This document shows, in pieces, positions 1 through 64,000 of a stretch of DNA of 64,000 nt. A program made the translations under genes and the position numbers. Within the stretch, counting starts at the first letter, position 1, and each line of letters starts with the position of its first letter. The notes beneath the pieces were generated by a model. It saw only the letters and a list, made by a program, of their open reading frames with translations, searched no databases and had not been told where the DNA came from. Location of the stretch: contig JAXHVB010000018.1 of NCBI GenBank assembly GCA_034189125.1, positions 775-64,774 of the forward strand, written 5' to 3'. Source of the stretch: Pseudomonadota bacterium (GTDB lineage Bacteria > Pseudomonadota > Gammaproteobacteria > Pseudomonadales > UBA5862).

Positions 1-107
1 TTTGGGTGGTTCCACGCTGCCTGGACAGTGCCGTCGGCCCACAACAGCGCTTGAGGACCGCACTCCAGGCAGGAGTCGGCTAGGCTTAACGTCGGGGGGC
101 TGCGCTG

Positions 108-899
108 TTGGCCGCCCGTCGATCAACGGATTCATCCACCCAGGGTTGCGCAGTCCGGCCCCCTCAACCCGACGGTCTTTTTGCCTTGCGTACTCCGCTC
201 CGCCACCTTCGTACTCCTTTCCAGTCTGTGTCCCCCCGCCTGCACATCGCCCTGCAGGTGCCGGCAACCCTGGCGGTGGTGGCCTGGGTACCCGGCAATG
301 TGGCCAAGTTGGTCCTGTTGGTGGCCCTCTGGGCGCTGACCTTCGGCCGTGTGAGGCGCAGCGAAGCGGCGCTGTTCCTCGGTGCTTGCGTGCTGTTCAC
401 TGGGATGAATGCCATGGCGCTGCGCCAGGGGATCTTTCGGTTCAGTGAGCCGGATGTGCTCGGCATGCCCCTGTACGAGCTGGGGATGTGGGGGTTCTAT
501 CTGCTGCACACTCGCCGCCTCTGGCCCGCGCCCGCAGCGGCATTGCCGGGCTGGATCTTGTGGCTCACCATGGCGTGCTTCGCGCTGTCATTCGTGGCCA
601 TCACCGACTCGCTTTGGCTGCTGGTGGCCAGCGGGCTCGCGCTGGCGTCGGCCGTGGCGCTGAGCCACCGTGGACCGGACCTGGTGCACGCCGCCTATAT
701 GGTGGTGCTGGGCCTCTTGGTCGAAGCCACCGGGGTGGCTTCGGGCCAGTGGAGCTACCCCAGCAACCCGCCCCTTGGCGTCCCGCTCTGGTTTATGACC
801 CTGTGGGGCGGGGTGGGATACTTTGCCAGCCGCGTCGCCTGGCCCTGGTTTGTGCGGCTCGACACCGCCGACAACAAGGCGGAACCGCATGCCCGGTGA
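108..899 (+). CDS. hypothetical polytopic inner-membrane protein (start uncertain; in-frame GTG at 258 is an alternative)
   Basis: Sense ORF whose translation from about aa 51 is a series of hydrophobic helices (LVLLVALWALTF, FLGACVLFTG, WILWLTMACFALSFVAI, LWLLVASGLALASAVAL, AAYMVVLGLLVEA, LWFMTLWGGVGYF). The first ~50 aa are Arg/Pro-rich and look non-coding. No family recognised. Confidence 0.5.
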   Translation: MAARRSTDSSTQGCAVRPPQPDGLFALRTPLRHLRTPFQSVSPRLHIALQVPATLAVVAWVPGNVAKLVLLVALWALTFGRVRRSEAALFLGACVLFTGMNAMALRQGIFRFSEPDVLGMPLYELGMWGFYLLHTRRLWPAPAAALPGWILWLTMACFALSFVAITDSLWLLVASGLALASAVALSHRGPDLVHAAYMVVLGLLVEATGVASGQWSYPSNPPLGVPLWFMTLWGGVGYFASRVAWPWFVRLDTADNKAEPHAR

Positions 900-960
900 G
901 CACGCCAGTAGGCTCTCGCGCCGCCAGTGGCGCCTTGCATAGAAGGAGTGGCCTTGGACC

Positions 961-2598
961 ATGGATGATTTGACCGCAGCCCTGCGCGCCGCATTTGCGC
1001 CCGAGCAGCTCTCATTGAACCCGGCGGACTGCGACCGCTACCTGTGCAACACCATGGGGGCGCGTCGCCAATTGCTGGGGGCCGTACGCCCCGCCGACAC
1101 CGCAGAAGTGCAGCGGCTGGTGTGCATCGCACGCGAGCAGGGCGCGCCCCTGTACCCCATCAGCACCGGCAACAACTGGGGGTATGGCACCGCCTTGCCG
1201 GCGCTCGATGGCTGCCTGCTGGTGGACCTCTCGGGCCTCAACCGCATCGTCCATTTTGACCCTGACCTCGCCACGGTCACCCTGGAGCCTGGCGTGACCC
1301 AGGGCATGTTGTTCGACTTTTTGGCGCAACAGCCGGAACGGTTTCTGGTGCCCACCACTGGGGCTGGGCCCCAGTGCAGCCTGGTGGGCAATGCCCTGGA
1401 GCGTGGCTACGGCATCACGCCGGTCGCCGACCACTTCGCGGCGGTGCAGTCGGTTGAGGCGGTGCTCGGCAGCGGCGACCTCTACCAGGGTCCCTTCGAG
1501 GGCCTGGGTGCGACCACCGTGGAACGCTGTTTCAAGTGGGGACTGGGGCCCTATATCGATGGGCTTTTCGGCCAGTTCGGCGCTGGGATCGTGACCCGCA
1601 TGACGTTTCAATTGGCGCCGGTGCCCACCAAAATTCAGGCGTTTTACTTCTGGATGGATGCAGACTCGGGGCTGGATGCCGCTGTCGCTGCAGTGCGTGA
1701 CCTGCAACACCGGTTGCCCGGGGTGCTCGGTTCGATCAACCTGATGAACGCGCGCCGCCTGCTGTCCATGATGGGGCCATATCCGCGCGATCAGGTGCGC
1801 CCCGGCACCGTCATGTCCGAGGCCTTGGTGGCCGATCTGGCCCGCGAAAACCGGGTGTCGGCCTGGATGGGCTTTGGTGCGCTCTATGGTGAGGCACCGG
1901 TGGTTGCTGGAGCGCGGCGGGTGGTGCGTCAACGGCTCAAGGGGGTTGCGGACCGCAGCCTGTTCGTCAGCCCCAATACAGTGGCACGACTGCGGCCTTG
2001 GGCCGAACGGTTGCCCTTCGCCTGGGGCCGCAAGCTCGCCGACCTTGCCGGAACCCTGGACCGAAGCCTGCGTCTGGTGGCCGGTGAACCGAGTGAAATC
2101 GCGCTGCCACTGGCGTATTGGCGCCTCAGTGGCGATCGAACCCCGGATGCGGGGCTGAGTCCCGCAGAGGACGGCGCGGGCTTGCTGTGGTACGCACCGT
2201 TGGTGCCCATGCAACCCGAAGCGGTCGCTGCCTACCGGGGCATGGTCGAACGGGTCTGCACTGCGCATGGCATCGAACCGCTCGTGACCTTCACCTCGCT
2301 GTCGGCGCGCTGTTTTGACAGCACGGTGCCAATCCTGTTCGACCCTAAAGAACCCGGCGCCCGCGAGCGCGCCCACGCCTGCTTCGAGGCACTTTTTGCC
2401 GAGGGCAAGGCGTTGGGGTTTGTGCCTTATCGGCTCAATATCGAAGCCCAGCGCAGCGCCATCGACTACGACAGCACCTACTGGAAGTTGGTCGGGCGCA
2501 TCAAGCAGGCCATGGATCCGGACAACCTGATTGCGCCAGGGCGCTATGCACCGGTTGAGCTGCCGGGCAGTGCTGGGCAGGGCAATATCGGGGGCTAG
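961..2598 (+). CDS. FAD-binding (PCMH-type, vanillyl-alcohol-oxidase/p-cresol methylhydroxylase-like) oxidoreductase
   Basis: 545-aa ORF. The N-terminal segment AVRPADTAEVQRLVCIAREQGAPLYPISTGNNWGYG is typical of the FAD_binding_4 fold. The antisense 540-aa ORF (1012-2634) is an Arg/His-rich shadow. Confidence 0.8.
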   Translation: MDDLTAALRAAFAPEQLSLNPADCDRYLCNTMGARRQLLGAVRPADTAEVQRLVCIAREQGAPLYPISTGNNWGYGTALPALDGCLLVDLSGLNRIVHFDPDLATVTLEPGVTQGMLFDFLAQQPERFLVPTTGAGPQCSLVGNALERGYGITPVADHFAAVQSVEAVLGSGDLYQGPFEGLGATTVERCFKWGLGPYIDGLFGQFGAGIVTRMTFQLAPVPTKIQAFYFWMDADSGLDAAVAAVRDLQHRLPGVLGSINLMNARRLLSMMGPYPRDQVRPGTVMSEALVADLARENRVSAWMGFGALYGEAPVVAGARRVVRQRLKGVADRSLFVSPNTVARLRPWAERLPFAWGRKLADLAGTLDRSLRLVAGEPSEIALPLAYWRLSGDRTPDAGLSPAEDGAGLLWYAPLVPMQPEAVAAYRGMVERVCTAHGIEPLVTFTSLSARCFDSTVPILFDPKEPGARERAHACFEALFAEGKALGFVPYRLNIEAQRSAIDYDSTYWKLVGRIKQAMDPDNLIAPGRYAPVELPGSAGQGNIGG

Positions 2599-4895
2599 CC
2601 CGGCCGCGCCTGGGCCGGTCGGGATGTTCTCCACAGCAGCAGCGGCATCAGGATGAACAGGTCAATGATCCACGCCAGTGCGATGATCAGCGCGGTCATC
2701 CAGCCGAGGTGGATGTTCTGCTTGAAGTCCGAGACTGTCAGCAGCCAAAACGCCGGGACCAGCGAAGCTGTGGTGAGGGTCACTGCCTGTCCGACATTGC
2801 GCAGCGTGTGACGCACCGCCTCTTCGGGTGCACGGCCTTTGGCGCGTTGGCGCCGGTAGTGCGTAAGCAGGTGGATGCTGTCATCGACCACGATGCCGAG
2901 CGTCATGCCCATCACGGTCGACAGGGTGATGCCCACCTCCCCGACGACAAACCCCCAGAGGCCAAAGGCAGCGGCGCCGGGCAGGAGGTTGGCGCAGAAG
3001 CTGAGCGCCCCCAAGCGCCAGGACCTGAGCACAGCGACCATCAACACCGAGATGGCCACCAGCACCACCAACGTGCTGCCCATCATTTCCGAGAAGTTGC
3101 GGTGGGACAGGGTCGCAAACATCCAGTCCGGCCCACTGACGCGGGCAGCGGCCATAGAATCTGGCGCTTGGCGCGCCAAGCGTTCACTCGCGCGCTCGGC
3201 GAACCGGCGTAGGGACTCGCTGTCGGTCTTGTGCAGACTGACGCCCACCCGACTCGCGGATTTGTCGAGGTTGACCTGGTGGGTGGGATCGAGCCCAAAG
3301 GGCAATGACATCTCATAGAGCAAAAAGTACTGCGCGATCAGGTCGCGCCGCTGGGGCAGCGCCGGCTGTTGCGGCTGGCCACCATTCAGTTCTCGGTGCA
3401 GGTCGGTGATGGTGTCGCTGACCACCGCCACCTGGGCGACTTCCGGCTGGTCCCGAAGCCAGGCAGCAAAGCCGGCCAGGTGGTTCAGGTAGTCGGGGTC
3501 GAACACGCCCTCCGGGCCGTTTGCCGGAACCGACCATTCGAGGCGGCTCACCCCGGTCAGTTGGGCGTCGATCCAGTCCGAGTCGGCACGAAAATCGAGC
3601 GCCGGGTCGAAGAAATCGATGAGGGTGTCGTTGAGTTGGTTGCGTGCCACCCCCGTACTGGCTGCCACACCGAGGACCAAGAGGGTGGTGGAGATCCACC
3701 GCGGATGATGAAGAATGAGGTGCTCTGCCGCGCCCAGCGCACCCGTGGGGCGTTGGTGGCTGCGCCGGACAGGAACCGGCAGGCGCAAAATCAACCGTGG
3801 CAGCACCGCCAGCGAGAACAGGCAGGCGAATCCCACGCCAAGCGCGACGATCACGCCGATCCACTGGATCGGCGGGGAGCTGCTCAAAGTGAGCGACAGA
3901 AACCCGACAGCCGTGGTGAGGCTGGTCAGCAACACCGGGGTGCGGTTGTGGGCCAGGCTCGCCTGCATTGCCGTTGGTCGTGCCTCCCCGACACGCGGGT
4001 GTTGGAGGTAGCTTGAGACGATGTGGATGCAGTCAGCGATCGCCAATGGCAGCACCATGGCGGTGGCGGCTGCGACATCCGGCGTGAACCTTGGGGCGAA
4101 CCAGCCGACGGTGCCGAGCGCCGAGAGCAACGAAGCCCCGACCACCGCCAAAATGACCCCAACGTAGGCCAGGCTGCGCAGGGCTGCATAGAGCACTGTG
4201 ACCACCAACAGCACCATCAGCGGATACAGGCGCATGCTGTCCGCGCGGGCGGTCTCGGCCAGGGTCACATCCGAGACCAGGGAGCCGGTCAGGGCGATGC
4301 GGTGGTCGGGGTGCGCGGCGCGAAACCGATCAAGGGTTTGTTGCAATGCGGCGCCGCTGAGCTGTTTGGCCTGGTCCGGTTGGCCCTCGGGGAACCGAAA
4401 CGCGACTTGGATTCCTGCAGTGCGCCCGTCTTGACTCACCAACCGGGCGGCAGTGCTCGGTGCCTCTTGCAGCCACCGAAGCCGGGTGTGCCGTGTAGCG
4501 GAATCCAGCGTCTCCGGGTCGTCAAACAGGGGTTCGATGCGGACATCCTCGCCGTCGGCCCGGATGTGGGCGTGGTTGACCAGAGAGTCCACCCGCTGGG
4601 AGTGCGGCAAGGTCCAGAGGGCCTCGGTGAGCCCATGCAGCAGTTGCAAGGTGTCGATAGAAGTCAGGTCCGCATCGGCGGGCTGAACCGCGATGAGTGC
4701 GTAGTCGGTGGCTGAAAAGGCGTGTTCCAGCTCCTGGTAGGCCAACAGATCAGGGTCATCCGCGGAAAAGTAGCTGCGGTAGTCGGCCGAGACCTGAATT
4801 TGCCCCAGCCCCAGCGCCATGACCGCGGCCCAGAGCGCGGCAATCCCCAGCAGCCACCACCGCGGTGACGCCGATCTGTGCGCCCGTGTGGACAT
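2595..4895 (-). CDS. MMPL/RND-superfamily exporter (HpnN-like, two 6-TM bundles with periplasmic loops)
   Basis: 766 aa with an N-terminal TM (WWLLGIAALWAAVMALGLG) followed by two large soluble loops, each followed by a hydrophobic bundle. This architecture is typical of MMPL/SSD lipid exporters. The ATG at 4895-4893 directly abuts the upstream stop. Confidence 0.8.
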   Translation of the reverse strand: MSTRAHRSASPRWWLLGIAALWAAVMALGLGQIQVSADYRSYFSADDPDLLAYQELEHAFSATDYALIAVQPADADLTSIDTLQLLHGLTEALWTLPHSQRVDSLVNHAHIRADGEDVRIEPLFDDPETLDSATRHTRLRWLQEAPSTAARLVSQDGRTAGIQVAFRFPEGQPDQAKQLSGAALQQTLDRFRAAHPDHRIALTGSLVSDVTLAETARADSMRLYPLMVLLVVTVLYAALRSLAYVGVILAVVGASLLSALGTVGWFAPRFTPDVAAATAMVLPLAIADCIHIVSSYLQHPRVGEARPTAMQASLAHNRTPVLLTSLTTAVGFLSLTLSSSPPIQWIGVIVALGVGFACLFSLAVLPRLILRLPVPVRRSHQRPTGALGAAEHLILHHPRWISTTLLVLGVAASTGVARNQLNDTLIDFFDPALDFRADSDWIDAQLTGVSRLEWSVPANGPEGVFDPDYLNHLAGFAAWLRDQPEVAQVAVVSDTITDLHRELNGGQPQQPALPQRRDLIAQYFLLYEMSLPFGLDPTHQVNLDKSASRVGVSLHKTDSESLRRFAERASERLARQAPDSMAAARVSGPDWMFATLSHRNFSEMMGSTLVVLVAISVLMVAVLRSWRLGALSFCANLLPGAAAFGLWGFVVGEVGITLSTVMGMTLGIVVDDSIHLLTHYRRQRAKGRAPEEAVRHTLRNVGQAVTLTTASLVPAFWLLTVSDFKQNIHLGWMTALIIALAWIIDLFILMPLLLWRTSRPAQARPG

Positions 4896-5738
4896 CTAGT
4901 TCAGCGGCAGCCCCGCAGTTGTTGTCGTGAAACGGTCAATCAGGGCGTTGATAATTTCCGCGACATCGGGGTTCAGCGCTTGGCTTAGGCCTTGCTCGGT
5001 GATGATGAAGGGTGCGCGCTTGCCATGGTAGTCGGCGACCTCGCCAATTTGCTCGAACCGGATGCCGTGGATCTTCAGGTTGCGGTAGAGGCGTGGTTCC
5101 ATCATCACGAAGACTGCATCCAGCTGGCCGCGGCGGTGCAGGATTTCCGCCACAGCGGCAATGGACAGGTAGATGCCGAGCGCAATGAACGGCAGGGTGC
5201 GGCGTGTTTGCTGGGCATCAACGCTGGGGTTGCTTTCCCCGACCGACCCAGCCGGAAGGCGCAGGTCCTGTTGGCGGCGGCGGAATTGGGCACGCACGGC
5301 GAGCCTTGAGATTTCACCGCAACGCCCCGCATCGTCTTCGAGTCGCTCGCGCCACTGTGGGGCGATGCACTGCCAGCAGTGTTGGTACAGGGGAAGTCGT
5401 TGCAGCGATCGCTCTCCGCCCGGCGTGACCAAGCGGGCACTGCCGGCGAACACGGCAGACGCGTTGTGTTTCAGGAGCACGTGGTGGGCATGGGCGTCGT
5501 GCGGGTCCACCTCAAGGCCATTGGCGGTGCGGGGCTCGAAGCCGAACTCTTCGCAGTACACTTCGTGGCGGATTCGTTGGGTTTCCTGCACCAGTTCGGG
5601 GTTGTCGGCATAGAGGGGCGTATAGACCGGGGTAAAGTACCCGAAGAACGATTCAGCCACCGCCCCCGAGTTCGACTGAACCTGCGCCCTGGCTTTGGTG
5701 GAATCTGGATTGTGCGGTGGCTGCTTGTTGGGTTCCAT
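4896..5738 (-). CDS. PEP-CTERM/exosortase-associated acyltransferase (N-acyl amino acid synthase / autoinducer-synthase-like GNAT), copy 1
   Basis: Start taken at Met271 of the 550-aa track ORF (ATG at 5738-5736). The upstream 270 aa are low-complexity shadow sequence. Motifs: IRHEVYCEEFGFEPR, HHVLLKH, GEISRLAV. The stop TAG at 4896-4898 touches the exporter ATG. Confidence 0.8.
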   Translation of the reverse strand: MEPNKQPPHNPDSTKARAQVQSNSGAVAESFFGYFTPVYTPLYADNPELVQETQRIRHEVYCEEFGFEPRTANGLEVDPHDAHAHHVLLKHNASAVFAGSARLVTPGGERSLQRLPLYQHCWQCIAPQWRERLEDDAGRCGEISRLAVRAQFRRRQQDLRLPAGSVGESNPSVDAQQTRRTLPFIALGIYLSIAAVAEILHRRGQLDAVFVMMEPRLYRNLKIHGIRFEQIGEVADYHGKRAPFIITEQGLSQALNPDVAEIINALIDRFTTTTAGLPLN

Positions 5739-5909
5739 GGTGGGCAAGAGGCAGTTGAAGGGGTGGTGTCTGGGGTCAGTGACATTTGGAGAGGGCGCGC
5801 GCCCCGCCTTTTCGGCGGATAGGGGGCCATGTCTGCACCGGTCCAGAAGCGGTGCGCCGCTAGACCGGTGCGACCGCGCCACGTAAAGTGTAGTGCATCG
5901 GCGCTGGCA

Positions 5910-6653
5910 ATGGGCGATTGGGGGGCAGCTGTGTTCGACGAGCGCTACGATGTTTTGTTGGCTCGAACGCCCGCAACGGAAGCGGCGCACCATTGGGTGC
6001 GGTACAAGGTGTACTGTGAAGAGCGCGGGTTCGAGCCGCGGGACCGATTCCCCGACCAGCAAGAGCGCGACGGTTGGGATGACGATGCGGTGAAGTTTGT
6101 GGTCAAGCACCGCGGGTGGGAGGAGTACACCGCCGCTGTTCGGCTGGTCCAGGGTGGCTCTGCCGGCTTTCCGGCCGAGCACTACTGTGAATTGGACCAG
6201 GACCACCTGCGCTGCGTGGAGCCTGGGCAGGTGGCTGAGTTGTCGCGGCTGTGCGTGGTCAATGGCACCCGTCAGGATTTTTGGCCAGGTCCAACTGTAA
6301 GGCGCGCAGATTCCACCGCCAACCCAGCCACCGTGGTGGGGATTTTCTGGGGCCTGATGCGGGCTGCTCTGCGGTACAGCGAGCGCCACGACATTCGCCA
6401 CTGGTACTTCGTGACCACCCGCGGCATGGCGAAAATCCTGCAGCGCAACCTCATCGAGAGTGAATGCATTGGCGCGCCCTGCGTGCTGGGGGGGTTGCGG
6501 TACCCGTATCTCGTGGACGTGCATGCCTCCCGGCAACGAATCCTTCAATCATCCTCCCGGCTGGCGGGGTTTTACCGGGCCGATGCCCCCTACCATGTAG
6601 GGCACCACACCCCCGAGGAAGACCGGCAGGCCTCCTTGTCGCCCTTGCTATAG
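5910..6653 (+). CDS. PEP-CTERM/exosortase-associated acyltransferase (NAS-like GNAT), copy 2, divergent paralogue
   Basis: ATG at 5910 (Met28 of the track ORF). Shares VRYKVYCEERGFEPR, KFVVKH and AELSRLCV with copy 1. Length (~247 aa) is typical for the family. Confidence 0.75.
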   Translation: MGDWGAAVFDERYDVLLARTPATEAAHHWVRYKVYCEERGFEPRDRFPDQQERDGWDDDAVKFVVKHRGWEEYTAAVRLVQGGSAGFPAEHYCELDQDHLRCVEPGQVAELSRLCVVNGTRQDFWPGPTVRRADSTANPATVVGIFWGLMRAALRYSERHDIRHWYFVTTRGMAKILQRNLIESECIGAPCVLGGLRYPYLVDVHASRQRILQSSSRLAGFYRADAPYHVGHHTPEEDRQASLSPLL

Positions 6654-6780
6654 CCTCGTAAGACGATATGGCCAGCACGCGCCTCAGTTGTCGGTCGTGG
6701 GGCCCGCGATCCTCTTGTTTTGGGGTTTCGCGCCAAATGGAGTTGCAGGCGTGAAGCCGGTATCCTGTCCGCCGCTGTGC

Positions 6781-6814
6781 CTTGGGTTCCCAGGCGGCGC
6801 GCCGCTCTTGGGTT
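6781..6814 (+). promoter_or_regulatory. candidate operator upstream of the EPS operon: 12-bp perfect palindrome flanked by direct repeats
   Basis: GCGGCGCGCCGC (6794-6805) is a perfect palindrome. CTTGGGTT occurs at 6781-6788 and 6807-6814, each preceded by GCCGCT (6771-6776, 6801-6806). The element lies 90-130 nt upstream of the ATG at 6903. Confidence 0.25.
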
Positions 6815-6902
6815 TGGGCACTCTGCATACAATTTCGTCTACGCTTTAAACCGTTACCCGGTGGTTCATACCGCTGGGTGTGATTGCTCAAGGGGATTTC
6901 GA

Positions 6903-7538
6903 ATGACTGTGCGACGCACGTTGAGACTGGGACTGGTGGCTGCCGCGGTGGCCGTGCTAAGCGCGTGCAGCTCAGGGCTGCAAACCCTGCCGTCCGCGAC
7001 GCTGCGCCCATCGATCAATGTGGTTCAACAGGACTACGACTACTTGATCGGCCCCGGTGACAGCCTGCAGATTTTCGTTTGGAACAACCCCGAGGTGTCC
7101 ATGGGGGTCACCGTGCGGCCTGATGGAAAGATCAGCACGCCGTTGGTTGAGGACCTTGAAGTCAGCGGCATCACACCGACGGAAATGGCGCGCAAAGTTG
7201 AGGTGGTGCTCAGCCGGTACATCAAGGACCCCATCGTTACAGTCATCGCCGGTGGGTTCATTGGACCCTACGCGGAGCAGGTGCGCATCATCGGCGCTGC
7301 CAGTGCGCCCCAGTCGCTTCCCTACCGTGAGCACATGACAGTGCTGGATGTGATGATCGCCGTCGGAGGGTTGACGGACTTTGCCGCTGGCAACAGCACG
7401 CGGCTCATCCGCATTGAGGATGGGGCGCAGCAAGAGTACCGCGTTCGCTTGGAGGACCTGGTGCGCGATGGGGACATCAGCGCCAATGTGGACCTGAAGC
7501 CAGGTGACATCCTGATCATTCCTGAAGCCTGGTTTTGA
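6903..7538 (+). CDS. polysaccharide export outer-membrane lipoprotein (Wza-like, PEP-CTERM-locus export protein)
   Basis: ATG at 6903 gives MTVRRTLRLGLVAAAVAVLSAC with a lipobox LSAC. Poly_export motifs are present (YLIGPGDSLQIFVW, PDGKISTPL, GDILIIP). An SD-like AGGGGA lies upstream. Confidence 0.85.
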   Translation: MTVRRTLRLGLVAAAVAVLSACSSGLQTLPSATLRPSINVVQQDYDYLIGPGDSLQIFVWNNPEVSMGVTVRPDGKISTPLVEDLEVSGITPTEMARKVEVVLSRYIKDPIVTVIAGGFIGPYAEQVRIIGAASAPQSLPYREHMTVLDVMIAVGGLTDFAAGNSTRLIRIEDGAQQEYRVRLEDLVRDGDISANVDLKPGDILIIPEAWF

Positions 7539-7641
7539 CCCCGGTGCTTGTTGGTGGCGCGCAATGTTGCCTGTGGATGCGCCTGTGGTCAGACACAAAC
7601 TTTCAACCCCTTGAACACTGAGCAGCCTGCGGAAGGACGCG

Positions 7642-9189
7642 ATGCAAGAACAGCTTGAGTTGGTGCTTTCCTATGCCCGGGGCGTCTGGAAACGGCGGTG
7701 GTGGGTATTGGCGATCGCGTGGCTGGTCGCCGTGGTCGGTTGGGTGTTCGTGCAGCGGCTGCCGGATGAATACGAATCGAGTGCGCGGGTGTACGTGGAC
7801 ACCCAAAGTCTGCTCAAGCCGCTGCTGCGTGGACTCACCATTCAAATGGACGTGGGTCAGGAAATTCGTCTGATGGAGCGAACCCTGCTCAGTCGACCCA
7901 ACCTTGAAAAAATCGTGCGGATGACCGATCTGGACCTGGCGGCGACCACTGACGTGGAGTATGAGGCCCTGCTCAACCGCCTGAAGGGCAACATCGAGAT
8001 GTCCAAAGACAGCCGCCAAAACCTGTATTCGATCTCCTACTCGGACTCCGACCCAGAGCAGGCGAAGCGGGTGGTTCAAGCGGTGGTGACAACCTTCATC
8101 GAAAACACCATCGGCGAGCGCCGCGACAGCACGGCGACGGCCAGTGCGCAGCGCTTTCTGGACAAACAGATCAGCGAATACGAGCAGCGCCTGCGCGAAT
8201 CCGAGGCCCGGCTCAAGGAGTTCAAGCAGAACAATGTGGCCTTTATGTCAGGGTCAGGTGGCTATTTCCAACAGCTGCAGAATGCCCAAACGCAGCTCGA
8301 GACCGCCCGGCTGGAACTGAAGGAAGCCGAGGAGCGGCGCGACTCGATTCTGTGGCAACTGGAAAACGAAGAATCGGAAGACCTGCTGATGCCGGACTTT
8401 GGCCTGGGCTCGGGCGCTTCGGTCGCCACCCCGTACGATGGGCGCATCGAAAACCTCAACACCCAGCTCGATTCCATGTTGCTGCGGTACACCGAGCAGC
8501 ACCCGAGCGTCATTGAGTTGCGCCGCACCCTGGCGGAGTTGGAGAAACTGCGTGACGAGGAGGTTGCCCGCGCAACTTCGGCGGACCTCTCACCCAATGC
8601 GGATGACCGCGGGCCTTTTTATCAGCAGTTGCGATTGGCGCTCTCCCAAGCCGAGGCGACAGTGGCTTCGCTGACCGCCCGGGTGGCCAATTTCCAATCG
8701 AAAGCCGAGGCACTGCAGGCCAAGGTCGATACGGTGCCGGAAATCGAGGCCCAACTGACCGCTCTAAACCGGGACTACGGCATCACCAAGACCAAGTATG
8801 AGGAGCTGCTGAACCGGCGCGAGTCTGCACTGATGTCGCAGCGGGTCGAGGAAGATGTCAATGACATTCAGTTTCGCGTCATCGACCCACCCCGTGTTTC
8901 TGCAACGCCAACTGGACCCAATCGACCGCTGCTGATGGCCGGCGTGCTGGGTGTTGGCCTGGTGATCGGAGGCGGATTGGCCACCCTGTTTTCACTGCTC
9001 CGGCCCACGTTTACGAGCACCCTGCTACTTGGGCAAATCACAGGCGTGCAGGTGCTGGGGACGGTGTCCTACCAAGTCGCTACGGGAGAGGCGCGTCGAC
9101 AACACCGCTTGATGCTGGCTTTTTGGGGGGGGACGCTGATGCTGCTTGCGGCCTACTGCGCACTGGTTGCCTACAACCTGTTTTTGTAA
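7642..9189 (+). CDS. polysaccharide chain-length determinant (PCP, PEP-CTERM-locus subfamily; kinase-less half of a split PCP-2)
   Basis: 515 aa with an N-terminal TM (WWVLAIAWLVAVVGWVF), a long coiled-coil periplasmic region and a C-terminal TM pair. The Wzz-like segment YESSARVYVD is present. RBS GGAAGGA at 7631. Confidence 0.85.
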   Translation: MQEQLELVLSYARGVWKRRWWVLAIAWLVAVVGWVFVQRLPDEYESSARVYVDTQSLLKPLLRGLTIQMDVGQEIRLMERTLLSRPNLEKIVRMTDLDLAATTDVEYEALLNRLKGNIEMSKDSRQNLYSISYSDSDPEQAKRVVQAVVTTFIENTIGERRDSTATASAQRFLDKQISEYEQRLRESEARLKEFKQNNVAFMSGSGGYFQQLQNAQTQLETARLELKEAEERRDSILWQLENEESEDLLMPDFGLGSGASVATPYDGRIENLNTQLDSMLLRYTEQHPSVIELRRTLAELEKLRDEEVARATSADLSPNADDRGPFYQQLRLALSQAEATVASLTARVANFQSKAEALQAKVDTVPEIEAQLTALNRDYGITKTKYEELLNRRESALMSQRVEEDVNDIQFRVIDPPRVSATPTGPNRPLLMAGVLGVGLVIGGGLATLFSLLRPTFTSTLLLGQITGVQVLGTVSYQVATGEARRQHRLMLAFWGGTLMLLAAYCALVAYNLFL

Positions 9190-9254
9190 CGCCCCGCCAT
9201 GGCCCTTGAGTCGTTGCACCCCGTACTGCTGGACCCACCATTGGAATCGCCCGT

Positions 9255-10085
9255 ATGGACACCATAGAGAAAGCACTGCAAAAGTTTGATCAAGCCCCCG
9301 GTGTGCCAGGTGCGGACCGAAACAGCCCGCCGCCGGATGGTGCAACCGCGCTGTCCTCGCGTTCAAGGGCGGAGATCAATTTCGACCAGCTGAGGGCGGA
9401 GGGGCTGCTGGTTCCCGACGATACGCGCACCCAGCTCAAGGAAGAGTTCCGTCACATCAAGCGCCCATTGCTGAAAAAACTGGCTGCCAACAGCGCGAAT
9501 GGCCGAACCCAGCACCGCAACATTGTGATGGTGACCAGTGCCCGTCCAGGAGAAGGAAAAACCTACAATGCCATCAATCTGGCACTGAGTGTCGCAGAAG
9601 AGCGAAACCGCCGTGTTCTGCTGATCGACGCGGATGTGTTGAAGCCGTCTGTTGGCAGGAAGCTCGGGCTGGAGGAGACCCGTGGCTTGGTGGATTACCT
9701 CACCGGTGAAGCGCAAGGACTCAGGGATCTGTTGCTCAAGACCAACATTCCGCAGTTTACCGTTATGCAATCCGGCAAACGGCACCACCTGACCACGGAA
9801 CTTCTTGCCAGTGACCGCATGCGGCAGTTGATCGACGAACTCGCGCAGCGGTACTCCGACCGCGTGGTGGTGTTCGACTGCCCACCGCTGCTCAGCACCA
9901 CGGAGGCGAGCGTGCTGGTGCAGTTGGCTGGTCAGGTGGTGATGGTGGTGGCCGAAGGCGAAACGACCCACTCCGAGGTCAACAAGTCGCTCGCCCTGAT
10001 TGGTTCCAAGACCGATGTCGGGGTGGTGTTGAACAAAAGCCGGGTTGGGCACGACGGGTACGGCTATTACTACTATGGGTCCTGA
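9255..10085 (+). CDS. chain-length-determinant tyrosine autokinase (BY-kinase, PEP-CTERM-locus subfamily)
   Basis: Walker A SARPGEGKT, Walker A' VLLIDADV and Walker B VVVFDCPP. The C-terminal Tyr cluster GYGYYYYGS has 6 Tyr in the last 9 residues. Confidence 0.85.
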   Translation: MDTIEKALQKFDQAPGVPGADRNSPPPDGATALSSRSRAEINFDQLRAEGLLVPDDTRTQLKEEFRHIKRPLLKKLAANSANGRTQHRNIVMVTSARPGEGKTYNAINLALSVAEERNRRVLLIDADVLKPSVGRKLGLEETRGLVDYLTGEAQGLRDLLLKTNIPQFTVMQSGKRHHLTTELLASDRMRQLIDELAQRYSDRVVVFDCPPLLSTTEASVLVQLAGQVVMVVAEGETTHSEVNKSLALIGSKTDVGVVLNKSRVGHDGYGYYYYGS

Positions 10086-11694
10086 GTCCCGGGAGCAGAC
10101 GCCCGGTTTCTATCTTCGCTGCCTTTGTGTTTGGTTGTTTGGGGTCGTCCTGAGCGGCGGCGTGAACGCTGCGGACTGGGAGCGTCAGGCCCGACTCAAC
10201 CTGCAGGCGATCTACACCGACAACATCGAACGGTCGGCGACCGGGGAAACCGGCGAATTGGTTGGCGTTGTTCGACCGGGTCTTAGCGCATCAGCCAACG
10301 GCGCTCGATTGCGCTTTGGGGCGGACTACGCGCTGACCCATTCCTTTCACGCCGACGACAGCGACCGGGACCGCACCTACCACCAGTTGGATGGCTTCGC
10401 AGAGCTCGAATTGGTGGAAGACCACCTGTTTTTTGATCTCGATGCGGCTGCGTCTCAGCAGCTCATCGACGCCCAGGCCGCTGCTGGAGTCGACCTGGTT
10501 GCAGGCAACACGGGCAACATCGCCACTGCCTGGCGACTGAGTGGTGGCCCCCGGTGGCGCCAACGCCTGGGCGGTTACGGCCTCGCCCAGGCCGCCTACA
10601 CCTACAGCGTTGTGGACTATTCGGACGGCCTCAATGGCAGTACCGGCGGGGTGTTCACTGCATCACTCGACAGCGGTGCGCGCACCTACCCGGTTTTCTG
10701 GAACCTGAGCTACCTCAATGAGTCGTTGGACTACGAACAAGGCGCCGACCGTGACCGCAGCCGCGAGCACGGTGAGGTGACGCTGGGCACGCGGGTCACG
10801 GCCTCGACCTATGTGTCTGGCACCTATGGATTCGACCGCCGCGACCTGCTGGATACCAATGGCCGCTCGGCGCCCGACAATGACTTCTGGCGCCTGACTG
10901 CTGGCTGGAACCCCAGTTCGAAAACCGACCTCTCGGTGTACCACCAAGAGCGGGATTTCAAGAGCGCTGCCATTGCAGCGGATGCCGAATCGAGTTTCTG
11001 GGGTGCCAACGCACGCTGGTCACCCAACCCGCGGTGGTCCTTGAACGCCGGATATGGCAATGACTTTTACGGCGACACCTACAACCTTGGCATCTTCCAT
11101 CGATTGCGGCGGGTGAGCTGGTCCCTTGAGCACACGGAGGAACTCACCAACGCCCGGGCTGTGCTGTTGGACGACGCCTTGATCGGTTTTCTGATCTGTC
11201 CGATCGGCGCTTTGGATTTGACCAGTTGCCGGTTTCCTGCTCCGGGCGAGGTTCCGGCACCTGGCAGCGGGGAAGAGTTGGTTGGCATTGTCGGCACTGT
11301 GCCGAGTTTGGTCGAGGACGACTTCGTGCAGCGCAGCACCAGGTTCAGCTGGGCCTACCGGCGCGCAAAATCGACCTGGACCCTGGGGCTGTTCCAAATC
11401 GATCGAGAGGCCTTTGCAGCGGATGACCTCGGGCGCGACCGTGGTGCCTCGCTCGGGTGGTGGTGGCGGGTCGGTCAGCGGTCTACACTCGAATTGGGCG
11501 CCAACCACGTCAAAAAGCAATTCCCGGTCTCGCCGACACTGGAGGAGCGCCGATACCGCATGGGTTGGCGCCGCACCTCGGGGCGCGGGGTCGACTGGTC
11601 CCTGTTGGGGGAGCGCATTGAGGGTGAGCGTGTGGGCGGTGCCGAATTCACCGAACACCGCGTCACCGCTTCAGTAACCGTACGAACTCGGTGA
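10075..11694 (+). CDS. PEP-CTERM-system-associated outer-membrane beta-barrel protein (uncharacterised family)
   Basis: ATG at 10075 overlaps the kinase stop. A signal-like N-terminus (LCVWLFGVVLSGGVNAADW) is followed by alternating beta-strand-like sequence rich in Y/W/G/D/R. Its position is conserved after the tyrosine kinase in XrtA loci (recalled). Confidence 0.65.
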   Translation: MGPESREQTPGFYLRCLCVWLFGVVLSGGVNAADWERQARLNLQAIYTDNIERSATGETGELVGVVRPGLSASANGARLRFGADYALTHSFHADDSDRDRTYHQLDGFAELELVEDHLFFDLDAAASQQLIDAQAAAGVDLVAGNTGNIATAWRLSGGPRWRQRLGGYGLAQAAYTYSVVDYSDGLNGSTGGVFTASLDSGARTYPVFWNLSYLNESLDYEQGADRDRSREHGEVTLGTRVTASTYVSGTYGFDRRDLLDTNGRSAPDNDFWRLTAGWNPSSKTDLSVYHQERDFKSAAIAADAESSFWGANARWSPNPRWSLNAGYGNDFYGDTYNLGIFHRLRRVSWSLEHTEELTNARAVLLDDALIGFLICPIGALDLTSCRFPAPGEVPAPGSGEELVGIVGTVPSLVEDDFVQRSTRFSWAYRRAKSTWTLGLFQIDREAFAADDLGRDRGASLGWWWRVGQRSTLELGANHVKKQFPVSPTLEERRYRMGWRRTSGRGVDWSLLGERIEGERVGGAEFTEHRVTASVTVRTR

Positions 11695-11700
11695 CGGATC

Positions 11701-12750
11701 ATGTACGAATCTTTTTATCAGTACAGTGCCAAGCCGTTCCAGGTGAGCCCGGACCCGCGGTTTTTTTTCGCCAGCAAAGGCCACAAGCGCGCGATGTCCT
11801 ACCTGCGCTACGGCCTGAGTCAGGGCGAGGGCTTTGTGGTCATCACCGGAGGGGTGGGGACGGGTAAGACCACCCTGATCCGCAGCCTGTTCAGCGATCT
11901 GGACGCGGCTGATCTGCTTGCCGCGCAGTTGGTGAGCTCCAATTTGCAGGCGGACGACCTGTTGCAAATGATCTCTGCGGCCTTTGATCTACCTCGCGAA
12001 GGGCGCTCCAAGGGTGAATTGCTCAACCAGTTTGAGGCCTTTCTGCGCCAGGCGGACCGCGAGGGGAAGCGGGTGCTGCTGGTGGTCGACGAAGCGCAGA
12101 ACCTGCCGGCCAGTACGGTGGAAGAGCTCCGGATGCTGTCGAACTTTCAGGTTGAGAACCGGCCGCTGCTGCAGAGTTTTCTGCTCGGACAGGAAGAGTT
12201 TCGCGGGCTGGTGCAGTCTCCCCAAATGGAGCAACTGCGCCAGCGCATCATTGCGTCTTGTCACTTGCAACCCCTGGATCAGGTTGAAACCCGCGGCTAC
12301 ATCGAGCACCGACTGCAGCGGGTGGGCTGGGCGGGCACCAACCCAGCGATCAGCGACGATGCATTCGATGCCATTCACGCCATCAGCCAGGGTGTACCGC
12401 GGCGGATCAACACCTTTTGTGATCGGCTGCTGCTGTATGGTTTTCTGGAAGAACTTGAATGCCTTGATGCCGATGCCGTGGATGTGGTGCGCCGCGAGGT
12501 TTTGGCAGAGCAGCCCAGCGCGCCCAGGGCGGCGGCGTCGATCGCCGCTGCCGATGACGCCTGGGACGAGGGCGAAGAAGACCAGCAGGTCCCGACGCTG
12601 ACGGTGCCCCGGCACCAACGTGCGCCCGTCACCGAACTTGAAAAACGGGTCGCTGACCTTGAGTACGTCATTGAAGCGCTCGAGAAAAATTTCGAACGCA
12701 AAGTGAGCCTGCTGAAGAGCGTGGTTCAGTCATTAAAGAGCGGGCTGTAG
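11701..12750 (+). CDS. ExeA/GspA-like AAA ATPase (XrtA/PEP-CTERM system-associated ATPase)
   Basis: Walker A GGVGTGKT and Walker B LLVVDEAQNL. The N-terminus MYESFYQYSAKPFQVSPDPRFFF is typical of the ExeA family. The C-terminal tail is acidic and coiled-coil-like. Confidence 0.85.
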   Translation: MYESFYQYSAKPFQVSPDPRFFFASKGHKRAMSYLRYGLSQGEGFVVITGGVGTGKTTLIRSLFSDLDAADLLAAQLVSSNLQADDLLQMISAAFDLPREGRSKGELLNQFEAFLRQADREGKRVLLVVDEAQNLPASTVEELRMLSNFQVENRPLLQSFLLGQEEFRGLVQSPQMEQLRQRIIASCHLQPLDQVETRGYIEHRLQRVGWAGTNPAISDDAFDAIHAISQGVPRRINTFCDRLLLYGFLEELECLDADAVDVVRREVLAEQPSAPRAAASIAAADDAWDEGEEDQQVPTLTVPRHQRAPVTELEKRVADLEYVIEALEKNFERKVSLLKSVVQSLKSGL

Positions 12751-12751
12751 G

Positions 12752-13885
12752 TTGGCCATGACTGCAGGCGGTGCGTTGATTTCTGTGGTAGGCGCTCGGC
12801 CCAATTTCATGAAGATTGCGCCCATTTGCGCCGCTTGGAGTGCTGCACAGACAGACCGTGCCCACCTGCTGGTGCACACGGGTCAACACTACGATGCCAG
12901 CATGAAAGTGCAGTTTTTCGAGCAGCTGGGCATCCCCGAGCCTGACATAGACTTGGGCGTTGGCTCCGGCACCCACGCCATGCAGACCAGTGCGATCATG
13001 CAGCGCTTCGAGCCGGTTCTGGACCAGCACCGGCCCGCTGCGGTGCTGGTGGTGGGGGACGTCAATTCCACCATTGCCTGCGCGCTCACGGCGGTGAAAA
13101 AGGACATTCCGGTCATACACGTTGAAGCGGGGCTGCGCAGCGGTGACCGCAGCATGCCCGAGGAAATCAACCGGGTACTGACCGACCAGGTTTCATCTCG
13201 GTTGTACACCACAGAGCGGGCTGCCCTGGACAATTTGACCCGCGAGGGGATTCGGCCGGACGCCGTCTGTTTCGTCGGCAATGTCATGATCGACACCCTG
13301 CTAACCCACAGCAAGCAGGCGCCCGGCATCGAGGCATTGACCTTGGGTACCGGCGTTCGGGCCGACTCTTCGAATGGCTATGGTCTGGTTACCCTGCACC
13401 GTCCGGCGAATGTGGACGATCCCCAGGTGCTGCGCCGTCTGATCGATGCTCTTTGCAAAGTTGCGCAGCGTCTACCCCTGCTGTTCCCTGTGCATCCGCG
13501 GACTGAGGCGCGCCTGCGTGCCCAGGGCCTTTGGGACCAGGCACAGGCGCACCTGGAGCTGCTGCCTCCACTCGGATACCTGCAAATGGTGGGGGCAATG
13601 CGCGACGCCCGGTTGGTCTTGACCGATTCGGGCGGCATCCAAGAGGAGACCACGGCCCTTGGGGTGCCCTGCCTGACCTTGCGCGACAACACCGAGCGCC
13701 CGATCACTGTGGATCAGGGCACCAACACCTTGGTGGGCCGCGACCCCGAACGCATTCTGGAGGCCGTTGCTCAGGCCCTGGCAGGGGCGGGCAAAGCCGG
13801 TCGTATTCCCGAACTTTGGGACGGCCGGGCCGCCCAGCGCATCCTGGACGATTTGCTTCCTTGGCTTGAGGTGCACGGGGCGTGA
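12752..13885 (+). CDS. wecB: UDP-N-acetylglucosamine 2-epimerase (non-hydrolysing)
   Basis: GARPNFMKIAPI, VHTGQHYD, VVGDVNST, HVEAGLRS, MPEEINR and DSGGIQEE are hallmark WecB motifs. TTG at 12752 or ATG at 12758 could be the start. Confidence 0.9.
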   Translation: MAMTAGGALISVVGARPNFMKIAPICAAWSAAQTDRAHLLVHTGQHYDASMKVQFFEQLGIPEPDIDLGVGSGTHAMQTSAIMQRFEPVLDQHRPAAVLVVGDVNSTIACALTAVKKDIPVIHVEAGLRSGDRSMPEEINRVLTDQVSSRLYTTERAALDNLTREGIRPDAVCFVGNVMIDTLLTHSKQAPGIEALTLGTGVRADSSNGYGLVTLHRPANVDDPQVLRRLIDALCKVAQRLPLLFPVHPRTEARLRAQGLWDQAQAHLELLPPLGYLQMVGAMRDARLVLTDSGGIQEETTALGVPCLTLRDNTERPITVDQGTNTLVGRDPERILEAVAQALAGAGKAGRIPELWDGRAAQRILDDLLPWLEVHGA

Positions 13886-14781
13886 GCCAGCCGACGAACC
13901 AACTTGAACGCATTGCCCACGCCATGACGGTCGACGTCGAGGACTATTTTCAGGTCGCAGCGTTCGAGGGCATGTATCCAGTATCCAGTTGGGACACCAT
14001 CCCCACCCGGGTGGAAGTGAACACCCAGCGCATTTTGGACAACTTCGATCGAGCCGGGGTCCGAGCGACCTTCTTTTGCCTCGGCTGGGTCGCCGAGCGC
14101 TGCGCCGCGCTCATTCGTGAAATCGCCGAGCGCGGCCACGAAGTGGCGAACCATGGTTATGCGCACCAGCGGATCGGTACCCTGACGCAGGTTGAGTTCC
14201 GCGAAGACATCCGGCGGGCCAAGTCGCTGCTCGAGGACACCGCGGGTTGTGCGGTGAAAGGATACAGGGCGCCAAGTTATTCGATCACGCCTGAAACCCA
14301 CTGGGCCCATGAGGAGATCCGCGCTGCCGGACACCTTTACAGTTCCAGTGTCTATCCGGTGCGCCATGACCTCTACGGCATCCCCGATGCCCCGCGGGCG
14401 TCCTACGAGGCCTGCGCCGGTCTCACCGAGGTGCCCATCACCACCCTGCGGTGGGGGGGGAGAAACTGGCCAATTGGCGGTGGAGGGTATTTTCGCCTGC
14501 TGCCTTATCCACTGTACCGCAAGGCGCTGCAGCGATTCGAAGACACCGAGGGCCGCTCCGGGTTGTTCTATTTTCACCCCTGGGAAATCGATGTGGAGCA
14601 GCCCCGCACAGCCGGAGCGCCCTGGCGCAGCCGGTTTCGCCATTACCTGAACCTGGATCGCATGGAGTCCCGCTTACACGCCCTGCTCCGTGATTTTCGC
14701 TGGGACCGCATGGATGAACTGTTTGTACCTGCCGATCCCCCTGGTCCGCAGCATCCGGCGCTGCAGGGAGTGTCGGCCTAA
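13882..14781 (+). CDS. polysaccharide deacetylase (NodB-fold, XrtA-system subfamily)
   Basis: GTG start overlaps the wecB stop (GTGA). Motifs MTVDVEDYF, TFFCLGWVAE, HEVANHGYAH and FHPWE match the PEP-CTERM-locus deacetylase family. Confidence 0.85.
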   Translation: MSQPTNQLERIAHAMTVDVEDYFQVAAFEGMYPVSSWDTIPTRVEVNTQRILDNFDRAGVRATFFCLGWVAERCAALIREIAERGHEVANHGYAHQRIGTLTQVEFREDIRRAKSLLEDTAGCAVKGYRAPSYSITPETHWAHEEIRAAGHLYSSSVYPVRHDLYGIPDAPRASYEACAGLTEVPITTLRWGGRNWPIGGGGYFRLLPYPLYRKALQRFEDTEGRSGLFYFHPWEIDVEQPRTAGAPWRSRFRHYLNLDRMESRLHALLRDFRWDRMDELFVPADPPGPQHPALQGVSA

Positions 14782-15867
14782 ATGGCAGTAGAGCCGGTCC
14801 AAGTGGGTGCGGAGAGCTCGCCTGTCGGTGAACCGATGCCGCTGCGCGTTGAGGCTTTACCGACTGACGGGAATGCGGCATGGAACCGGTTTGTGCAGGA
14901 GCAGGCCGGGGCCACCTTCTTTCACCGGGCTGAGTGGCGCCAGGTCTTGGAGCAGGCCTTTGGCCACCAGGGCCATTACCTGCAATGCCTTCGCGGCGAT
15001 GTGGTGGTGGGGGTGTTGCCCCTGGTCGAAGTCAAGAGCTTGCTGTTTGGGCACTCTCTTATTTCCACACCCTTCTGTGTCTACGGGGGCGCCCTGGGGG
15101 CCGATCCGCAGGTGCAGGACAGGCTGGTTGATGCGGCGGCCGACTTGGCAGAGCAGTTGGGGGTCGACTACCTGGAGCTGCGCAACCTGCAGCGGCAGCG
15201 ACCCGACTGGCCGTGCAAGGACTCGATGTATGTCACCTTTCGTCGGGCGATTGTCGATGACGATGACGCCAACCTGAAGGCGATCCCGCGCAAGCAGCGC
15301 GCGATGGTGCGCAAGGCCCAGCAGACGGGCTTGACGTTCGAGATAGATGCACAATTGGATCGTTTCTACACAGCATACAGCACCAGCGTGCGCAACCTCG
15401 GGACACCGGTGTTCTCGCGCAAGTACTTTTCCACCCTGCAGCAGGTTTTCGGTGAGGACTGTGAGGTTTTGACCGTTTCCCATGAGGGCCAGTTGGTGGC
15501 GAGTGTGCTCAGCTTTTACTTTCGTGACCAGGTCTTGCCCTACTATGGAGGTGGTACCGACCTTGCGCGGGCACTGAAGGGCAATGACTTCATGTACTGG
15601 TCCCTGATGTGTCACGCACAACGCCGGGGGGCGCGTTGGTTTGATTATGGCCGCAGCAAAGTCGATACCGGGCCTTACAGTTTCAAGAAGAACTGGGGTT
15701 TTTCGCCGGAGCCGCTGTACCACGAATACCACCTGGTCAAGGCCAAGGCAGTGCCCGAGGTCAACCCACTCAACCCCAAGTACCGGTTGATGGTTGAGAC
15801 CTGGAAGCGCTTGCCGTTGGGGGTCAGCCAGTGGCTTGGTCCCTGGATCTCGCGGTCCTTGGGTTAG
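14782..15867 (+). CDS. FemAB-family protein (PEP-CTERM-system-associated; aminoacyl/peptidyl-transferase-like GNAT pair)
   Basis: The ATG immediately follows the deacetylase TAA. At 361 aa, the sequence (FFHRAEW, YLELRN, KQRAMVRKA, YYGGG, FKKNWGF) resembles FemAB/BioF2-like acetyltransferase (DUF482-type) proteins conserved at this position in XrtA loci. Confidence 0.8.
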   Translation: MAVEPVQVGAESSPVGEPMPLRVEALPTDGNAAWNRFVQEQAGATFFHRAEWRQVLEQAFGHQGHYLQCLRGDVVVGVLPLVEVKSLLFGHSLISTPFCVYGGALGADPQVQDRLVDAAADLAEQLGVDYLELRNLQRQRPDWPCKDSMYVTFRRAIVDDDDANLKAIPRKQRAMVRKAQQTGLTFEIDAQLDRFYTAYSTSVRNLGTPVFSRKYFSTLQQVFGEDCEVLTVSHEGQLVASVLSFYFRDQVLPYYGGGTDLARALKGNDFMYWSLMCHAQRRGARWFDYGRSKVDTGPYSFKKNWGFSPEPLYHEYHLVKAKAVPEVNPLNPKYRLMVETWKRLPLGVSQWLGPWISRSLG

Positions 15868-15876
15868 GAAGCCTGC

Positions 15877-17088
15877 GTGGATGCTCCGCCCATTCTGTTT
15901 CTTGCCCACCGCATTCCCTACCCCCCCAACAAGGGGGACAAGGTGCGCTCCCACCATTTTTTGCGGCATCTCAGTGCGCGCCATCGGGTGTTCCTCGGAA
16001 CCTTTGTCGATGACCCTGAGGATTGGGCACACGAGCCGGAGCTAGCCCGCTGGTCGACTGAGCGCTGCGTGTTGCCACTCAATCCACTCAGTGCTCGGTT
16101 GCGTTCGGTGATGGGGTTGATCAGCGGTGCTCCACTGACCAACCCCTACTATGCGAGCCGTACCCTTCGCGGCTGGGTTGAGGATGTGATCGAGCGCGAG
16201 CGCATTCAGACGGCTTTCGTGTTCTCGTCGTCCATGGCGCAGTACGTGATGGGCGCGACGCGGCTGTCCCGCAGGGTGGTGGACTTTGTGGACCTGGACT
16301 CCGACAAGTGGCGCCAGTATGCCGAACGCCAGCGCCCCCCGATGCGGTGGGTGTATCAGCGCGAACATCGCCGACTCGCACAGTGGGAACGGCAGGTGGC
16401 GGCGGAGTGTCGCATCTCGACCTTTGTTTCCGCTGCGGAAGCTGCGTTGTTTTGCGCCGGAGCGCCAGATCCGGGAGCGGTGCATCCCTTAGGCAATGGT
16501 GTGGATTTGGAGTATTTCGACCCCTCGACCGAGTTTCGCTCCCCCTATGCGACCACAGCACCGGTGCTGGTGTTCACCGGTGCCATGGACTACTGGCCGA
16601 ACGTCGATGCCGTGGTGTGGTTTTGCGAACAGGTGATGCCGCTGCTGCGTGCTAGACAACCAGGGCTCGAATTTTGGATTGTTGGGGCCAATCCCACCGC
16701 CGCGGTCGAGGAACTGGCCGACCGGCCGGGGGTGCGGGTCACAGGCCGGGTGGAAGACGTGCGTCCATACCTGCGCCATGCGGACCTCGCTGTCGCTCCA
16801 CTGCGCATCGCCCGGGGCATCCAAAACAAGGTGCTGGAGGCCATGGCCATGGGCACCCCGCTGGTAGCAAGTCGTGCCGCGTTCGAGGGCATGCAGTTGC
16901 AGCCGTGGATGGCACCCATGTGCGCCGCCACCGAACCCCAGGAATATGCCGAGCGTGTAGTGGCCCTGTTGGGATCGGACGCGCGCGGCGCCCTGGTCAC
17001 TGAGGGGCGGCGATGGGTGGGTGAACACCACAGCTGGCAGCGCAACTGTTCTGCCTTGGAAGCTTTGCTGATGGATGTCGAGGCATGA
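15877..17088 (+). CDS. GT4 glycosyltransferase (PEP-CTERM/EpsH1-associated sugar transferase, stp1-like)
   Basis: GTG start. The N-terminus ILFLAHRIPYPPNKGDKVRSHHFL is characteristic of this subfamily. The C-terminal GT-B segment is RIARGIQNKVLEAMAMGTPLVAS. Confidence 0.8.
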   Translation: MDAPPILFLAHRIPYPPNKGDKVRSHHFLRHLSARHRVFLGTFVDDPEDWAHEPELARWSTERCVLPLNPLSARLRSVMGLISGAPLTNPYYASRTLRGWVEDVIERERIQTAFVFSSSMAQYVMGATRLSRRVVDFVDLDSDKWRQYAERQRPPMRWVYQREHRRLAQWERQVAAECRISTFVSAAEAALFCAGAPDPGAVHPLGNGVDLEYFDPSTEFRSPYATTAPVLVFTGAMDYWPNVDAVVWFCEQVMPLLRARQPGLEFWIVGANPTAAVEELADRPGVRVTGRVEDVRPYLRHADLAVAPLRIARGIQNKVLEAMAMGTPLVASRAAFEGMQLQPWMAPMCAATEPQEYAERVVALLGSDARGALVTEGRRWVGEHHSWQRNCSALEALLMDVEA

Positions 17089-18617
17089 GGCAGGTTCCTA
17101 CGCAGAATGTGCCGTTGGCTTGGCCACGTGCCATTGGTGTGCTCATCGGGTTGGTTGGCCTGGTGGTTCTTGGCATGGCCGGTAGCTTCGTGGCGATGGT
17201 GGAGATCTGGTGGCGTTCTGAGACCTTCGCCCACGGGTTCCTGATTGCGCCCATTGCGCTGTATCTGGTGTACCGCAAACGCGATGCGCTGCAACGCCTT
17301 GCGCCGAGACCCACTTTTTGGGCAGTGCCCTTGCTGTTCGGTTGTGGGGCGGTGTGGTCGCTCGCGCGCCTGGTGGACGTGGCGGTGATCGAGCAGGCCG
17401 CGGCCGTGGCCATGTTGCCTCTGGTGGTCTGGGCCGTTCTGGGAACGGCAGTGGTGCGTGTCCTCCTGTTCCCTCTGGCGTACCTGTTTTTCATGGTGCC
17501 GGTGGGCGAAGGTTTGATTCCGCCGCTCATGGACTTCACTGCCCGCTTTACCGTCGGTGCAATCCGCTTGGTGGGCATCCCGGTTTTCGTCGAAGGCACC
17601 TTTTTCAGCATTCCCAGCGGCAACTGGTCGGTGGTCGAGGGGTGCAGTGGGGTGCGCTATTTGATCGCTTCGGTGGCTCTGGGTGCGCTCTACACCTACC
17701 TGAGCTTCAAATCGTGGGTCCGGCGTTTGTGTTTTATGGGCTTGTTCATTGTGGTGCCCATCATCGCCAATGGCATGCGCGCTTTCATGATCGTCATGAT
17801 CGCCCACTTCAGTGACATGAAGCTGGCCCTGGGCGTCGATCATTTCATTTATGGCTGGGTGTTTTTCGGTCTGGTGATGTTTCTGCTGTTTACGCTTGGG
17901 CTTTTTTTTCAAGAGGCCGATGCCGAGACCAGCAGTGGCGCCGAGGCGAAGTCTGGAGCGGCCACACCAAACCGCAGACCTTCCGGCAGGCTCGCACTGA
18001 TCACACCTTGGGCCGCCGGGGCTGTGGTGGCACTTTGGCCTGGCTTGATGTGGATTCAGTCCGGCCCGGACAACGAGGTGGGGGATTGGCAGCTGGCATT
18101 GCCGGAGCAGTTCTCGGGCTACCGCCGCGCGAGATCCAGCTTTACCACCTGGGTGCCGGCGTACCAGAACCCTGACCAGGAGCGCCACTTCTGGTTCCGA
18201 CGGGGCGACGACTGGATTGGGGTCTACCTGGCACGGTACGCCAGCCAGCGTCAGAACGCCGAGTTGATCAATTCTCAGAACCAGTGGGTCCCGCAAAAAC
18301 ACCCGGAGTGGCAGCAGGTGGCGCGAAGCGCCCACATGCCTGCTTCCGTGGTCGCCCTAAAATCGGTGTCACAGGGTGTGTTGCGCTCCCCCAGTCAGCG
18401 CTTGTTGGTGTGGTCCTGGGACAGTTTTGGGGCTTGGCACGGCGCCAGCCCCTACGTGGGAAAGCTGATGAACGCATACCAGCAATTGCGCCACGGCAAT
18501 GACGAGGGCATCGGCATTCTGGTGTACACCCCAATCGAAGGGGATGAGGGCGCTGCCCGCGAGCGTTTGGCGGGCGCAGCCAATGTGCTGGTCCAGGCCT
18601 TGGAACCGCTCGATTGA
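17085..18617 (+). CDS. xrtA: exosortase A (XrtA/EpsH) fused to a C-terminal EpsI-family domain
   Basis: ATGA overlap with the upstream GT. Eight-TM core with SETFAHGF, catalytic-type Cys187 in EGCSGVRYL (codon TGC 17643-17645), and the Arg/His motif [15 protein letters not shown]. After about aa 290 a linker and TM lead into a ~200-aa EpsI-like soluble domain ([24 protein letters not shown]). Confidence 0.85.
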
Positions 18618-18651
18618 ACCTGGCAAACCAAGCATTCATAAGGAGCCTGGT

Positions 18652-19536
18652 ATGACGCGCAAAGGAATCATTCTGGCGGGTGGGTCGGGCACTCGCCTGC
18701 ACCCGCTGACGGTAACGGTCAGCAAACAACTGATGCCGGTGTACGACAAGCCGATGATCTACTACCCGTTGGCGGCGCTGATGCTGGCGGGGATCCGTGA
18801 CGTGCTGATCATCACCACCCCCAAGGACCAGGCGGCGTTTCAGCAGCTGCTGGGCGACGGCAGCCACTGGGGCATTGCACTGTCCTACGCGGTGCAACCG
18901 AACCCCGACGGCCTGGCCCAAGCTTTTTTGATTGGCGAAGCTTTTTTGGCGGGAGATCCCGCCTGCTTGATCCTTGGAGACAACATCTTCTATGGCGAGG
19001 GCCTGTCCAAAAAACTGCAGCGCGCGGCTGAGAGAGGTCCGGGCGCGACCGTGTTTGGGTACTATGTGCAGGATCCGGAGCGCTACGGCGTGGTCAGCTT
19101 CGATGGGGCGGGTCGTGCGGTGTCCCTGGAGGAGAAACCCGCAGTGGCGAAATCGAACTACGCGGTCACGGGGTTGTACTTTTATGACGCGGATGTGGTC
19201 GAGATCGCCAAGGGCATTCGGCCTTCGCCGCGGGGTGAACTGGAAATCACCGATGTGAACCTGGAGTACCTGGCGCGCGATCAGCTCACCGTCGAGGTGC
19301 TGAGCCGCGGTACCGCCTGGCTTGATACCGGGACGCACAACTCGCTGCTTGACGCGGCGAACTTCATTCGGGTGGTTGAGGAGCGGCAAGGGCTGAAAAT
19401 CGCCTGTCCAGAAGAGGTGGCGTACCGGATGGGATACATCAATGGCGATGCCCTCTTGGCCTTGGCTGAGCCCCTGCGTAAGAGCGGCTACGGGGAATAC
19501 CTGGTCAAGCTGCTCAACCAGGAGGTCCGCCAATGA
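18652..19536 (+). CDS. rfbA: glucose-1-phosphate thymidylyltransferase
   Basis: ATG at 18652 preceded by AAGGAG (18640). [20 protein letters not shown] and LGDNIFYG are canonical RmlA motifs. Confidence 0.95.
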
Positions 19537-20081
19537 AGGTCGCCCCAACGCGCCTGCCAGAAGTGCTGTTGATTGAACCCCAGGTGTTTGGGGACGACCG
19601 CGGTTTTTTCATGGAGACCTGGCAGCGGCGCAAGTTCGCCGATGCCGGAATCGACCTGGACTTTGTGCAGGACAACCACAGCCGCTCGGTCCAGGGGGTG
19701 CTGCGTGGCCTGCATTACCAACTGCTGCAACCCCAGGGCAAGCTCGTGCGGGTGACCCTGGGCGAGGTGTTCGATGTGGCGGTCGACCTGCGGCGCAGTT
19801 CGCCGCGGTTTGGTGAATGGGTGGGTGTGACCCTGTCCGCGGCAACCAAGCAAATGCTCTGGGTGCCGCCGGGGTTTGCGCATGGTTTCTATGTGCTGAG
19901 TGATGTGGCCGAGTTTCAATACAAGTGCAGCGACTACTACGCCCCTGAACACGAGCGCAGCCTGCGCTGGAACGACCCCGATCTCGCCATTGATTGGCCC
20001 CTGGTGGCCGGTGCAGCCCCGGCGTTGTCTTCCAAGGATGCCGAGGGGCATTGGTTGGTGAACGCTGAGGTCTATCCATGA
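19533..20081 (+). CDS. rfbC: dTDP-4-dehydrorhamnose 3,5-epimerase
   Basis: ATGA overlap. [18 protein letters not shown] and [10 protein letters not shown] are canonical RmlC motifs. Confidence 0.95.
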
Positions 20082-20944
20082 AGGCGGTGGTCCTGGGGGC
20101 GCAGGGGCAGCTCGGTCGTGCGCTTTGCGAACAGTGTCCGACGGGCATCGACCTGGTTGGATTGGGTCGAGCCGAGGCGGACCTCGCCCAGCCAGGTGCG
20201 GCCGCTGCAGCGATCGATGCCCATGCCCCTGAGTTGGTCATCAACGCCGCTGCCTACACCGCAGTGGATCAGGCGGAATCGGAGCCCGATTTGGCGCACC
20301 GGGTCAATGCTGAAGCAGTCGATGAAATTGCGCTGCAGTGCCTGCGCCAGGGTGTACGCCTTGTGCACGTGTCTACCGACTTTGTCTTCGATGGCCGGGC
20401 CGGCACCCCCTATCGGCCGGGGGATCAAACCCAGCCCTTGAGTGTGTATGGCGCCAGCAAGCGTGCTGGCGAAGACGCGATTCAGGCGCATTCAGGGCTT
20501 TCCAGTGCCATTGTGCGCACCGCCTGGGTGTACGCGGCCGGCGGCAGCAACTTCGTGCGCACCATGCTGCGGTTGATGGCGGAGCGCGATGCGCTGAAGG
20601 TCGTTGCCGATCAGGTGGGAAGTCCGACCTGGGCACGGGGGCTCGCGCAGGTGCTGTGGCGAGCCGGCCAAAAGCCGGGATTCAAGGGCATACACCACTA
20701 CACCGATGCCGGTGTGGCGAGTTGGTACGACTTCGCCCTGGCGATCCAAGAGCAGGGGCTCGCCTTGGGTCTGCTGGACCGTTCGATCGAGGTTTCTCCC
20801 ATCGCCACAGAAGACTACCCAACACCGGCCGTGCGTCCCCCGTTCAGCGTGTTGGACAAACGCAGCCTGTATACAGGGCTCGATGTGAATCCGGTGCACT
20901 GGCGGGTGCAACTGCGCGCAATGATGCAGGAGCTGAATGCATGA
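20078..20944 (+). CDS. rfbD: dTDP-4-dehydrorhamnose reductase
   Basis: ATGA overlap. Motifs LVINAAAYTAVDQAE, HVSTDFVFDG and YGASKRAGE (the YxxxK active site). Confidence 0.9.
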   Translation: MKAVVLGAQGQLGRALCEQCPTGIDLVGLGRAEADLAQPGAAAAAIDAHAPELVINAAAYTAVDQAESEPDLAHRVNAEAVDEIALQCLRQGVRLVHVSTDFVFDGRAGTPYRPGDQTQPLSVYGASKRAGEDAIQAHSGLSSAIVRTAWVYAAGGSNFVRTMLRLMAERDALKVVADQVGSPTWARGLAQVLWRAGQKPGFKGIHHYTDAGVASWYDFALAIQEQGLALGLLDRSIEVSPIATEDYPTPAVRPPFSVLDKRSLYTGLDVNPVHWRVQLRAMMQELNA

Positions 20945-22047
20945 CCCAACCCCGTTCGATGCTGATCACCGGGGGCGCCGGATTCATCGGCGCCAACTTC
21001 GTCCACCATTGGGCAGCGAAATATCCCGAGCACCGGCTCGTGGTTCTGGATGCCTTAACCTATGCCGGTAACTTGCAGAGCCTTCAGGGGTTGGATGGGC
21101 AACCCAATTACCGGTTTGTGCATGGCTCGATCAACGACCAGCGCTTGGTTGAACAATTGCTGAAGGAGGAGGGCATTGATTGCATCCTGCATTTCGCCGC
21201 TGAAAGCCACGTAGACCGCTCCATCACCGGTCCAGATGCCTTCATCGAGACCAACGTGCTTGGCACCCACGCGTTGCTCAAAGCCGCGCGGGCGGTTTGG
21301 CTTGCCGGCGACGGCAGGCCGCACCGCTTCCACCACGTGTCCACCGATGAAGTGTATGGCACCTTGACGCCCACGGACCCGCCGTTCACTGAATCGACTG
21401 CGTATGCGCCGAATTCGCCCTACGCGGCGAGCAAAGCTGCATCCGACCACCTGGTGCGGGCCTACCACGAGACCTATGGGCTCGAAGTCACCACGAGCAA
21501 CTGCTCCAACAACTACGGCCCCTACCATTTTCCCGAGAAACTCATCCCCCTGTGTTTGATCAACATCCTTTCGGGCAAGCCACTGCCCATCTACGGCGAT
21601 GGGCAACAGGTGCGGGATTGGCTGTACGTCGCCGACCACTGCCGCGGCATCGAACGCGTGCTGGAGGTGGGGCGGTCCGGGCGCACCTACAACATTGGTG
21701 GCCACAACGAAATGGCCAACCTGGACCTCGTGCACAGCCTCTGTGCCCGAGTCGATGCCGCTTTCGCTGAGGCCCCGGAGCTCAGCGAACGCTTTCCCGA
21801 TGCCCCCCCGGCCAGGGGCAAGGCCAGCACCGAGTTGATCACCTTCGTGAAGGACCGCCCCGGCCACGACCGGCGCTACGCAATCGACGCGCGACGCGCG
21901 ACAGAAGAGCTCGGGTTCGTGCCCGCGGAGACCTTCGAGACCGGCATTGCCAAGACCGTTCACTGGTACCTGGGCCATGAAACCTGGTGGCGCAACGTGC
22001 TGAGCGGTGAGTACCGCGACTGGGTCCAGCAGCAGTACGGTTCCTGA
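20941..22047 (+). CDS. rfbB: dTDP-glucose 4,6-dehydratase
   Basis: True start is the ATG at 20941 (ATGA overlap with rfbD). The track ORF from 20338 is an in-frame read-through of rfbD antisense-free sequence. Motifs LITGGAGFIGANF, HFAAESHVDRS and YAASKAASDHL. Confidence 0.95.
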   Translation: MTQPRSMLITGGAGFIGANFVHHWAAKYPEHRLVVLDALTYAGNLQSLQGLDGQPNYRFVHGSINDQRLVEQLLKEEGIDCILHFAAESHVDRSITGPDAFIETNVLGTHALLKAARAVWLAGDGRPHRFHHVSTDEVYGTLTPTDPPFTESTAYAPNSPYAASKAASDHLVRAYHETYGLEVTTSNCSNNYGPYHFPEKLIPLCLINILSGKPLPIYGDGQQVRDWLYVADHCRGIERVLEVGRSGRTYNIGGHNEMANLDLVHSLCARVDAAFAEAPELSERFPDAPPARGKASTELITFVKDRPGHDRRYAIDARRATEELGFVPAETFETGIAKTVHWYLGHETWWRNVLSGEYRDWVQQQYGS

Positions 22048-22056
22048 AAGGCCAAG

Positions 22057-23196
22057 GTGAAGCCGAAGGTTACAATCGCCCACGTCGTGCATCGATTCGA
22101 TATCGGCGGGCTCGAGAACGGCGTCGTCAACCTGATCAATCGGTTGGGGGATGGATACAGTCACCAAGTGATTGCCCTGACCGAGTGCAATCCGGGGTTT
22201 TGTCAGCGCATCTCCCATTCCAATGTGCAATACCATGCCTTGCACAAGCGGGAGGGTCAGGACTGGCGTATGCTTTGGCGCCTGTACCGGTTGTTGCGGA
22301 AGCTGGGGCCGGACATCGTTCATACCCGCAACCTGGCGACACTCGAAGCCGCCGGGGTGGCATGGCTTGCTGGGGTCCCACTGCGGGTGCATGGTGAACA
22401 CGGTTGGGACATGACCGACTTGGACGGGAGCAATGCCCGTTACCAGAGACTGCGCCGGCTGATGGCGCCTTTGATCCATCGCTTCGTCGCACTCTCCTCT
22501 CAAGGTGCAGCCTACCTTGTCGACAACGTCGGCGTTCCCAGGCGCAAGGTCGTGCGCATCATCAACGGCGTTGATGTGGAGCGGTTTCAAGCTGGTCACG
22601 ACCGGGGACGACTGCCGGATGGGTTCGCCCCGGAGGGTACGGTTGTGCTCGGGTCTGTTGGGCGCATTGCAGAGGTCAAAAACCACGTGGCCCTGGCCCG
22701 TGCCTTTGTCTTGGCGCATCGGTTGGCGCCCGCGCAGATGGCGGTGGCTCGCCTGGTCATTGTGGGCGATGGCCCGCAGCGGGGCGCGGTGGAAGCTATA
22801 CTCACAGGCGCAGGCCTCACGGATCGACTGCACTTGGCCGGTGCCCAGTCGGACATACCGGCTTGGATGCGGAGTTTCGACCTGTTCGTTCTGCCGTCTC
22901 TGGCTGAAGGCATCTCCAACACCATCCTCGAGGCCATGGCGGTGGGGCTGCCTGTGGTGGCCACCCAGGTCGGCGGCAACGATGAACTCGTTGCGCCGGG
23001 CGAAACCGGGGTGTTGGTGCCCGCTGGGGACGACTCGGCCCTTGCGAACGCCCTGATCGAGGTGGTTTCGGACCGCGAACTGCGGGCACGTCAGGGAATC
23101 AATGCTCGGCAGCGCGCCGAGCATGCGTTTTCTTTGCAAACGATGGTGGAGCGCTACGCTGCGTTGTACCAGGACCTCGTGGTGGCGCGCGGGTGA
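22057..23196 (+). CDS. GT4 glycosyltransferase (PEP-CTERM/EpsH1-associated sugar transferase, stp2-like)
   Basis: GTG start. IAHVVHRFDIGGLENGVVNLINRL is typical of this subfamily. The GT-B C-terminus is PSLAEGISNTILEAMAVGLPVVATQVGGNDELV. Confidence 0.8.
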   Translation: MKPKVTIAHVVHRFDIGGLENGVVNLINRLGDGYSHQVIALTECNPGFCQRISHSNVQYHALHKREGQDWRMLWRLYRLLRKLGPDIVHTRNLATLEAAGVAWLAGVPLRVHGEHGWDMTDLDGSNARYQRLRRLMAPLIHRFVALSSQGAAYLVDNVGVPRRKVVRIINGVDVERFQAGHDRGRLPDGFAPEGTVVLGSVGRIAEVKNHVALARAFVLAHRLAPAQMAVARLVIVGDGPQRGAVEAILTGAGLTDRLHLAGAQSDIPAWMRSFDLFVLPSLAEGISNTILEAMAVGLPVVATQVGGNDELVAPGETGVLVPAGDDSALANALIEVVSDRELRARQGINARQRAEHAFSLQTMVERYAALYQDLVVARG

Positions 23197-23224
23197 TGTC
23201 GGATCAACGGAGACACTAGCGGCA

Positions 23225-25123
23225 ATGTGCGGAATCGCTGGCATTTTTCAGATGGGGGTGGGCGATGCCGTGGATCCGAGCGTTCTCGAACGCATGAACC
23301 AGGCGCAGTTCCACCGTGGTCCGGATGAGGGTGGGTACCACTACGGTCCGGGGCTCGGCCTGGCGCATCGACGGCTTTCGATCATCGACCTTTCCGGAGG
23401 CCAGCAGCCCATGGCCGATCAAGAGGGTCGGGTTGTGGTGGTGTTCAACGGTGAAATTTACAATTTCGCTGAGTTGCGCACCGAGCTGATGGGCCTCGGC
23501 CACCACTTCCGCACCCGCAGTGATACCGAAGTGCTGGTTGAGGGGTGGAAGGCCTGGGGCGAAGCCTTGGTCCAGCGCTTGCGCGGAATGTTTGCCTTTG
23601 CCCTCTGGGACCGGACCGAAGAGACGGTGTTTCTGGCGCGGGACCGGCTGGGCATCAAGCCCCTCTACTATGGCCTCACGGACCGCGGCGCCCTGGTGTT
23701 CGGCTCGGAGCTCAAGGTGGTGCTGGCGCATCCGGGCATTCGCAGGGACCTAGACCCCCAGGCTGTTGAAGAGTATCTGGCGCTGGGGTATGTGCCCGAC
23801 CCGCGCTCGATTCTGAGTACCGTCAAAAAGCTACCCGCAGGCTATCGCCTGCTGTGCCGGAGAAACGATGCGCTGGGCGAGCCCAGGCAGTACTGGGACC
23901 TCCCCTTTGCTCCGGTCGACTCCGGCGATGAACGCCAGCTGTCGGAAGAACTGATTGAACGGTTGCGCGAAGCGGTGCGCATCCGACTGGTCGCCGAAGT
24001 GCCCTTGGGTGCGTTCTTGTCTGGCGGCGTCGATTCCAGTGCAGTGGTCGCGTTGATGGCGCAGCTTCAGTCCGACCCAGTGAACACCTGTTCCATCGGG
24101 TTCGATGTGCCGGAGTTCGACGAGAGCGTTTATGCGCAGCGGGTCGCTCAGCAGTACAATACAGAGCACCACCAGCGCACTGTCAATCCCGATGACTTCG
24201 ACCTGATCGACCAACTGGCCAGTTTGTACGACGAGCCGTTTGCAGACAGTTCTGCATTGCCGACCTATCGGGTGTGCCAGTTGGCTCGTGAACGGGTGAC
24301 AGTCGCGCTCTCTGGCGATGGAGGCGATGAGAATTTCGCTGGATACCGCCGCTACCGCTGGCACATGAATGAGGCCCGCATGCGCGGAGTGCTGCCGCGA
24401 CCGGTGCAGGGGCCAGTCTTTGGCGCACTGGGAAGCCTGTATCCAAAGTTGGACTGGGCACCGCGGTTTCTGCGCGCAAAGAGTACGTTTCAAGCCCTCG
24501 CCCGTGACCCTGTCGCCGGCTACTACAGAAACTTCTGCCTGTTGGTCGACGAGCAGCGTGAGGCCCTCTACAGCGACGCATTCAGGCGCGCGTTACAAGG
24601 GTACAACGCGGTGGAATTGTTTCGTTACCACGCGGCCCGCAGTCCCAGTGATGACCTGTTGTCTCAGGCGCAGTACATCGACTTCAAAACCTACCTGTCC
24701 GGAGACATCCTCACCAAGGTCGATCGCGCCAGCATGGCCCATGCGCTCGAAGTGCGGGTTCCCATCTTGGACCACCAGTTCGTGGAATGGGTCTCGGGGC
24801 TCGCGCCTGCGCTGAAGCTGCGTGGGCAAGAAGGCAAATACCTGTTGAAAAAAGCGCTGGAACCCCACCTGGGCGCAGACGTTCTGTACCGGGACAAAAT
24901 GGGCTTCGCAATCCCCGTCGCGCAATGGTTCAGAGGGCCACTTCGTGATCGTTTGCACAGTGCGCTGACTGGCGGCGTGCTGGCCGACACGGGGTATTTC
25001 AAGACCGAGGCACTGGTGAACCTGTTCGATCAGCATCAAAGCGGGCGCTCGGACCACAGCGCTGCGCTCTGGTCGCTGATGATGTTTGAGTCCTCGCTGC
25101 GCCACTTGCAGGGTGGCCTGTGA
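23225..25123 (+). CDS. asparagine synthase (glutamine-hydrolysing) family amidotransferase, exosortase-A-associated type
   Basis: ATG at 23225 gives MCGIAGIF, the Ntn Cys2 nucleophile. PP-loop AFLSGGVDSS and C-terminal KMGFAIP are present. The track ORF's upstream 41 aa overlap the previous gene. Confidence 0.9.
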   Translation: MCGIAGIFQMGVGDAVDPSVLERMNQAQFHRGPDEGGYHYGPGLGLAHRRLSIIDLSGGQQPMADQEGRVVVVFNGEIYNFAELRTELMGLGHHFRTRSDTEVLVEGWKAWGEALVQRLRGMFAFALWDRTEETVFLARDRLGIKPLYYGLTDRGALVFGSELKVVLAHPGIRRDLDPQAVEEYLALGYVPDPRSILSTVKKLPAGYRLLCRRNDALGEPRQYWDLPFAPVDSGDERQLSEELIERLREAVRIRLVAEVPLGAFLSGGVDSSAVVALMAQLQSDPVNTCSIGFDVPEFDESVYAQRVAQQYNTEHHQRTVNPDDFDLIDQLASLYDEPFADSSALPTYRVCQLARERVTVALSGDGGDENFAGYRRYRWHMNEARMRGVLPRPVQGPVFGALGSLYPKLDWAPRFLRAKSTFQALARDPVAGYYRNFCLLVDEQREALYSDAFRRALQGYNAVELFRYHAARSPSDDLLSQAQYIDFKTYLSGDILTKVDRASMAHALEVRVPILDHQFVEWVSGLAPALKLRGQEGKYLLKKALEPHLGADVLYRDKMGFAIPVAQWFRGPLRDRLHSALTGGVLADTGYFKTEALVNLFDQHQSGRSDHSAALWSLMMFESSLRHLQGGL

Positions 25124-25190
25124 GTCCTGCTTGCGCGCGCGTCCACAACCAGGGTGCGTGCCGTGCCTGCACCCCCTGGCGTTGGCTTCT

Positions 25191-26423
25191 ATGAAGATCC
25201 TTCACGTACTCGACCACTCGATTCCGCTGCAAAGCGGCTACACGTTTCGCACCCGCAACATCCTGCGAGAGCAGCGTGCTCTTGGCTGGGACACACACCA
25301 GGTGACAGGGCCCAAGCAACTGAATTGCGCTGTAGAGCAGGAAGAGATTGACGGGCTTTTGTTTTACCGCACCGGCCCTTGTGCCACAGGGCCGGTGCAA
25401 TCTCTGCTGCCAGAGCCTGTGCGTGTCATCCGCCAACTCGAACAGCGCCTCGACGAGGTGATCGCTGCAGTTCAGCCGCAGGTCCTGCACGCGCATTCTC
25501 CAGCGCTCGACGGGGTTGCAGCCCTGCGCGCTGCACGCCGGCACAGGCTGCCGGTGGTGTATGAGTGCCGCGCGTTCTGGGAGGATGCGGCGGTCGACCA
25601 CGGCACCAGCCGGGAGGGTGGGCTGCGGTACCGTTTGACCCGCGCCATGGAAACCTGGGTGTTTCGCCATGCCGATGCAGTGACCACCATTTGTGAAGGC
25701 TTGCGCGCCGAAATTGCCGCGCGGGGCGTCCCGGAGTCACGCATCACGGTGATTCCAAACGCGGTGGACCTCAACCACTTCCAGCGGGCCCCCGAGCAGA
25801 AGCAAGAAGCGACACGGCTGCGCCAGGAACTGGGTCTTGGCGACCACAGAGTACTGGGCTTTTTGGGCTCGTTTTACGCCTACGAAGGCCTGGACTTGGC
25901 CATCGAATCGCTCCAGGCAATCAACGACCCCCGGGTCGTCCTGTTGCTGGTCGGCGGCGGGCCTCAGTCTGAGGCACTTCGCCAGCAGGTGAAGGCGCTG
26001 GGCCTGGAAGACCGCGTCCGGTTCACGGGGCGGGTGGCGCACGAACAAGTGCAACACTACTACGACTTGGTGGATTTGCTCGTCTATCCGCGCAAGTCCA
26101 TGCGCTTGACCGAACTGGTCACACCGCTGAAGCCCCTGGAGGCGATGGCGCAGCACAAACTGGTGTTGGCCTCGGATGTCGGCGGCCACCGGGAGTTGAT
26201 CTGTGACGGCGAAACTGGCTGGCTGTTCGAGGCCGGCAGTGCACAGGCGCTGGCGCGCACAGCAGAACGCGTGCTCGCGCTTCCTGAGCACGAGTGGCAG
26301 CGGGTTCGGAACAATGGACGACAGTACGTAGAAACCGAGCGAAACTGGCCGTTGAGCGTTGCGAAGTACGCCAGCGTGTATGCCGCCGCCACAGCAGACG
26401 AGTCCATCCGTGGCACAGCTTGA
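25191..26423 (+). CDS. GT4 glycosyltransferase (exosortase-A-system-associated type)
   Basis: ATG at 25191 gives MKILHVLDHSIPLQSGYTFRT. The C-terminal GT-B motif is PLKPLEAMAQHKLVLASDVGGHRELI. Confidence 0.8.
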   Translation: MKILHVLDHSIPLQSGYTFRTRNILREQRALGWDTHQVTGPKQLNCAVEQEEIDGLLFYRTGPCATGPVQSLLPEPVRVIRQLEQRLDEVIAAVQPQVLHAHSPALDGVAALRAARRHRLPVVYECRAFWEDAAVDHGTSREGGLRYRLTRAMETWVFRHADAVTTICEGLRAEIAARGVPESRITVIPNAVDLNHFQRAPEQKQEATRLRQELGLGDHRVLGFLGSFYAYEGLDLAIESLQAINDPRVVLLLVGGGPQSEALRQQVKALGLEDRVRFTGRVAHEQVQHYYDLVDLLVYPRKSMRLTELVTPLKPLEAMAQHKLVLASDVGGHRELICDGETGWLFEAGSAQALARTAERVLALPEHEWQRVRNNGRQYVETERNWPLSVAKYASVYAAATADESIRGTA

Positions 26424-27681
26424 GCCGCGCATTTTGGTGTTTTCCTCGCTGTTTCCAAGTGCCGTTCAGCCAGGCGCCGGGCTGTTTATTCGGGAGCGGA
26501 TGTTTCGCGTCGCCCGTGAACTGCCGTTGGTGGTCGTCAGTCCTCAGCCCTATTTTCCCGGGCAGTCGCTGATTCGCCGTCTGCGGCCGGGATATCGATT
26601 GCAGGCGCCGCCGGTTGAGGTGCAGGACGGCATCCAGGTGTATCACCCGAGGTTTTTTTCCCTGCCAGGGCTCGGCCGTCGGTTCGACGCGCTGTCGATG
26701 GCGCTGTGCAGCTACGCCCTGTTGCGCCGGCTGCGCAAGGCGTTCGCATTCGATCTGATCGACGCGCACTTTGCGTACCCGGATGGAGCCGCAGCCGTCC
26801 GCCTGGGCCGCTGGTTTCAGGTCCCGGTCACCGTCACCCTGCGGGGCACTGAAGTGCCCCAGGCGCGCAGTGCCCGGCGCCCTCAGCTGGCGGCCACCCT
26901 GCAACAGGTCACCCGGATCTTCACAGTGTCGGATTCACTGCGCCGTTTGGCGCTGGATTTGGGGGCAGCGGACCACCGGGTGCAGGTGGTGCCCAATGGG
27001 GTCAACGGCAGCCTGTTCTACCCGGTCGACGGGCGTGCCACGCGCCGGACACTGGGAATTGCAGAAGATGCCAAAGTGCTCATCACCGTTGGTGGTCTGG
27101 TGGAGCGCAAGGGGTTCCATCGGGTGATCCAGGTGCTGCCAGAACTGCTGGCGCGGGGCCACGATGTTCAGTACCTGGTGGTTGGTGGTCCCTGCGCAGA
27201 AGGTGACATGGAGGCAGCGCTGCGCGCGCAGGTCGAGCGTCTTGGCCTTGAGGACCGCGTGCATTTTTGCGGTGCCTTGCCTCCAGACCGGCTGCGTGAA
27301 CCCCTGTCCGCAGCCGACCTGTTCGTGCTTTCCAGCCGCAATGAAGGTTGGGCGAATGTGCTGCTCGAGGCGTTGTCCTGCGGGCTGCCGGTGGTGGCAT
27401 CGGATGTGGGCGGGAACGCTGAAGTGATTTGCGACCCCGTGCTCGGGGCCATTGTGCCCTTCGGGGATGAGGCGGCAATGTGCGACGCCATTTCGGCTGC
27501 GCTGGAACAGCGCGGTGGCGCCGCTCAGCGGCTGGCCTATGCCGAGGCCAACCAGTGGGATGCGCGGGTGCGCACCTTGGTGGAGGCGTTCCGCCAGCTT
27601 GTAGGGCCGCAATCCCAAGCCCAGGCTCAAGCCGGAGAGGTCAAGCCCACACCGGGGGTCGAGACCCCGGGACCTGGGTAA
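26410..27681 (+). CDS. GT4 glycosyltransferase (start uncertain: GTG 26410, ATG 26380 or 26359)
   Basis: ILVFSSLFPS and GLFIRERM at the N-terminus, SSRNEGWANVLLEALSCGLPVVASDVGGNAEVI at the C-terminus. GTG at 26410 gives the shortest overlap (14 nt) with the upstream gene. Confidence 0.75.
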   Translation: MAQLEPRILVFSSLFPSAVQPGAGLFIRERMFRVARELPLVVVSPQPYFPGQSLIRRLRPGYRLQAPPVEVQDGIQVYHPRFFSLPGLGRRFDALSMALCSYALLRRLRKAFAFDLIDAHFAYPDGAAAVRLGRWFQVPVTVTLRGTEVPQARSARRPQLAATLQQVTRIFTVSDSLRRLALDLGAADHRVQVVPNGVNGSLFYPVDGRATRRTLGIAEDAKVLITVGGLVERKGFHRVIQVLPELLARGHDVQYLVVGGPCAEGDMEAALRAQVERLGLEDRVHFCGALPPDRLREPLSAADLFVLSSRNEGWANVLLEALSCGLPVVASDVGGNAEVICDPVLGAIVPFGDEAAMCDAISAALEQRGGAAQRLAYAEANQWDARVRTLVEAFRQLVGPQSQAQAQAGEVKPTPGVETPGPG

Positions 27682-27693
27682 CAGGAGACGCCC

Positions 27694-29007
27694 ATGCGTG
27701 ATTTGTTCGTCACCGTTGTGGTTCTTGGCAGTTTGCCGATGATCCTGTTTCGCCCGTACCTTGGCATCCTGATGTGGTCATGGCTTGCGTACATGAATCC
27801 CCACAAGCTCTCCTGGGGGTTTGCGCGCGACTTTCCCTTCGCGATGCTGGTGGCGCTGGTGACCTTGATGGGGCTGCTGCTGGCGACGGAAAGCAAACGG
27901 GTTCCGCGTTCGTCGATCACGGTGTTGCTTGGCGTGTTCACCCTGTGGATGTTGCTGACCACGTTGCAGGCGACCTATCCGCAACTTGCCTGGTACCAGT
28001 GGGACAAGGTGTGGAAGATCATGCTGATGACGTTCGTCATCATCATGATGCTGCAGAGTCGGGCTCGAATCGACGCGCTGATCTGGGTGATGGCCGCTTC
28101 GATCGCGTTCTACGGCATCAAGGGGGGCATTTTTACCCTGACCACAGGCGGTGCCTACGCGGTTTATGGTCCGGATGGAACCTTCATCGGAGGCAACAAC
28201 GAGATTGGTCTGGCGCTCATCATGACCATCCCGTTGCTGCGGTACCTGCAATTGCAGGCGCCCAATCCGGTGCTCAAACGCGTACTGACGCCGGTCATGG
28301 TGCTCTGCTTCATCTCCGTGATTGGTACCCAATCCCGGGGTGCGTTGGTGGCGGTCACGGTGATGCTGGCGTTCTTCATTCTCAAGAGCCGCCGCCGGTT
28401 TGGGTTTTTGTTGCTGCTGGCGATCGTCGCGCCGCTGATTTGGAATTTCATGCCCGATACCTGGCATGACCGAATGGCCACCATCGACGACTACCAGGAA
28501 GACGCCTCTGCCATGGGCCGCATCAATGCGTGGTGGATGGCGTTCAATCTGGCGCAGGCGGAGTTTTTCGGTGGCGGCTTCGAGTGTTTTCGCCGTGGCA
28601 TGTTTCGCCTCTATGCACCCACTCCCTGGGATGTGCACGATGCCCACAGCATCTATTTCGAGGTGCTGGGGGAGCACGGTTTTGTGGGGCTGGCACTGTT
28701 TCTCGGAATAGGGGTGGTGGGTTTGCAAACCGCGCGCTCGATCATTCGTGAAACCAAACACGACCCGGACAAGCGCTGGATGGCTGACCTCGCCGCCATG
28801 CTGCAGGTGAGCCTGATCGGCTATGCTGCGGCGGGCATGTTCCTGGGGCTTGCGTATTTTGACTTCTACTATGCCCTGCTGGCGATCCTGGTGGCAGCCC
28901 GGCAGCTGTTGACGAGCGGCGAGCCCCTGGCGGGGCTGTTGACCCTGCGCAAGCGCACGCCCGAGGCCAGCAGGGAACCTGCCGGTGTGGGTGCTCCGGC
29001 CGTCTGA
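27694..29007 (+). CDS. Wzy/O-antigen-ligase-like polytopic membrane protein (putative O-glycosylation ligase/polymerase, exosortase-A-associated)
   Basis: RBS AGGAGA at 27683. About 10-12 TM helices with a Wzy_C-like segment (GTQSRGALVAVTVMLAFFIL) and a periplasmic loop carrying AHSIYFEVLGEHG. Hand-counted stretches are locally low in GC (~53-55%). Confidence 0.8.
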   Translation: MRDLFVTVVVLGSLPMILFRPYLGILMWSWLAYMNPHKLSWGFARDFPFAMLVALVTLMGLLLATESKRVPRSSITVLLGVFTLWMLLTTLQATYPQLAWYQWDKVWKIMLMTFVIIMMLQSRARIDALIWVMAASIAFYGIKGGIFTLTTGGAYAVYGPDGTFIGGNNEIGLALIMTIPLLRYLQLQAPNPVLKRVLTPVMVLCFISVIGTQSRGALVAVTVMLAFFILKSRRRFGFLLLLAIVAPLIWNFMPDTWHDRMATIDDYQEDASAMGRINAWWMAFNLAQAEFFGGGFECFRRGMFRLYAPTPWDVHDAHSIYFEVLGEHGFVGLALFLGIGVVGLQTARSIIRETKHDPDKRWMADLAAMLQVSLIGYAAAGMFLGLAYFDFYYALLAILVAARQLLTSGEPLAGLLTLRKRTPEASREPAGVGAPAV

Positions 29008-29019
29008 CTGAGCGAAGCG

Positions 29020-29949
29020 ATGAGCGATTGGTGGGTCAAAGTCGACAAAACCCTGCGTCACCACGCCCAGGGTGGTGTGCAGGCGCTGCGCGCCCTGGCC
29101 TGGCCCCTGTTGCGCCAACCGGCCGCCCCGGTCTTTGTCGTCGGCTGCAGCCGGGCGGGCACGACCCTGGTGTACAAGACGCTGTCCGAATCCCCGGAGC
29201 TTGGCAGCCTGCAACGTGAAACCCACGACTACTGGGCTGGGTTGCACCCGCCGAGCGAGACAGGCTGGCAGACCCATGCGATCGCACCCGAGCAGGCCAA
29301 CCCCGACGAGGCCAACCGAGTCGCACGGGACTTTTTTGTGGGAACCGGCCGCCACCACTGGGTCGACAAGAACAACCAGAATGGCCTGTCGGTGCCTTAC
29401 CTCCTTGGTTTGTTCCCGCGCGCCCGTTTCGTGTACGTGAAGCGGGCGCCTGGCGACAACATCAACAGCCTCATTGAGGGTTGGAACAAACCCGAGGAGT
29501 TTGCCACCTGGTCGGACCGCCTGCCGGGGTCCGTGGCAATCGACGGCGGGCGCATTCAGCGCTGGTGCTTTTTCTTGGCCGCGGGCTGGGAGGCGCTGCG
29601 CGCCGCCCCCCTTGCCCAAGTGGCCGCGTTTCAGTACCGCGCAATGAATGACGCCATTCTGTCGGCCCGGGAGGCGGTTCCTGCAAGCCAGTGGGCCGAA
29701 GTCCACTATGAAGACCTGGTCACCGACCCAGTCGAAGAGTTCCGCCGCCTTTTCAGGGACTGCGCCCTGGAATTCGATGCGGCGACCGAGCACCACTGCC
29801 GCAGGGTTCTGGAACGGCCTTACAACGCATTTTCTCCCATTGGGCTCGAAAAGTGGCGCAGCGGACCGCATGCCCCTGCCATCGAGGCGGTGCTGCCGGA
29901 GGTGGGTGCAGTGGCCGGGCGCATGGGTTATCCGGCTGATGCCGCATGA
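29020..29949 (+). CDS. sulfotransferase (PAPS-dependent family)
   Basis: 5'-phosphosulfate-binding loop VVGCSRAGTTLVYK and 3'-phosphate-binding segment YVKRAPGDNINSL. Confidence 0.75.
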   Translation: MSDWWVKVDKTLRHHAQGGVQALRALAWPLLRQPAAPVFVVGCSRAGTTLVYKTLSESPELGSLQRETHDYWAGLHPPSETGWQTHAIAPEQANPDEANRVARDFFVGTGRHHWVDKNNQNGLSVPYLLGLFPRARFVYVKRAPGDNINSLIEGWNKPEEFATWSDRLPGSVAIDGGRIQRWCFFLAAGWEALRAAPLAQVAAFQYRAMNDAILSAREAVPASQWAEVHYEDLVTDPVEEFRRLFRDCALEFDAATEHHCRRVLERPYNAFSPIGLEKWRSGPHAPAIEAVLPEVGAVAGRMGYPADAA

Positions 29950-31115
29950 GTGCATGGATGGTTGCCGTGGGCGGGCTGGTGCTCTGGGGGCTGCTGCTGG
30001 TGGCTGGCCTGCTGCGCCACCGCCGTGTGCTGCTCAATTTGTGGCGCGAGCCGGTGCTTCGAGTCCCGGTGTTGGCGTTCGAGAGCGATGACTGGAGCCC
30101 GCAGCCGCAGTCGCAGGCCGGTGCGCTCAGGGCCCTGAGCGAGGTGCTCGCACGCCACCGCGACGTCGATGGCAATCCTGGCCTCATGACCTTGGGGCTG
30201 GTGTCGACTTCCCCGCAGCTGGAACCCACCGGGGCGGTCCAGTGGATTGACTGGTCCGATCCACAGGTCGCCTCCACCCGCAGCGCGGTCCTGGAGGGGG
30301 TGGAAGCGGGCATTTTTGCGCTGCAGCTGCATGGCGCAGCCCATTGCTGGGAGCCCGCCTTTGAGGCTTGGGCGGCCGGTCAAGCGAGCGCCGAAGGGCT
30401 GTCACCGCTCAACGAGGTGCTTCCCGATGCCCTGCAAAGCCGGTGGTGGGATCCGTATGCGGACCCACCGGCGCCGGTGGGCCCGCGGAGCGCCGAAGCC
30501 GCGGCCCATGCAGAGGCGCTTGGCTTTCAATCCCATTGGGGTGCGGTGCCCGCTGTTGCAGTCCCACCCACGTTTTTGTGGAGCCATGCGGTGGAGCAAG
30601 GCTGGCGCCGTGGCGGGGTTCGCTGGGTGGTGACGCCAGGTGCCCGCTTCGCCGGGCGGGATCGGTCTGGGCGAATGCAGCCTGCGGAGTCGGGCCTATG
30701 CAATGGCGTTCGCTCGGTCACTGGCCTGCGCTATCTGGTTCGCGATTCGTACTACGAACCCTGGAAAGGCCACGCGCCTGAGGTGGCGCTTGCAGCGCTG
30801 GCGCGACAAACCCGATTGGGGCGTCCCACCTTTTTGGAAATCCACCGCTGCAACTTCATTCCCGACCAGGGATGCGCTGACGACGCGCTGACCGGCACCG
30901 AAGCCGTGTTGCGCCTGGCGCTGGAGCAGCGTCCCAGCCTGCGCTTCATGTCGCCGCAGGAGCTGGGGGAGCGCTTGGAGCACCGGCGCAGCGATGACCT
31001 GTTCGAGCGGGGCCTCGTGCGGGTCCGCATGTGGCTGCGGCGCTGCGGGGTTGCCCCTGCGCTGTCGCGCTGGCTCAAAGCCACTGGACTTTGGCCGCTG
31101 GTGAAGCTGGCATGA
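29946..31115 (+). CDS. hypothetical membrane-anchored protein (possible deacetylase-like/DUF2334-like fold, weak)
   Basis: ATGA-coupled on both sides. An N-terminal TM (VAVGGLVLWGLLLVAGLL) is followed by VLAFESDDW and LQLHGAAHCWEP, which loosely resemble the metal-binding DD and HxxH segments of polysaccharide-deacetylase-like folds. No confident family. Confidence 0.55.
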   Translation: MSAWMVAVGGLVLWGLLLVAGLLRHRRVLLNLWREPVLRVPVLAFESDDWSPQPQSQAGALRALSEVLARHRDVDGNPGLMTLGLVSTSPQLEPTGAVQWIDWSDPQVASTRSAVLEGVEAGIFALQLHGAAHCWEPAFEAWAAGQASAEGLSPLNEVLPDALQSRWWDPYADPPAPVGPRSAEAAAHAEALGFQSHWGAVPAVAVPPTFLWSHAVEQGWRRGGVRWVVTPGARFAGRDRSGRMQPAESGLCNGVRSVTGLRYLVRDSYYEPWKGHAPEVALAALARQTRLGRPTFLEIHRCNFIPDQGCADDALTGTEAVLRLALEQRPSLRFMSPQELGERLEHRRSDDLFERGLVRVRMWLRRCGVAPALSRWLKATGLWPLVKLA

Positions 31116-32071
31116 GTGCCCCGGCGCCGAAGTTTTCCATTGTGATCCCGGTCTACAACGGCGCCGAAACCTTGGCGCGGGCAGTCGATTCGGTTCTGGC
31201 GCAGACCCATCCAGCCCACGAAATCCTGATTGTGGACGACGGCTCCACCGACAGCACGGCACAGATTGCCGGCCGGTATGACGCGCCGGTGCGCTATGTT
31301 CACCAGCCGAACCAAGGGGTCTCCGCGGCGCGCAACCTGGGCGCACGCGAGGCCGTTGGGGATTGGCTGGCCTTTCTGGACGCGGACGACCACTACTACC
31401 CGAATCGGCTGCAGGTGCACGCCCAGATGCTCGCCGAGGTGCCCGACCTTGACCTGATGACGGCAGATTTCGACTACCTGGACCTGCAAGGCCAGGTTCT
31501 CGGACGTTCGCTGACGGCGAACCCACTGGGTCGGTCCCTGTTGGCGCGAGCCACTGGGTCTTCACTGGTGGTGGACGCGCCCACTGAGCTGGCGCAGTTC
31601 GTGGCCCAGCACTTTGGGGACACCCACACGCTGAGTGTGCGCCGCGCGCGTTTTCTGGAGGCCGGCGGCTATCCGCTTGGGTTCCCGGTGTGCGAAGACG
31701 TACACCTTCTGGTGCGTTTGACCGTGGCAGCGTCCCGCATCGGCGTGTGGCTCGAGCCTGTGGCTGCGTATGTGGTCCATGCAGGCAGCGCCACCCGCAA
31801 AGACCCGGTCCGGGCGCAGCGTGAAACGGTCCGCGCGCTCAGTGATCTGCGGATCCGGATCGCGGCTCCGTCTTGGGCCCGGCGCGGGGTGGCCGAGGGC
31901 CTGCGCCAGGCCCGCTTCGACTGGGCCGTGGCGTTGCTGCGCACTGGGAGGCGCGGCGAGGCGGTGGCGGCGATGGCACCGGCCGTCTGGGGATGTCCAG
32001 GCTGGACCAGCTGGCGCAATCTCGCAGCCGTGGTGCGCACTGCGCTCACCCCGAATGGCCAGCCGACATGA
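31112..32071 (+). CDS. GT2 glycosyltransferase
   Basis: ATG at 31112 (ATGA overlap). Motifs FSIVIPVYNGAETLARAVDSVLAQT, ILIVDDGSTD and FLDADD. Confidence 0.85.
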   Translation: MSAPAPKFSIVIPVYNGAETLARAVDSVLAQTHPAHEILIVDDGSTDSTAQIAGRYDAPVRYVHQPNQGVSAARNLGAREAVGDWLAFLDADDHYYPNRLQVHAQMLAEVPDLDLMTADFDYLDLQGQVLGRSLTANPLGRSLLARATGSSLVVDAPTELAQFVAQHFGDTHTLSVRRARFLEAGGYPLGFPVCEDVHLLVRLTVAASRIGVWLEPVAAYVVHAGSATRKDPVRAQRETVRALSDLRIRIAAPSWARRGVAEGLRQARFDWAVALLRTGRRGEAVAAMAPAVWGCPGWTSWRNLAAVVRTALTPNGQPT

Positions 32072-33288
32072 GTGGCTCACCGAAGCGATCGGAGGCCACG
32101 GGGCCTGTGGTGCCCATGTTGATGTTGACTGAACTGTTCTTGCCCACCAAGGGTGGCACTGCGGTTTGGTTCGACGAGGTCTGCCGTCGACTCGGAGACA
32201 AAGAGGTGCAGGTGGTCACGGCGCAAGTCCCCGGCGCAACCGGCCATGACCGCAACCACCCCAACCGAATTCGGCGAGTGCAGCTCGGCCGTCACCCCTG
32301 GCTTCGTCCTGAAAGTCTGCAGATGTACTGGCGCTTGTTCGCCGAAGGGTGGAAGGCGAGCGCCCGGGGGCAGGTGCGGGTGGTGCACGCGGGGCGAGGC
32401 TTGCCCGAGGGGCTCGTCGGCCTGGTGATCGCCCGGGCACGGCGGGTGCCCTTGATTGTGTACGCCCACGGCGAAGAGATCACCACCTGGACCCAGCCCC
32501 TGAAGGCCCGTTTCTTGCGCGAGGTCTACCGTCGGGCACAGGCCGTGGTCGCGAACAGCCGCTTCACCTTGGGCGCGCTTGAGGGGCTTGGTGTCGATCC
32601 CGAACGGATTCATCTTGTGTTTCCCGGGGTGGATCTTGCGCGCTTTCATCCCGGGCTTGCGGCGAGCGACTTGCGTGCCCAGGTGGACTGCGCTGGCGGC
32701 CGCAAGCTGGTGCTTTCGGTTGGCCGTCTGAGCCGGCGCAAAGGCTTTGATCGCGTGATTGAAGCCCTGCCGGGCCTTCAGCGCGCTGGGATCGATGTCG
32801 CCCATGCGATCATCGGCATTGGCGAGGAGGAGCCCCACCTGCGTGCGCTGGCGAACCGGCTCGGGGTTGCGGACCGGGTGTTCTTTCTGGGACAGGTCGC
32901 GGCCGATGACCTGCCCCGTTGGTACAATGCGGCGGATGTGTTCGCCATGCCGAACCGGGACGTGGATGGAGACACCGAGGGGTTTGGAATGGTCTACATT
33001 GAGGCCGCTGCCTGTGGGCGGACGAGTCTGGCAGGTTTGGCTGGTGGAACCGGTGACGCGGTCTTGGATGGGGAGACCGGCCTGCGGGTTGAGGGTGCCT
33101 CCAGCGACGCAGTCGAGGCGGCGCTCCGGCGTTTGCTGGCCGATGACTCCCTGAGAGACCGGTTGGCGACCCGGGCGCTGGCGCGCGCCCGCCAAGAGAT
33201 GGGTTGGGATCGGGTCACTGCCCAAACACGGGCGCTGCATGGCAAACTCGGCCTGGATGCCCAAGGAGCGACAGGAGAATGTGTATGA
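32068..33288 (+). CDS. GT4 glycosyltransferase
   Basis: ATG at 32068 (ATGA overlap). Motifs LTELFLPTKGGTAVW, GRLSRRKGFD and EGFGMVYIEAAACGRTSLAG. Confidence 0.85.
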   Translation: MSGSPKRSEATGPVVPMLMLTELFLPTKGGTAVWFDEVCRRLGDKEVQVVTAQVPGATGHDRNHPNRIRRVQLGRHPWLRPESLQMYWRLFAEGWKASARGQVRVVHAGRGLPEGLVGLVIARARRVPLIVYAHGEEITTWTQPLKARFLREVYRRAQAVVANSRFTLGALEGLGVDPERIHLVFPGVDLARFHPGLAASDLRAQVDCAGGRKLVLSVGRLSRRKGFDRVIEALPGLQRAGIDVAHAIIGIGEEEPHLRALANRLGVADRVFFLGQVAADDLPRWYNAADVFAMPNRDVDGDTEGFGMVYIEAAACGRTSLAGLAGGTGDAVLDGETGLRVEGASSDAVEAALRRLLADDSLRDRLATRALARARQEMGWDRVTAQTRALHGKLGLDAQGATGECV

Positions 33289-33896
33289 TCGATCGGGTGG
33301 ACGCAGTGGCCAGGGCCCAGAGGGCGTGGCAGAAGGTGACACGCGGGCTCTGTGTGTTGCTGGCGATGGGTGCTTCGGGTGGGGCGCTGGGGGCCGAAGG
33401 CTTTGCCAAAACACCGCAGGAGGAAGCCATGTGCAACGCGGCGATTTATCGCGGGCGGGACACCAGCGACCGCAACAACTGGCAGCACATGCACCACTAC
33501 TGCGATTGTCTGCGCTTTGCCCGCCGCGCCATGACCCAACCCGCCGCCTCCTCGGCACGCAGCCACAACATCAGCCGTGCCCTGGATGGCTGCGACTATG
33601 TGCTGGACCACACCAGTTCAGGCTTCTACATGCAGCCGGCCGTACGGGCTTCACGGGCCTACGTGTTGATGCTGGACAAGCGCTACCGCGACGCGGTGGC
33701 GGAGTACGAGCGGGCACTGCGGCAGGATCCGAATTACCTCAAGGCCTACATGGGGTTGTTCGACGCCTGGTCTGCAGCCGGTGACCTGCAGTCGGCCCGC
33801 AAGGCCGCCGAGCGGGGGCTTGCCATTTCCCCCAACTCCAAGGCACTGCAGCGGCGTCTGCGCAAGGTCACCCAAGAAGGTGAGGCGGACGGCTAG
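33285..33896 (+). CDS. small secreted TPR-repeat protein
   Basis: ATG at 33285 (ATGA overlap, AGGAG 8 nt upstream). Signal-like LCVLLAMGASGGALGAEG. C-terminal TPR-like helices (YRDAVAEYERALRQDPNYLKAYMGLFDAW, GDLQSARKAAERGLAISPNS). Confidence 0.6.
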   Translation: MIDRVDAVARAQRAWQKVTRGLCVLLAMGASGGALGAEGFAKTPQEEAMCNAAIYRGRDTSDRNNWQHMHHYCDCLRFARRAMTQPAASSARSHNISRALDGCDYVLDHTSSGFYMQPAVRASRAYVLMLDKRYRDAVAEYERALRQDPNYLKAYMGLFDAWSAAGDLQSARKAAERGLAISPNSKALQRRLRKVTQEGEADG

Positions 33897-36800
33897 CGCG
33901 CCTTGGACGCTGCAGTCCGCTGGGATGCCTTGGCAGCGTCGCTGACTGCGGGGGTCATCACTGGGTCCTGCGCGAGCCACTGTTCCAGTTCGGCAATCAG
34001 GCCTGCGCCCACCTTGGGGTGTTGGTCGAGCACATCGAACTTGCAGCCGGGGTCGGTGCGCAGATCAAATAGCAGGTACATTGGGCCGGCCTCAAGCGGC
34101 TGGTAGACCAGTTTCCATCCGTCCCGACACAGCATCCGGTCCTTGGCCCGCACGATGTCGGCTTGGTGTTCGGCCTTGATGCTGAGGGTTCCGGTTTCCT
34201 TGTCAGACACCTCCAGCAGATCGAGCAACTGTGGGTAGCGCAGGTGTCCCGGCGGAGTGCCCGGGAGGTCGGTCAGCCAGATGCCGGTCTCATTGATCGC
34301 CGGGCGAACCTCCGTGAAGCTGTGGCTGTTCCACCACGGCAGGACCGATGCGCCATCCACCGACTGCGGCACCGGCAGTTCGAGCAGTTCCAGCAAGGTG
34401 GGCATCAAGTCGATGCTCCGCACCAGATCGGTGACTCGCCCCCGGCCGGCGCGGCGCGGATCGGCAATCACCAGGGGCACCCGCGGACTGGCATCGCCCC
34501 TGGCTGAATTCCCCTGTCCCCAGGTGTCGTGTTCAAAGAACTCCATGCCGTGGTCGCTGTAGATGACCACAATGGTGTTGTCGGCCATGCCGCGGGCCGA
34601 GAGGTCGTCCAGTACCTTGCCCACTTCGTCGTCGAATTCCGCGACGCAGCTGTCGTACAGGTTCAGTACTTGGTCCAGATCAAACTCCTCGCGGGCCTCT
34701 CCCTGGCGCTCGATGATGTCAAATGGGTCGGTGAGCCGTGCCATGGCGAAGCGCGATTCACCTGCATAGTCGGGGGAGGTAAACCGTGTGTAGTAGGGGT
34801 GGCGGGCGCCGAACGGCGGATGGGTGGTGGAGAAAAACGTGTTGAGGAAAAACGGTTTGTTGGACTTTCCCAGCGCGTTCAGCGCCGCCCGAGTCCGCTG
34901 ACCAAGCAGGTCCGTGGTGGGGATGCCGCCCAGAAAGTGCAGCTCGGGTAGCAGCTGGCGGCCCGCGCAACCCTGGGAAAACAGCGAGAGAAACAGCCGC
35001 AGGTCCCGAGGTCCCTGGCGAATGAGGTACTTTAGGTTCCACTGGTCATCCGGCAAATCCAGCTGCTCGAAACCAAAGCTGAACTTGCCGAAATCGGCCC
35101 CGCACCAGTCGGAGACGACCGCAGTCTGGTAGCCTGCGTCCCTCAGAATCGTGGCCAAATCGGCGGACTTGATTTGCACCTCGGCGTCCGAGACAAAGTT
35201 GTCGCGCACACCGTGGTGGTGCGGCCAGGTGCCGGTAAAGAGTGACAGCAGACTCGGCGCTGTGCGGGCACAGGGCACGTAGCAGTTGGTGAAGCCGATC
35301 CCGCCGGCGATCAACGCATCGATTCTTGGGGTGAGCGAGGCGCCATTGCGCTGGGCACCGATGCGGTCGGCGCGCAGCGTGTCGGATCCCAGCATCAGGA
35401 GGTTTGGAGGTGACTTGTGCGCACGGCCTCTGCGGGGTCCTAGCCGGGGTCCGCGGGTGTCAGGCAACAGCCAATCCAGGCCACCGGCAAGCACCAGCAT
35501 CGCGCCTGCTAGCGTTGCCATGGCCGGCCAGTTGCCAGCGGCGGCGGCGTCAGCGAGCGCGAGCACCATGGGCGCACAGGCGCCGGCCACAAGGGCGCTG
35601 CCGAACACAGACAGCCGCCCCGGCGTCAGTTGCTTCCACAGGGGGTAGAGCCGACTCCAGCGGTAGCTGATTGAAGCCACCAGGGCCGCCGGCTGGTGCA
35701 GCAACATCGAACAGAACCGCCAGGAACAGGTGCCTGCGATGGCCGCAAGCGGAGCGAGCCAGGGGCCCCAAGCCAAGGATTCTGCGGTGGGAAACACCTG
35801 GACGAGCGCCCACCAGGAGACGGCGCCGATGCTGGCAAGGAACGCGATCAGCAGCCAACTCCAGGCTGCCAGGCGCGCCACGGCAAAGACCGTGTAGCGG
35901 CGATAGTGATTGAGGATTTCCTCGCGAATTTGGGGGCCCGTCTGGCTGAAGTGCAGGACCGACTTCACTGTCAGGGCCGCGGTGAACAAGGTTGCAAGCC
36001 CTGCGGCTGGACCAAGCGTTGGGGCCAGGGTGTTCGCATCCTGGTTGGTGAACCAACCGATGGCATACAGGAGGGCACCCGACGCGGCGAGCCCAGCAGG
36101 GCGCCGTGGCCGTGGCCAAAACTGCCTGCGGCGGTGGCTGCGGTTGTGGTCCTGCCGGGCAGCGACCACGCCTGCACACTCCCCCAGCGTGGCCGCCAAC
36201 CGCATCGCATAGAAGTGGCGCTTGTGTGGATTGAAAGTGAACAGCGCGCGCGCCAAGTGGGCGATGAGCAGGCGCCAGACGTACAGCGGAATTTTTCGCC
36301 GCTGGGTGTGAATGCGCATGCTCGCTTTCGAGCGGTGGTAGCTTTTTTTCAGTAGGTAGCTGCGCTTGAGCCGGTCGTGTTCGACGTGGTGACGCTGGCG
36401 CATGCCGGCCAGGTAGTACAGCCGTTCGCCGTGGTGCAGCGCCCGCGCTAGGAATTCGCTGTCTTCCCCGCCTCCGAGGTCGTGACCTCGGGGTCCAAGC
36501 TCCAGGGAATAGCCGCCGATCTCTGCAAAGATGCGGGTCTGGAGCACGAGGTTACCGCCACTCGGACGCGCGTCGCCTTCGCGCAGCCGGTGGTCCTGGT
36601 CTCCGAGATCAAACTGTGGCACCGGCAGTGGATAGATGCGGTACTTGCCTTGCTCGTGCACCCAATCGGGCTCGGTGCCATCCCAGTCAGGCAGCAGGCG
36701 GCCACAGAACATGCTCGCCGTCGGGTGTTGGTCGATGCCGGTGGCGATGGCTGTGAAAAAATTTGGGTCGACGCGCTGGTCATCGTCCACGATGGTGGCC

Positions 36801-37069
36801 CAGCGGGTTTGCAGCGCACCAATGGCGCGGTTGAGTGCCGCCGACTTTCCGGGCGTGGGTTCGGCGATCCACTCCAGCGGGACGTGTTCTTGCGATGGGT
36901 CGTGTTTGAAGCCATCGAGCAGAGCGTGGGTGTCATCCGTGCAGGCGTTGGCGATGACGAGAAGCCGGACCCCAGGCACCTGTTTGGCCTGGTTGAGTGC
37001 CCCGAGGGCGCGCCGCAGCAGGGCGGAGCGATTGTGGGTACAGATGACAACGGTCAGTGGCAACTCCAT
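33893..37069 (-). CDS. tripartite fusion: N-terminal GT2 glycosyltransferase / ~7-TM membrane domain / C-terminal sulfatase-like (alkaline-phosphatase superfamily) domain
   Basis: aa 1-260: LTVVICTHNRSALL, ANACTDDT, IVDDDQ and GEDSEF (GT2). aa ~265-535: hydrophobic helices. aa ~555-1058: NLLMLGSDTLRADRIG, TPRIDAL and NCYVPCARTAPSLLSLFTG (codons 35252-35272), YSDHG and WGQG. The sulfatase CxPxR position reads T-A-P-S-L. Confidence 0.8.
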   Translation of the reverse strand: MELPLTVVICTHNRSALLRRALGALNQAKQVPGVRLLVIANACTDDTHALLDGFKHDPSQEHVPLEWIAEPTPGKSAALNRAIGALQTRWATIVDDDQRVDPNFFTAIATGIDQHPTASMFCGRLLPDWDGTEPDWVHEQGKYRIYPLPVPQFDLGDQDHRLREGDARPSGGNLVLQTRIFAEIGGYSLELGPRGHDLGGGEDSEFLARALHHGERLYYLAGMRQRHHVEHDRLKRSYLLKKSYHRSKASMRIHTQRRKIPLYVWRLLIAHLARALFTFNPHKRHFYAMRLAATLGECAGVVAARQDHNRSHRRRQFWPRPRRPAGLAASGALLYAIGWFTNQDANTLAPTLGPAAGLATLFTAALTVKSVLHFSQTGPQIREEILNHYRRYTVFAVARLAAWSWLLIAFLASIGAVSWWALVQVFPTAESLAWGPWLAPLAAIAGTCSWRFCSMLLHQPAALVASISYRWSRLYPLWKQLTPGRLSVFGSALVAGACAPMVLALADAAAAGNWPAMATLAGAMLVLAGGLDWLLPDTRGPRLGPRRGRAHKSPPNLLMLGSDTLRADRIGAQRNGASLTPRIDALIAGGIGFTNCYVPCARTAPSLLSLFTGTWPHHHGVRDNFVSDAEVQIKSADLATILRDAGYQTAVVSDWCGADFGKFSFGFEQLDLPDDQWNLKYLIRQGPRDLRLFLSLFSQGCAGRQLLPELHFLGGIPTTDLLGQRTRAALNALGKSNKPFFLNTFFSTTHPPFGARHPYYTRFTSPDYAGESRFAMARLTDPFDIIERQGEAREEFDLDQVLNLYDSCVAEFDDEVGKVLDDLSARGMADNTIVVIYSDHGMEFFEHDTWGQGNSARGDASPRVPLVIADPRRAGRGRVTDLVRSIDLMPTLLELLELPVPQSVDGASVLPWWNSHSFTEVRPAINETGIWLTDLPGTPPGHLRYPQLLDLLEVSDKETGTLSIKAEHQADIVRAKDRMLCRDGWKLVYQPLEAGPMYLLFDLRTDPGCKFDVLDQHPKVGAGLIAELEQWLAQDPVMTPAVSDAAKASQRTAASKAR

Positions 37070-37076
37070 GGCCGGC

Positions 37077-38000
37077 CTACTGAGTCGGGGGAAGCGTCAG
37101 ACCGTGGCGCCGAATGGCGCCCAGCCATTCTTCCACCAGGCCGTCCTCAGTCCGCATGTCCCAAGGGTAGCCCGTGCGTTTGAACGGGTAGACGCCCGCC
37201 TCGACCGCACGGATCAACAGCGGCAGGTGCTCGACATAGGCTGCGTCGTGCTTCCAGGGGTGGATGGACCAGCTGTCGGTGCCAGTGGAGGTCCAGCGTC
37301 CCAAACCGCGCTCGCCCAAAGTGTGACTGATGCTGTCCTCAAGGGGCTCGCCGGGTTTGTGTTGCACCAGCGGCAGCAGCCGGTCTCGCCAACGGGCCTT
37401 GTGCAGGAGGAAGTAGCGGGTGCTCATGGTGGTGCAACGTTTCCATCCTTGGGGGCTTGTCTTGAGCGGGCGGTCAAGCAGGCGTTCCAGCCAGTTCCCG
37501 GCAATGGGTGGTCCGCCGCGCACAGTGACCATGGCGGCATCCGGGGTGCGTTCCATGAACTCGATGCCCGCCTCGATCCAGCACCAGTCGCTGCCACGGT
37601 GAAACAACATGTCGGAGTCGATGTGCAGGATGTAATCGCCCTGGCAACGGTCCAGGGCGTACAGGTACTGGTAGATCGGTGCACCGGAAAAATCGCGCAG
37701 GTCCATGTCGGCGGTCGCGAAATGCGTGGTCAGGATGCGGTGCTGTTCAGCCTCGCCCCAGGGGATCTCGTCGCAGCGATCAATCCAGCCTTCGGACTGC
37801 AACGCGCTCAGCAGGGTCTGCATGCCTTCGAGGTTGCCGCGGTTGCGCTCCAGGTACTTGCCGTCTGGCCGGCCGGGATCGAAGGCGACCAGCCGTTCCA
37901 CGAACGGGTAGTCGAAGGTGCGCAACACATGGCGCAAGGTGGGCCCGAAGAAATCCTGGTCGGTGACACAGGCGTTGACGGTGAAGCTGACCGTTGCCAT
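37077..38000 (-). CDS. hypothetical protein, possible GT-A-like nucleotide-sugar transferase
   Basis: 307-aa sense ORF with operon-consistent spacing (7 nt and 13 nt gaps). Its only recognisable element is a DxD-like ILHIDSDMLF. No confident family. Confidence 0.5.
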   Translation of the reverse strand: MATVSFTVNACVTDQDFFGPTLRHVLRTFDYPFVERLVAFDPGRPDGKYLERNRGNLEGMQTLLSALQSEGWIDRCDEIPWGEAEQHRILTTHFATADMDLRDFSGAPIYQYLYALDRCQGDYILHIDSDMLFHRGSDWCWIEAGIEFMERTPDAAMVTVRGGPPIAGNWLERLLDRPLKTSPQGWKRCTTMSTRYFLLHKARWRDRLLPLVQHKPGEPLEDSISHTLGERGLGRWTSTGTDSWSIHPWKHDAAYVEHLPLLIRAVEAGVYPFKRTGYPWDMRTEDGLVEEWLGAIRRHGLTLPPTQ

Positions 38001-38013
38001 TGGGTATCAATCC

Positions 38014-39009
38014 TCAGCCGGTGCTCCAGCGCTGCAGGTGCACGCATGCGTGGTTGTGCAGGCGGTAGTAGGCCCGCTTCAGTGGGGGCAGGCGGACCGT
38101 CGAGGTAACGATCGGGTAACCGAATTGCTTCAGGGTCTTCCCGACCGAACCTTCCAGGGTGCGCAGCTGCGATGGGGTCCATTGTTGGCGCCACTTTTCG
38201 GTGTTGCTGGCCTGCACGGGCTGCTGGAGCAGCGGTGTTTTGCCTGCCTCGCCGGACTTTTCAAAATGGATGACGCGGGGGTCGTACTCCATCTGCAGGT
38301 AACCACAGACCTGGCGAACCGTACCTTCAGGGTCGGTCAGGAGGTCTTCGTAGCGGATCTCCAGGTACTGGTTGCCGGCCATGTTTTGGCCCAACTCGTT
38401 GCCGATTTCGACGTACTGTTCCCATACTTTGGCGGCAAAATAGGGGTTGTACACGCCAAAATCGGTACCGCGCGCGAGCATGGAAGCGGCCACGTCGCGC
38501 CCGTCACGCACCAGGTGGATGAACTGGGCTTTGGGAAACCAGTCGAGGAGTTTCGGCATGTGCAGCACGTAGTATGGGGTCTTGTCTCCCCAGCGGTGTT
38601 TGCCCTCTCCGGCGGCATTCTTCTCGAACAGACCGGCAATCAGGTCACGCACAGTCCTCCGGCCTTCCGCCCAAAGTTCAGGGGCCAGGCGGTCAATGTC
38701 GAACTCGATGCCATGCAGGTCCGTGTCCAAGAATTGCGGGTTTCGTCTGTGCAGGTCTTGCAGAAAGGCCCGGATGCCGGTCTCGGTTTCGAGTGCTTTG
38801 AAACGGGTCTGGTCACGGTACAGTGGAACCAGGAAGTGGGACTCGCCGGTTGGCAGCGACAACTCCGGATGGGACCGCAGCATGTATTGCAGCAGGGTGG
38901 TTCCTGACCGGGGCGCCCCCACGATGAAAACCGGGGTCTCGCTTGACCTGGCCTGGGGATGGCCACCCACGGACTGGGCTCGGCTTGTCACCTGGGCGTC
39001 AGTGTGCAT
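38014..39009 (-). CDS. sulfotransferase (PAPS-dependent family)
   Basis: 5'-PSB loop FIVGAPRSGTTLLQYML and 3'-PB segment HLVRDGRDVAASML. ATG at 39009 gives an 11-nt overlap with the upstream GT2; ATG at 39063 is also possible. Confidence 0.8.
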   Translation of the reverse strand: MHTDAQVTSRAQSVGGHPQARSSETPVFIVGAPRSGTTLLQYMLRSHPELSLPTGESHFLVPLYRDQTRFKALETETGIRAFLQDLHRRNPQFLDTDLHGIEFDIDRLAPELWAEGRRTVRDLIAGLFEKNAAGEGKHRWGDKTPYYVLHMPKLLDWFPKAQFIHLVRDGRDVAASMLARGTDFGVYNPYFAAKVWEQYVEIGNELGQNMAGNQYLEIRYEDLLTDPEGTVRQVCGYLQMEYDPRVIHFEKSGEAGKTPLLQQPVQASNTEKWRQQWTPSQLRTLEGSVGKTLKQFGYPIVTSTVRLPPLKRAYYRLHNHACVHLQRWSTG

Positions 39010-40000
39010 GGGGGTCGGCCGGACCCGTGCTGACCGCCTGGACGGTGCCCACCGGCGGCTCAATGGGCTGGTGCCGGTCTTGCCAGAGGCCGTGCAAGGT
39101 CCCGAAAAAGTGCCACAGGATCATCTCCTGGGCAAATGCTTCCGGCGCCGGCTTGGTGAATCGCGCGGTCAGCGCACGCGCGCCGGCACGCAGGGTCTGT
39201 ACAACCAAGTAGGGAGGGATACCGCCGATCCGGCGTCTTGCCGGAACTCCGAGGGTGCGCGCCAGGTTGTGACTGGTTTGTCGCCGCCAGCGTCGGAAAT
39301 AGGACTTGCGGGTCCTGAAGGCTTCGATGCGGTGGTGCACGCGGGATTCCGGAACGTACACGAGCTTGGCGCCCGCAGCCAAGAATCGGGTGAACAGCTC
39401 GCTGTCTTCGCCGCTGGCCAGCTGATTTCCCCTGCGACCGCGGTGCACATCGAAGTCTCCGTGCTGGTCGATCAAGCGCCGTCGAATCGCCATGTTGGCA
39501 CCGAACGGCAGTTGCCCTGGGTGTTCGATCAGGTAGGGACGGGTGTCGACCTTGACCGCGAGAAAGCCGAAAAACCGTTCGGTGAGCCAAGCAGGGGGCG
39601 GGGTTTCCCAGTCAGGTGCAATGTACCCACCGCAGCCGTCGGCTTGCTCTCGCTCCAGGGCTGTCACTGTGGTTTGAATCCAGTTCGGCTCCGGACGCAC
39701 GTCGTCGTCGGTGAACAGCAACAGCTTGCCAGCGGCGGCGCGAATCCCGGCGTTGCGTGCGTGCGACAGACCCTGCTGAGGCTCGAAGACGTACCTGAGC
39801 TGTGGGACATTTTGCCCGCCGCGCTCGACCACGGTGCGGGTGTGGTCGGTGGAGTTGTTGTCCACCACCACCAACTCCCAGGGCCAGTCGGGTGGAACCA
39901 CTTGTGCGCCGAGCGCAGTCAAGGTGTGGCGCAACGAATCTGCACGGTTGTAGGTGCAGACGATGACGGATACCGCCGGGCGTTCGCCAGGGCCGGTCAT
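38999..40000 (-). CDS. GT2 glycosyltransferase
   Basis: VSVIVCTYNRADSLRHTLTAL, VVDNNSTD, LFTDDDV and GEDSELF. ATGA overlap with the upstream gene. Confidence 0.85.
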   Translation of the reverse strand: MTGPGERPAVSVIVCTYNRADSLRHTLTALGAQVVPPDWPWELVVVDNNSTDHTRTVVERGGQNVPQLRYVFEPQQGLSHARNAGIRAAAGKLLLFTDDDVRPEPNWIQTTVTALEREQADGCGGYIAPDWETPPPAWLTERFFGFLAVKVDTRPYLIEHPGQLPFGANMAIRRRLIDQHGDFDVHRGRRGNQLASGEDSELFTRFLAAGAKLVYVPESRVHHRIEAFRTRKSYFRRWRRQTSHNLARTLGVPARRRIGGIPPYLVVQTLRAGARALTARFTKPAPEAFAQEMILWHFFGTLHGLWQDRHQPIEPPVGTVQAVSTGPADPHAH

Positions 40001-40770
40001 GGTTGCCGGTGTCCGAGCCGGACAGCGAGGCGCTGGGTGAGGTAGCGCGCGCGGGCACGGCGGCTGCCATCATTGGTCCCGAGCGCCACTTTGTGCAGCA
40101 AGGCCGCTGGGCTGTCGGTTCCGAACACATCCAGTCGACGCAGCAAAAAGGGGTCGTCCCCTTGTTGATTGAACCCGCTGCGGGTGGTGAATGCGGCCGA
40201 ATAGCCGGCTTGGCGCGCTGCCTCGACGACGGCCGGACTGTGTTGTCCGTAGGGGTATGCAAGGAGCCGCGAGTCGAGCTCCAGCTCGTCGAGTGCTGCG
40301 CGACACACCTGCAACTCGTGCTGCAGCGCATGCGCCGGAAGGGTGGATAGGTCTGGGTGGGTGTGGCTGTGGGCATGGAATGAAAACCCCGAGCGCCCGA
40401 GCGCCTGTATGGCGGCAGGATCCAACAGCGGATGTGCGGGGGTGCTCCAGTCACTGGTGCCGCCGAGCTTGCCGGTCACCAGAAACACAGCAGCAGGCCA
40501 CTTGAGCGCGGCCAAGGTTGGGGCGGCGCAGTCCACGAGGTCGGCGTAGCCATCGTCAAAGGTGACCAACACTGAGCCCTCGGGCATGGTTCGGTGGCCC
40601 AGCAGCCAGTCCAGCGCGTCGGCGGCGCTGATGCCACGGTAGCCGGCAGAGGCCAACAGGCGCAGCTGGGCGGAGAAGCGCTCAGTGGCCACTGATTTTC
40701 CAGAGGATTCCCGCGCATGGGGTGGGCCAACGCGGTGGTACATCAGCACGGGAAGGCGCGTTGCGTTCAT
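39997..40770 (-). CDS. polysaccharide deacetylase (NodB homology domain)
   Basis: LPVLMYHRV, VLVTFDDGYADL and FSFHAHSHTHPDL carry the NodB Asp-Asp and His-His metal/catalytic motifs. Confidence 0.8.
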   Translation of the reverse strand: MNATRLPVLMYHRVGPPHARESSGKSVATERFSAQLRLLASAGYRGISAADALDWLLGHRTMPEGSVLVTFDDGYADLVDCAAPTLAALKWPAAVFLVTGKLGGTSDWSTPAHPLLDPAAIQALGRSGFSFHAHSHTHPDLSTLPAHALQHELQVCRAALDELELDSRLLAYPYGQHSPAVVEAARQAGYSAAFTTRSGFNQQGDDPFLLRRLDVFGTDSPAALLHKVALGTNDGSRRARARYLTQRLAVRLGHRQP

Positions 40771-41747
40771 GGTGACTGGTCTTGCAATGGCTTGCGCTCG
40801 GCGACTCGCACCAGGCGTTCGAACCAGCGCAAAGGCAAGAGCGCAGGGATCAGATAGCGCAGGTCTCTGGGCCCGGCGATCCCTGTGCTTAAGGTTTTTC
40901 GAAACAAAATCTGGGCGTCTTCGAACTGGCGTTGCCAGTAGGCTTTGTACGCCTCCCGCAGCAGATACCCATCGGTGAGGGCACGCAACCGCTTGCGGTC
41001 CAGATGGGCCACGGTGGCCGGATGGGTCGCAACAAATTGTTTGCGCACCTGCCAGGCATCAATCACCTGGCGCCATTTGGTTTTTGAGATCTGACCGCTC
41101 GAATGCCAGCGGTAGAACGCCAGGACTTCCGGGACCCGTGTCAGCCGTTGGGTGTGGGCGAAGACCTTGAGCCAGAACTGGTAGTCCATGGCAGAAAATC
41201 GGTCAGTGGAGAACCCGCCGACGGCCTGCAGGGTTTCTGTTCGCACCAAGGCAGCGTGGATCGGCCAGGGGCAGGTGCGAAGAAACTCCGCCGCGGTGTC
41301 CATTGCAAGGTAGTCCGGCGGGATGAATGGCGCCTGGCCTGGCGCGTCATCGCCAATGTTCTGCCAGCCACAGTACGCAAGGTCCGCAGAAGCGTCATCC
41401 AGAGCCGAGTTCAGGCGCGCCAGGCATTGGGGTGCCCAGAGGTCATCGGCGTCGAGGAAAGCGATGCGCGTTCCCCGGGCCGTCGCGATGCCACGGTTGC
41501 GCGCGGGGTAAGGTCCTTGGTTGGTTTGGGTCAGCAGGTGAATGTCGATCTCTGACCTGGCGGCCTTGGCCTGGACCCGTGCCCGGGTGTCGTCGCTGGA
41601 ACCGTCGTCAATGACCACCAATTCCAGCGGGCGGTGGGTTTGGCGGACCACCGAATCGATGGCCGGATCAATGTGGTCCGCGCTGTTGTAGGCGGGCATG
41701 ATGACGCTGATCAGGTCGTTGGCGGGCAAAACGCTGTGAGGCTCCAC
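40767..41747 (-). CDS. GT2 glycosyltransferase
   Basis: ISVIMPAYNSADHIDPAIDSVVRQT, LVVIDDGSSDDT and AFLDADD. Confidence 0.85.
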   Translation of the reverse strand: MEPHSVLPANDLISVIMPAYNSADHIDPAIDSVVRQTHRPLELVVIDDGSSDDTRARVQAKAARSEIDIHLLTQTNQGPYPARNRGIATARGTRIAFLDADDLWAPQCLARLNSALDDASADLAYCGWQNIGDDAPGQAPFIPPDYLAMDTAAEFLRTCPWPIHAALVRTETLQAVGGFSTDRFSAMDYQFWLKVFAHTQRLTRVPEVLAFYRWHSSGQISKTKWRQVIDAWQVRKQFVATHPATVAHLDRKRLRALTDGYLLREAYKAYWQRQFEDAQILFRKTLSTGIAGPRDLRYLIPALLPLRWFERLVRVAERKPLQDQSP

Positions 41748-41758
41748 TCGGTCCGTTG

Positions 41759-41776
41759 CACCGCCTGTTGGCGGTG
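41759..41776 (-). other. perfect intra-operon hairpin (7-bp stem, 4-nt loop) in the only 100-nt gap of the minus-strand GT block
   Basis: CACCGCC-TGTT-GGCGGTG at 41759-41776, between the GT4 stop (41848) and the GT2 start (41747). No U-tract follows on the transcribed strand, so it is not a classical terminator. Confidence 0.3.
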
Positions 41777-41847
41777 GATCGCGGGGTCGATCGATGCTTG
41801 GGTGCGGGCGCGATTTTCCCCCTCAGTGTAGCAGGCGGTCCGGGACA

Positions 41848-43026
41848 TCATTCGCCCTTCGATGGGGCCAGCAAGGCCGCGTAAATCTGCAGGCACCGCT
41901 GCGCCACCGCGTCCCAGGGAAACCTCCGTGCGTGGGCGCGGCAACGTGCGGGGTCGAAGTGCAGTTCGGCGCTCAGAAACTGGCGCAGTGCGCCGGTGAT
42001 GCTGGGTTCATCCGGTGTGTCGACGAAATACCCACTGACGCCCTCGTCGACCGCCTCAACCGCACCCGCAAGGCGTGCGGCGAGCACCGGAACCCCACAG
42101 GCATTGGCCTCCAGGTAGACAATACCGAATCCCTCGTGGCTGCCGGGCACCACGGAGGAACAGAGGATGAACAGGTCACTGGATCGCAACTCGCGGTGCA
42201 GTGCGGCGTCGCTGAGTCGGCCCAGAAATTCCACCTGTCTCGTTAGGCCAAGCTGCGCGGTCAGCTGTTCGAGCGCGCTCCTTTGGTAGCCGTCTCCGAT
42301 GATGCGGTACTGAAACGCTTGTGTGTCCTTCAATCGGGCAAGCGCGCGCAGCACAACGTCGAGGTTTTTGCGGGGTTCGGACAGGCGACTTACAGTGACC
42401 AGTTGCGCAGGCTGGCTGGTCTCGCGGGGGCGTGCGATTGGGTCGAGAAAAAAGCGCTCGGCCACACCGACATGGGCCACATGCAGGCGTTCGGCACATT
42501 CGGGATGGCGCTCCACCAAGGCGTTGGCGGTGTAGTGGCTGTTGGCGACCAGCGCCTGCAGGCCGCCGAGTTCATGGCGCAGCAGGCGTGGCGCGATCCA
42601 CCTGCGCCCCAGCTCACGGCGCAGTGGCTGCAGGCGGTCCGACAACCGCCACAGCCCCGGCACTTGCACGGGCATTGCCGCCCGCAGCCCATAGGGGCGC
42701 AAGAAATCGTTGCCGTGTACCGATGCCACCACCGGGCGCGTGCTGCTGTGGGCGAGGGCGCCGTACACGGCATTCATGGCGTGCCACAGGTCAACAGGCT
42801 GGCGCTGGATGATGTCCAGGTCGTGGCGCCAATCGAGGTTGAGCAGCGGGTGCACCCGCGCTCCAGGCACCTCGGCGCCAGCATGGGTGCGGCAAAAGAT
42901 GTCGAGTTCAATGTCATGCCCTGCAAGGGCCCGGCACAGTTCGAACGCATAGGTTTCCACGCCGCCGAGGTCGGGGGGGAACTCGGGTGCCAGCACCCCG
43001 AGGTGGAGCGGCTTGGTCACTGCCAA
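41848..43026 (-). CDS. GT4 glycosyltransferase
   Basis: LGVLAPEFPPDLGGVETYAFEL at the N-terminus and EGFGIVYLEANACGVPVLAARLAGAVEAV at the C-terminus. TTG at 43026 or GTG at 43020 as start. Confidence 0.85.
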   Translation of the reverse strand: MAVTKPLHLGVLAPEFPPDLGGVETYAFELCRALAGHDIELDIFCRTHAGAEVPGARVHPLLNLDWRHDLDIIQRQPVDLWHAMNAVYGALAHSSTRPVVASVHGNDFLRPYGLRAAMPVQVPGLWRLSDRLQPLRRELGRRWIAPRLLRHELGGLQALVANSHYTANALVERHPECAERLHVAHVGVAERFFLDPIARPRETSQPAQLVTVSRLSEPRKNLDVVLRALARLKDTQAFQYRIIGDGYQRSALEQLTAQLGLTRQVEFLGRLSDAALHRELRSSDLFILCSSVVPGSHEGFGIVYLEANACGVPVLAARLAGAVEAVDEGVSGYFVDTPDEPSITGALRQFLSAELHFDPARCRAHARRFPWDAVAQRCLQIYAALLAPSKGE

Positions 43027-44930
43027 GTCTCCAGGCGGCGCAGCGCAATCCAGCCGTTCCCATTGTGCGCCGTTGAGGCGTCAAGGTGGCTGGTGTAGCC
43101 CGGCACCTGGGGTGTGGCGTTTTCGGAGCTCGCGGCCGGCTCGAGGGCCACCAGCACCAGTTCTTCCCCGGTCCCAACGGGAACCACAAGCCAATCGGCT
43201 GGGCCAGCAATGGCAGCAGCGGATCGGTGGCGTCCGCCACCGGCTTCGGCATTGCCACCAAGAACGGAGGGCGGCAGACCGATTCCGGATTGGTGAAGCA
43301 TGCGCAGGGCATCGGCCAATGCTGAGCGCAGTGCTGGGTCGGGGTCCTGGCCACACAGGTGAAACAGGGTTTCCGCCCAGAACACCAGCGCGTAGGCTTT
43401 TTTGGGCTGCTCGCGCCAGTGTTCCAGCAGCCCGCTCGTTTGGGTGAATGCGATGCCTTGTTCTAGGGCTTCATCAACGCCTGGGCAATGGCTCCACGGG
43501 CGCAGGCGAGCGAGGTCCATCAGGTTGATGGACTGATAGGCGTCAGCAGTCCCCTGGATGGACAGCGCACGGTCAATGTATCCGTTGGGCATGACCAGGC
43601 GTGGCCAACGCGACTTGAGGCGGTGCAGCCTCGGGGCCAGGTACTTCCAGCCGAATCGTTTGATGGCGCGCATGGGGAGCGGCAGCGCGGCGGCAGTGTG
43701 CTCAGGCTGCATGTCCAGCCCCAGTATCCAGCTCACCAGGCGGTACAAAGGTTCCATGGGGCGGGCTTGCAGCACCGCTTGCAAGGCGCGTTCGGCGGAT
43801 GCGATCACAGCCGCGTGGGCCGAGTCTCCAGTGATTGCCTGATGGCGCAGCAGGGCAATGAGGGTGTCGATCTGGGTGTTCAGCACCAGCATGTTGCCAG
43901 GCTGCTTGCCGAGCGCGGTGCTGGAGGTCCACTTGAATGGACTCTTGGCCATGGCCTCTGCGCTTTGCTCAAGGCTGTCATGCAGGAACCAGACTCCCGC
44001 GTCAATGGTGCTGCGCTCGCCGACGATGAAGGCAACCGCACGCTGCAGTGCTGGCAACAGTGTGTTGTCCTGCTCCAGGGTCCAGTGGTCGAGAAGGCAA
44101 TGGATGGCGCTGCAGTGCAGGCGGTAGTGGCACTCCAGTTCGTCGGTCCAGAATCCGTGGTACCAACCGCCGTCAGGGCTTTGCCGATCAAGGATGGAGA
44201 GCACCATCTGGTGGCGTAGAAGCGCCGCGCAGGGGCTGTCGGCGAGTTCCCAACCGCGGGCGATTACATAGAGCGCATGGGCATCGTTCTCCGAGCAAAT
44301 GCGTCGGTAGTTCGGCCAGGAGCGCCGGTTTTCGTAGACGTGCCCATGCACCCAGTGCAGGTAGAAGTCCTGCGGGCTCTGTACCCGCTGGTGCGAGCCC
44401 CAGGGGTGCAGCGCCAGAGCAGCGGCTTCTCTGATGGCCAGCCAGGACTGCAGGTCCTCAATGCCATCCAGCACCCAGTAGACCAGGTCCAGGCAGTGCG
44501 ATCCCGGCAAGTGGAACCGAAGGCGGTGGGCGTCGTCATGGGTATGCCAACCGGACAGGGTGGCGTTGGATTCGATCTCGATCTGGCCCTTGTCGTCGAT
44601 GCGCCGCTGTTGGGGAACGCAGGGAATCCAAAGCGGGGCAGCGTGGCCTCGTTGATCCACCAGCAGCCAGCTTCCGTCGGCTTGCTGGGTCGCGGCCATT
44701 GCCTCTGGAAGACAGACATCTACGGATGCGTCATGGCTGGTGGTTGAGATGCGCAGTGACCAGACAGTTGCCGCAGTTCCACTGAAGCGATCGCACAGCC
44801 AGCTCAACTCAAGGCCGTCTTGCTGTTCGGACCAGCGGTGGCGCTGCGCTGCAGCGGTTTCGGTGGTTGGCTCCCCAGCGGTTGGCGGCAGCTGTGTTGG
44901 AGGTCGAATGTGGATGGTTGCTTCGGCCAT
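43017..44930 (-). CDS. hypothetical 637-aa protein with alpha/alpha-toroid-like C-terminal part (orphan enzyme)
   Basis: Start taken at ATG 44930 (Met137 of the track ORF; upstream sequence overlaps the preceding GT2). Contains a QW-like segment LDRQSPDGGWYHGFW and a helix-rich region NMLVLNTQIDTLIALLRH. No signal peptide or TM seen. Confidence 0.6.
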   Translation of the reverse strand: MAEATIHIRPPTQLPPTAGEPTTETAAAQRHRWSEQQDGLELSWLCDRFSGTAATVWSLRISTTSHDASVDVCLPEAMAATQQADGSWLLVDQRGHAAPLWIPCVPQQRRIDDKGQIEIESNATLSGWHTHDDAHRLRFHLPGSHCLDLVYWVLDGIEDLQSWLAIREAAALALHPWGSHQRVQSPQDFYLHWVHGHVYENRRSWPNYRRICSENDAHALYVIARGWELADSPCAALLRHQMVLSILDRQSPDGGWYHGFWTDELECHYRLHCSAIHCLLDHWTLEQDNTLLPALQRAVAFIVGERSTIDAGVWFLHDSLEQSAEAMAKSPFKWTSSTALGKQPGNMLVLNTQIDTLIALLRHQAITGDSAHAAVIASAERALQAVLQARPMEPLYRLVSWILGLDMQPEHTAAALPLPMRAIKRFGWKYLAPRLHRLKSRWPRLVMPNGYIDRALSIQGTADAYQSINLMDLARLRPWSHCPGVDEALEQGIAFTQTSGLLEHWREQPKKAYALVFWAETLFHLCGQDPDPALRSALADALRMLHQSGIGLPPSVLGGNAEAGGGRHRSAAAIAGPADWLVVPVGTGEELVLVALEPAASSENATPQVPGYTSHLDASTAHNGNGWIALRRLETWQ

Positions 44931-44938
44931 TCTCGGGG

Positions 44939-45946
44939 TCAGCGCATGCGAATGGATGGGGGGCAATCGCCGAAGCGGCGGAACAGGTAGTCGCGGGTCG
45001 CCTGGCGCAAGGCGCGTTGGCGTGGCGACTTCCACAGCAGGATGGCGTCCTTCAGTGCCCAGTAAACGCGGCGCACCGGACCGGTGCCCGGGGAGCTTGT
45101 CCAGGCGACCTTTGGCACCAGGCGGCGCAGGGCGGCGAACACCAGTGTGAGCCATTCGCGCCTGGGCAGATGTCGTTCGGCGAACAGCAGTTGGTTGCGG
45201 GCGCTGAAATAGGCGCGCAGAGGGGAGTCTTCGCCCCCGAAAGTGGCGGCTACTTTGTGTCGCACGAATGCGGCAGTGCACACCCGGCTGTTGTAACCTG
45301 CCCGGCGCGCACGCAGGCACCAGTCGGACTCCTCCCACACCAGAAAAAATCGCTCTTCAAACAAGCCAATCTCGCGCAGTGCGTCGGCGCGCAGCAGAAT
45401 CGCCGCCCCTGTGACCCAATCACAGTCGATCCAAGGTGTGGATGGGAGCGCACTGCGAGGGGCACCTTCCAGGTGGTGGACGCAGTTGAGCAGCCCCGGG
45501 CCGAAGCGTTCACCGGCCGTGCTGATGAGGTCCGGTTCGTGCGCTGAGCAGATCACAGGGCCAATGGCTGCAGTTTTTGGATCCTGTGCTGCAGTTTCCA
45601 GCAAAGCATTGAACAGACCGGGCTCCGCTTCCGTGTCGTTGTTGAGCACAAACACGTACTCTGCGCCGGTGTCTAGAGCGCGCTTGATGCCGACGTTGTT
45701 GCCGCCGGCATAGCCGAGATTGCGCCTGGTCTCGATCACTTCAACCTGCGGATAGCGGGCTCGAATCTCGGCCACCGAGTCATCTGTTGACCCGTTGTCA
45801 ACCACCAGGACGGAGGGCTGCTCAGGACAGGCTGCAGTGAGGGAGTTGAGGCACCGCAGTGTGTCTGCGCACCCATTCCAGTTCAGCACCACAGTCACCA
45901 CAGTCGGGTCGGGTGGCGCAGTAGACTCAGGGTTGGGATGGGTCAT
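44939..45946 (-). CDS. GT2 glycosyltransferase (rhamnosyltransferase-like)
   Basis: ATG at 45946 (ATGA overlap with the upstream gene). Motifs VVTVVLNWNGCADTLRCLNSL, VVDNGSTDDS and VFVLNNDT. Confidence 0.8.
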   Translation of the reverse strand: MTHPNPESTAPPDPTVVTVVLNWNGCADTLRCLNSLTAACPEQPSVLVVDNGSTDDSVAEIRARYPQVEVIETRRNLGYAGGNNVGIKRALDTGAEYVFVLNNDTEAEPGLFNALLETAAQDPKTAAIGPVICSAHEPDLISTAGERFGPGLLNCVHHLEGAPRSALPSTPWIDCDWVTGAAILLRADALREIGLFEERFFLVWEESDWCLRARRAGYNSRVCTAAFVRHKVAATFGGEDSPLRAYFSARNQLLFAERHLPRREWLTLVFAALRRLVPKVAWTSSPGTGPVRRVYWALKDAILLWKSPRQRALRQATRDYLFRRFGDCPPSIRMR

Positions 45947-47157
45947 GGCAGCAGGCGCCCGAGGCGTTCGCGCAGGCGCCAATACAGCGCCTTGAACGGG
46001 CTCGCACCGGTGTGTGGGTCTGAGAGGTCCGTGCGTTGCGGGTGCTTGAGCGCGTGGGCGGTTGCCTCAAGGTACGCGCGCCCCCAGCGTTGGTCGGGCT
46101 CAAGGTAGGCACCCTCGGCCCATTCGTTCCAGGCGTTGATGAACAGCAGGCGTTCGTCGCCCCGGAATTCATCCAGTGTGCGGGCGGCCATGTGTTGCAG
46201 CCAGCGCTGATATTCAGATGGCGTAGAGTTGACCAGGATTCGCGCATTGCGCTTGCGCCGGGCGCTGTTGTCCCAGGCCGGGGTTACGCAGTGGAACCGC
46301 TTGAACGCAGGGGCTGGTCGCTGCATTTTGCCAGCGGCGACCGCTGGGTACGCGAACACGTCGTTTTCCATTGGTGCGGCTGAGATCAACCGCAGTCGGG
46401 CGAGCAACCGATGCAGGCGACTGCGGTAGAGCTTGGCACCCATCTCGCGCCCATCGGGTGCAAACTCGAGTGCTGCGTCGAACCCCACGGATGTGGGATC
46501 CACGTCACGTTCGAAATTTTCCACCCGCACCAGGTACAAACCGGGCAGGCCCGCGGCCTGGGCGGCCTCGCGCCAGATCCGCGCGGTCGACGCTGGATCC
46601 GGAAGCAGTTCCGTGCGGTAGACCAGCAGCAGGGGCTTGCCATCGACTCGAATGTAGCGGGGATCCTGAAGCGCGGGGAGCAAGGCAGCGATGTGTGCAC
46701 GGTCGTCAGCCTCGCTGTAGTGTTGCTCCAGCAACACGTCACGGTCCCCTCCGCTCCAAGTGCGGGTCCAGTTCTCGTTGGCCCAGCACAGGCAAAAGGG
46801 AAAGTCAGGCTCACCGCTTTCCAGGACTTCGTTGAAAGGTCGCTCCAAAATTCGCCGACCATTGAACCAATAGTGGTAGTAGCAGAACCCGTGGATGCCG
46901 TACTCGCGGGCAAGTGCTGCCTGGGCGGCGCGGGTTTCTGGCAGGCGCAGGTCGTAGAACCCGAGGTCTGCGGGCAGCCGAGGCTGGTCGTGGTTGCGAA
47001 ACCTCGGCAAAGAACGGGTGACATTGGTCCATTCCGTAAATCCCTGTCCCCACCAGCGGTTGTTTTCCGCCACCGGATGAAACTGCGGCAACAGCAAGGC
47101 CAGGGCCCGAATCTCGTTGCGAGCGTTTGGTTTCGATTGCGTGGGGGGATGAGTCAA
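45943..47157 (-). CDS. WbsX-like / GH99-like domain protein (lipopolysaccharide biosynthesis protein family)
   Basis: LPQFHPVAENNRWWGQGFTEWTNV, HGFCYYHYWF and CWANENWTRTW are hallmark motifs of the Glyco_tran_WbsX family. TTG start at 47157. Confidence 0.8.
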   Translation of the reverse strand: MTHPPTQSKPNARNEIRALALLLPQFHPVAENNRWWGQGFTEWTNVTRSLPRFRNHDQPRLPADLGFYDLRLPETRAAQAALAREYGIHGFCYYHYWFNGRRILERPFNEVLESGEPDFPFCLCWANENWTRTWSGGDRDVLLEQHYSEADDRAHIAALLPALQDPRYIRVDGKPLLLVYRTELLPDPASTARIWREAAQAAGLPGLYLVRVENFERDVDPTSVGFDAALEFAPDGREMGAKLYRSRLHRLLARLRLISAAPMENDVFAYPAVAAGKMQRPAPAFKRFHCVTPAWDNSARRKRNARILVNSTPSEYQRWLQHMAARTLDEFRGDERLLFINAWNEWAEGAYLEPDQRWGRAYLEATAHALKHPQRTDLSDPHTGASPFKALYWRLRERLGRLLP

Positions 47158-48116
47158 AACCAGGACTTCCGCTGTTTTGCAAATCGCGCCGCCGCCAGGG
47201 CAACGGGGTCAATCGGTGAGTCGGTATGCAGGGCAACCACGTCATAGTGCCAGTTGCTGTCGTGCGCATCTGAGAGGCACAGCTGCGCGAGCTGCTCCAC
47301 CGCAGGGGCGTCATAGCCTGTCATGGGGTGGCTGAAGTCGCCGTACTTTGAGAACCAGAGAAAACGGTCATAGCCAAGTGCAGTGAGCAGTTCGAAGTGC
47401 TCCGTCCAAGAGTTTTCAGTCTGTTTGCAGAAAAAGGGATCCCACTCGAAGATTACTGCAGGATGCCAGGTCTTGAGCAGCTTGCGGCTACCGCCAAGTA
47501 CCTTGCCGTCAAACCCGTCGACGTCGACCTTAAGTATGTCGACCTGTCCGGTGTTTTCAGGCGATACGATCAGGTCCAAGGGCACCGCGTCTTCCGTCGC
47601 TTGCCCCTGGGCACTGGCGGTGCCCGGATGCGTACGCACCAGCGAGGGCACTTGACCGCTTCCGTCCGAAAGCATGTGCTGCACCAAGCGGACCCGAGGG
47701 TCGCCCGCTAGGTTCGCGCTCAGGTAGGCGAAAAACCCTGGATCGCCCTCGACACAGACAAATCCGGCGACCTTGTCGCCGCAGTTTGCCTGCAGCAGCC
47801 TCACGGTGTCGCCGACACTTGCGCCCACATCCACCAGGTGCACGGGTCGTTGGTGGGCCACATGGGCCTGATGGGTCAGCTCGACCAGGGGGTTGTTCCA
47901 GCGCGAAAAACGCCGAGCGTACAGTCCATAGCTGTGGCCGAAATTCACCAGTGTGCGTTGTCCGTGCATGTTGGTGGAAACCGTGGTGCCGTCGAACCGT
48001 GCGAGTCCCTGGTGCCACGCCCAGCGCCAGATGCGTCCGCGCACCGGGTGCTGTTGCCATTGATGTCGCTGCAGGCACTGGTTGTACAGCAGCGAAGCCC
48101 ATTTGTGATCGTGCAT
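47154..48116 (-). CDS. FkbM-family SAM-dependent methyltransferase
   Basis: Start at ATG 48116 (Met63 of the track ORF). SAM-binding-like VDVGASVGD and ILKVDVDGFDGKVL are typical of Methyltransf_21/FkbM. Confidence 0.75.
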   Translation of the reverse strand: MHDHKWASLLYNQCLQRHQWQQHPVRGRIWRWAWHQGLARFDGTTVSTNMHGQRTLVNFGHSYGLYARRFSRWNNPLVELTHQAHVAHQRPVHLVDVGASVGDTVRLLQANCGDKVAGFVCVEGDPGFFAYLSANLAGDPRVRLVQHMLSDGSGQVPSLVRTHPGTASAQGQATEDAVPLDLIVSPENTGQVDILKVDVDGFDGKVLGGSRKLLKTWHPAVIFEWDPFFCKQTENSWTEHFELLTALGYDRFLWFSKYGDFSHPMTGYDAPAVEQLAQLCLSDAHDSNWHYDVVALHTDSPIDPVALAAARFAKQRKSWF

Positions 48117-48130
48117 GACAGTCCGATGGA

Positions 48131-49468
48131 TTACTGGTGAGTACGCAGGCGCCAGAGGAGCTGGCGGTCCAGGCGTTGGCGAAGGCCGCGAACGGCGTAG
48201 CGCACTGGGCCCTGGCGAAAACGCACATAGGCTTCGCGCACCTGCGAGATGGCCTCTGGAGAGAGTTTTGCGGGTTGGCCACGAAACTCGTGTTCGGCCC
48301 AAAGGGCCGCGAGTTCGTCCACGAAGCGCGCCTGCTCGGCGCGCTCAAGGTAACTGCGGGCCTGCTGTTTTGCCCGGGCGCCGAGCGCTTCACGCAGGGC
48401 TCGGTTGGCGCCGAGCCGCAGCATCCAGGTCGCGGCGTGTTCGATGTCGGGTGCGGCCCAGGTGGCATTGCGCCCGGCGAAGTCCGGCGTGTAGCAGTCA
48501 AGTTCACCGTCCACGGTGCGGTGTCTGTAGGTCACCAGTGCGGCGCTTTGGTGGTCCATAAAGGAAAGGTTTCCGGACCAACCGGTGGCGATCACGGGTT
48601 TGCCGAGCGCCATGGCTTCAAGCATGCCAAGCCCGAGACCCTCCGCACTGTGCAGTGACACGAAGACATCGCAGTTGGCGTAGAGCGCCAGCACCTCGGG
48701 GTAGGGCAGGCGCGCGTCGACCAAGTGGACACCTGGCGCCTGGTTGCACCGGTCGATGACCTGTTGCGCCAGTGGGTGCACCTGTCCGTTGTGGCGGCTG
48801 TTGTTCAGCTTGACGACCAGGTTGGCTTCAAGCCCCTGCTCGCGGGCGCGCTCGAAGGCGTGGATGGCAGCGAAGGGGTTTTTCCTCCGAGGGTCGCTGG
48901 TCGGCTCCACGATGGTGACAAGCAGGGGGGTCTGCTCAGGCAATCCGAAATCGGCGCGGCGAACCGACGCTGCGGGCTCAACCTGCAGCGGGTGGGGGGC
49001 GTACACAACCGGCACCTGGTCCAGGTGGTTGCGCAAACTGCTCTCGATGAACCTTGACCCCGCAATGAGCGCATCGAACGTCTGCAGCGCGAGACGCCAG
49101 TGCCTCGGGATTTCATCCAGTTCCCACCAAAAAAATCCAACGTTGTAGCGGCTTTCGAACAGTGCTCGGTGCTCAAAGAGCAGTTCTGGTAGGGCGTTGA
49201 CGGGGAGAATGGCGAGGTTGATGGGGTGCGGCAGTTTATTTGCGTCCTCGCACAGCAAGTCGGCGTACTCGGTGTCGTGTCCGCCGCGGCCGAACCCCGG
49301 GTTCATGTCGTAGGCAGATACGGGGATCCCCCGGCTTTTCAGCACCCGGATGAAGTTTCGCGCCGTGACCCCCATTCCGGCGTTGGCGGTAACCATGCCG
49401 ATGAGATTCACCCCGGGGAGTCGCGGTTCGCTTGGGTTTGGGGTCAGCGGCGGATTCGCAGGGGCCAC
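48131..49468 (-). CDS. GT4-like glycosyltransferase
   Basis: GTG start at 49468. The C-terminal GT-B segment is VSLHSAEGLGLGMLEAMALGKPVIATGWSGN. Confidence 0.7.
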   Translation of the reverse strand: MAPANPPLTPNPSEPRLPGVNLIGMVTANAGMGVTARNFIRVLKSRGIPVSAYDMNPGFGRGGHDTEYADLLCEDANKLPHPINLAILPVNALPELLFEHRALFESRYNVGFFWWELDEIPRHWRLALQTFDALIAGSRFIESSLRNHLDQVPVVYAPHPLQVEPAASVRRADFGLPEQTPLLVTIVEPTSDPRRKNPFAAIHAFERAREQGLEANLVVKLNNSRHNGQVHPLAQQVIDRCNQAPGVHLVDARLPYPEVLALYANCDVFVSLHSAEGLGLGMLEAMALGKPVIATGWSGNLSFMDHQSAALVTYRHRTVDGELDCYTPDFAGRNATWAAPDIEHAATWMLRLGANRALREALGARAKQQARSYLERAEQARFVDELAALWAEHEFRGQPAKLSPEAISQVREAYVRFRQGPVRYAVRGLRQRLDRQLLWRLRTHQ

Positions 49469-49471
49469 CGG

Positions 49472-50728
49472 TCAATCCTGGTCCTGGTCGACTTGGGAGA
49501 GGGCCCATTCGGTCGGAAGCGGAACAAAGCCAAACTCCCCGTTGCGGGCCCGGCTCTGCCCGTCGGCGAAACCCACGGTCACTGGGCAGAGATTTTCGGC
49601 GTAGTACGCCATGCTCGGTGGACTTCCGTGGGAGACCGCGAGCCGAAATGAATACACCCCGGGAAGAAATGGAAAATGCTGCACGCGCGCGTGCATCCGG
49701 TAGTCTCCGGGCTCAAGTGTCCCCGGACTGAATTCGCCTTCGGTGTCGGTGCTCGCCAAGTACAGCAGGTCCGTGGTGTGGACGCCGAGCCCGACGATGA
49801 GGTTGTCCGTGGTTGCCCGGATTCGCAGGTCGATCGCGAGCCGGGTCGCCCCATCGTAGTCCACCTGATCGGTGGCCACGCCTTCGGCGTCCACCAATTT
49901 GACACCGAGAACCTGGATTTGATCGGCGTCGCCTCCGAGTTGGTTGTTGGCACCCTGGCGCGCGACCGATTGTTTGATTTTTTCGTCGCTGCGTTGATAG
50001 AACAGGTTGCACACAGTTCGCGCATCGTCGTCAGCCACGACCTGTCCCCTGTCCAGAAGGACGACGCGGCTGCACAGTCGCTCGACTTGCCGCAAGTTGT
50101 GGCTGACCAAAATCACCGTTTTGCCCTGTCTCTTGATCAGTTCTTCCATTCGGTCAAAGCATTTGCGCTGAAATGCAATGTCACCCACGGCGAGGACCTC
50201 ATCGACGATGAGGAGGTCGGCATCCATGGACGTCGCGATGGCGAAGCCAAGGCGTACCTGCATGCCCGAGCTGTAGCGCTTCACAGGGGTGTCGATGAAC
50301 TGTTCGATCTCAGCAAATTCAATGATGCCATCGAGTTGCTCGCGGGTGCGTGCCTTGGGAATTCCGAGGATGGCGCTGTTCAGAAAAATGTTTTCCCGGC
50401 CAGTGAGTTCTGGGTTGATCCCTGCGCCCACTTCGATCAATGGGGCAACACTGCCATGCACCGACACCGACCCGCTGGTGGGTTGAGTGATGTTGGCCAG
50501 GTGTTTCAGGAGAGTGCTCTTGCCCGCGCCGTTCGACCCGATGATGCCGACCACCTCTCCAGAGGAGATGTGCAGGTTGATGTCCTGCAAAGCATAAAAC
50601 CGCTCGCGCTCCTTCACCGGACGACCGCTGAGTTTTCCAAAGGCTCGGGCCGCGGTTCCACGAATTCCGGCAATCTGTCCGAGCCGGTACTCTTTGTAGA
50701 GGTGGTCCACCTCGACAATCGATGACAT
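49472..50728 (-). CDS. wzt: polysaccharide/O-antigen ABC exporter ATP-binding protein with ~170-aa C-terminal extension (Wzt-like)
   Basis: Walker A GSNGAGKST, signature YSSGMQVRL and Walker B LLIVDEVL. After about aa 245 there is a beta-rich extra domain (VLGVKLVDAEG, RLAIDLRIRA, YSFRLAVS), as in Wzt carbohydrate-binding domains. Confidence 0.9.
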   Translation of the reverse strand: MSSIVEVDHLYKEYRLGQIAGIRGTAARAFGKLSGRPVKERERFYALQDINLHISSGEVVGIIGSNGAGKSTLLKHLANITQPTSGSVSVHGSVAPLIEVGAGINPELTGRENIFLNSAILGIPKARTREQLDGIIEFAEIEQFIDTPVKRYSSGMQVRLGFAIATSMDADLLIVDEVLAVGDIAFQRKCFDRMEELIKRQGKTVILVSHNLRQVERLCSRVVLLDRGQVVADDDARTVCNLFYQRSDEKIKQSVARQGANNQLGGDADQIQVLGVKLVDAEGVATDQVDYDGATRLAIDLRIRATTDNLIVGLGVHTTDLLYLASTDTEGEFSPGTLEPGDYRMHARVQHFPFLPGVYSFRLAVSHGSPPSMAYYAENLCPVTVGFADGQSRARNGEFGFVPLPTEWALSQVDQDQD

Positions 50729-50742
50729 GGGCTGGAAGTCCT

Positions 50743-51561
50743 TCAGATGACGTCGGCGAACCAGGCTTCGGCACGCTTAAAGAAAAGATAGCTGAGCGGT
50801 AGCAGCAGCAGGGTCAGCACGAGCCCTGGAGACAAGGTGGACCAGTCCGGTGGCAGTCCTTTCAGAAGAACGCGCTGAAAGTTGTCGATGATGCCCGCCA
50901 GGGGGTTGCAGAGGTACAGCGTGTACAAGCGATCCGACCAGTCGCCGGCCGCTTGCTGTACCACGAGCTTCTCGCGCACCAGCGAAAGCGGATAGATGAC
51001 CGGCGAAGTGTACATCAACAGCGACAGCACGACGGGCAGCATTTGTCCGACGTCGCGGTAGTACACGTTCATCGCGGCGCCGAAAAAACTGACAACCAGC
51101 GCTACCAGCATGGTGTAGCCGATGATCAGTGGCACCCAGAGTGCCTGGGCTGTCGGCAGCATCTGGTAATAGACCATCATGGCGGCCAGGATGAGGAAGC
51201 TGATCGCGAGTTCTACCGTTTTGGTCACCATGGCGGTCAGCGGAAACACCTCCCGTGGGAAGTAGATCTTTTTGATCAGAGGGGCATTGCCGGTGACGCT
51301 GTTGATGCCTTCCGAGGCCGACTCCTGAAAGAAGATCCACGGCAGCAGTGCTGCAAAGGTAAGGATGGGATAGGGCACGTCGCCACTTTCAATGCCGACG
51401 AACCCTTTGACGACGGTAAAGATCAGCATGAGCACCACGGGTTTGAGCACCGCCCAGGCAATACCGAGGTACGCTTGCTTGTAGCGCACTGAGATGTTTT
51501 TCCACGCCAGTGCACCGATCAACTCTCGGTAGTGGTACAGCCCTTGAATCGATTTGATCAT
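50743..51561 (-). CDS. wzm: ABC-2-type polysaccharide exporter permease (Wzm-like)
   Basis: 272 aa with six hydrophobic helices. N-terminal YRELIGALAWKNISVRYKQAYLGIAWAVLKP is the typical ABC2_membrane/Wzm start. Confidence 0.85.
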   Translation of the reverse strand: MIKSIQGLYHYRELIGALAWKNISVRYKQAYLGIAWAVLKPVVLMLIFTVVKGFVGIESGDVPYPILTFAALLPWIFFQESASEGINSVTGNAPLIKKIYFPREVFPLTAMVTKTVELAISFLILAAMMVYYQMLPTAQALWVPLIIGYTMLVALVVSFFGAAMNVYYRDVGQMLPVVLSLLMYTSPVIYPLSLVREKLVVQQAAGDWSDRLYTLYLCNPLAGIIDNFQRVLLKGLPPDWSTLSPGLVLTLLLLPLSYLFFKRAEAWFADVI

Positions 51562-51647
51562 GGCCGGATCTCAGAGTCAGGCCTTGCAGCGGGTCCATGG
51601 CCCCAGGCTTCTGGAGGTGTGGCCGTTGAGTTCATTCGGAGAAATCC

Positions 51648-52676
51648 TTAGTCCCTGCTGTCGGTTGTCTTTCTGGGCATCGTGAGTGCATACCGCACTG
51701 CGAGCTTCAATTGGCTGACCGTGGCTCGGAGCCGAAAGGCTTGCCACAGGGCGGCCCAGCCATTTGCCCAGTCGTGTGTGCGCAGTTGATAGGCGCGGGT
51801 GAACAGCAGCTGCGATTGGTGGCGCCGCAGCGCCGATTCCCGTCTACGCCACGTTTGCTGTGTGTCGCGTACGGCCTCTAACAGGTTAGCACCTGCGAGA
51901 ATTTCGTTGTGCACCTGACGGCGCTGAGCCGCTGCGACGGACAGACCCTCGGGCCAGCCGAAATTCTTGCCGTGTATCCGCCAGTGGTTGATGGGGACGC
52001 GAGTGACCGCCAGCGCGCACAGCGCCGCGGCTTTCTTGGTCCAGGTGGATTCGCTGAACAGGCTGTATTCGTCGAACGGGCCGATGACATTCCAGGCGCC
52101 ACGGCGTGCGGCAGGTCGCTGAAAATCGATGGGTACCCGTGGGATCAGCGCATCGAACAGGCTGTGGTCGAACAGCCAGAGGGGCCCGCTTGGTCGAGGC
52201 GGGGCCGCCTGAAAGAGCGCATCCATCGCGGCCTTGCGGCTGGCGGCGGGTCCCTCAGCGTAGGGTCCAAAGGGTTCAACACCCATGAAGATACAGTCCA
52301 GGTGCGGGTGTGTGCTGAAGCCCTCGGCGATCACTTCCAGCGCGTCTTCGGTCAGCAGGTCGTCGTCGTCCAGCAACACAATGACTTCACCCTGCGCCGC
52401 GCGAATCCCCGCGTTCTTGGCGCTTGGGACCCCCAAGGCAGTTTGGTGGTGGATCAACTGAAGCGGGCCTGAAAACGTCCCCTCAATCGCCTGTCGGTCA
52501 ACGGGGGGGGAGGACCCGTCGTCCACCACAACCAACTCGACGGTGCCGAGTGTCTGGGCAGCAACGCTGGCCACGGCTTCGAGCAGCAGGTCCGCGCGGT
52601 TGTGGGTGGGAATGACGACAGAGATCAGCACCGCGATGCCCCGGCTGCTCCCGTCGCATTGTGCAGTGGTGTGCAT
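51648..52676 (-). CDS. GT2 glycosyltransferase
   Basis: Start at ATG 52676. Motifs ISVVIPTHNRADLLLEAVASVAAQT, LVVVDDGSSP and VLLDDDD. Confidence 0.8.
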   Translation of the reverse strand: MHTTAQCDGSSRGIAVLISVVIPTHNRADLLLEAVASVAAQTLGTVELVVVDDGSSPPVDRQAIEGTFSGPLQLIHHQTALGVPSAKNAGIRAAQGEVIVLLDDDDLLTEDALEVIAEGFSTHPHLDCIFMGVEPFGPYAEGPAASRKAAMDALFQAAPPRPSGPLWLFDHSLFDALIPRVPIDFQRPAARRGAWNVIGPFDEYSLFSESTWTKKAAALCALAVTRVPINHWRIHGKNFGWPEGLSVAAAQRRQVHNEILAGANLLEAVRDTQQTWRRRESALRRHQSQLLFTRAYQLRTHDWANGWAALWQAFRLRATVSQLKLAVRYALTMPRKTTDSRD

Positions 52677-52722
52677 GGGCCCTGGTGGAGGCTTCGGTGT
52701 TGTGGCGTTTGTCTGGGGTGCA

Positions 52723-53526
52723 TCAGTCGAACCAGCGGACCCGAGCTGGCAACTGGGTTTGCGCCAAAGCACCAGCCTTCAGGGCCTGCGCCAGCCGGCG
52801 TTCGGCCCGCCATGTGCGGTCCCTGACTTGGTACAGCGTGCCTTTTTCGGTTTGCGCCTGCCCCAAGGGCTGGGAGGCACCCAGCCGCTCCAGGACTTCG
52901 GTATAGGCCGTGGCGCTGTCGCGCACGGCGCGCCAGAAGAGTTCCAGTTCAGTGTCGTTCGGGCGCACTTCAGGGCAGACATGGGCGATGAGGTCGCCGG
53001 TGTCGATTCCTGCATTGATGAAGTGCAGCGTGCAGCCCACCTGCTCCGGCTCGCCATTGTGCAAGGCCCAGAACGTGCAATCCGCACCGCGGTAGTGGGG
53101 CGAGAGACCGCCGTGGAGGTTCACGATCCCCAGCCGGCCGAGGGTGAGCAAGTCGCCTTTGATGAGGGATGTGCCGAACACTGCGATCAGGTCCGGGTCC
53201 AGGGCGCGAATGCGTTCAACCAGGTCCGGGTGGTTGATGTGCGGAACACCCACCCGCAAATCGGGCCGGTTAAGTGCCGGAGAGGTATTGGGGAAGAAGA
53301 ACTCGGCTTCGGCGTTGCCGGTGTAGCGCCGCCGATCGCGCAGCCAGCGCCACGCCTTGCGGCCGAGGCTCGCGGGCTTGAGTTTCTTGCGCAGGGCAGG
53401 CCAGTCCAGGGCCGTGCCGGTCTCCTGCACAATGGCCTGGACATCGGCGTGTTCGCACAGCCGATTCGCCACGTACAGGTGGCGCGGCGCCTGACCGCAG
53501 AGAATCACCAAACGCAGTTCAGCCAT
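52723..53526 (-). CDS. formyltransferase-family protein (Fmt/PurN-like N-terminal fold only)
   Basis: IVNLHGGLSPHYRGAD carries the Asn-x-His catalytic pair, with the SLLPxxRG-type loop diverged to LSPHYRG, and GIDTGDLI carries the catalytic Asp. At 267 aa there is no C-terminal tRNA-binding domain. Confidence 0.75.
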   Translation of the reverse strand: MAELRLVILCGQAPRHLYVANRLCEHADVQAIVQETGTALDWPALRKKLKPASLGRKAWRWLRDRRRYTGNAEAEFFFPNTSPALNRPDLRVGVPHINHPDLVERIRALDPDLIAVFGTSLIKGDLLTLGRLGIVNLHGGLSPHYRGADCTFWALHNGEPEQVGCTLHFINAGIDTGDLIAHVCPEVRPNDTELELFWRAVRDSATAYTEVLERLGASQPLGQAQTEKGTLYQVRDRTWRAERRLAQALKAGALAQTQLPARVRWFD

Positions 53527-54709
53527 GCTTGCCCTCGGTGCCCTGCAGGCGGTTGTCGAGCATCAGCGCGTCGGCAAAGAACTTGGCCGCCCAGTTGGGA
53601 AATTCGAACCGCGAATAGTCTCCCCAGAAGGGTGCGGAACCGGCAATGGCGCCGTCGTCAAAGCGCCCGTCGCCGGTGCGACGTTGGTGGCGCTTGAGGT
53701 AGTCGAGCCCGCGGTCGACGGCGTCCTGGAAGGTCTGGTTGGCACGCCGCTCGATCAACCTGGACCAAATGATGCACATCTGAGCCAGCCCGGTCAGGCA
53801 CACGTAGTTGGCGCGCGGGCGCCATTGGTCATCCAGGGTGCCCGCGAGTGCACCGTTCTGAGGAAGGGCAGCGGCGACCGCGACCGCACTGCGCTCTGCG
53901 GCCGAGATCAGGTGGGTATCCTCCAGCAGCAGGCCCGATTCCAGCACTCCACGAATCGCATAGGCGATGGTGTGGGTAAAGGGAACGGCGCCGACTGTGA
54001 AGGCGTTGTTCGCGAACCAGCCTGCCGGGTTTTGCTGACTGAGTGCCCAGGCGAGGTTGCGCTTGGCGCCTTCAATCAGGGCGGGCTCTCCGGCCAGTAG
54101 TCCAGTTTGCAGCAGTGCCCAGGCGGCTCTGGTGTTGTAGGTGTGCGCAATTCCGTTGTGCACCGAGCGGCGCCAGCAGCCGTCTTCATCCTGCTGCGCG
54201 AGCATCCAGCGCCCGGCGCGCACCGCGGCGTCCAGGCAGCCCTGGTGCTGGAGTTGCCGATGGCCATGGTTCAGGCCATGCATGATCTGTCCGGTGTTGA
54301 AAATCACCGGTCGGCTGCCCGGCTCGCCGAAGTGGCCGGGGAATGCGCCGTCTGCATGCTGCAGGCTCAGCTCCCAGTCGAGGATTCTGCGCGCCCGCTC
54401 AACCAGATTCGGTCGATCGAGTACCTCGGCTGCCTGCAAGAAGGTTTCGACAATGTAGCCACTGGTTTCCGGATAGCTTGGCAGCCAACCGTCTTCGAAA
54501 CTCCATCCGGCGGATACACCGCCCTCATCGGCGCAGCCCTGACGCACGTCTTGAGCGCGACACAACCAATCGATTGCTGCGATCAAGTGGGGCAGGTGTT
54601 GTGGATCTGCCTTGTTGTCGATTTTCAGGGCGCTTTGCGCAATGAGGCCCAAATGCACCGGAGACCAAAGGCGGTAACGCAGCGGAGCCTGTACGATTTT
54701 CTTCAGCAT
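53519..54709 (-). CDS. prenyltransferase/squalene-oxidase-repeat-like (alpha/alpha)6-toroid protein
   Basis: Repeated QW-type motifs LQHADGAFPG, AQQDEDGCWRR and SQQNPAGWFAN are spaced ~50 aa apart. Helix-rich; no signal peptide. Confidence 0.6.
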   Translation of the reverse strand: MLKKIVQAPLRYRLWSPVHLGLIAQSALKIDNKADPQHLPHLIAAIDWLCRAQDVRQGCADEGGVSAGWSFEDGWLPSYPETSGYIVETFLQAAEVLDRPNLVERARRILDWELSLQHADGAFPGHFGEPGSRPVIFNTGQIMHGLNHGHRQLQHQGCLDAAVRAGRWMLAQQDEDGCWRRSVHNGIAHTYNTRAAWALLQTGLLAGEPALIEGAKRNLAWALSQQNPAGWFANNAFTVGAVPFTHTIAYAIRGVLESGLLLEDTHLISAAERSAVAVAAALPQNGALAGTLDDQWRPRANYVCLTGLAQMCIIWSRLIERRANQTFQDAVDRGLDYLKRHQRRTGDGRFDDGAIAGSAPFWGDYSRFEFPNWAAKFFADALMLDNRLQGTEGKHG

Positions 54710-54742
54710 AAGGGGCGCGGCTTGTGGCTAAGGAAGTTCAAT

Positions 54743-56137
54743 TCAAGAGGCGCTTGTGGTGGATTCAGCGGTGGGAATGGCCACTTGGCTGACCACGTAG
54801 CGGTACTTCCCGGAAGCTTCGGCCTTGATCTGGTCAAGGTAGCAGATTTCCACATCCACTCGTTCGTCCAGGCGCCTGTGGATCTCTGATCGCAGGCGTT
54901 GCTCTTGCTCTTGGCGTGCCCGGTTCCAGGTTTCGTTGACCACCAGCTCAACGGTCAGGCGATCGATGTCGTGCTGCAGGATACGGAACTCAGCAACTCC
55001 GTCCAGTGCCCTGACCACGTAGATGAGTGCCAGAGCGTGCATGATGGTGCCGTCTCGACGCACAATGAAGTCGGTCTGGCGCCCAGCCACCTCTTCGATC
55101 ACGTGAAGGCCACGCCCGGCCGAGCAGGGCGCAGACCCCAGCCGCACCATGTCACCGGTGCGGTAGCGAACAAATGGTTGGGCATTGGAGCACAGTCCAG
55201 TCATGACAGCTTCTCCGAGTTCACCGTTCGCAACGGGATTTCCCTGCGGGTCCAGCACTTCGAGGACGATGCTTTCACTCATGAGTAGCATTTGCCCCTG
55301 TGGAGATTCATGGGCGGTGAAGCCGATGTCTCTACTGCCGAATTCATTGGCGACCGGAGCCTGAAAACACGACTGGATCAAGGAGCGCTGTTGGGGGTCC
55401 AAAGGCTCGCCTGTGGTGCAGACCACCTTGAGGTCAGGCAGATGCAGCTGGACGCCGCGGTTCTCTGCGTGCGCTGCGATCAGAGCCAAGCTGCTGGCGT
55501 ACCCATAGATGCAGTGGGGTCGGTAGCGCCCGATCGCGTCCAGGTACTCGTCCATGGCTGCGACGGACATCTCGAATGCATTGAGGACCAGCTGGTTGAG
55601 AGCGCGGTCTCGGAGTTGTTTCACGCGGTCGGTTTTGTTGAGTTCAACCGGTGCACCCCACAGGTATACCTCACGTTCTCCAGGCTGCACGCCCCACCAG
55701 CGCCGCGCCCGCATGCGACCCGCGGCATCGGATGCTTGGCGTTGGCGGCCAAAGTAAAAAATCAATGGCTGACCGGACGAGCCGCCAGTGTTGTACTTTT
55801 GGCTTCCCCCGGGCACCTTGGGCCAGTGAAGACCTTCACGGTTTTCGTTGGCTTCGGCCTTGGTCATGGTGGGCAGCAGCTTGAGTTGTTCGATGGAAAA
55901 GTCGTTGATCGCTCCAGGGTTGGACAACCCAGCCTGTTCGAGCCGGGCTCGATGCCATGGGCAGTGGTGCCAGGCGGTGTCGAGCAGGGCCTGCAATTTT
56001 CTGCTTTGCAGGTCCTCGATCTCCTGTCTTGCCCACCACTGACTGGATTCAAGCTCGCGCAAATAGCCGAAAGTCGGCCGCTTCATTGCCCATTCGTGGA
56101 GCGGGTAGAACAGGCTGCGCGCAACCAGGGCCTTCAT
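54743..56137 (-). CDS. CapK / phenylacetate-CoA-ligase / F390-synthetase-like adenylate-forming enzyme
   Basis: Start at ATG 56137 (Met77 of the track ORF). N-terminus LFYPLHEWAMKR, LESSQWW with the AMP-binding loop YNTGGSSGQPLIFYF and RYRTGDMV, typical of the PaaK/CapK clade. Confidence 0.75.
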   Translation of the reverse strand: MKALVARSLFYPLHEWAMKRPTFGYLRELESSQWWARQEIEDLQSRKLQALLDTAWHHCPWHRARLEQAGLSNPGAINDFSIEQLKLLPTMTKAEANENREGLHWPKVPGGSQKYNTGGSSGQPLIFYFGRQRQASDAAGRMRARRWWGVQPGEREVYLWGAPVELNKTDRVKQLRDRALNQLVLNAFEMSVAAMDEYLDAIGRYRPHCIYGYASSLALIAAHAENRGVQLHLPDLKVVCTTGEPLDPQQRSLIQSCFQAPVANEFGSRDIGFTAHESPQGQMLLMSESIVLEVLDPQGNPVANGELGEAVMTGLCSNAQPFVRYRTGDMVRLGSAPCSAGRGLHVIEEVAGRQTDFIVRRDGTIMHALALIYVVRALDGVAEFRILQHDIDRLTVELVVNETWNRARQEQEQRLRSEIHRRLDERVDVEICYLDQIKAEASGKYRYVVSQVAIPTAESTTSAS

Positions 56138-56344
56138 TCCTGGGTCGCCGTGACGAGGCCAACGCCGCCGCGCGACGGGTTGGATCCTCGTTGCCAAGGT
56201 GTGGACAGCGGGAGAACGAAAGAAGGCATGCGGTGAGTTCCAAGCGGCTACAAGTGACCGGTCATCGGCGGCCGGGTTGCGTGGCAGCGGGTTCGGTGTG
56301 TCTGGGTGTCCCCATAAAAATAGTAGAAGCTCGCGCCCCTCGGC

Positions 56345-56350
56345 TATAGT
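56345..56350 (+). promoter_or_regulatory. candidate -10 hexamer (TATAGT) inside the AT-rich divergent promoter region 56138-56382
   Basis: TATAGT at 56345-56350 lies 33 nt upstream of the ATG at 56383. No convincing -35 at 17-bp spacing. A perfect TATAAT also reads on the minus strand at 56365-56370. Confidence 0.25.
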
Positions 56351-56382
56351 TGCATGGCTTTTCAATTATATCTGCAGAGTGT

Positions 56383-58215
56383 ATGCGAGAGATGTCCCCT
56401 AGGGTGCCGAGTGGGTTGTTTGTCCGGTGTTTGTCCGCCGATGCGCAGGTGCAAGCGGCGCCAGTTGCTGGCTTTGGCAGCGGTTGGGAACACCAGCAGG
56501 TGGGGCCCTTGGCCCTGTGGTCGAAGGCTGGGCTTGGTGACCGCGTCGAGTACCATCAGGATCCAGAAACCGGAATGCTGGCGCTGGTCTTTGGCCGTTG
56601 GGAAGTTCCTGGGCGGTCAGCCTCCCTGCAGCGTTGGTTCGCGGCCCATCAACAGGAGCCGAAAGCCGCTTTCAGGGCGCTCAGCGGCCGGTTCATTGCG
56701 CTCTTACATGATCCGCGCAGTGCCAGGGTGTGGGTGGCAACGGACCGCTTTGCAACCGTACCGCTGAGCCATCGCACCACGCCCGAGGGGTTGGAGCTCG
56801 CGACCGACCCTGGGCTGTTCCCGAGTTCGGGTTCGGTGCCCTTGGCTCTTTGTCCGCAGGCATTGTACGAGTACCTGTACTTTCACATGGTGCCGGCCCC
56901 AAGGTCGATCTACGCTGGGGTGTCCAAGCTCGGCCCTGCCCAGCAACTCCGTTGGGAGCAAGGGGCGCAGGAGGCCCAGGTGGAGGGTTATTGGATGCCG
57001 CGCTTTGAGGATCAGCCCCATGGGCGTGACCGATCCAATATGGAAGCGGCGCTCAGGTCGCACCTGGCGGAAGCTGTGCGCGCCAGCGCCTCCACTTGCA
57101 GCGCCGCTTTTTTGAGTGGTGGGCTTGACAGTTCCACCACCACTGGGCTGCTCGCCCAGGCGCGTGATGGCGACGTGGATGCCTTCTCGGTTGGCTTCGA
57201 GGCCGAAGGCTACGACGAGATGCCCTACGCGCGCATCGCTGCGCAGCACTTTGGCGTGCGCCACCACGAACTCTATCTTTCACCTGCCGACGTCGTCCGC
57301 CTGGTTCCTGAGGTGGCGGCATGCTACGGCGAGCCGTTTGGCAACTCTTCCGCGGTGCCTACGTTGTTCTGCGCGCAACAGGCCGCAGCGGCGGGCCACG
57401 GCGAGTTGATGGCTGGAGACGGAGGCGACGAGTTGTTCGCCGGCAATGAACGCTATGCCACTCAGGCCCTGTTCGAGCACTACGCTCGCTTGCCTCGCGG
57501 TGTCCGTGCCCTGGTCGACACCACGGACCGGTGCCTGAGTCCGGTTGCGAGCCATTGGCCGGTAAGCAAGCTGCGCCGGTATGTCGAACAGGCCCGGGTT
57601 CCTTTGCCGGACCGGCTGCAGGGCTACAACAATTTTCATATGCAGAGTGCTGCAGCCATTCTGCATCCGGACCTGCTCGGTCAGGTCGACCTGGATGCCC
57701 CGCTGAAATTGCTGCGGTCGGTGTATGCAGGTGCGGCTGCACAGACCAGCCTGCAGCGCATGCTGTGGCTGGATTGGAAGCAAACCCTGGCCGACAACGA
57801 CCTGCGCAAAGTCACCCAAATGACCCAGGCTGCCGGCGTGCGTGTCTGCTATCCGATGTTGGCTGAACCGGTGGTGGAGTTGGCCACCGAGATCCCGCCG
57901 CAATGGCTGTTGCCAAAGCGGCGGTTGCGGGACTTCTACAAGCGCGTCTACGCTGATTTTTTACCCCCAGCGATCCTGACCAAACCCAAGCACGGGTTCG
58001 GTTTGCCCTTTGGGGTTTGGCTCCAGACCGACCCGGGCCTTGGTGTCCTCGCCGGGGATGCTCTGGAGGGGCTGAAGGCCCGCAACATCGTGCACCCCGA
58101 CCACCTTGACCGTTTGCTGAAGCAACACGCCGCGGACCATGCAGCGTATTACGGGGAGCAGATTTGGGTGCTGATGATGTTGGAGCTGTGGCTGCAGGCC
58201 CATGGACACAGATAA
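56383..58215 (+). CDS. asparagine-synthase-family ATP-dependent amide ligase lacking the N-terminal Cys nucleophile
   Basis: Possible starts are TTG 56350, ATG 56383 and ATG 56392; none yields Met-Cys. A remnant glutaminase-like domain (FIALLHDPRSARVWVATDRFATVPL), an intact PP-loop AFLSGGLDSS and C-terminal KPKHGFGLP are present. Confidence 0.8.
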   Translation: MREMSPRVPSGLFVRCLSADAQVQAAPVAGFGSGWEHQQVGPLALWSKAGLGDRVEYHQDPETGMLALVFGRWEVPGRSASLQRWFAAHQQEPKAAFRALSGRFIALLHDPRSARVWVATDRFATVPLSHRTTPEGLELATDPGLFPSSGSVPLALCPQALYEYLYFHMVPAPRSIYAGVSKLGPAQQLRWEQGAQEAQVEGYWMPRFEDQPHGRDRSNMEAALRSHLAEAVRASASTCSAAFLSGGLDSSTTTGLLAQARDGDVDAFSVGFEAEGYDEMPYARIAAQHFGVRHHELYLSPADVVRLVPEVAACYGEPFGNSSAVPTLFCAQQAAAAGHGELMAGDGGDELFAGNERYATQALFEHYARLPRGVRALVDTTDRCLSPVASHWPVSKLRRYVEQARVPLPDRLQGYNNFHMQSAAAILHPDLLGQVDLDAPLKLLRSVYAGAAAQTSLQRMLWLDWKQTLADNDLRKVTQMTQAAGVRVCYPMLAEPVVELATEIPPQWLLPKRRLRDFYKRVYADFLPPAILTKPKHGFGLPFGVWLQTDPGLGVLAGDALEGLKARNIVHPDHLDRLLKQHAADHAAYYGEQIWVLMMLELWLQAHGHR

Positions 58216-58228
58216 GCAGGAGGCATCA

Positions 58229-59023
58229 ATGATCCAGTTGGCAGGTCCGAAGCGTCGCATCTCCATGTGGCTGGGCGCGCTCACAATTTGGATCGTCGCT
58301 TTGCTTCCGGTGTTCGCTGGCGCGTCGGAACTGGCCGACACAGTCGCCCGCGTCAAGGGGTCGGTGGTTGGCATCGGCACCCACCAGCCGACTGGGCGGC
58401 CACCGTCCCGATTGCTGGGAACCGGCTTTGTGGTTGGCAATGGCTTGCAGGTCATCACCAACGCGCATGTGCTGCCTGCCTCGCTGGACACTGAGCGGTT
58501 TGAAACGCTGGTTGTGTTCATTGGGTCCGGGGAGTCGCCGACGGCTCGCCCCGTGGAGATCAGGACGGTGGACCGCGACCACGATGTCGCGCTGCTTGGT
58601 ATCAAGGGGCAGGCGTTGCCGGCGCTGCAGCTCGGCGACTCGGAGCGGGTCAGAGAGGGTGAGCTTTATGCCTTTACCGGCTTTCCGATCGGTGCCGTGC
58701 TGGGGCTGTACCCGGCCACGCACCAGGGCCTGATCGCGAGCATTACGCCGGTGGCCATCCCTCAAGTTTCCCTGCGTGGGCTCGACGTGAACATGCTGCG
58801 CCGACTCCAGGACCCATACGAAGTGTTCCAGCTCGATGCCACTGCCTACCCGGGCAGTTCGGGCAGCCCTCTGTACCATCCAAAGACCGGTCGGGTGGTG
58901 GGCGTGATCAACAAGGTGTTCGTGCAGGGGACCAAGGAGTCCGCACTCGAGCGGCCAAGTGGCATCACCTACGCGATCCCCGTGCGACACGTGCGCCAGC
59001 TGCTTGAGGTGGACAGCCCCTAG
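58229..59023 (+). CDS. secreted trypsin-like (S1/DegP-core) serine protease without PDZ domain
   Basis: AGGAGG at 58218-58223 lies 5 nt before the ATG at 58229. Signal/TM WLGALTIWIVALLPVFAGA. Triad contexts VITNAHV (His), DHDVALLGI (Asp) and GSSGSPLY (Ser). Confidence 0.8.
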   Translation: MIQLAGPKRRISMWLGALTIWIVALLPVFAGASELADTVARVKGSVVGIGTHQPTGRPPSRLLGTGFVVGNGLQVITNAHVLPASLDTERFETLVVFIGSGESPTARPVEIRTVDRDHDVALLGIKGQALPALQLGDSERVREGELYAFTGFPIGAVLGLYPATHQGLIASITPVAIPQVSLRGLDVNMLRRLQDPYEVFQLDATAYPGSSGSPLYHPKTGRVVGVINKVFVQGTKESALERPSGITYAIPVRHVRQLLEVDSP

Positions 59024-59118
59024 TCAACCGGCTCGGAATTGAATGGCTGTCGCATGGTGAGCTCGCGGCAGGGGGCAGACCGGGTCCGGAGTGCGCGCTT
59101 GTCAGATCAGGTAGCTTG

Positions 59119-60126
59119 TCAGACCTGGTAATAGTCCCGGTACCAGTCCACGAAGCGCGCGATCCCGGTTTCGATGGGGGTGGCCGGGCGGTAGCCGGTG
59201 TCGTTCATCAGGTCGTCCACATTCGCATAGGTGTCGGGCACGTCGCCGGGTTGCATCGGCAGCAGTTCTTTGCTGGCGCGTCGACCGAGGCAGTCTTCCA
59301 ACACTTCGATGTAGCGCAGCAGCTCGACCGGCCGGTTGCTGCCGATGTTATACAGCCGATAGGGCGCCAGGCTTGTTCCGGGGTCGGGGCTGTCTCCGGA
59401 CCATGCGGTATTGGGTGTGGCGACCTGGTCGAGGGTGCGAACCACGCCTTCGACGATGTCATCGACATAGGTGAAGTCGCGGCGGTGGTGGCCATGGTTG
59501 AACACCTGAATGGGCTCGCCGGCAAGAATCTTTTTGGTGAAGATGAACAGCGCCATGTCGGGCCGTCCCCAGGGCCCGTACACGGTGAAGAAGCGCAGTC
59601 CAGTGGTGGGGAGCTGGTACAGGTGGCTGTAGGTGTGGGCCATCAGCTCATTGGCTTTCTTGGTCGCCGCGTACAGGCTGACCGGGTGGTCGACGTTGTC
59701 GTGGATGGAGAACGGCATGTCTGTGTTCGCGCCGTACACCGAGCTGCTTGAAGCGTACACAAGGTGTTCCACGTCCGAGTGTCGGGCACCTTCGAGGACG
59801 TTGAGAAATCCCACCAGGTTTGCATCAGCGTAGGTGTGCGGATGCGTGATCGAGTAGCGGACCCCAGCCTGGGCCGCGAGGTGAACGATGCGCTGCGGTT
59901 GGCAGCGCGCGATCGTTTCCTGCATCGCCTGACGGTCGGCGATGTCGATTTCCGTGAGCTCGAAGCCTGTGCGGCCGGACAAGCGCGCGACCCTGGCCCG
60001 TTTCAGGTCCGGGCTGTAGTAGTCGTTCAGGTTGTCGATGCCGAGCACCTGGTCGCCGCGGTCCAACAGGCGCTGGGTGAGCGCCGCTCCGATGAACCCG
60101 GCAGCCCCGGTTACGAGAATGCGCAT
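59119..60126 (-). CDS. NAD-dependent UDP-glucuronate 4-epimerase-like SDR (CapI/WbnF type)
   Basis: MRILVTGAAGFIGAAL, GIDNLNDYYSPDLKRARV, SSSSVYG and YAATKKANE (YxxxK). Confidence 0.85.
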   Translation of the reverse strand: MRILVTGAAGFIGAALTQRLLDRGDQVLGIDNLNDYYSPDLKRARVARLSGRTGFELTEIDIADRQAMQETIARCQPQRIVHLAAQAGVRYSITHPHTYADANLVGFLNVLEGARHSDVEHLVYASSSSVYGANTDMPFSIHDNVDHPVSLYAATKKANELMAHTYSHLYQLPTTGLRFFTVYGPWGRPDMALFIFTKKILAGEPIQVFNHGHHRRDFTYVDDIVEGVVRTLDQVATPNTAWSGDSPDPGTSLAPYRLYNIGSNRPVELLRYIEVLEDCLGRRASKELLPMQPGDVPDTYANVDDLMNDTGYRPATPIETGIARFVDWYRDYYQV

Positions 60127-60177
60127 GAAAGAAATGCTCCCTCAGTGGATGGCAGGTTGGCTCACAAGCCGGTGGGG

Positions 60178-61455
60178 TCAGAGCCGTGCATCCACCGCCT
60201 CCTTGGGCAAGAGTGACTTGACGTCGAACACCACGTGGCTGGGTTTGCCGAGCGCGTGAATGCCGTTGGCGCCGAGGTCCACGAACTGGCGGTGCGCCAC
60301 GGCGATGATGATGGCGTCGTAGGTTTGCTCCGGACGCTCGGTGTGGACGCGGATCCCGTATTCATGTTCGGCCTGGTCGGGATCGATCCATGGGTCGTAC
60401 ACATCGACCTGCACGTTGTATCCCTGTAGAGCTTCAATGATGTCGATCACGCGCGTGTTGCGAATGTCAGGGCAATTCTCCTTAAAGGCCAAACCCAGCA
60501 CCAGGACTTTGGAGTCGACCACCTGGATTCGCTTGCGGGTCATCAGCTTCACGACCCGCTCGGTCACATAGATGCCCATGTTGTCGTTGATGCGCCGACC
60601 CGCCAGGATGACCTCGGGGTGGTAGCCGAGTTCTTGGGCCTTGTGGGTCAGGTAGTACGGATCGACACTGATGCAATGACCGCCAACCAGGCCGGGCTTG
60701 AAGGGCAAAAAGTTCCATTTGGTGCCGGCCGCAGCCAGAACGTCCTCGGTGTCGATCTCCAACCGGGCAAAAATCGTAGCCAACTCGTTGATCAGGGCAA
60801 TGTTCAGATCGCGCTGGGTGTTCTCGATCACCTTGGCGGCTTCGGCGACTTTGATGCTCGCAGCCCGGTGGGTCCCCGCAGTGATGATGCGTGCGTACAG
60901 CCGATCGACAAAGTCAGCGGCCTCCGGTGTGGACCCTGAGGTGACTTTCATGATTCCTGGAAGCCGGTGCTGCTTATCGCCGGGATTGATGCGTTCGGGG
61001 CTATAGCCGACGAAAAAGTCCCGGTTGAAGGTGAGCCCGGAGCCTTGCTCCAGGAGAGGGACGCAGACCTCTTCGGTGGCTCCCGGGTACACAGTGGACT
61101 CGAACACCACCACATTGCCGGGTTTGAGTACCTGCGCGATGGTGGAGGCCGCAGCACGCAACGGTCCCAGGTCGGGCTGGCGGTGCCGGTCGATGGGCGT
61201 TGGGACTGTGACGACATACACTGAGCACAGTGACAAGTCTTGCTGGTCGGCTGAGAACCGCAGTCCGGAGTTCAACTGCAGTTCACTGCTGTCGACTTCC
61301 AGCGTTCGGTCTTCGCCGCGCCTCAGCTCCTCAACCCGCGAGCGGTCGATGTCGAAACCGAGGGTCGGGAACTGCTTGCCGAATTCAACAGCGAGTGGCA
61401 GGCCAACGTACCCGAGGCCGATCACGCCGATCGAACAGCCGTCCAGGTCGAGCAT
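60178..61455 (-). CDS. UDP-N-acetyl-hexosamine 6-dehydrogenase family (TviB/WbpO/CapL-like nucleotide-sugar dehydrogenase)
   Basis: Start at ATG 61455 (Met106 of the track ORF). Motifs [54 protein letters not shown] and [13 protein letters not shown]. Confidence 0.85.
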
Positions 61456-61545
61456 GGGGGAGGTTCCTTGTAACTGTTGCGTCAATGATGCGGAGGCAGA
61501 CTGGGTCTGTCTCGGGTGTCCACGCCGAATTGATGGACTCACCAC

Positions 61546-61551
61546 TATAAT
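61546..61551 (+). promoter_or_regulatory. candidate -10 hexamer (perfect TATAAT) for the priming-transferase gene
   Basis: TATAAT at 61546-61551 lies 54 nt upstream of the GTG at 61605, and RBS CAGGAGAG sits at 61588. The only TTG-containing hexamer (TTGATG, 61530) is 10 nt away, so the -35 is poor. Confidence 0.3.
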
Positions 61552-61604
61552 AGAAGGCATTCCTTGCCCTGACCATTCTGAGCCCTGCAGGAGAGACCGG
61601 TTCC

Positions 61605-63005
61605 GTGAGCAGCATTCGCATCGCCAAACACTACATTCATGCGCCCTACCTGTTGCTCGGCGTTGTTGAGGCATTGGTGTTCGTTGGCGCGGTGTTCGTG
61701 GGGTCTTTCCTGCGCTTTGGGGAACCGGTTGTGGTCGACGAAGACCTTGCCCCACTGCCATTGCGTGCACTCTTCTTTTCGTTTGTGCTCCTGGTGTCGA
61801 TGCTTGCGATGGGGGTCTACCAGGTCCGGTATCGGGAAGGGTACGCAGGCATGCTGCTGCGCACGGCCACCAGCTTCATGCTCAGTGGCGTGGCGCTGTC
61901 TTTGCTGTTTTATGTGGTGCCGCCGTTGTTTCTGGGGCGCGGGATTCTTGCATTTTCGATCCTGATCGCGCTGGCGGCCATTGCGCTGATCCGCCTGGTC
62001 TTCTTCCGCAACCTTTCTGACGACCTGCTCAAGACCCGGGTGCTGGTGCTGGGTGCGGGGCAGCGTGCGGTGAACATTCTGGAGCGCTTACGCCGTCGCG
62101 CGGATCGCAAGGGCTTTTCTCTGCAAGGTTTCGTCCCGGTCGAACGGGAGGCCGTTCGGGTACCGGAAAAGACCTTGCTTCAACCCGAGGGCAGCCTGCT
62201 GGATTATGCGCTCTCCGAAGAGGTGGACGAAATCGTATGGGCCGTTGACGACCGGCGCAGCTCCGGCGAAATGGACGACCTGTTTGAATGCAAGATGGCC
62301 GGCATCGCGGTGATCGATGTGGCCACGTTTTTCGAGCGCGAAGTCGGGCGCATGGAGCTGGACCTGATCCATCCAAGTGCGCTGATTTTCTCCGATGGGT
62401 TCAATCGAAGTCCGCTGCGTTCGTTTTCAAAGCGTGCGTTCGACCTCTGCGCCGCCTCCATGCTGTTGCTGCTGAGTCTGCCCGTGCTGGTGCTTACTCG
62501 GATTTGCATTGGCCTTGAGGAAGGCTTCCGCGCCCCGGTGATATATCGGCAAACCCGTGTAGGGTTGGATGACAAGCCGTTCACCGTGTCCAAGTTTCGC
62601 AGCATGCGCGTCGATGCCGAGCGTGAGGGCGCGCAGTTTGCCCAGCAGGGAGACAGCCGGGTGACCCGCGTCGGTCAGGTGATTCGCAAGTACCGCATTG
62701 ATGAGTTGCCCCAGTTGTTGAATATTTTGAAGGGTGATATGAGTTTCGTCGGGCCCCGTCCCGAGCGACCCGAATTTGTCCAGGGATTCGAAGCGCGCAT
62801 CCCCTTCTACAATGCCCGCCACCGCGTCAAGCCGGGCCTGACCGGCTGGGCCCAGATCAACTACCCCTACGGTGACTCTGAAGAGGACGCACGCCTCAAG
62901 CTGCAGTACGACCTGTACTACGTGAAGAACCACAGCTTGATGCTCGACCTTTTGATCCTCATTCGGACGGTCGAAACGATCCTCTTTCAGCAAGGCTCGC
63001 GCTGA
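61605..63005 (+). CDS. polyprenyl-phosphate sugar-phosphate transferase (bacterial sugar transferase, PEP-CTERM-system-associated EpsB_2 type)
   Basis: GTG start. The N-terminus [24 protein letters not shown] is typical of the PEP-CTERM-associated subfamily. Four to five TM helices, then the catalytic C-terminus [34 protein letters not shown] and GLTGWAQIN. Confidence 0.85.
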
Positions 63006-63018
63006 CCGGTCTTGGCTT

Positions 63019-64000
63019 TCAGTCTGGCCGCAGGGCCTTGTACATCAGGTGGGGCGCGAGCAGGTGGAGCGGCATCCGCAGCCAGTGTCCACGCACATAG
63101 AGAAACCGTCGCGCCGAGCGGGTGCCGGATCGGTCCGCAAGCGGATGAACAGGAGCGAGTGCGCGGGTGTAGCAAAACTCCATCCAGGCATCGGCGACTG
63201 AATGTGGCGCAAACTGCCGCACAGCGGCGAGTGCGCTGTCGGGCATGGCGGTATCAAAGACCCGTCTGACGTTGGCCACTGCATAGTAGAGGGCGCGGCC
63301 GACCCCCCAGTCTTCAGCTCGACCCAGAAGCGCCTGCCACAACTGCTCGTCTTTCGCCTTGTCCGACAGCAGGCGGTGCAGGTCGTACAGATCCCGCAAT
63401 CCATTGTGCAGCTCACCTTCGTAGAACAGGTGGATGATGCTGTGCAGGATGAGGTCGGACCGGCAGGGGATCCACAATTCGGGCAGTTCCGCTGCACGCT
63501 CGGCGCGTTGCCACAGCCCTTCGGCATCGGGGCTGGCCTTGCAGGTGCGCGGCAGCAGCCGGTGGTGTACATCCAGTTGGCTGTGGCGCTTCACATGGGT
63601 CAGTGGTGGCAGTTCATGCATCCAGCGGCGGTAGTATCGCTGGTCGTAGGCGTTCACCTGAGTGGACATCCAGCCGGCAATCGCCAGGCGCTTCTCTGTG
63701 GTATCCAGGTGTTGTTCCGGCACCAGAATGTCGATGTCGCTGAGCAGCCGGCCGGCGGCGACAGGGTGCCCCTGCGCCGCGTAGGCTGCGCCCTTGAGCG
63801 CCATCACCGGAACGCCCATCGGTTCCAAGGCCCCGAGCACCTGCTCCAGCTCCCATCGGATCGAGCGTGCCTGGCGCTCGAGCAGCGCACTCGCGCCGGT
63901 GAGGTGGCGCTGGACCCTGGGCGGCGCCGCAATGCCATGTTGCTGCACCAACAACGCCAGCACGCATTGCAGGTTGGCGGCAATGGCTTGGCGCAAGACC
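63019..64000 (-). CDS. uncharacterised nucleotidyltransferase-family protein (NTP_transf_5-like), 5'-truncated by the window edge
   Basis: Open frame from the window end down to the stop at 63019. LSDIDILVPEQHLDTTEKRLAIAGW and QLDVHHRLLP resemble the PF14907-type nucleotidyltransferase core. The N-terminus is not in the window. Confidence 0.6.
   Translation of the reverse strand, partial: VLRQAIAANLQCVLALLVQQHGIAAPPRVQRHLTGASALLERQARSIRWELEQVLGALEPMGVPVMALKGAAYAAQGHPVAAGRLLSDIDILVPEQHLDTTEKRLAIAGWMSTQVNAYDQRYYRRWMHELPPLTHVKRHSQLDVHHRLLPRTCKASPDAEGLWQRAERAAELPELWIPCRSDLILHSIIHLFYEGELHNGLRDLYDLHRLLSDKAKDEQLWQALLGRAEDWGVGRALYYAVANVRRVFDTAMPDSALAAVRQFAPHSVADAWMEFCYTRALAPVHPLADRSGTRSARRFLYVRGHWLRMPLHLLAPHLMYKALRPD

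Follow-up and report, generated by a model that had tools for sequence, protein, structure and literature searches.

In the PEP-CTERM/EpsH system described by Haft et al. in 2006 (PMC1569441), proteins of the EpsH family share three invariant motifs, Cys-x-Gly, Asn-x-x-Arg and His-x-x-x-Gly. Cysteine-dependent cleavage or transpeptidation of the PEP-CTERM signal is described in the literature as predicted only (PMC9850573, PMC12188702), which agrees with the remark of a first-pass annotation of the present DNA that the attachment chemistry is unproven. In Aquincola tertiaricarbonis, pepA adjoins prsT, and epsB2 is followed by prsK-prsR. The -24/-12 element of pepA (TGGCAC/CTGCTT) is RpoN-dependent, and transcription of the EPS genes is RpoN-independent (PMC9850573).

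We analyzed a stretch of 64,000 nucleotides (the window), in which the first-pass annotation had proposed a complete exosortase A/PEP-CTERM EPS core operon at 6903-29007. Our results fully support this proposal. In the HMM search, 16 of the 20 genes at 6903-29007 matched XrtA-system NCBIfam families above curated cut-offs, the rest being rmlACDB, above their own cut-offs, and one generic GT4 (Table 1). Every gene that had been listed is present, in the proposed order and on the + strand, with gaps of -14 to +103 nt between genes and with rmlACDB as an insertion between xrtA and stp2. All 13 EPS neighborhood models (export, ChnLen, TyrKin, OMP, ATPase, deacetylase, FemAB, stp1/2/3, amidotransferase, O-ligase-like and EpsB_2) exceeded their curated cut-offs, and the O-antigen-ligase-like protein displays about nine TM segments.

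Table 1. Features of the XrtA island in the window and in near-identical flanking contigs (L010 upstream, L007 downstream); scores are bits / cut-off.
Feature	Position	Strand	Evidence
prsT (outside window)	L010 1350-4121 = window-equivalent -4033 to -1262		TIGR02917 462 / 312
PEP-CTERM box (outside window)	L010 4168-4274		TGTCAGATTTTTTTACA, 74 nt, TGGCATGGCATCTGCT, then 98 nt to ATG
PEP-CTERM gene, 318 aa (outside window)	L010 4373-5329 = window-equivalent -1010 to -54		
Left edge: intergenic DNA after PEP-CTERM substrate gene	1..227	+	
Exosortase-system-associated acyltransferase (GNAT/FeeM-like), copy 1	4896..5738	-	TIGR03694 184 / 112; PF13444
Exosortase-system-associated acyltransferase, copy 2	5829..6653	+	TIGR03694 124 / 112
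Wza-like EPS export lipoprotein	6903..7538	+	TIGR03027 237 / 180; lipobox LSAC
Chain-length determinant (ChnLen)	7642..9189	+	TIGR03007 582 / 279
BY-type tyrosine autokinase (TyrKin)	9255..10085	+	TIGR03018 248 / 231
PEP-CTERM-system outer-membrane protein	10075..11694	+	TIGR03016 221 / 91
XrtA-system AAA ATPase (ExeA-like)	11701..12750	+	TIGR03015 376 / 325
UDP-GlcNAc 2-epimerase WecB	12758..13885	+	TIGR00236 309 / 210
XrtA-system polysaccharide deacetylase	13882..14781	+	TIGR03006 415 / 276
FemAB-family XrtA-system protein	14782..15867	+	TIGR03019 486 / 260
GT4 glycosyltransferase stp1	15877..17088	+	TIGR03087 541 / 317
Exosortase A + fused EpsI domain	17085..18617	+	TIGR03109 344 / 208; TIGR02914 71 / 43
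rmlA-rmlC-rmlD-rmlB (dTDP-L-rhamnose synthesis)	18652..22047	+	TIGR01207, TIGR01221, TIGR01214, TIGR01181 above cut-off
GT4 glycosyltransferase stp2	22057..23196	+	TIGR03088 483 / 409
XrtA-system AsnB-type amidotransferase	23225..25123	+	TIGR03108 1033 / 817
GT4 glycosyltransferase stp3	25191..26423	+	TIGR04063 604 / 442
Extra GT4, no specific family	26410..27681	+	sub-threshold GT4 matches only
Wzy_C / O-antigen-ligase-like membrane protein, exosortase A-associated	27694..29007	+	TIGR03097 531 / 188
Sulfotransferase, unknown 389 aa, GT2, GT4, small TPR protein	29020..33896	+	PF13469; GT matches
Trypsin_2 serine protease	58229..59023	+	
EpsB_2 priming polyprenyl-phosphate sugar-phosphate transferase, XrtA system	61605..63005	+	TIGR03013 575 / 393
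Right edge: 3' part of NTP_transf_5 gene, last of cassette	63019..64000	-	PF14907
Remaining cassette (outside window)	up to window-equivalent 65983		TIGR04352 348 / 200; TIGR04353 37 / 35
Cassette PEP-CTERM box (outside window)	L007 14637-14532	-	
prsK (outside window)	L007 14700-16847 = window-equivalent 66304-68451		TIGR02916 678 / 300
prsR (outside window)	L007 16844-18202 = window-equivalent 68448-69806		TIGR02915 713 / 503

It had been envisaged that XrtA and its partners might score below cut-off. XrtA scored 343.9 bits against TIGR03109 (cut-off 208), with its partners also above theirs, and the XrtB, C, D, V and W models were all below cut-off. The fused EpsI domain occupies residues 339-496 (TIGR02914, 70.7 bits against 42.8; PF11984). 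The protein contains C187-S-G, N229-G-M-R232 and H253-F-I-Y-G257 once each, in agreement with all three invariant EpsH motifs (PMC1569441), and Cys187, previously put forward as the candidate nucleophile, belongs to the sole C-x-G motif of XrtA, which supports that assignment.

The system extends past 6903-29007 within the window. The parts list given earlier was correct for the core operon, but overlooked two TIGR03694 acyltransferases and EpsB_2 (TIGR03013). The genes at 29020..33896 continue the string in the same direction, with gaps of 12 and -4 nt, and a second glycan cluster (sulfotransferase/Wzm-Wzt; sulfated, ABC-exported) is located between the core and epsB2. No Wzx-type flippase was recognized in the window, including in a hydropathy search of unannotated ORFs. 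The Trypsin_2 protease recurs in other loci, beside epsB2-xrtA in L014, L016 and L019 and beside the HprK-like cassette described below in L036, L038 and L039.

The first-pass annotation had also reported that the 64-kb window holds no PEP-CTERM tail and no PrsK, PrsR or PrsT, and this is literally true. Two six-frame tail scans revealed no PEP motif followed by a TM segment and a basic tail in the window. All 607 six-frame ORFs with a length of 60 aa or more were also considered; PEP-CTERM family HMMs had no match at E <= 1 to the 136 hydrophobic C-terminal tails among them, and a positive-control tail reached 27.9 bits (cut-off 16). One PEP-like tail returned by a regular expression (31293-31153, minus strand) is spurious, as it belongs to an antisense ORF of 46 aa within a GT gene. 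No scanned ORF attained the PrsK, PrsR or PrsT models. The sole match to any of them in the window was the small TPR protein at 33204-33896, which we rejected as PrsT at 24 bits against 312 and 230 aa against about 900 aa.

The same annotation went on to conclude that substrates and regulators must be dispersed elsewhere, and here our results differ. Public contigs with 99.7-99.9% identity to the window overlap its ends by 12.4-12.6 kb. No contig is 100% identical (99.65-99.97%), and the flanks therefore derive from same-species strains and not provably from the same molecule. The near-identical sequences come from beach sand and other metagenomes, and the exact proteins of the locus recur undisrupted in more than 10 assemblies. 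Of the MAG accessions looked up in the literature, GCA_002408105.1 had been regarded as a putative OM252 genome and was later excluded, as its branch fell outside that group. Upstream, where window position 1 equals L010 5383 (99.8% identity over 12.6 kb), the contig carries prsT and a PEP-CTERM gene whose stop codon lies 54 nt ahead of window base 1, an arrangement that recurs in four independent assemblies. The encoded 318-aa protein has a signal peptide and a canonical tail, ...VVPEPTSLALMGLGLMGVGFGSRLRARKA (VPEP, TM and RLRARKA), and scores 22.3-27.9 bits against TIGR02595 (cut-off 16). Contigs 99.8% identical to the window thus hold one PEP-CTERM gene, where it had been considered that the genome might encode none. 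The gene is preceded by a PEP-CTERM box composed of motif 1 ending in TTTACA and a GG-N10-GC (sigma-54 -24/-12) element at the published spacing (PMC1569441). Downstream, L007 and L008 agree with each other and match the window at 99.66% identity along 12.4 kb (L007 position x corresponds to window position x + 51604), and in these two assemblies prsK-prsR begin about 2.3 kb past base 64000. With prsT, the PEP-CTERM gene and prsK-prsR all just past the window ends, the absence of substrates and regulators is, as read from these flanking sequences, a product of the 64-kb window boundaries. One substrate has been seen so far in the window and its flanks, and others may well be dispersed elsewhere.

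We consider it very probable that these genes form the core of a canonical XrtA/PEP-CTERM EPS system in an uncultured, probably gammaproteobacterial organism, located within one island of about 74 kb that the window cuts, so that a substrate and the regulators fall beyond the window ends by 54 nt to 4 kb. It could be hypothesized instead that the XrtA operon stands alone and that its substrates and PrsK/R/T are scattered over the genome. The window itself, with neither a PEP-CTERM tail nor a PrsK/R/T gene, would favor such dispersal, as would the report that only 3 of 13 genomes have prsK/prsR close or next to epsH (Haft 2006, PMC1569441); PEP-CTERM genes are moreover mostly single-gene operons (PMC1569441), so that additional dispersed substrates are plausible. 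However, contigs that match the window ends at 99.7-99.8% identity carry prsT and a PEP-CTERM gene upstream, the latter 54 nt from base 1, and prsK-prsR downstream. These genes contradict dispersal of the regulators and of at least one substrate, and we regard such dispersal as very improbable.

Slightly less probable still is that this is a conventional Wzy/Wzc-type EPS cluster in which XrtA is a relic or orphan without protein sorting. The finding of one substrate gene is the point in its favor; however, that gene is intact and has a signal peptide, a canonical tail and its cognate promoter box, XrtA retains its three invariant motifs and a margin of 136 bits over the cut-off, and prsK, prsR and prsT are intact as well, with the proteins undisrupted in more than 10 assemblies.

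According to the favored reading of a single canonical island, the order would be prsT, PEP-CTERM gene, then within the window acyltransferases, xrtA core, second glycan cluster and epsB2, followed by the HprK-like cassette and prsK-prsR. From family knowledge, EpsB_2 would prime the polyprenyl-phosphate carrier, and stp1, stp2, stp3 and the other GT4 would assemble a repeat unit whose sugars include ManNAc (WecB) and rhamnose (Rml). This unit would be modified by the deacetylase, the AsnB-type amidotransferase and the FemAB-like enzyme, polymerized or ligated by the Wzy_C-like protein, and exported by the chain-length determinant, tyrosine kinase, Wza-like lipoprotein with the outer-membrane protein, and ATPase. 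The PEP-CTERM gene would be switched on by PrsK/PrsR and sigma-54 through its upstream box; the box itself is seen in the sequence, and for its proposed function we rely on Haft 2006 (PMC1569441) and the Aquincola pepA data. We hypothesize that the PEP-CTERM protein is exported by Sec and anchored to the inner membrane through its C-terminal helix, and that XrtA Cys187 then cuts at VPEP and transfers the protein to an acceptor, tying EPS to the cell. We found no sign of PrsR control of the xrtA operon in the window: motif 1 had zero matches at up to 3 mismatches, and GG-N10-GC elements were intragenic only, none with motif 1. The lack of a box anywhere in the window is consistent with the RpoN-independent EPS genes of Aquincola. 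A scan for sigma-70 promoters and terminators at 5600-7700 gave results at chance level.

The cassette beside prsK has four genes. One encodes a protein of about 200 aa that carries a TAT signal, a conserved Cys and an SGxxSGN motif; the others encode a PqqD-like peptide chaperone, HprK-related kinase A and a nucleotidyltransferase (NTP_transf_5). Here and in five unrelated genomes the cassette is preceded by a motif-1-like sequence that has a GG-N10-GC element downstream, and in three of those five it lies among prsK/R/T, epsB2, PEP-CTERM or XrtA-core genes. For HprK-related kinase A, TIGR04352 and TIGR04353, a literature search returned no papers. We suggest, tentatively and with rather less than even confidence, that the cassette is a conserved, undescribed, PrsR/sigma-54-regulated member of the XrtA/PEP-CTERM system, perhaps a post-translational-modification arm of sorting. 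It could, for example, phosphorylate or nucleotidylylate an exported protein that either cooperates with PEP-CTERM proteins or serves as their acceptor. If true, this HprK-like/PqqD-like cassette, which shares the promoter box, may be a component that has been overlooked.

The island packs the whole system (regulators, one substrate with its sigma-54 box, EPS core and priming transferase) into about 74 kb, and thus offers a compact template for reconstituting exosortase A sorting in a heterologous host. In conclusion, this is a textbook XrtA locus with a layout mirroring that of Aquincola, and its oddity vanishes past the window ends. The floc-formation system of Aquincola tertiaricarbonis RN12 and Zoogloea resiniphila MMB (PMC9850573; Gao et al. 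2018 as cited there) comprises the same protein families throughout. As in Aquincola, a PEP-CTERM gene lies beside prsT, epsB2 is located near prsK-prsR, a sigma-54 promoter (here TGGCAT...CTGCT) with an upstream enhancer motif precedes the PEP-CTERM gene, and no such box precedes the EPS operon. Unlike in Aquincola, both satellite clusters bracket the EPS cluster in one island instead of being separate, the PEP-CTERM gene is downstream and not upstream of prsT, its product resembles PepA only weakly (32.6 bits, cut-off 80), an rmlACDB insertion follows xrtA, and the second sulfotransferase/Wzm-Wzt glycan cluster and the HprK-like cassette separate the core from prsK.

Compared with the PEP-CTERM/EpsH system of Haft et al. 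2006 (PMC1569441) and the NCBIfam/TIGRFAM XrtA set, the EpsH-EpsI fusion, the three motifs, the EPS neighborhood, PrsK/R/T and the PEP-CTERM box geometry are shared and nothing essential differs, although the locus is more consolidated than most described there, where prsK/R were near epsH in 3 of 13 genomes (PMC1569441). The gene order is also found in Rubrivivax, Betaproteobacteria, Sphingobium and Pseudomonadales loci (L013-L029). A scan of species-representative genomes with XrtA did not recover the source species; the closest locus found, from a Pseudomonadales MAG (L013, JAHRWD010000008.1), is only moderately similar (Export 69%, ATPase 60%, FemAB 61% and XrtA 44% identity), and its order matches, including rmlC/D/B directly after xrtA.

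The first-pass annotation had assigned the plus-strand genes at 6903-29007 to an exosortase A (XrtA)/PEP-CTERM exopolysaccharide (EPS) locus, and this identification is right. All the genes it listed are present in the order it gave, and in an NCBIfam hmmscan of 6903-29007 every component of the XrtA system scored above its curated cut-off (see the table below). With gene starts as called on near-identical public contigs, the intergenic distances range from -14 to +103 nt, and the operon is thus a single tightly packed gene string, which goes on in the same direction past 29007 to ~33896. XrtA contains once each the motifs C187SG (C-x-G), N229GMR232 (N-x-x-R) and H253FIYG257 (H-x-x-x-G), corresponding to the three invariant EpsH motifs reported by Haft et al. 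(2006, PMC1569441). Cys187, the residue named earlier, is the correct one since it lies in the sole C-x-G of the protein. Two exosortase-associated acyltransferases and the EpsB_2 priming transferase are further parts of the system that were absent from the earlier list.

Features of the XrtA/PEP-CTERM locus, in window coordinates unless L007, a near-identical contig extending past the right end, is named; scores are bits / curated NCBIfam cut-off
Feature	Coordinates	Strand	Family	Score
Acyltransferases (two, divergent; adjoin MMPL transporter)	4896-5738; 5829-6653	-; +	TIGR03694
Export lipoprotein	6903-7538	+	TIGR03027	237 / 180
Chain-length determinant	7642-9189	+	TIGR03007	582 / 279
Tyrosine kinase	9255-10085	+	TIGR03018	248 / 231
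Outer-membrane protein	10075-11694	+	TIGR03016	221 / 91
ATPase	11701-12750	+	TIGR03015	376 / 325
WecB	12758-13885	+		above cut-off
Deacetylase	13882-14781	+	TIGR03006	415 / 276
FemAB-like	14782-15867	+	TIGR03019	486 / 260
stp1	15877-17088	+	TIGR03087	541 / 317
XrtA	17085-18617	+	TIGR03109	344 / 208
EpsI domain, fused to XrtA	within 17085-18617	+	TIGR02914	71 / 43
rmlA/C/D/B	18652-22047	+		each above cut-off
stp2	22057-23196	+	TIGR03088	483 / 409
Amidotransferase	23225-25123	+	TIGR03108	1033 / 817
stp3	25191-26423	+	TIGR04063	604 / 442
GT4	26410-27681	+	no specific family
O-ligase-like	27694-29007	+	TIGR03097	531 / 188
EpsB_2 priming transferase	61605-63005	+	TIGR03013	575 / 393
Four-gene cassette	63019-64000, on into L007 11415-14379; box at L007 14532-14637	-
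Cassette protein 1 (221 aa, twin-arginine signal)			no family match
Cassette protein 2 (PqqD-like chaperone)			TIGR04353
Cassette protein 3 (HprK-related kinase A)			TIGR04352	348 / 200
Cassette protein 4 (NTP_transf_5)	3' part, 63019-64000	-
prsK	starts at window-equivalent 66304		TIGR02916	678 / 300
prsR	directly after prsK		TIGR02915	713 / 503

The earlier report of no PEP-CTERM substrates and no PrsK, PrsR or PrsT is literally true within the window. [quoted passage not shown] For an HMM-based check, the C-terminal 36 aa were taken from each of the 607 stop-to-stop ORFs that are 60 aa or longer; 136 of these tails have a hydrophobic stretch, and scanning the 136 as a concatenate gave no match to any PEP-CTERM family at E <= 1. 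A positive-control tail of 40 aa scored 27.9 bits with TIGR02595 (cut-off 16) and also matched a further twelve PEP-CTERM families. No PrsK, PrsR or PrsT was found among the window's long ORFs, all of which were scanned.

From these absences it had been concluded that substrates and regulators are dispersed elsewhere, and here the annotation failed. Proteins identical to the window's XrtA, EpsB_2, FAD oxidase and DUF2878 protein recur on many metagenome and MAG contigs, including beach-sand metagenomes (PRJNA260285), the 136-kb scaffold_24 of ERZ23499083, and the MAGs GCA_002432625.1, GCA_002408105.1 and GCA_021767605.1. These contigs match the window at 99.65-99.97% identity across 9.7-21.5 kb (blastn) and extend past both of its ends. 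Upstream, four independent assemblies (L010/L032, L030, L031, L033) display the order fabB-fabA (minus strand), a 923-aa TPR lipoprotein, a 318-aa protein and DUF2878 (window 228-899). The lipoprotein is PrsT (TIGR02917, 462 / 312), and the 318-aa protein has a signal peptide, a C-terminus ending in VVPEPTSLALMGLGLMGVGFGSRLRARKA, and a passing score with the PEP-CTERM domain model (22.3 / 16); the stop codon of its gene lies 54 nt before window base 1 (L010 5383). Downstream of epsB2, the contigs L007 and L008 carry the minus-strand four-gene cassette, prsK, prsR, APS kinase and ManC. Regulators and at least one substrate thus bracket the window, and the inferred dispersal was an artefact of the window edges.

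The PEP-CTERM gene is preceded by a 251-nt intergenic region with the layout TGTCAGATTTTTTTACA, 74 nt, TGGCATGGCATCTGCT (GG-N10-GC), 98 nt, ATG. Haft et al. (2006, PMC1569441) described a 17-nt motif 1 with TTTACA at its end, a spacer with a mean of 63 nt (range 32-92), and a sigma-54 motif 2 at a mean of 71 nt from the start codon, and the upstream element is a PEP-CTERM box of this published type. It is also very similar to the pepA promoter mapped in Aquincola, which depends on RpoN1 (TGGCAC/CTGCTT; PMC9850573). Chance expectation for motif 1 at <=3 mismatches is 0.01-0.06 per locus, for a consensus partly derived from these same sites. At that threshold motif 1 is absent from the whole window, which agrees with the RpoN1-independent transcription of EPS genes in Aquincola (PMC9850573).

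The cassette between epsB2 and prsK has a PEP-CTERM box of its own, TGTCGGTAATTTTTACA ... CGGAACAAAACTTGCT, in the same geometry as that of the PEP-CTERM gene, and it is a predicted PrsR site with a sigma-54 promoter. Five homologues of HprK-related kinase A from unrelated genomes, selected solely for long contigs (L036-L040), all retain the cassette, and in each a motif-1-like sequence and then GG-N10-GC precede the first cassette gene. In three (L037, L038, L040) the cassette lies among epsB2, prsK/R/T, PEP-CTERM or XrtA-core genes; the remaining two adjoin Trypsin_2 and EPS genes. The proteins encoded first in the L036, L037 and L038 cassettes can be aligned with ours, and all have the RR signal, one conserved Cys and motifs further downstream; the L040 protein has the same features as judged by eye. 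A literature search on HprK-related kinase A, TIGR04352 and TIGR04353 found no paper. The cassette, almost wholly outside the window and compared in a small sample, may be a part of the XrtA/PEP-CTERM system that has gone unrecognised.

The stretch 228-6653, which separates the PEP-CTERM gene from the xrtA operon, encodes a 5-TM DUF2878 protein, a FAD_binding_4 oxidase, an MMPL/RND transporter and the two TIGR03694 (GNAT/FeeM-like) proteins; FeeM/Acetyltransf_5 genes are present also in L038 and L040. Taken together, the genes of this stretch may be a module for lipids or N-acyl amino acids that is conserved alongside the system. A second glycan cluster (~29-61 kb) has several GT2/GT4 genes, WbsX, two sulfotransferase genes and a GT2-sulfatase fusion. 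It further encodes an FkbM methyltransferase, a TviB-like dehydrogenase, a Trypsin_2 protease, a CapK-like ligase, an AsnB-like protein that lacks the glutaminase domain, and a Wzm/Wzt ABC exporter. Within it, between the XrtA core and epsB2, lie minus-strand genes for an ABC-exported glycan (40767-52772; Wzm/Wzt at 49472-51561), with WbsX, the FkbM methyltransferase, a rhamnosyltransferase-like GT2 and an unannotated 773-aa ORF (43017-45338). The Sulfotransfer_3 genes (29020-29949, plus; 38014-39063, minus), the 1058-aa GT2-sulfatase-domain fusion (33893-37069, minus) and the APS kinase just past prsR (L007 18747-19379) suggest that one polysaccharide made here is sulfated. At 52723-58215, minus-strand genes for a CapK/PaaK-like adenylating ligase, a formyltransferase and a squalene-hopene-cyclase-C-like repeat protein diverge from the plus-strand gene of the AsnB-like protein, which gives sub-threshold lasso-cyclase/macrolactam-like matches; the group could serve sugar-acid amidation or belong to the nearby RiPP-like cassette. 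The Trypsin_2 serine protease (58229-59023, plus) matches no specific NCBIfam model. It adjoins epsB2-xrtA in L014, L016 and L019, all three from Methylococcaceae, while in L036, L038 and L039 its neighbour is the HprK-like cassette; it may serve the system as an accessory protease.

Evidence from sequence covers the components, motifs, signal peptides and lipoboxes, and the promoter box. Going by family knowledge, EpsB_2 would prime an EPS that is built by GT4 enzymes, assembled by Wzy_C/Wzc/Wza-type proteins and modified by deacetylation, amidation and FemAB-type activity. PrsK, PrsR and sigma-54 would induce the PEP-CTERM protein, and Cys187 of XrtA would cut at VPEP and pass the protein to some acceptor; the attachment chemistry of exosortases is described as uncharacterised in PMC1569441, PMC9850573 and PMC12188702, and the present sequence leaves that picture as it was.

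The locus is another case of a well-known type of system. Gene order is the same in the Rubrivivax, Betaproteobacteria, Sphingobium and Pseudomonadales MAG loci retrieved with XrtA, and in the closest XrtA locus found, from a Pseudomonadales MAG (L013, JAHRWD010000008.1), rml genes also stand immediately 3' of xrtA, so that the rml insertion is a lineage trait and not specific to the window. In Aquincola tertiaricarbonis prsT has pepA as its neighbour and prsK-prsR come after epsB2; transposon mutants of prsT, epsB2 and prsK are floc-deficient, and EPS stays cell-bound on pepA overexpression (PMC9850573). The present locus has the same set of modules, but joined around the large cluster. Haft et al. 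(2006, PMC1569441) saw prsK/R close to epsH in just 3 of 13 genomes, so such clustering is somewhat out of the ordinary without being a new kind of arrangement.

Follow-up and report, generated by a model that had tools for sequence, protein, structure and literature searches.

The deacetylase and FemAB-like gene pair of an exosortase A exopolysaccharide locus and its possible role in sugar aminoacylation

Bacteria from the environment and from wastewater very commonly carry exosortase A (XrtA)/PEP-CTERM loci, which drive the formation of flocs and biofilms. In the locus described here, a polysaccharide deacetylase gene is followed directly by a gene of the FemAB family, which raises the question of whether the two enzymes act in succession on one sugar, the first exposing an amine and the second loading it with an amino acid, as a preliminary description of this DNA had suggested. 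If such an N-aminoacyl sugar is indeed built, no earlier case of a bacterial exopolysaccharide decorated in a tRNA-dependent way would precede it, and it could also identify the long-sought exosortase acceptor.

Organization of the locus

Positions 13882 to 15867 of the window (the whole stretch of 64,000 nucleotides that was analysed) almost certainly hold the canonical TIGR03006 and TIGR03019 pair of an XrtA/PEP-CTERM exopolysaccharide locus from an uncultured proteobacterium. The pair lies in a tightly packed operon on the plus strand, in the order wecB, deacetylase, Fem-like gene, glycosyltransferase and xrtA. The wecB gene (12752..13885) encodes a non-hydrolysing UDP-GlcNAc 2-epimerase (TIGR00236, 309 bits against a cut-off of 210; Pfam Epimerase_2, 348 bits), and it is followed by the genes for the XrtA-system polysaccharide deacetylase of the CE4/NodB fold (13882..14781; TIGR03006, 299 aa from a GTG start) and the FemAB-family XrtA/PEP-CTERM-associated protein, a tandem GNAT (14782..15867; TIGR03019, 361 aa from ATG 14782). 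Next come an stp1-type GT4 glycosyltransferase of the XrtA system (15877..17088; TIGR03087, 541 bits against 317) and exosortase A fused to an EpsI domain (17085..18617; TIGR03109, 344 bits against 208; TIGR02914, 71 against 43; Pfam Exosortase_EpsH and DUF3485), which is one gene downstream of the Fem-like gene. The three identities given in the preliminary description (WecB, deacetylase, FemAB-like) were thus correct, each scoring above its family cut-off, and the reading frames and junctions were found as it had placed them: wecB and the deacetylase gene overlap by GTGA at 13882-13885, and the deacetylase stop codon TAA (14779-14781) abuts the Fem-like ATG at 14782. Public gene calls on identical metagenome contigs give the same lengths, 299 and 361 aa. 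The gap between the Fem-like gene and the glycosyltransferase gene at 15877 is 9 nt.

Terminator-like sites between 6500 and 19000 numbered 14, which is no excess over the 10.9 ± 3.3 of shuffled sequences, and none lay at a gene junction from 12752 to 17088; a splitting of the operon by internal terminators was thus rejected. The stoichiometric co-expression that had been read from the junctions was not supported, as an overlap of stop and start codon points to coupled translation and not to equal amounts of product.

All core families of the XrtA system are present in the window. The upstream core (6720..12750, plus strand) comprises an export protein, a chain-length determinant, a tyrosine autokinase, an outer-membrane protein and an ATPase (TIGR03027, TIGR03007, TIGR03018, TIGR03016 and TIGR03015), and the downstream core (22057..29007, plus strand) comprises the stp2 glycosyltransferase, an amidotransferase, the stp3 glycosyltransferase, another GT4 and an O-antigen-ligase-like protein (TIGR03088, TIGR03108, TIGR04063 and TIGR03097); each of these families scored above its cut-off. 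When every ORF in the window was scanned for the pattern of a PEP-CTERM tail, only noise and no such tail came up, and none of the window ORFs scanned matched PrsK or PrsR. The genes for PEP-CTERM substrates, PrsK and PrsR are often located elsewhere in the genome.

Comparison with published XrtA clusters showed a common order, in which the genes for export, chain length, the kinase, the outer-membrane protein and the ATPase, with or without the epimerase, precede those for the deacetylase, the FemAB-related protein and GT1, and exosortase and the AsnB-like protein come after. This gene order has been tabulated for the clusters of Rubrivivax, Thauera and Rhodoferax (PMC3684757), and the counterparts of the pair there (R. 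gelatinosus RGS1_10399/10400, Thauera Tmz1t_3276/3275, Rhodoferax Rfer_0664/0665) belong to the same equivalog-level families. The pairing is therefore already catalogued and not new, both families being curated, and their definitions rest on the XrtA polysaccharide-locus context. The window adds no new kind of element but is a clean example of the pair, whose nearest genome-derived proteins are only 55-65% identical. Unlike the published clusters, this locus carries rmlACDB between xrtA and stp2 and, further downstream, genes for sulfotransferases and for a fusion of a glycosyltransferase with a sulfatase domain.

The deacetylase

The protein encoded at 13882-14781 scored 414.7 bits with TIGR03006 (curated equivalog cut-off of 276.2) and weakly, with 46 bits, with the NodB model TIGR04243. 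Its Pfam domains are Polysacc_deac_1 and, as the C-terminal half, DUF3473. The catalytic and metal-binding motifs of CE4 are all kept, and are invariant or nearly so among 50-73 homologues (D18-x-E20-D21, H91-x3-H95, Y128-R129, H162-D163 and H232-P-W-E235); motif 1 reads DVED, not TFDD, and motifs 2 and 3 align with their counterparts in Bc1960. The best Foldseek matches of the AF2 model (pLDDT of 87) were CE4 enzymes, including Bc1960 and ArnD (8t0j), whose substrate is an undecaprenyl-phosphate-linked sugar. Acetylxylan esterases were also among the matches in both the sequence and the structure searches. CE4 includes O-acetyl esterases as well, which is a point against the production of an amine, and N- rather than O-deacetylation is what we infer.

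The GTG start at 13882 is well supported, since Ala14, just before the alternative Met15 (ATG 13924), is conserved in 71/73 homologues and no other start codon lies between the GTG and this ATG; a start at ATG 13924 was rejected on these grounds.

The Fem-like protein

The protein encoded at 14782-15867 scored 485.5 bits with TIGR03019 over model positions 1-330 (equivalog cut-off of 260.35). Its Pfam matches are Acetyltransf_6 (64 bits, the strongest), FemAB and FemAB_like; the FemAB match (35.2 bits, cut-off of 24) covers residues 237-306 only, and no single stretch passes alone. With the NCBIfam FemX equivalog it reached 27.8 bits, far below the cut-off of 500, and no assayed Fem enzyme is more than distantly similar to it, at 14-19% identity. 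The AF2 model had a pLDDT of 91.9, with low values for residues 1-20. Most homologues have 340-347 aa and align from residue 19-23, and an alternative start at ATG 14836 would give 343 aa and replace the TAA-ATG abutment by a 54-nt gap; the start at ATG 14782 is thus less certain than that of the deacetylase. We found no membrane segment in the Fem-like protein or in the deacetylase, and both look cytoplasmic, where aminoacyl-tRNA is available.

The structural check proposed for this protein came out in favour of a Fem-type fold. The best 16 Foldseek matches were all aminoacyl-tRNA transferases, with two tandem GNAT domains matched in FemX (1ne9, 4ii9 and 7z6a; E about 1e-16). Weissella FemX was among the best of them (TM of 0.67-0.73), as were Sbb17 and Sba18 with streptothrisamine (9wqx and 9wqy; TM of 0.74-0.78 by target length). 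Next came FemX and FemA of S. aureus, and after them the MprF aminoacyl-phosphatidylglycerol synthases. In the sequence, F301-K302 is invariant in 52 homologues and aligns with AFKK of S. aureus FemX and RFK of Sba18. In the Weissella enzyme the catalytic residue is Lys305, and its neighbour Phe304, described as "conserved in all Fem transferases", makes contact with tRNA nucleotide C75 (PMC9723616); judging from the alignment, F301-K302 is probably the equivalent of this pair.

Since the strongest Pfam match, Acetyltransf_6, is a GNAT-clan family, the freed amine might instead be re-acylated in a NodB/NodA-like manner, taking a non-amino-acid acyl group (fatty, hydroxy acyl or acetyl) from acyl-CoA or acyl-ACP rather than from aminoacyl-tRNA. 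Deacetylation followed by acylation is an established logic: NodB is a cytoplasmic CE4 de-N-acetylase, and NodA is an N-acyltransferase that acts on the freed amine. NodA, however, has a fold unrelated to that of the Fem-like protein, uses acyl-ACP as donor and acts on a free chito-oligosaccharide. Caulobacter HfsK has been described only as a putative N-acyltransferase, with the donor left unspecified (PMC5362036), and the acyl-CoA tandem GNATs 2wpw and 7q3a matched the model significantly (E about 1e-9), but they ranked below the 16 tRNA-dependent enzymes (TM of about 0.37-0.53 compared with 0.67). The invariant Phe-Lys pair is Fem-specific, its Phe contacting the CCA end of the tRNA, and the segment that comes after strand 250-258 (YYGGGTDLARALKGND) looks to us more like Fem sequences than like the classical Q/RxxGxG/A motif for CoA pyrophosphate. 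Together with the gatCAB linkage described below, which points to tRNA, these features make re-acylation from acyl-CoA or acyl-ACP unlikely.

A non-catalytic role, with the Fem-like protein acting as a scaffold or regulator of the assembly machinery, is very improbable. An indirect pointer to it is the c-di-GMP binding of HfsK, a protein with regulated localisation (PMC5362036). Against it, 77 positions are invariant among the 52 homologues, and both the catalytic Phe-Lys pair and the basic helix IPRKQRA belong to them.

We found no assay of any TIGR03019 or PF13480 member in the literature searched. Haft 2006 mentions the deacetylase family and not the Fem-like protein, and the Aquincola floc paper has nothing on either gene.

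Conservation of the pair and a gatCAB-linked clade

In 72/75 genome loci the Fem-like gene is immediately preceded by the deacetylase gene in the same orientation, often with a 4-nt overlap, and the Fem-like gene lies directly downstream of the deacetylase gene in 60/66 metagenome loci; six XrtA-type loci of the metagenome set had no adjacent Fem-like gene. This adjacency is far beyond chance, and few accessory parts of the XrtA system are as constant as this pair. A functional coupling of the two genes, claimed before from this one locus, is thus borne out by near-universal adjacency. The inclusion of WecB in the chain held for the present operon but not in general: wecB is directly upstream of the deacetylase gene in only about half of the loci (34/71 and 24/55), and at about 45-48% of loci the idea that WecB is an obligatory third partner was rejected. 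In most related loci the gene after the Fem-like one encodes an stp1-type glycosyltransferase. No fusion of the two proteins was found among the homologues listed; long ORFs in loci L004 and L057 that could have been taken for fusions were frame artefacts or a frameshifted deacetylase.

From the flanks of each match, we identified a gammaproteobacterial clade in which the TIGR03019 orthologue is the fourth gene after gatCAB (gatC-gatA-gatB-Fem). This order ties the TIGR03019 gene to aminoacyl-tRNA metabolism and is a new lead from the present comparison. The gat-linked orthologues retain 72/77 invariant residues, so that the conserved core is kept even there, which also argues against a scaffold.

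In this clade the Fem-like gene is found away from the deacetylase gene. The two enzymes might accordingly be co-expressed and yet serve different substrates, the deacetylase leaving a cationic amine, as in PNAG, Pel and holdfast, and the Fem-like enzyme aminoacylating another target such as a protein, a lipid or a precursor of peptidoglycan. The XrtA loci that have the deacetylase without an adjacent Fem-like gene fit such a division, as does the clear structural relationship with the MprF aminoacyl-lipid synthases, although the Fem-like protein has no MprF-like membrane domain. Free glucosamine has also been reported in granulan, but this unsubstituted residue came from Competibacter-enriching conditions and was not tied to a producer or a gene cluster (PMC11603125). 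On the other hand, the direct adjacency of 91-96%, often with overlapping codons and across many proteobacterial lineages, finds its simplest explanation in two enzymes that act in turn on a single substrate, and TIGR03019 is defined by its restriction to XrtA polysaccharide loci. We therefore regard separate substrates as improbable.

Proposed mechanism and related systems

Deacetylation followed by tRNA-dependent aminoacylation of the freed sugar amine has, in our judgement, an even chance of being what this pair does. Both soluble enzymes would act in the cytoplasm on a nucleotide- or undecaprenyl-diphosphate-linked amino-sugar intermediate of the repeat unit. The metal-dependent CE4 enzyme would strip the N-acetyl group from a HexNAc residue, here perhaps one derived from ManNAc or GlcNAc, and the Fem-type tandem GNAT would move an aminoacyl group from aminoacyl-tRNA to the freed amine by means of the conserved Phe-Lys pair. 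The stp glycosyltransferases would then extend the modified unit before it is flipped, polymerised and exported. The chemistry is plausible and the same idea has been put forward for Caulobacter HfsH and HfsK (PMC5362036). In agreement with the preliminary description, no paper in the literature searched showed it for XrtA loci. The low identity to assayed Fem enzymes, the non-absolute pairing and the lack of a dedicated tRNA gene in the window are points against it, as is the unsubstituted glucosamine of granulan. The conserved Fem-type catalytic pair, the structural neighbours that aminoacylate amino sugars and the gatCAB-linked gene of one clade make it a testable lead.

Among known systems, HfsH and HfsK are similar in that a cytoplasmic CE4 deacetylase and a FemX-like tandem GNAT (HfsK being likened to FemX by its published description) serve an exported, GlcNAc-containing adhesive polysaccharide. 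HfsK was proposed to acylate amines exposed by HfsH, possibly linking the polysaccharide to anchor proteins (PMC5362036). Unlike the present gene, hfsK lies outside the hfs locus, and there is no exosortase; this closest studied analogue has a role termed "unclear" and is dispensable in Hirschia baltica (PMC8449245), which counts against the aminoacylation mechanism. HfsK also differs in binding c-di-GMP through a C-terminal extension. The Fem-like enzymes Orf11, Sba18 and Sbb17 of streptothricin-type pathways use Gly-tRNA as donor and the amine of an amino sugar as acceptor, and the profile match to the Fem-like protein covers the C-terminal GNAT domain and the FK motif. They belong, however, to Streptomyces secondary metabolism, are shorter (about 286 residues in the solved chains) with about 19% identity, and act on a small molecule and not on a precursor of a polysaccharide.

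FemX, FemA, FemB and MurM, which build peptidoglycan branches, share the tandem-GNAT fold and the Phe-Lys pair, and they too work in the cytoplasm, on a sugar-peptide precursor carried by UDP or a lipid. The identity is 14-15%, and the acceptor here would presumably be a sugar amine and not a lysine side chain. FemA carries a long helical insertion, which was not found in the predicted secondary structure of the Fem-like protein. Fem enzymes make the amine that sortase uses as nucleophile, and the position of the Fem-like gene one gene from the exosortase gene is a conceptual parallel to Fem and sortase A.

A doubtful extension, to which we assign a rather small probability, is that an aminoacyl or short peptidyl stub on the lipid-linked repeat unit offers its alpha-amine as the nucleophile by which exosortase A attaches cleaved PEP-CTERM proteins covalently to the polysaccharide after export. 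Such a stub would play the part in Gram-negative bacteria that the pentaglycine bridge made by FemXAB plays for sortase A.

The AsnB-family XrtA/PEP-CTERM amidotransferase (23225..25123, plus strand; TIGR03108, 1033 bits against 817) was confirmed to be of the Cys type, with Cys2 as nucleophile. The TIGR03108 alignment starts at residue 42 of ORF 23102-25123, and the N-terminus from 23225 reads MCGIAG. In the doubtful attachment scheme above, the residue of the stub could be of the Asp/Glu type and undergo amidation later, which would suit both this conserved amidotransferase and the linkage to gatCAB seen in one clade.

Gene organization of the XrtA locus

An exopolysaccharide locus with tightly packed genes was found at 6720-29007 (+) of the window, and all its core genes exceeded the cut-offs of the curated NCBIfam XrtA/PEP-CTERM models (XrtA, exosortase A). 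On the forward strand, the locus encodes an export protein (6720-7538, TIGR03027), a chain-length determinant (7642-9189, TIGR03007), a tyrosine autokinase (9255-10085, TIGR03018), an outer-membrane protein (10045-11694, TIGR03016), an ATPase (11701-12750, TIGR03015), WecB (12752-13885, TIGR00236), the deacetylase (13882-14781, TIGR03006; 415 bits against a cut-off of 276) and a FemAB-family protein, here called Fem-like (14782-15867, TIGR03019; 486 bits against 260). These are followed by the glycosyltransferase stp1 (15877-17088, TIGR03087), XrtA fused to EpsI (17085-18617; TIGR03109, TIGR02914), the glycosyltransferase stp2 (22057-23196, TIGR03088), an AsnB-type amidotransferase (23225-25123, TIGR03108), the glycosyltransferase stp3 (25086-26423, TIGR04063) and an O-antigen-ligase-like protein (27694-29007, TIGR03097), all on the same strand. 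A complete dTDP-rhamnose block (rmlA, rmlC, rmlD, rmlB; 18499-22047, +; TIGR01207, TIGR01221, TIGR01214, TIGR01181) was inserted between xrtA and stp2, whereas stp2 directly follows xrtA in most related loci. No ORF in the window (1-64000) carried a recognisable PEP-CTERM tail, and the exosortase substrates must therefore be encoded elsewhere in the genome.

The preliminary description had chained wecB, the deacetylase gene and the FemAB-like gene, and the junctions it named are present (GTGA at 13882-13885; TAA-ATG abutting at 14779-14784). A scan of 6500-19000 for terminator-like sites found no excess and none at the junctions of these genes. The GTG start of the deacetylase at 13882 is well supported, since 71 of 73 homologues retain Ala14, which lies upstream of Met15, the sole alternative start. 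Support for the Fem-like start codon is weaker: homologues are mostly 340-347 aa long, their alignments begin at residues 19-23 of the window protein, and residues 1-20 are predicted to be disordered in the AlphaFold2 model. An alternative ATG at 14836 would leave a 54-nt gap after the deacetylase. On identical metagenome contigs, public annotations place both genes at the coordinates given in the preliminary description.

Conservation of the deacetylase and Fem-like pairing

The deacetylase and Fem-like genes are a known pair. TIGR03006 and TIGR03019 are defined in NCBIfam by XrtA association, and a published table gives the same order of genes in Rubrivivax gelatinosus, Thauera MZ1T and Rhodoferax ferrireducens (PMC3684757). 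Each of the two proteins has at least 8000 clusters at 90% identity. The window's own proteins were found in metagenome assemblies only; among the matches listed, their nearest relatives showed 55-67% identity, and one Fem-like cluster was 90% identical to the window protein. Named relatives of the Fem-like protein include Competibacter, Plasticicumulans and Thioalkalivibrio, and those of the deacetylase include Rhodanobacter. The weight of the finding lies in the biochemical question, with nothing unusual in the window itself.

Among 80 genome loci chosen via the Fem-like protein, 75 had upstream DNA long enough to judge, and a deacetylase gene lay directly upstream on the same strand in 71 of them, frequently with a 4-nt overlap. 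Counting locus L057 raises this to 72/75; its TIGR03006 deacetylase is split over two reading frames (L057:8953-10987), reflecting either a pseudogene or an assembly indel error. In the reciprocal sample of 80 metagenome loci chosen via the deacetylase, 66 had sufficient DNA downstream, and in 60 of these the Fem-like gene immediately followed. The observation of a deacetylase followed by a FemAB-like gene was confirmed. WecB immediately preceded the deacetylase in only 34/71 genome and 24/55 metagenome loci, and is a local supply gene outside the conserved unit.

Six metagenome loci of the XrtA type had no Fem-like gene directly after the deacetylase. A glycosyltransferase gene directly followed the TIGR03006-type deacetylase in three (L107, L108 and L168:4001-7600) and xrtA in one (L156:4001-6500), while none of the tested genes matched downstream in L097 and L150. 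The Fem-like gene may have relocated in the source organisms of these loci, for example to a site behind gatB. Three genome loci had no deacetylase upstream, and in two of them (L061, L066) a bona fide TIGR03019 member (about 480 bits) directly follows gatA-gatB. A search with the L061 protein returned over 100 clusters with identities of 65-89%, and in all five that were looked up (65 to 83% identity to L061; Thiosocius teredinicola CP019936 among them) the order was mreB (divergent), then gatC-gatA-gatB-Fem. The gat-linked loci are L061:1112-5263, L066:7002-11008, L081:4581-9038, L083 and L085-L088. In them the Fem-like gene is the fourth gene after gatC-gatA-gatB, beside mreBCD and outside any polysaccharide locus; the proteins share about 55% identity with the window protein, and of the 77 residues that never vary in the canonical set they retain 72. 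The linkage probably reflects a single relocation kept in one gammaproteobacterial clade and so counts as one event. The Fem-like gene need not lie next to the deacetylase, as the gat-linked genes and the six loci lacking it directly downstream show. That the two enzymes are co-expressed but act on different targets has a small but real probability.

The deacetylase

The CE4 motifs D18-x-E20-D21, H91-x3-H95, Y128-R129, H162-D163 and H232-P-W-E235 were invariant or nearly so in the homologue alignment, and the His-His and Arg motifs aligned with their counterparts in the peptidoglycan GlcNAc deacetylase of Bacillus cereus. The AlphaFold2 model (pLDDT 87) matched CE4 structures, with an uncharacterised Mycobacterium smegmatis enzyme, Helicobacter HP0310, Salmonella ArnD and Bc1960 among the best matches. 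ArnD acts on an undecaprenyl-phosphate-linked amino sugar. Since scanning revealed neither a signal peptide nor a membrane segment, the enzyme is expected to be cytoplasmic; its sequence is compatible with the removal of either N-acetyl or O-acetyl groups. A second, shorter CE4 polysaccharide deacetylase (39997-40770, -; Pfam PF01522, 79 bits) lies amid GT2 genes, and the Rubrivivax and Thauera clusters also list a similar extra deacetylase.

The Fem-like protein

Structure prediction of the 14782-15867 product, proposed as a check on the FemAB assignment, gave a Fem-type fold, a confident tandem GNAT (pLDDT 91.9, pTM 0.88). The best 16 Foldseek matches in the PDB were all aminoacyl-tRNA-dependent transferases, including Weissella FemX, S. 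aureus FemX and FemA, MprF aminoacyl-phosphatidylglycerol synthases, and the newly solved, streptothrisamine-bound "aminoacyl-tRNA-dependent peptide synthases" Sbb17/Sba18. Acyl-CoA tandem GNATs ranked below these 16 with lower TM-scores. A NodB/NodA-like re-acylation, with acyl-CoA or acyl-ACP as the donor, is ranked as unlikely. At the sequence level, a profile of 52 homologues also matched S. aureus FemX (E 2e-7), Sba18/Sbb17 (E 4e-4) and Weissella FemX (E 4e-3). F301-K302 was invariant and aligned with FKK of S. aureus FemX and FK of Sba18; in Weissella FemX, the catalytic residue is Lys305, and Phe304, "conserved in all Fem transferases", makes contact with tRNA C75 (PMC9723616). The basic helix IPRKQRAMVRK (residues 168-178) was also invariant, aligning with basic segments of both FemX proteins. 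The sequence scan found no membrane segment, and the C-terminal Trp/Arg-rich helices were conserved and only moderately amphipathic. A non-catalytic role for this protein is extremely improbable.

Possible aminoacylation of an unmasked amine

The best-supported reading, with roughly even chances of being correct, is that of the preliminary description, whose interpretation is partly supported. The cytoplasmic CE4 enzyme would act on a nucleotide- or lipid-linked intermediate and unmask the amine of a HexNAc in it; this amine would then be aminoacylated by the Fem-type enzyme, with aminoacyl-tRNA as the donor. There is a precedent: as cited in PMC12945691, Orf11 uses Gly-tRNA to glycylate the amino sugar of streptothrisamine (Maruyama 2016). 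The gat-linked Fem-like gene shares an operon devoted to aminoacyl-tRNA maturation, which lends weak independent support to a tRNA donor and hints at Asn/Gln or Asp/Glu. However, the Fem-like protein has very low identity to assayed Fem enzymes, and our literature search found no assay of any TIGR03019 member. HfsK, the FemX-like GNAT of the Caulobacter holdfast, is described as having an unclear role (PMC8449245), and granulan, which is linked to Competibacter-enriching conditions and of unknown genetic origin, is reported to contain unsubstituted glucosamine (PMC11603125).

For a FemX-like GNAT of a polysaccharide system the concept has already been published: Caulobacter HfsK was proposed to acylate amines unmasked by the deacetylase HfsH (PMC5362036). 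An aminoacyl stub might further serve as the acceptor for exosortase transpeptidation, by analogy with the pentaglycine bridge and sortase A, a speculative and quite unlikely extension. It is unpublished as far as we have seen, because no searchable paper contains both "exosortase" and "FemAB".

The AsnB-type amidotransferase has the Cys2 nucleophile attributed to it, and a TviB-like UDP-GlcNAc 6-dehydrogenase is encoded at 60178-61770 (-; 590 bits, slightly below the cut-off of 592), so a carboxylate of a uronic acid or of an amino acid could be amidated.

Other features of the window

Together with a Wzm/Wzt-type ABC exporter pair (49472-51561, -), the TviB-like gene indicates N-acetylhexosaminuronic acid supply and perhaps, within this region, a second glycan pathway that is ABC-dependent. 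Two Sulfotransfer_3 family proteins (29020-29949, +; 38014-39063, -) and a 1058-aa protein in which a GT2 glycosyltransferase is fused to a sulfatase-type domain (33893-37069, -) lie in the extended locus and suggest that the polysaccharide is sulfated or otherwise heavily decorated. No tRNA genes were found in the window (1-64000).

In the 550-aa ORF at 4896-6548 (-), the TIGR03694 "PEP-CTERM/exosortase system-associated acyltransferase" domain covers only residues 304-535, the N-terminal 300 aa have no assignment, and the annotated start may be wrong. Its immediate downstream neighbour on that strand is an MMPL/RND-type transporter gene (2595-4895, -). A second, divergent AsnB-like protein (56350-58215, +) matches TIGR03108 only from model position 109, and is adjoined by genes for a PaaK/F390-type adenylate-forming ligase (54743-56365, -) and a protein with squalene-cyclase-like repeats (53519-54709, -).

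What the first reader, a model, noticed from the sequence alone, without database searches (positions are those of the whole stretch)
29020..39009. Two PAPS-type sulfotransferases and no PAPS-supply genes: prediction of a sulfated EPS
29020-29949 carries GCSRAGTT and KRAPGDNINS; 38014-39009 carries APRSGTT and VRDGRDVAAS. Both therefore carry the 5'-phosphosulfate and 3'-phosphate binding motifs of PAPS-dependent sulfotransferases, one in each of the two convergent operons. Together with the uronic-acid genes (59119-61455), de-N-acetylases and a possible alpha/alpha-toroid epimerase/lyase-like orphan, this is a toolkit reminiscent of glycosaminoglycan-like sulfated acidic polymers. Such polymers are uncommon and poorly characterised genetically in bacteria. 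No cysC/cysDN-like genes are in the window, so the donor must come from housekeeping sulfur assimilation.
Basis: partly seen in the sequence, partly recalled or inferred. Interest (0 to 1): 0.55.

Follow-up and report, generated by a model that had tools for sequence, protein, structure and literature searches.

The report
Sulfotransferase pair in exosortase polysaccharide locus
Two genuine sulfate-transferring enzymes sit among the sugar-building genes of a bacterial slime (exopolysaccharide) locus, and the same arrangement recurs in many sulfur- and methane-oxidising bacteria, so these microbes probably make a sulfated slime that nobody has yet examined chemically.

Summary
Both ORFs exist and carry the quoted motifs. 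Both score far above Pfam's cut-off for Sulfotransfer_3 (ST-A E=4e-23, ST-B E=1e-37). The motif residues are invariant in each family. AlphaFold models of both match only PAPS-dependent sulfotransferases among the listed top 50 PDB matches.

The window is a canonical XrtA/PEP-CTERM exosortase polysaccharide locus. ST-A heads a translationally coupled block (ST-A, 389-aa orphan, GT2, GT4). That block recurs in 55-57 of 58 related loci, mostly Thiobacillus, and in the gammaproteobacterium Methylomarinovum. ST-B lies in the convergent operon and is an accessory gene, present in only 16 of 51 such loci.

No PAPS-supply gene was found in the window, or by motif scan within 10 kb of ST-A in 75 other loci.

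The most likely reading is cytoplasmic sulfation of the lipid-linked glycan before export. The acceptor is inferred from context only. The nearest solved structures are protein-tyrosine and polyketide sulfotransferases.

The neighbouring "sulfatase" domain lacks the sulfatase active-site signature (Thr replaces formylglycine), so it is probably not a sulfatase.

This is a new member of a known but rare kind, and of moderate interest.

The parts
29020..29949 (+). ST-A: soluble PAPS-type sulfotransferase (309 aa). Core member of the conserved block.
   Evidence: Pfam Sulfotransfer_3 E=4.4e-23. Residues 42-49 (GCSRAGTT), E67/H69/D70, and K141, R142, P144-N147 and S150 of the KRAPGDNINS motif are invariant across 26 homologs. 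AF2 pLDDT 89.5. All 50 listed top Foldseek PDB matches are sulfotransferases. No TM segment. Its 120 best homologs are 56-64% identical and near full-length.
38014..39009 (-). ST-B: soluble PAPS-type sulfotransferase (331 aa from the ATG at 39009; the ORF extends to a TTG at 39063). Accessory, strain-variable member.
   Evidence: Sulfotransfer_3 E=1.2e-37 and Sulfotransfer_1 E=2e-13. G31 and P33-T38 (A32 nearly invariant), PTGESHF and RDGRD...S are invariant. Its Glu56 aligns with the Glu of the 'CGEE' stretch in human TPST1. AF2 pLDDT 88.1. Foldseek matches TPST1/2 and the OLS/CurM sulfotransferases at E about 1e-10 to 1e-11. Present in 16 of 51 related loci.
29946..31115 (+). 389-aa orphan with one N-terminal TM helix. 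Its start overlaps the ST-A stop codon by 4 nt.
   Evidence: No Pfam or NCBIfam family, and no PDB sequence match. Present downstream of ST-A in 56 of 58 loci with room. TM segment at residues 1-25.
31112..32071 (+). GT2 glycosyltransferase. 4-nt overlap with the orphan.
   Evidence: Glycos_transf_2 E=2.8e-35. Called as 319 aa. Ortholog follows ST-A in 57 of 58 loci and also in Thauera sinica.
32068..33288 (+). GT4 glycosyltransferase. 4-nt overlap with the GT2. Last enzyme gene of the plus-strand operon.
   Evidence: NCBIfam GT4 hits. Called as 406 aa. Present in 55 of 58 loci.
27694..29007 (+). Wzy-like 'O-glycosylation ligase, exosortase A system-associated', immediately upstream of ST-A (12-nt gap).
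   Evidence: TIGR03097 at 530.7 bits against a cut-off of 188. DUF5935 + Wzy_C. Present within 10 kb upstream of ST-A in 54 of 61 loci.
33893..37069 (-). 1058-aa fusion: GT2 domain, TM block, and a sulfatase-like alkaline-phosphatase-superfamily domain that lacks the formylglycine signature. Last gene of the minus-strand operon.
   Evidence: Pfam Sulfatase 140.9 bits, GT2 50 bits. T-A-P-S-L aligns where S1 sulfatases have C/S-x-P-x-R, and SDW where they have GKW. 'CARTAP' is kept in all 44 of 49 orthologs where the motif was found, and 'CARTAPSL' in 43 of them. Present in 46 of 49 loci. Split into two genes in Methylomarinovum.
37077..38000 (-). 307-aa protein between ST-B and the fusion gene. 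Weak GT2-like match only.
   Evidence: Glycos_transf_2 E=0.009, below cut-off. Orthologs in 11 loci. A 301-aa GT2 gene occupies the same position in L075.
38999..40000 (-). GT2 glycosyltransferase directly upstream of ST-B (11-nt overlap with the ATG at 39009).
   Evidence: Glycos_transf_2 E=3.2e-29. Same position in Methylomarinovum L075.
39997..40770 (-). Cytoplasmic NodB-type polysaccharide deacetylase, two genes upstream of ST-B.
   Evidence: Polysacc_deac_1 E=3.2e-22. No TM segment. Collinear in L075.
40767..43026 (-). GT2 (40767-41747) and GT4 (41848-43026). They complete the conserved GT4-GT2-deacetylase-GT2-ST-B series.
   Evidence: Pfam. Collinear with L075 genes at 6204-10004.
49472..51561 (-). 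Wzt (ABC ATPase with Wzt_C domain) and Wzm (ABC-2 permease): an ABC-type glycan exporter in the same minus-strand gene string as ST-B.
   Evidence: ABC_tran + Wzt_C, and ABC2_membrane. Not found within 10 kb of ST-A in the Thiobacillus-type loci.
17085..18617 (+). Exosortase XrtA with a C-terminal EpsI domain. It defines the locus type.
   Evidence: TIGR03109 at 343.9 bits against a cut-off of 208; TIGR02914 EpsI.
59119..61455 (-). TviC-like epimerase (59119-60126) and TviB-like UDP-GlcNAc 6-dehydrogenase (60178-61455). Together they supply acetamido-uronic acids.
   Evidence: NF011729 TviB at 590.2 bits against a cut-off of 592; NF011728 TviC at 120 bits. Called as 425 aa.
61605..63005 (+). 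Priming polyprenyl-phosphate sugar-phosphate transferase of the XrtA system.
   Evidence: TIGR03013 at 575 bits against a cut-off of 393.

Best explanation
ST-A and ST-B are soluble, cytoplasmic, PAPS-dependent sulfotransferases. They most likely add sulfate to the undecaprenyl-diphosphate-linked glycan of the XrtA/PEP-CTERM-associated exopolysaccharide. This would happen at the inner face of the cytoplasmic membrane, before the glycan is exported (Wzm/Wzt) or polymerised (Wzy-like TIGR03097 protein).

ST-A is a fixed component. It is translationally coupled to a 389-aa membrane-anchored orphan, a GT2 and a GT4, and probably sulfates the sugar that one of these adds. ST-B is a strain-variable decoration enzyme in the convergent operon (GT4-GT2-deacetylase-GT2-ST-B). 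It may act on a de-N-acetylated or neighbouring residue.

PAPS comes from an unlinked APS kinase.

Shown here: family membership, conserved PAPS-binding and catalytic motifs, fold, lack of TM segments, and conserved synteny with glycan genes. Inferred: the glycan acceptor, the timing, O- versus N-sulfation, and the source of PAPS.
For: - Profile hits far above threshold.
- The 5'-PSB and 3'-PB motifs are invariant (apart from A32 of ST-B, nearly invariant), as is a Glu/His pair after the P-loop, in 26-sequence alignments of each family.
- ST-B Glu56 and Lys143 align with the 'CGEE' Glu and 'NKDP' Lys of human TPST1.
- AF2 models are confident (pLDDT 89.5 and 88.1). The 50 listed top PDB fold matches of each are almost all PAPS/PAP-bound sulfotransferases.
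- Neither protein has a TM segment, which fits use of a cytoplasmic donor.
- The locus is a complete XrtA EPS system. It has a chain-length determinant, OPX export protein, tyrosine kinase, XrtA, the stp1-3 glycosyltransferases, an amidotransferase, a Wzy-like ligase and a priming transferase.
- ST-A, the orphan, the GT2 and the GT4 overlap by 4 nt each.
- With adequate flanks, the orphan, GT2 and GT4 follow ST-A in 56, 57 and 55 of 58 loci. The Wzy-like gene precedes it in 54 of 61.
- The same convergent two-sulfotransferase layout occurs in T. denitrificans DSM 12475, T. thioparus DSM 505 and Methylomarinovum caldicuralii.
- In Thauera sinica the ST-A ortholog sits in a Wzx-type polysaccharide locus next to the same GT2.
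- No PEP-CTERM protein gene, peptide exporter or polyketide gene lies beside either sulfotransferase.
- An active APS kinase is known in T. denitrificans.
Against: - No chemistry: nobody has shown sulfate in the EPS of any organism carrying this module.
- The nearest solved structures are tyrosylprotein sulfotransferases, the CurM/OLS acyl-ACP sulfotransferases and mycobacterial Stf1/Stf9. Heparan-sulfate sulfotransferases rank lower.
- NCBIfam has no specific model for either protein.
- The related loci are mostly from one family (Thiobacillaceae), so the synteny counts are not independent events.
- PAPS supply in the window's own organism is unknown.
Confidence: 0.62

Rival explanations
1. 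The sulfotransferases modify proteins rather than the polysaccharide. They could sulfate tyrosines, or the glycans, of PEP-CTERM proteins that the exosortase XrtA processes, by analogy with TPST/RaxST.
For: The top sequence and fold neighbours of both enzymes include human and tick tyrosylprotein sulfotransferases: ST-B E about 1e-13 by sequence, and Foldseek E=4e-11 and 2e-7. The locus is defined by a protein-sorting enzyme, XrtA.
Against: - PEP-CTERM proteins are secreted, whereas both sulfotransferases lack signal peptides and TM segments.
- No PEP-CTERM protein ORF is in the window, and no peptide-export genes flank either gene.
- The fixed partners of ST-A are glycosyltransferases.
- Similarity to TPST is no greater than to the CurM/OLS sulfotransferases, which act on non-protein substrates.
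Confidence: 0.12
2. The acceptor is a lipid, glycolipid or small acylated molecule made by the locus, in the manner of the mycobacterial Stf enzymes or the CurM/OLS sulfotransferases, rather than the exported polymer.
For: - ST-A's best PDB sequence matches are mycobacterial Stf9 and Stf1 (2z6v, 2zq5).
- ST-B's best match is the OLS/CurM sulfotransferase domain.
- The locus also encodes two exosortase-associated acyltransferases (TIGR03694), a CapK-like acyl-CoA ligase and a squalene-cyclase-like protein.
Against: - Those lipid-type genes are 20-25 kb from ST-A and in other transcription units.
- The immediate, translationally coupled neighbours of both sulfotransferases are glycosyltransferases and a polysaccharide deacetylase.
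- The matches to Stf proteins are weak (E=7e-7 and 0.03).
Confidence: 0.1
3. ST-B, and perhaps ST-A, modifies a separate ABC-transporter-exported glycan (an O-antigen or capsule-like polymer), not the XrtA-associated EPS. The sulfate could serve as a backbone decoration or as a chain-end signal read by the Wzt C-terminal domain.
For: In the window, ST-B shares a minus-strand gene string with Wzm, Wzt (with a Wzt_C carbohydrate-binding domain), an FkbM methyltransferase and a WbsX glycosyltransferase. ABC-dependent pathways finish the polymer in the cytoplasm, where PAPS is available (established knowledge).
Against: Wzm/Wzt, FkbM and WbsX are absent within 10 kb in the Thiobacillus-type loci and in Methylomarinovum, which still keep the ST-B module. 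The whole string lies inside the XrtA locus, between XrtA-associated genes and the PrsK/R-like regulators.
Confidence: 0.12
4. The genes are inactive relics, or enzymes that use another donor, and nothing is sulfated.
For: No PAPS-supply gene is linked to them in any of 76 sequences examined.
Against: All PAPS-binding and catalytic motif residues are invariant or nearly so across homologs only 52-64% identical. That indicates purifying selection on the active site. Both ORFs are intact and show coding-type GC3.
Confidence: 0.04

Closest known systems
Synechan (xss) cluster of Synechocystis PCC 6803: the genetically characterised bacterial sulfated EPS (PMC8205485)
   Same: Two sulfotransferases of different subfamilies sit among many glycosyltransferases, with polymerase, co-polymerase and OPX export functions. 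The sulfotransferases are predicted to act during repeat-unit assembly. PAPS genes are not in the cluster.
   Different: The xss cluster is cyanobacterial and plasmid-borne. It is Wzx/Wzy-type and regulated by XssQRS. The present locus is a proteobacterial XrtA/PEP-CTERM exosortase system with a Wzm/Wzt exporter, no Wzx found in the window, acetamido-uronic-acid and deacetylase genes, and a sulfatase-like partner. Sequence relationship to XssA/XssE was not tested because no sequences were at hand.
Predicted sulfated-EPS clusters in Pontiella sulfatireligans (PMC7356697) and Actinoplanes missouriensis wps-1 (PMC13390465)
   Same: PF13469-type or related sulfotransferases are embedded in GT2/GT4-rich EPS clusters. 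Sulfation is predicted from genes, and for Pontiella supported by dye assays.
   Different: The phyla and export systems differ. None of these clusters is linked to an exosortase, and none is shown to be a conserved multi-genus module.
XrtA/PEP-CTERM exosortase EPS system (Haft et al. 2006, PMC1569441)
   Same: The window carries the full marker set: TIGR03007, 03016, 03015, 03006, 03019, 03087, 03109, 03088, 03108, 04063, 03097, 03013, 03027 and 03018.
   Different: The founding description never mentions sulfotransferases or sulfation. No paper in the searched library combines the terms sulfotransferase, PEP-CTERM and exopolysaccharide, and none found links XrtA loci with sulfation.
Tyrosylprotein sulfotransferases (TPST1/2) and the CurM/OLS polyketide sulfotransferase domains
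   Same: They are the closest solved structures. The 5'-PSB 'PRSGTT', the Glu base position, the 'DK(T/S)P' lysine and the 3'-PB 'RDGR(D/A)...S' are shared.
   Different: Identity is only 15-23% and TM-score about 0.55-0.7. The genomic context here is glycan synthesis, not peptide or polyketide.
Heparan-sulfate NDST logic (N-deacetylation followed by N-sulfation)
   Same: A cytoplasmic NodB-type deacetylase lies two genes upstream of ST-B, and the order is conserved in Methylomarinovum. Acetamido-sugar precursors are supplied by the locus.
   Different: The proteins are separate rather than a fusion. NDST1 and NST rank only 27th-47th among fold matches. N-sulfation is untested.
S1 formylglycine sulfatases (for the neighbouring fusion gene)
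   Same: The Pfam Sulfatase domain scores 141 bits. The best PDB matches are choline and carrageenan sulfatases.
   Different: Thr-Ala-Pro-Ser-Leu replaces C/S-x-P-x-R, and Asp replaces the Lys of 'GKW'. The domain is also fused to a GT2 and a TM block. From general knowledge, a Thr nucleophile is typical of phosphoryl-transfer members of the superfamily (EptA, LtaS, NPP).

Membership tests
PAPS-dependent sulfotransferase superfamily (Pfam Sulfotransfer_3, PF13469) | Profile score above the curated gathering threshold | tested here: met
   ST-A 83.1 bits and ST-B 130.7 bits against a cut-off of 27.
PAPS-dependent sulfotransferase superfamily (Pfam Sulfotransfer_3, PF13469) | 5'-phosphosulfate-binding loop (P/S)(K/R)xGTT after the first beta-strand | tested here: met
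   ST-A G42-C-S-R-A-G-T-T49 is invariant. In ST-B, G31 and P33-R-S-G-T-T38 are invariant and A32 is nearly invariant. Each alignment has 26 sequences. A strand precedes the loop in both AF2 models.
PAPS-dependent sulfotransferase superfamily (Pfam Sulfotransfer_3, PF13469) | 3'-phosphate-binding motif (R/K...D...S at a strand-helix junction) | tested here: met
   ST-A K141, R142, P144, G145, D146, N147 and S150 are invariant. ST-B R168, D169, G170, R171, D172 and S176 are invariant.
PAPS-dependent sulfotransferase superfamily (Pfam Sulfotransfer_3, PF13469) | Catalytic base (Glu or His) shortly after the 5'-PSB loop | tested here: met
   ST-B E56 ('PTGESHF', invariant) aligns with the Glu of TPST1 'CGEE'. 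ST-A has invariant E67, H69 and D70 ('RETHD') at the corresponding place. For ST-A, which residue is the base is inferred, not aligned to a characterised enzyme.
PAPS-dependent sulfotransferase superfamily (Pfam Sulfotransfer_3, PF13469) | Sulfotransferase fold | tested here: met
   Foldseek against the PDB: the 50 listed top matches of both models are sulfotransferases or the homologous retinol dehydratase.
PAPS-dependent sulfotransferase superfamily (Pfam Sulfotransfer_3, PF13469) | PAPS-dependent sulfuryl transfer to an acceptor | not testable with these tools
   This needs an enzyme assay.
Sulfated exopolysaccharide biosynthesis cluster (synechan/xss type) | Sulfotransferase genes embedded among glycosyltransferase, polymerisation and export genes | tested here: met
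   The ST-A, orphan, GT2 and GT4 genes overlap by 4 nt each.
Sulfated exopolysaccharide biosynthesis cluster (synechan/xss type) | The polymer made by the cluster carries sulfate esters | not testable with these tools
   No chemical data exist for any carrier of this module in the searched literature.
XrtA/PEP-CTERM exosortase EPS system | Exosortase A plus the associated marker families in one locus | tested here: met
   TIGR03109 scores 343.9 against a cut-off of 208. TIGR03007, 03015, 03006, 03019, 03087, 03088, 03108, 04063, 03097, 03013, 03027 and 03018 are all above their cut-offs.
XrtA/PEP-CTERM exosortase EPS system | PEP-CTERM substrate proteins | tested here: inconclusive
   None was found in the window by a C-terminal motif scan. 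Such genes are usually dispersed in the genome, which is not available.
S1 formylglycine-dependent sulfatase (for the 33893-37069 fusion) | C/S-x-P-x-R maturation and active-site motif | tested here: not met
   T-A-P-S-L lies at the aligned position. The Thr-Ala-Pro is kept in all 44 of 49 orthologs where the motif was found, and the full 'CARTAPSL' in 43 of them.
S1 formylglycine-dependent sulfatase (for the 33893-37069 fusion) | Sulfate-binding Lys of the 'GKWH' segment | tested here: not met
   'SDWC' aligns with 'GKWH' of 6pt6.
Tyrosylprotein sulfotransferase (TPST/RaxST type) | A peptide substrate or its export system encoded nearby, or a lumenal/secretory location | tested here: not met
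   No TM segment or signal sequence. No PEP-CTERM ORF or peptide exporter lies beside either gene. Fold similarity alone does not discriminate.

The most novel reading that the evidence does not exclude
The ST-A block (sulfotransferase, 389-aa orphan, GT2, GT4), together with the convergent sulfatase-like gene, is a core and so far undescribed part of the XrtA/PEP-CTERM exopolysaccharide machinery in Thiobacillaceae, Methylococcales and relatives. If so, sulfated acidic EPS would be widespread among environmental and wastewater Proteobacteria. These genes would then be the missing genetic basis for the 'sulfated glycosaminoglycan-like' polymers detected chemically in granular sludge and biofilms, whose sulfotransferases are reported as unknown (PMC10483923, PMC7356697).
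Probability: 0.35. Interest if true: 0.65.

Novelty: new member of a known kind. Interest (0 to 1): 0.45.

Why it matters
Sulfated polysaccharides are well known in animals, algae and cyanobacteria. Recent papers still describe them as essentially unreported, or genetically unexplained, in other bacteria (PMC8205485, PMC13390465). Meanwhile chemical assays keep finding sulfated polymers in sludge granules without knowing which genes make them (PMC10483923).

This window shows two bona fide sulfotransferases wired into an exosortase-type EPS locus. The layout is conserved in cultured, tractable organisms: Thiobacillus denitrificans DSM 12475, T. thioparus DSM 505 and Methylomarinovum caldicuralii. 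That turns a vague prediction into a directly testable one. It would also give a function to PAPS synthesis in Thiobacillus, which has a dedicated APS kinase.

If confirmed, it would add charge chemistry (metal binding, hydration, phage and grazer interactions) to the poorly understood PEP-CTERM/exosortase systems.

Tried and rejected
- NCBIfam gave no specific model for ST-A. For ST-B it gave only a 28-residue NoeE P-loop match, 31.6 bits against a cut-off of 500. This was rejected as evidence of a Nod-factor function.
- The 389-aa orphan has no Pfam hit even at E<=5 and no PDB sequence hit at E<=10.
- The look-up of encoding contigs had no record for P0237 (Rubrivivax) or for the ORF at 63019-63996.
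- Gay et al. 2009 (PMC2756168) is not held. The APS kinase of T. denitrificans is therefore cited second-hand.
- Motif scans for the APS-kinase P-loop and for CysD, CysH and CysQ signatures found nothing in the window or in the 75 other loci held at that point.
- A C-terminal PEP-motif scan gave only three out-of-frame artefacts.
- I considered reading the fusion gene as a sulfate-editing sulfatase paired with the sulfotransferases. I rejected this because the formylglycine motif and the sulfate-binding lysine are missing.
- I considered ST-B a universal partner of ST-A. I rejected this because only 16 of 51 loci with the fusion gene have it, and several loci with enough room lack it.
- Fold and sequence neighbours could not resolve the acceptor class.

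Full report
**Observation**

The ORF at 29020-29949 (+), 309 aa, here called ST-A, contains GCSRAGTT and KRAPGDNINS. The ORF ending at 38014 (-), here called ST-B, contains APRSGTT and VRDGRDVAAS. The mechanical ST-B ORF reaches a TTG at 39063. Its homologs are mostly about 310-335 aa and cover about 85% of that ORF.

Both proteins score far above Pfam's threshold for Sulfotransfer_3: 83.1 and 130.7 bits against a cut-off of 27, with E=4e-23 and 1e-37. ST-B also hits Sulfotransfer_1. Both ORFs have coding-type GC3 of 0.77.

**Are they real PAPS-type sulfotransferases?**

I aligned each protein with 25 homologs that are 52-64% identical. In ST-A, G42-T49 (the 5'-phosphosulfate loop) is invariant, as are E67/H69/D70 and K141, R142, P144-N147 and S150 (the 3'-phosphate motif). 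In ST-B, G31, P33-T38, P53-F59 ('PTGESHF'), R168-D172 and S176 are invariant, and A32 is nearly so.

phmmer aligns ST-B's 'PRSGTT', Glu56 and Lys143 with 'PRSGTT', the 'CGEE' Glu and the 'NKDP' Lys of human TPST1. From my own knowledge these are the catalytic Arg, base and Lys of TPSTs.

The AlphaFold models are confident: pLDDT 89.5 with pTM 0.87, and pLDDT 88.1 with pTM 0.85. The 50 listed top PDB fold matches of each model are sulfotransferases, or the homologous retinol dehydratase, and almost all are PAP/PAPS complexes. Neither protein has a hydrophobic segment, so both are soluble and cytoplasmic, where PAPS is found.

**What the locus is**

NCBIfam shows a complete XrtA/PEP-CTERM exosortase polysaccharide system:
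- Export and length control: OPX export protein (TIGR03027), chain-length determinant (TIGR03007), tyrosine autokinase (TIGR03018) and outer-membrane protein (TIGR03016).
- Accessory enzymes: ATPase (TIGR03015), WecB, XrtA-system deacetylase (TIGR03006), FemAB-like protein (TIGR03019), amidotransferase (TIGR03108) and RmlABC.
- Glycosyltransferases stp1, stp2 and stp3.
- XrtA itself, fused to EpsI (TIGR03109, 344 bits).
- The Wzy-like 'O-glycosylation ligase' (TIGR03097, 531 bits).
- At the far right, the priming transferase (TIGR03013).

A PrsK/PrsR-like sensor kinase and sigma-54 regulator lie just beyond the window. The window itself is part of a 136-kb metagenome scaffold.

ST-A follows the Wzy-like gene after 12 nt. 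It then overlaps a 389-aa orphan by 4 nt, which overlaps a GT2 by 4 nt, which overlaps a GT4 by 4 nt.

ST-B lies in the convergent minus-strand string. Upstream to downstream this reads:
- a CapK-like ligase, a squalene-cyclase-like protein, a formyltransferase and a GT2;
- Wzm, Wzt (with Wzt_C), a GT4, an FkbM methyltransferase, WbsX and a GT2;
- a 773-aa orphan, then GT4, GT2, a NodB-type deacetylase and GT2;
- ST-B, a 307-aa protein, and finally a 1058-aa fusion of GT2, a TM block and a sulfatase-like domain.

**Conservation elsewhere**

ST-A has 1174 database relatives. Its 120 best are near full-length, 56-64% identical, and where named come from Thiobacillus, Thiobacter, Thauera, Methylocaldum and unnamed Nitrosomonadales/Burkholderiales.

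A genome scan returned 70 loci, mostly Thiobacillaceae. I ran tblastn of the window's proteins against them. Where flanks are long enough:

| Gene relative to ST-A | Loci with it / loci with room |
|---|---|
| 389-aa orphan (downstream) | 56 / 58 |
| GT2 (downstream) | 57 / 58 |
| GT4 (downstream) | 55 / 58 |
| Wzy-like gene (upstream) | 54 / 61 |
| Sulfatase-like gene (convergent) | 46 / 49 |

T. denitrificans DSM 12475 and T. thioparus DSM 505 also carry an ST-B ortholog beside the fusion gene.

The complete genome of the gammaproteobacterium Methylomarinovum caldicuralii shows the same convergent layout. One arm reads GT4, GT2, deacetylase, GT2, ST-B, GT2, sulfatase-like gene. The other reads GT4, GT2, orphan, GT4, ST-A, next to an asparagine-synthase-like gene and the Wzy-like gene.

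ST-B is not universal. Only 16 of 51 loci with the fusion gene have it, and several loci with room read fusion, GT2, GT2, deacetylase instead. In Thauera sinica the ST-A ortholog sits in a Wzx-type polysaccharide locus, again next to the same GT2.

So ST-A is a fixed part of a glycan-building block, and ST-B is a strain-variable decoration enzyme. One caveat applies: most loci come from one bacterial family, so the counts are not independent.

**PAPS supply**

No cysC, cysDN, cysH or cysQ-like gene appeared in the family scans of about 55 of the window's large ORFs. None appeared in the 10 kb beyond its right end. A motif scan of the window and the 75 other loci held at that point also found none.

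The inference 'housekeeping assimilation' is weaker. From general knowledge, many Betaproteobacteria reduce APS directly, so PAPS may need a dedicated kinase. T. denitrificans has a characterised two-domain APS kinase (Gay et al. 2009, cited in PMC3734648 and PMC13213808). That shows the donor is available in the genus that carries most orthologs. For the window's own organism it is unknown.

**Mechanism proposed**

The priming transferase starts a lipid-linked glycan. Precursors would include acetamido-uronic acids (TviB-like at 590 bits against a cut-off of 592, plus a TviC-like epimerase), ManNAc (WecB) and rhamnose (Rml). Cytoplasmic glycosyltransferases extend it, and a cytoplasmic NodB-type deacetylase may expose amines. 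ST-A and ST-B then transfer sulfate from PAPS while the intermediate still faces the cytoplasm. Export and polymerisation follow, through Wzm/Wzt or the Wzy-like protein and the PCP/OPX proteins.

The steps shown here are enzyme family, motifs, fold, cytoplasmic location and conserved linkage to glycosyltransferases. The acceptor, the position and the O- versus N-linkage are inferred.

**Rivals**

The nearest solved structures are tyrosylprotein sulfotransferases, the CurM/OLS acyl-ACP sulfotransferases and mycobacterial Stf1/Stf9. Heparan-sulfate enzymes rank lower. Homology therefore does not identify a carbohydrate acceptor.
- Protein sulfation is disfavoured. PEP-CTERM proteins are secreted while the enzymes are cytoplasmic. 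No PEP-CTERM ORF or peptide exporter is nearby.
- A lipid acceptor is possible, because acyltransferase, CapK-like and cyclase-like genes are in the locus. Those genes are distant from both sulfotransferases.
- ST-B might serve a separate Wzm/Wzt-exported glycan. However, the ST-B module persists where Wzm/Wzt are absent.

**The 'sulfatase'**

The C-terminal domain of the fusion hits Pfam Sulfatase at 141 bits and PDB sulfatases at E about 1e-26. At the formylglycine motif C/S-x-P-x-R it has T-A-P-S-L. The Thr-Ala-Pro is kept in all 44 of 49 orthologs where the motif was found, and the full 'CARTAPSL' in 43. 'SDW' replaces the 'GKW' lysine. It fails two defining sulfatase features, so I do not file it as a sulfatase. 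From general knowledge, a Thr nucleophile suggests phosphoryl-transfer chemistry as in EptA, LtaS or NPP. Its role is open.

**Comparison with the literature**

- The synechan paper states that sulfotransferase genes had not been found in other bacterial EPS clusters (PMC8205485).
- Pontiella (2020) and Actinoplanes (2026) report predicted sulfated-EPS clusters as noteworthy.
- A 2023 study found sulfated glycoconjugates throughout granular-sludge EPS but could not find the sulfotransferases (PMC10483923).
- The founding PEP-CTERM paper never mentions sulfotransferases.
- No paper in the library combines the terms sulfotransferase, PEP-CTERM and exopolysaccharide. The few papers sharing related terms do not link XrtA loci with sulfation.
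- The genes themselves are already annotated as 'sulfotransferase family protein' in public genomes.

**Verdict**

This is a new member of a known but rare kind, a bacterial EPS cluster with sulfotransferases. What this work adds is that the module is conserved inside exosortase loci of cultured bacteria, where the prediction can be tested. Interest is moderate (0.45).

Noticed in passing
window 33893-37069 (-): This is a 1058-aa fusion of a GT2 domain, a multi-pass TM block (about residues 330-540) and a sulfatase-like domain. Thr603 sits at the formylglycine position (T-A-P-S-L instead of C/S-x-P-x-R), and Asp replaces the 'GKW' lysine. The gene is conserved in 46 of 49 related loci. It is split into a GT2 gene plus a 679-aa sulfatase-like gene in Methylomarinovum (L075 10918-13859). 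It is probably not a sulfatase, and its function is unknown.
   Followed up: partly
window 29946-31115 (+): This is a 389-aa orphan with one N-terminal TM helix. It is translationally coupled to ST-A through an ATGA overlap and is present after ST-A in 56 of 58 loci. It has no Pfam, NCBIfam or PDB sequence match at permissive thresholds.
   Followed up: partly
window 43017-52772 (-): A block of Wzm, Wzt (with Wzt_C), GT4, FkbM methyltransferase, WbsX, GT2 and a 773-aa orphan with no family (43017-45338) lies inside the XrtA locus. Apart from one locus with a WbsX-like match, it is not found within 10 kb of ST-A in the related loci. It looks like an inserted ABC-transporter-type glycan module. 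No Wzx flippase was found among the window ORFs scanned.
   Followed up: partly
window 52723-56365 (-) and L062 5898-9298: A triad of a CapK-like AMP-ligase, a squalene-cyclase-like (SQHop_cyclase_C) protein and a formyltransferase recurs next to the ST-A block. It is seen in a Methylococcales MAG, and partly in Thiobacillus loci.
   Followed up: partly
window 4896-6653 (both strands): Two divergently oriented paralogs of the 'PEP-CTERM/exosortase system-associated acyltransferase' (TIGR03694) lie here. The domains map to about 4943-5639 (-) and 5928-6554 (+). The long minus-strand ORF probably starts later than listed.
   Followed up: no
window 33893-33896: The two convergent operons end back to back. 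The stop codon of the plus-strand TPR gene (ends at 33896) and that of the minus-strand fusion gene (ends at 33893) overlap by 4 nt. That leaves no intergenic space for terminators.
   Followed up: no
window 56350-58215 (+) and 23102-25123 (+): There are two asparagine-synthase-type amidotransferases. One is the canonical XrtA amidotransferase (TIGR03108, 1033 bits). The other is a divergent paralog (223 bits, below cut-off) whose orthologs sit immediately upstream of ST-A, on the opposite strand, in most Thiobacillus loci. It might amidate uronic acids.
   Followed up: no
L077 321-3823 (beyond the window's right end): A GAF/HATPase sensor kinase and a sigma-54 response regulator (PrsK/PrsR-like) flank the locus about 6-9 kb past the window end. 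An ScmC-family protein and an NTP_transf_5 protein lie between them and the window.
   Followed up: no
L004 1375-4938 (Thauera sinica): The Thauera locus carrying the ST-A ortholog also encodes an 1187-aa protein with VanZ, DSE-like_N and Hepar_II_III_C domains. This is a dermatan-sulfate-epimerase/heparinase-like architecture, suggestive of uronic-acid epimerisation or cleavage next to a sulfotransferase.
   Followed up: no
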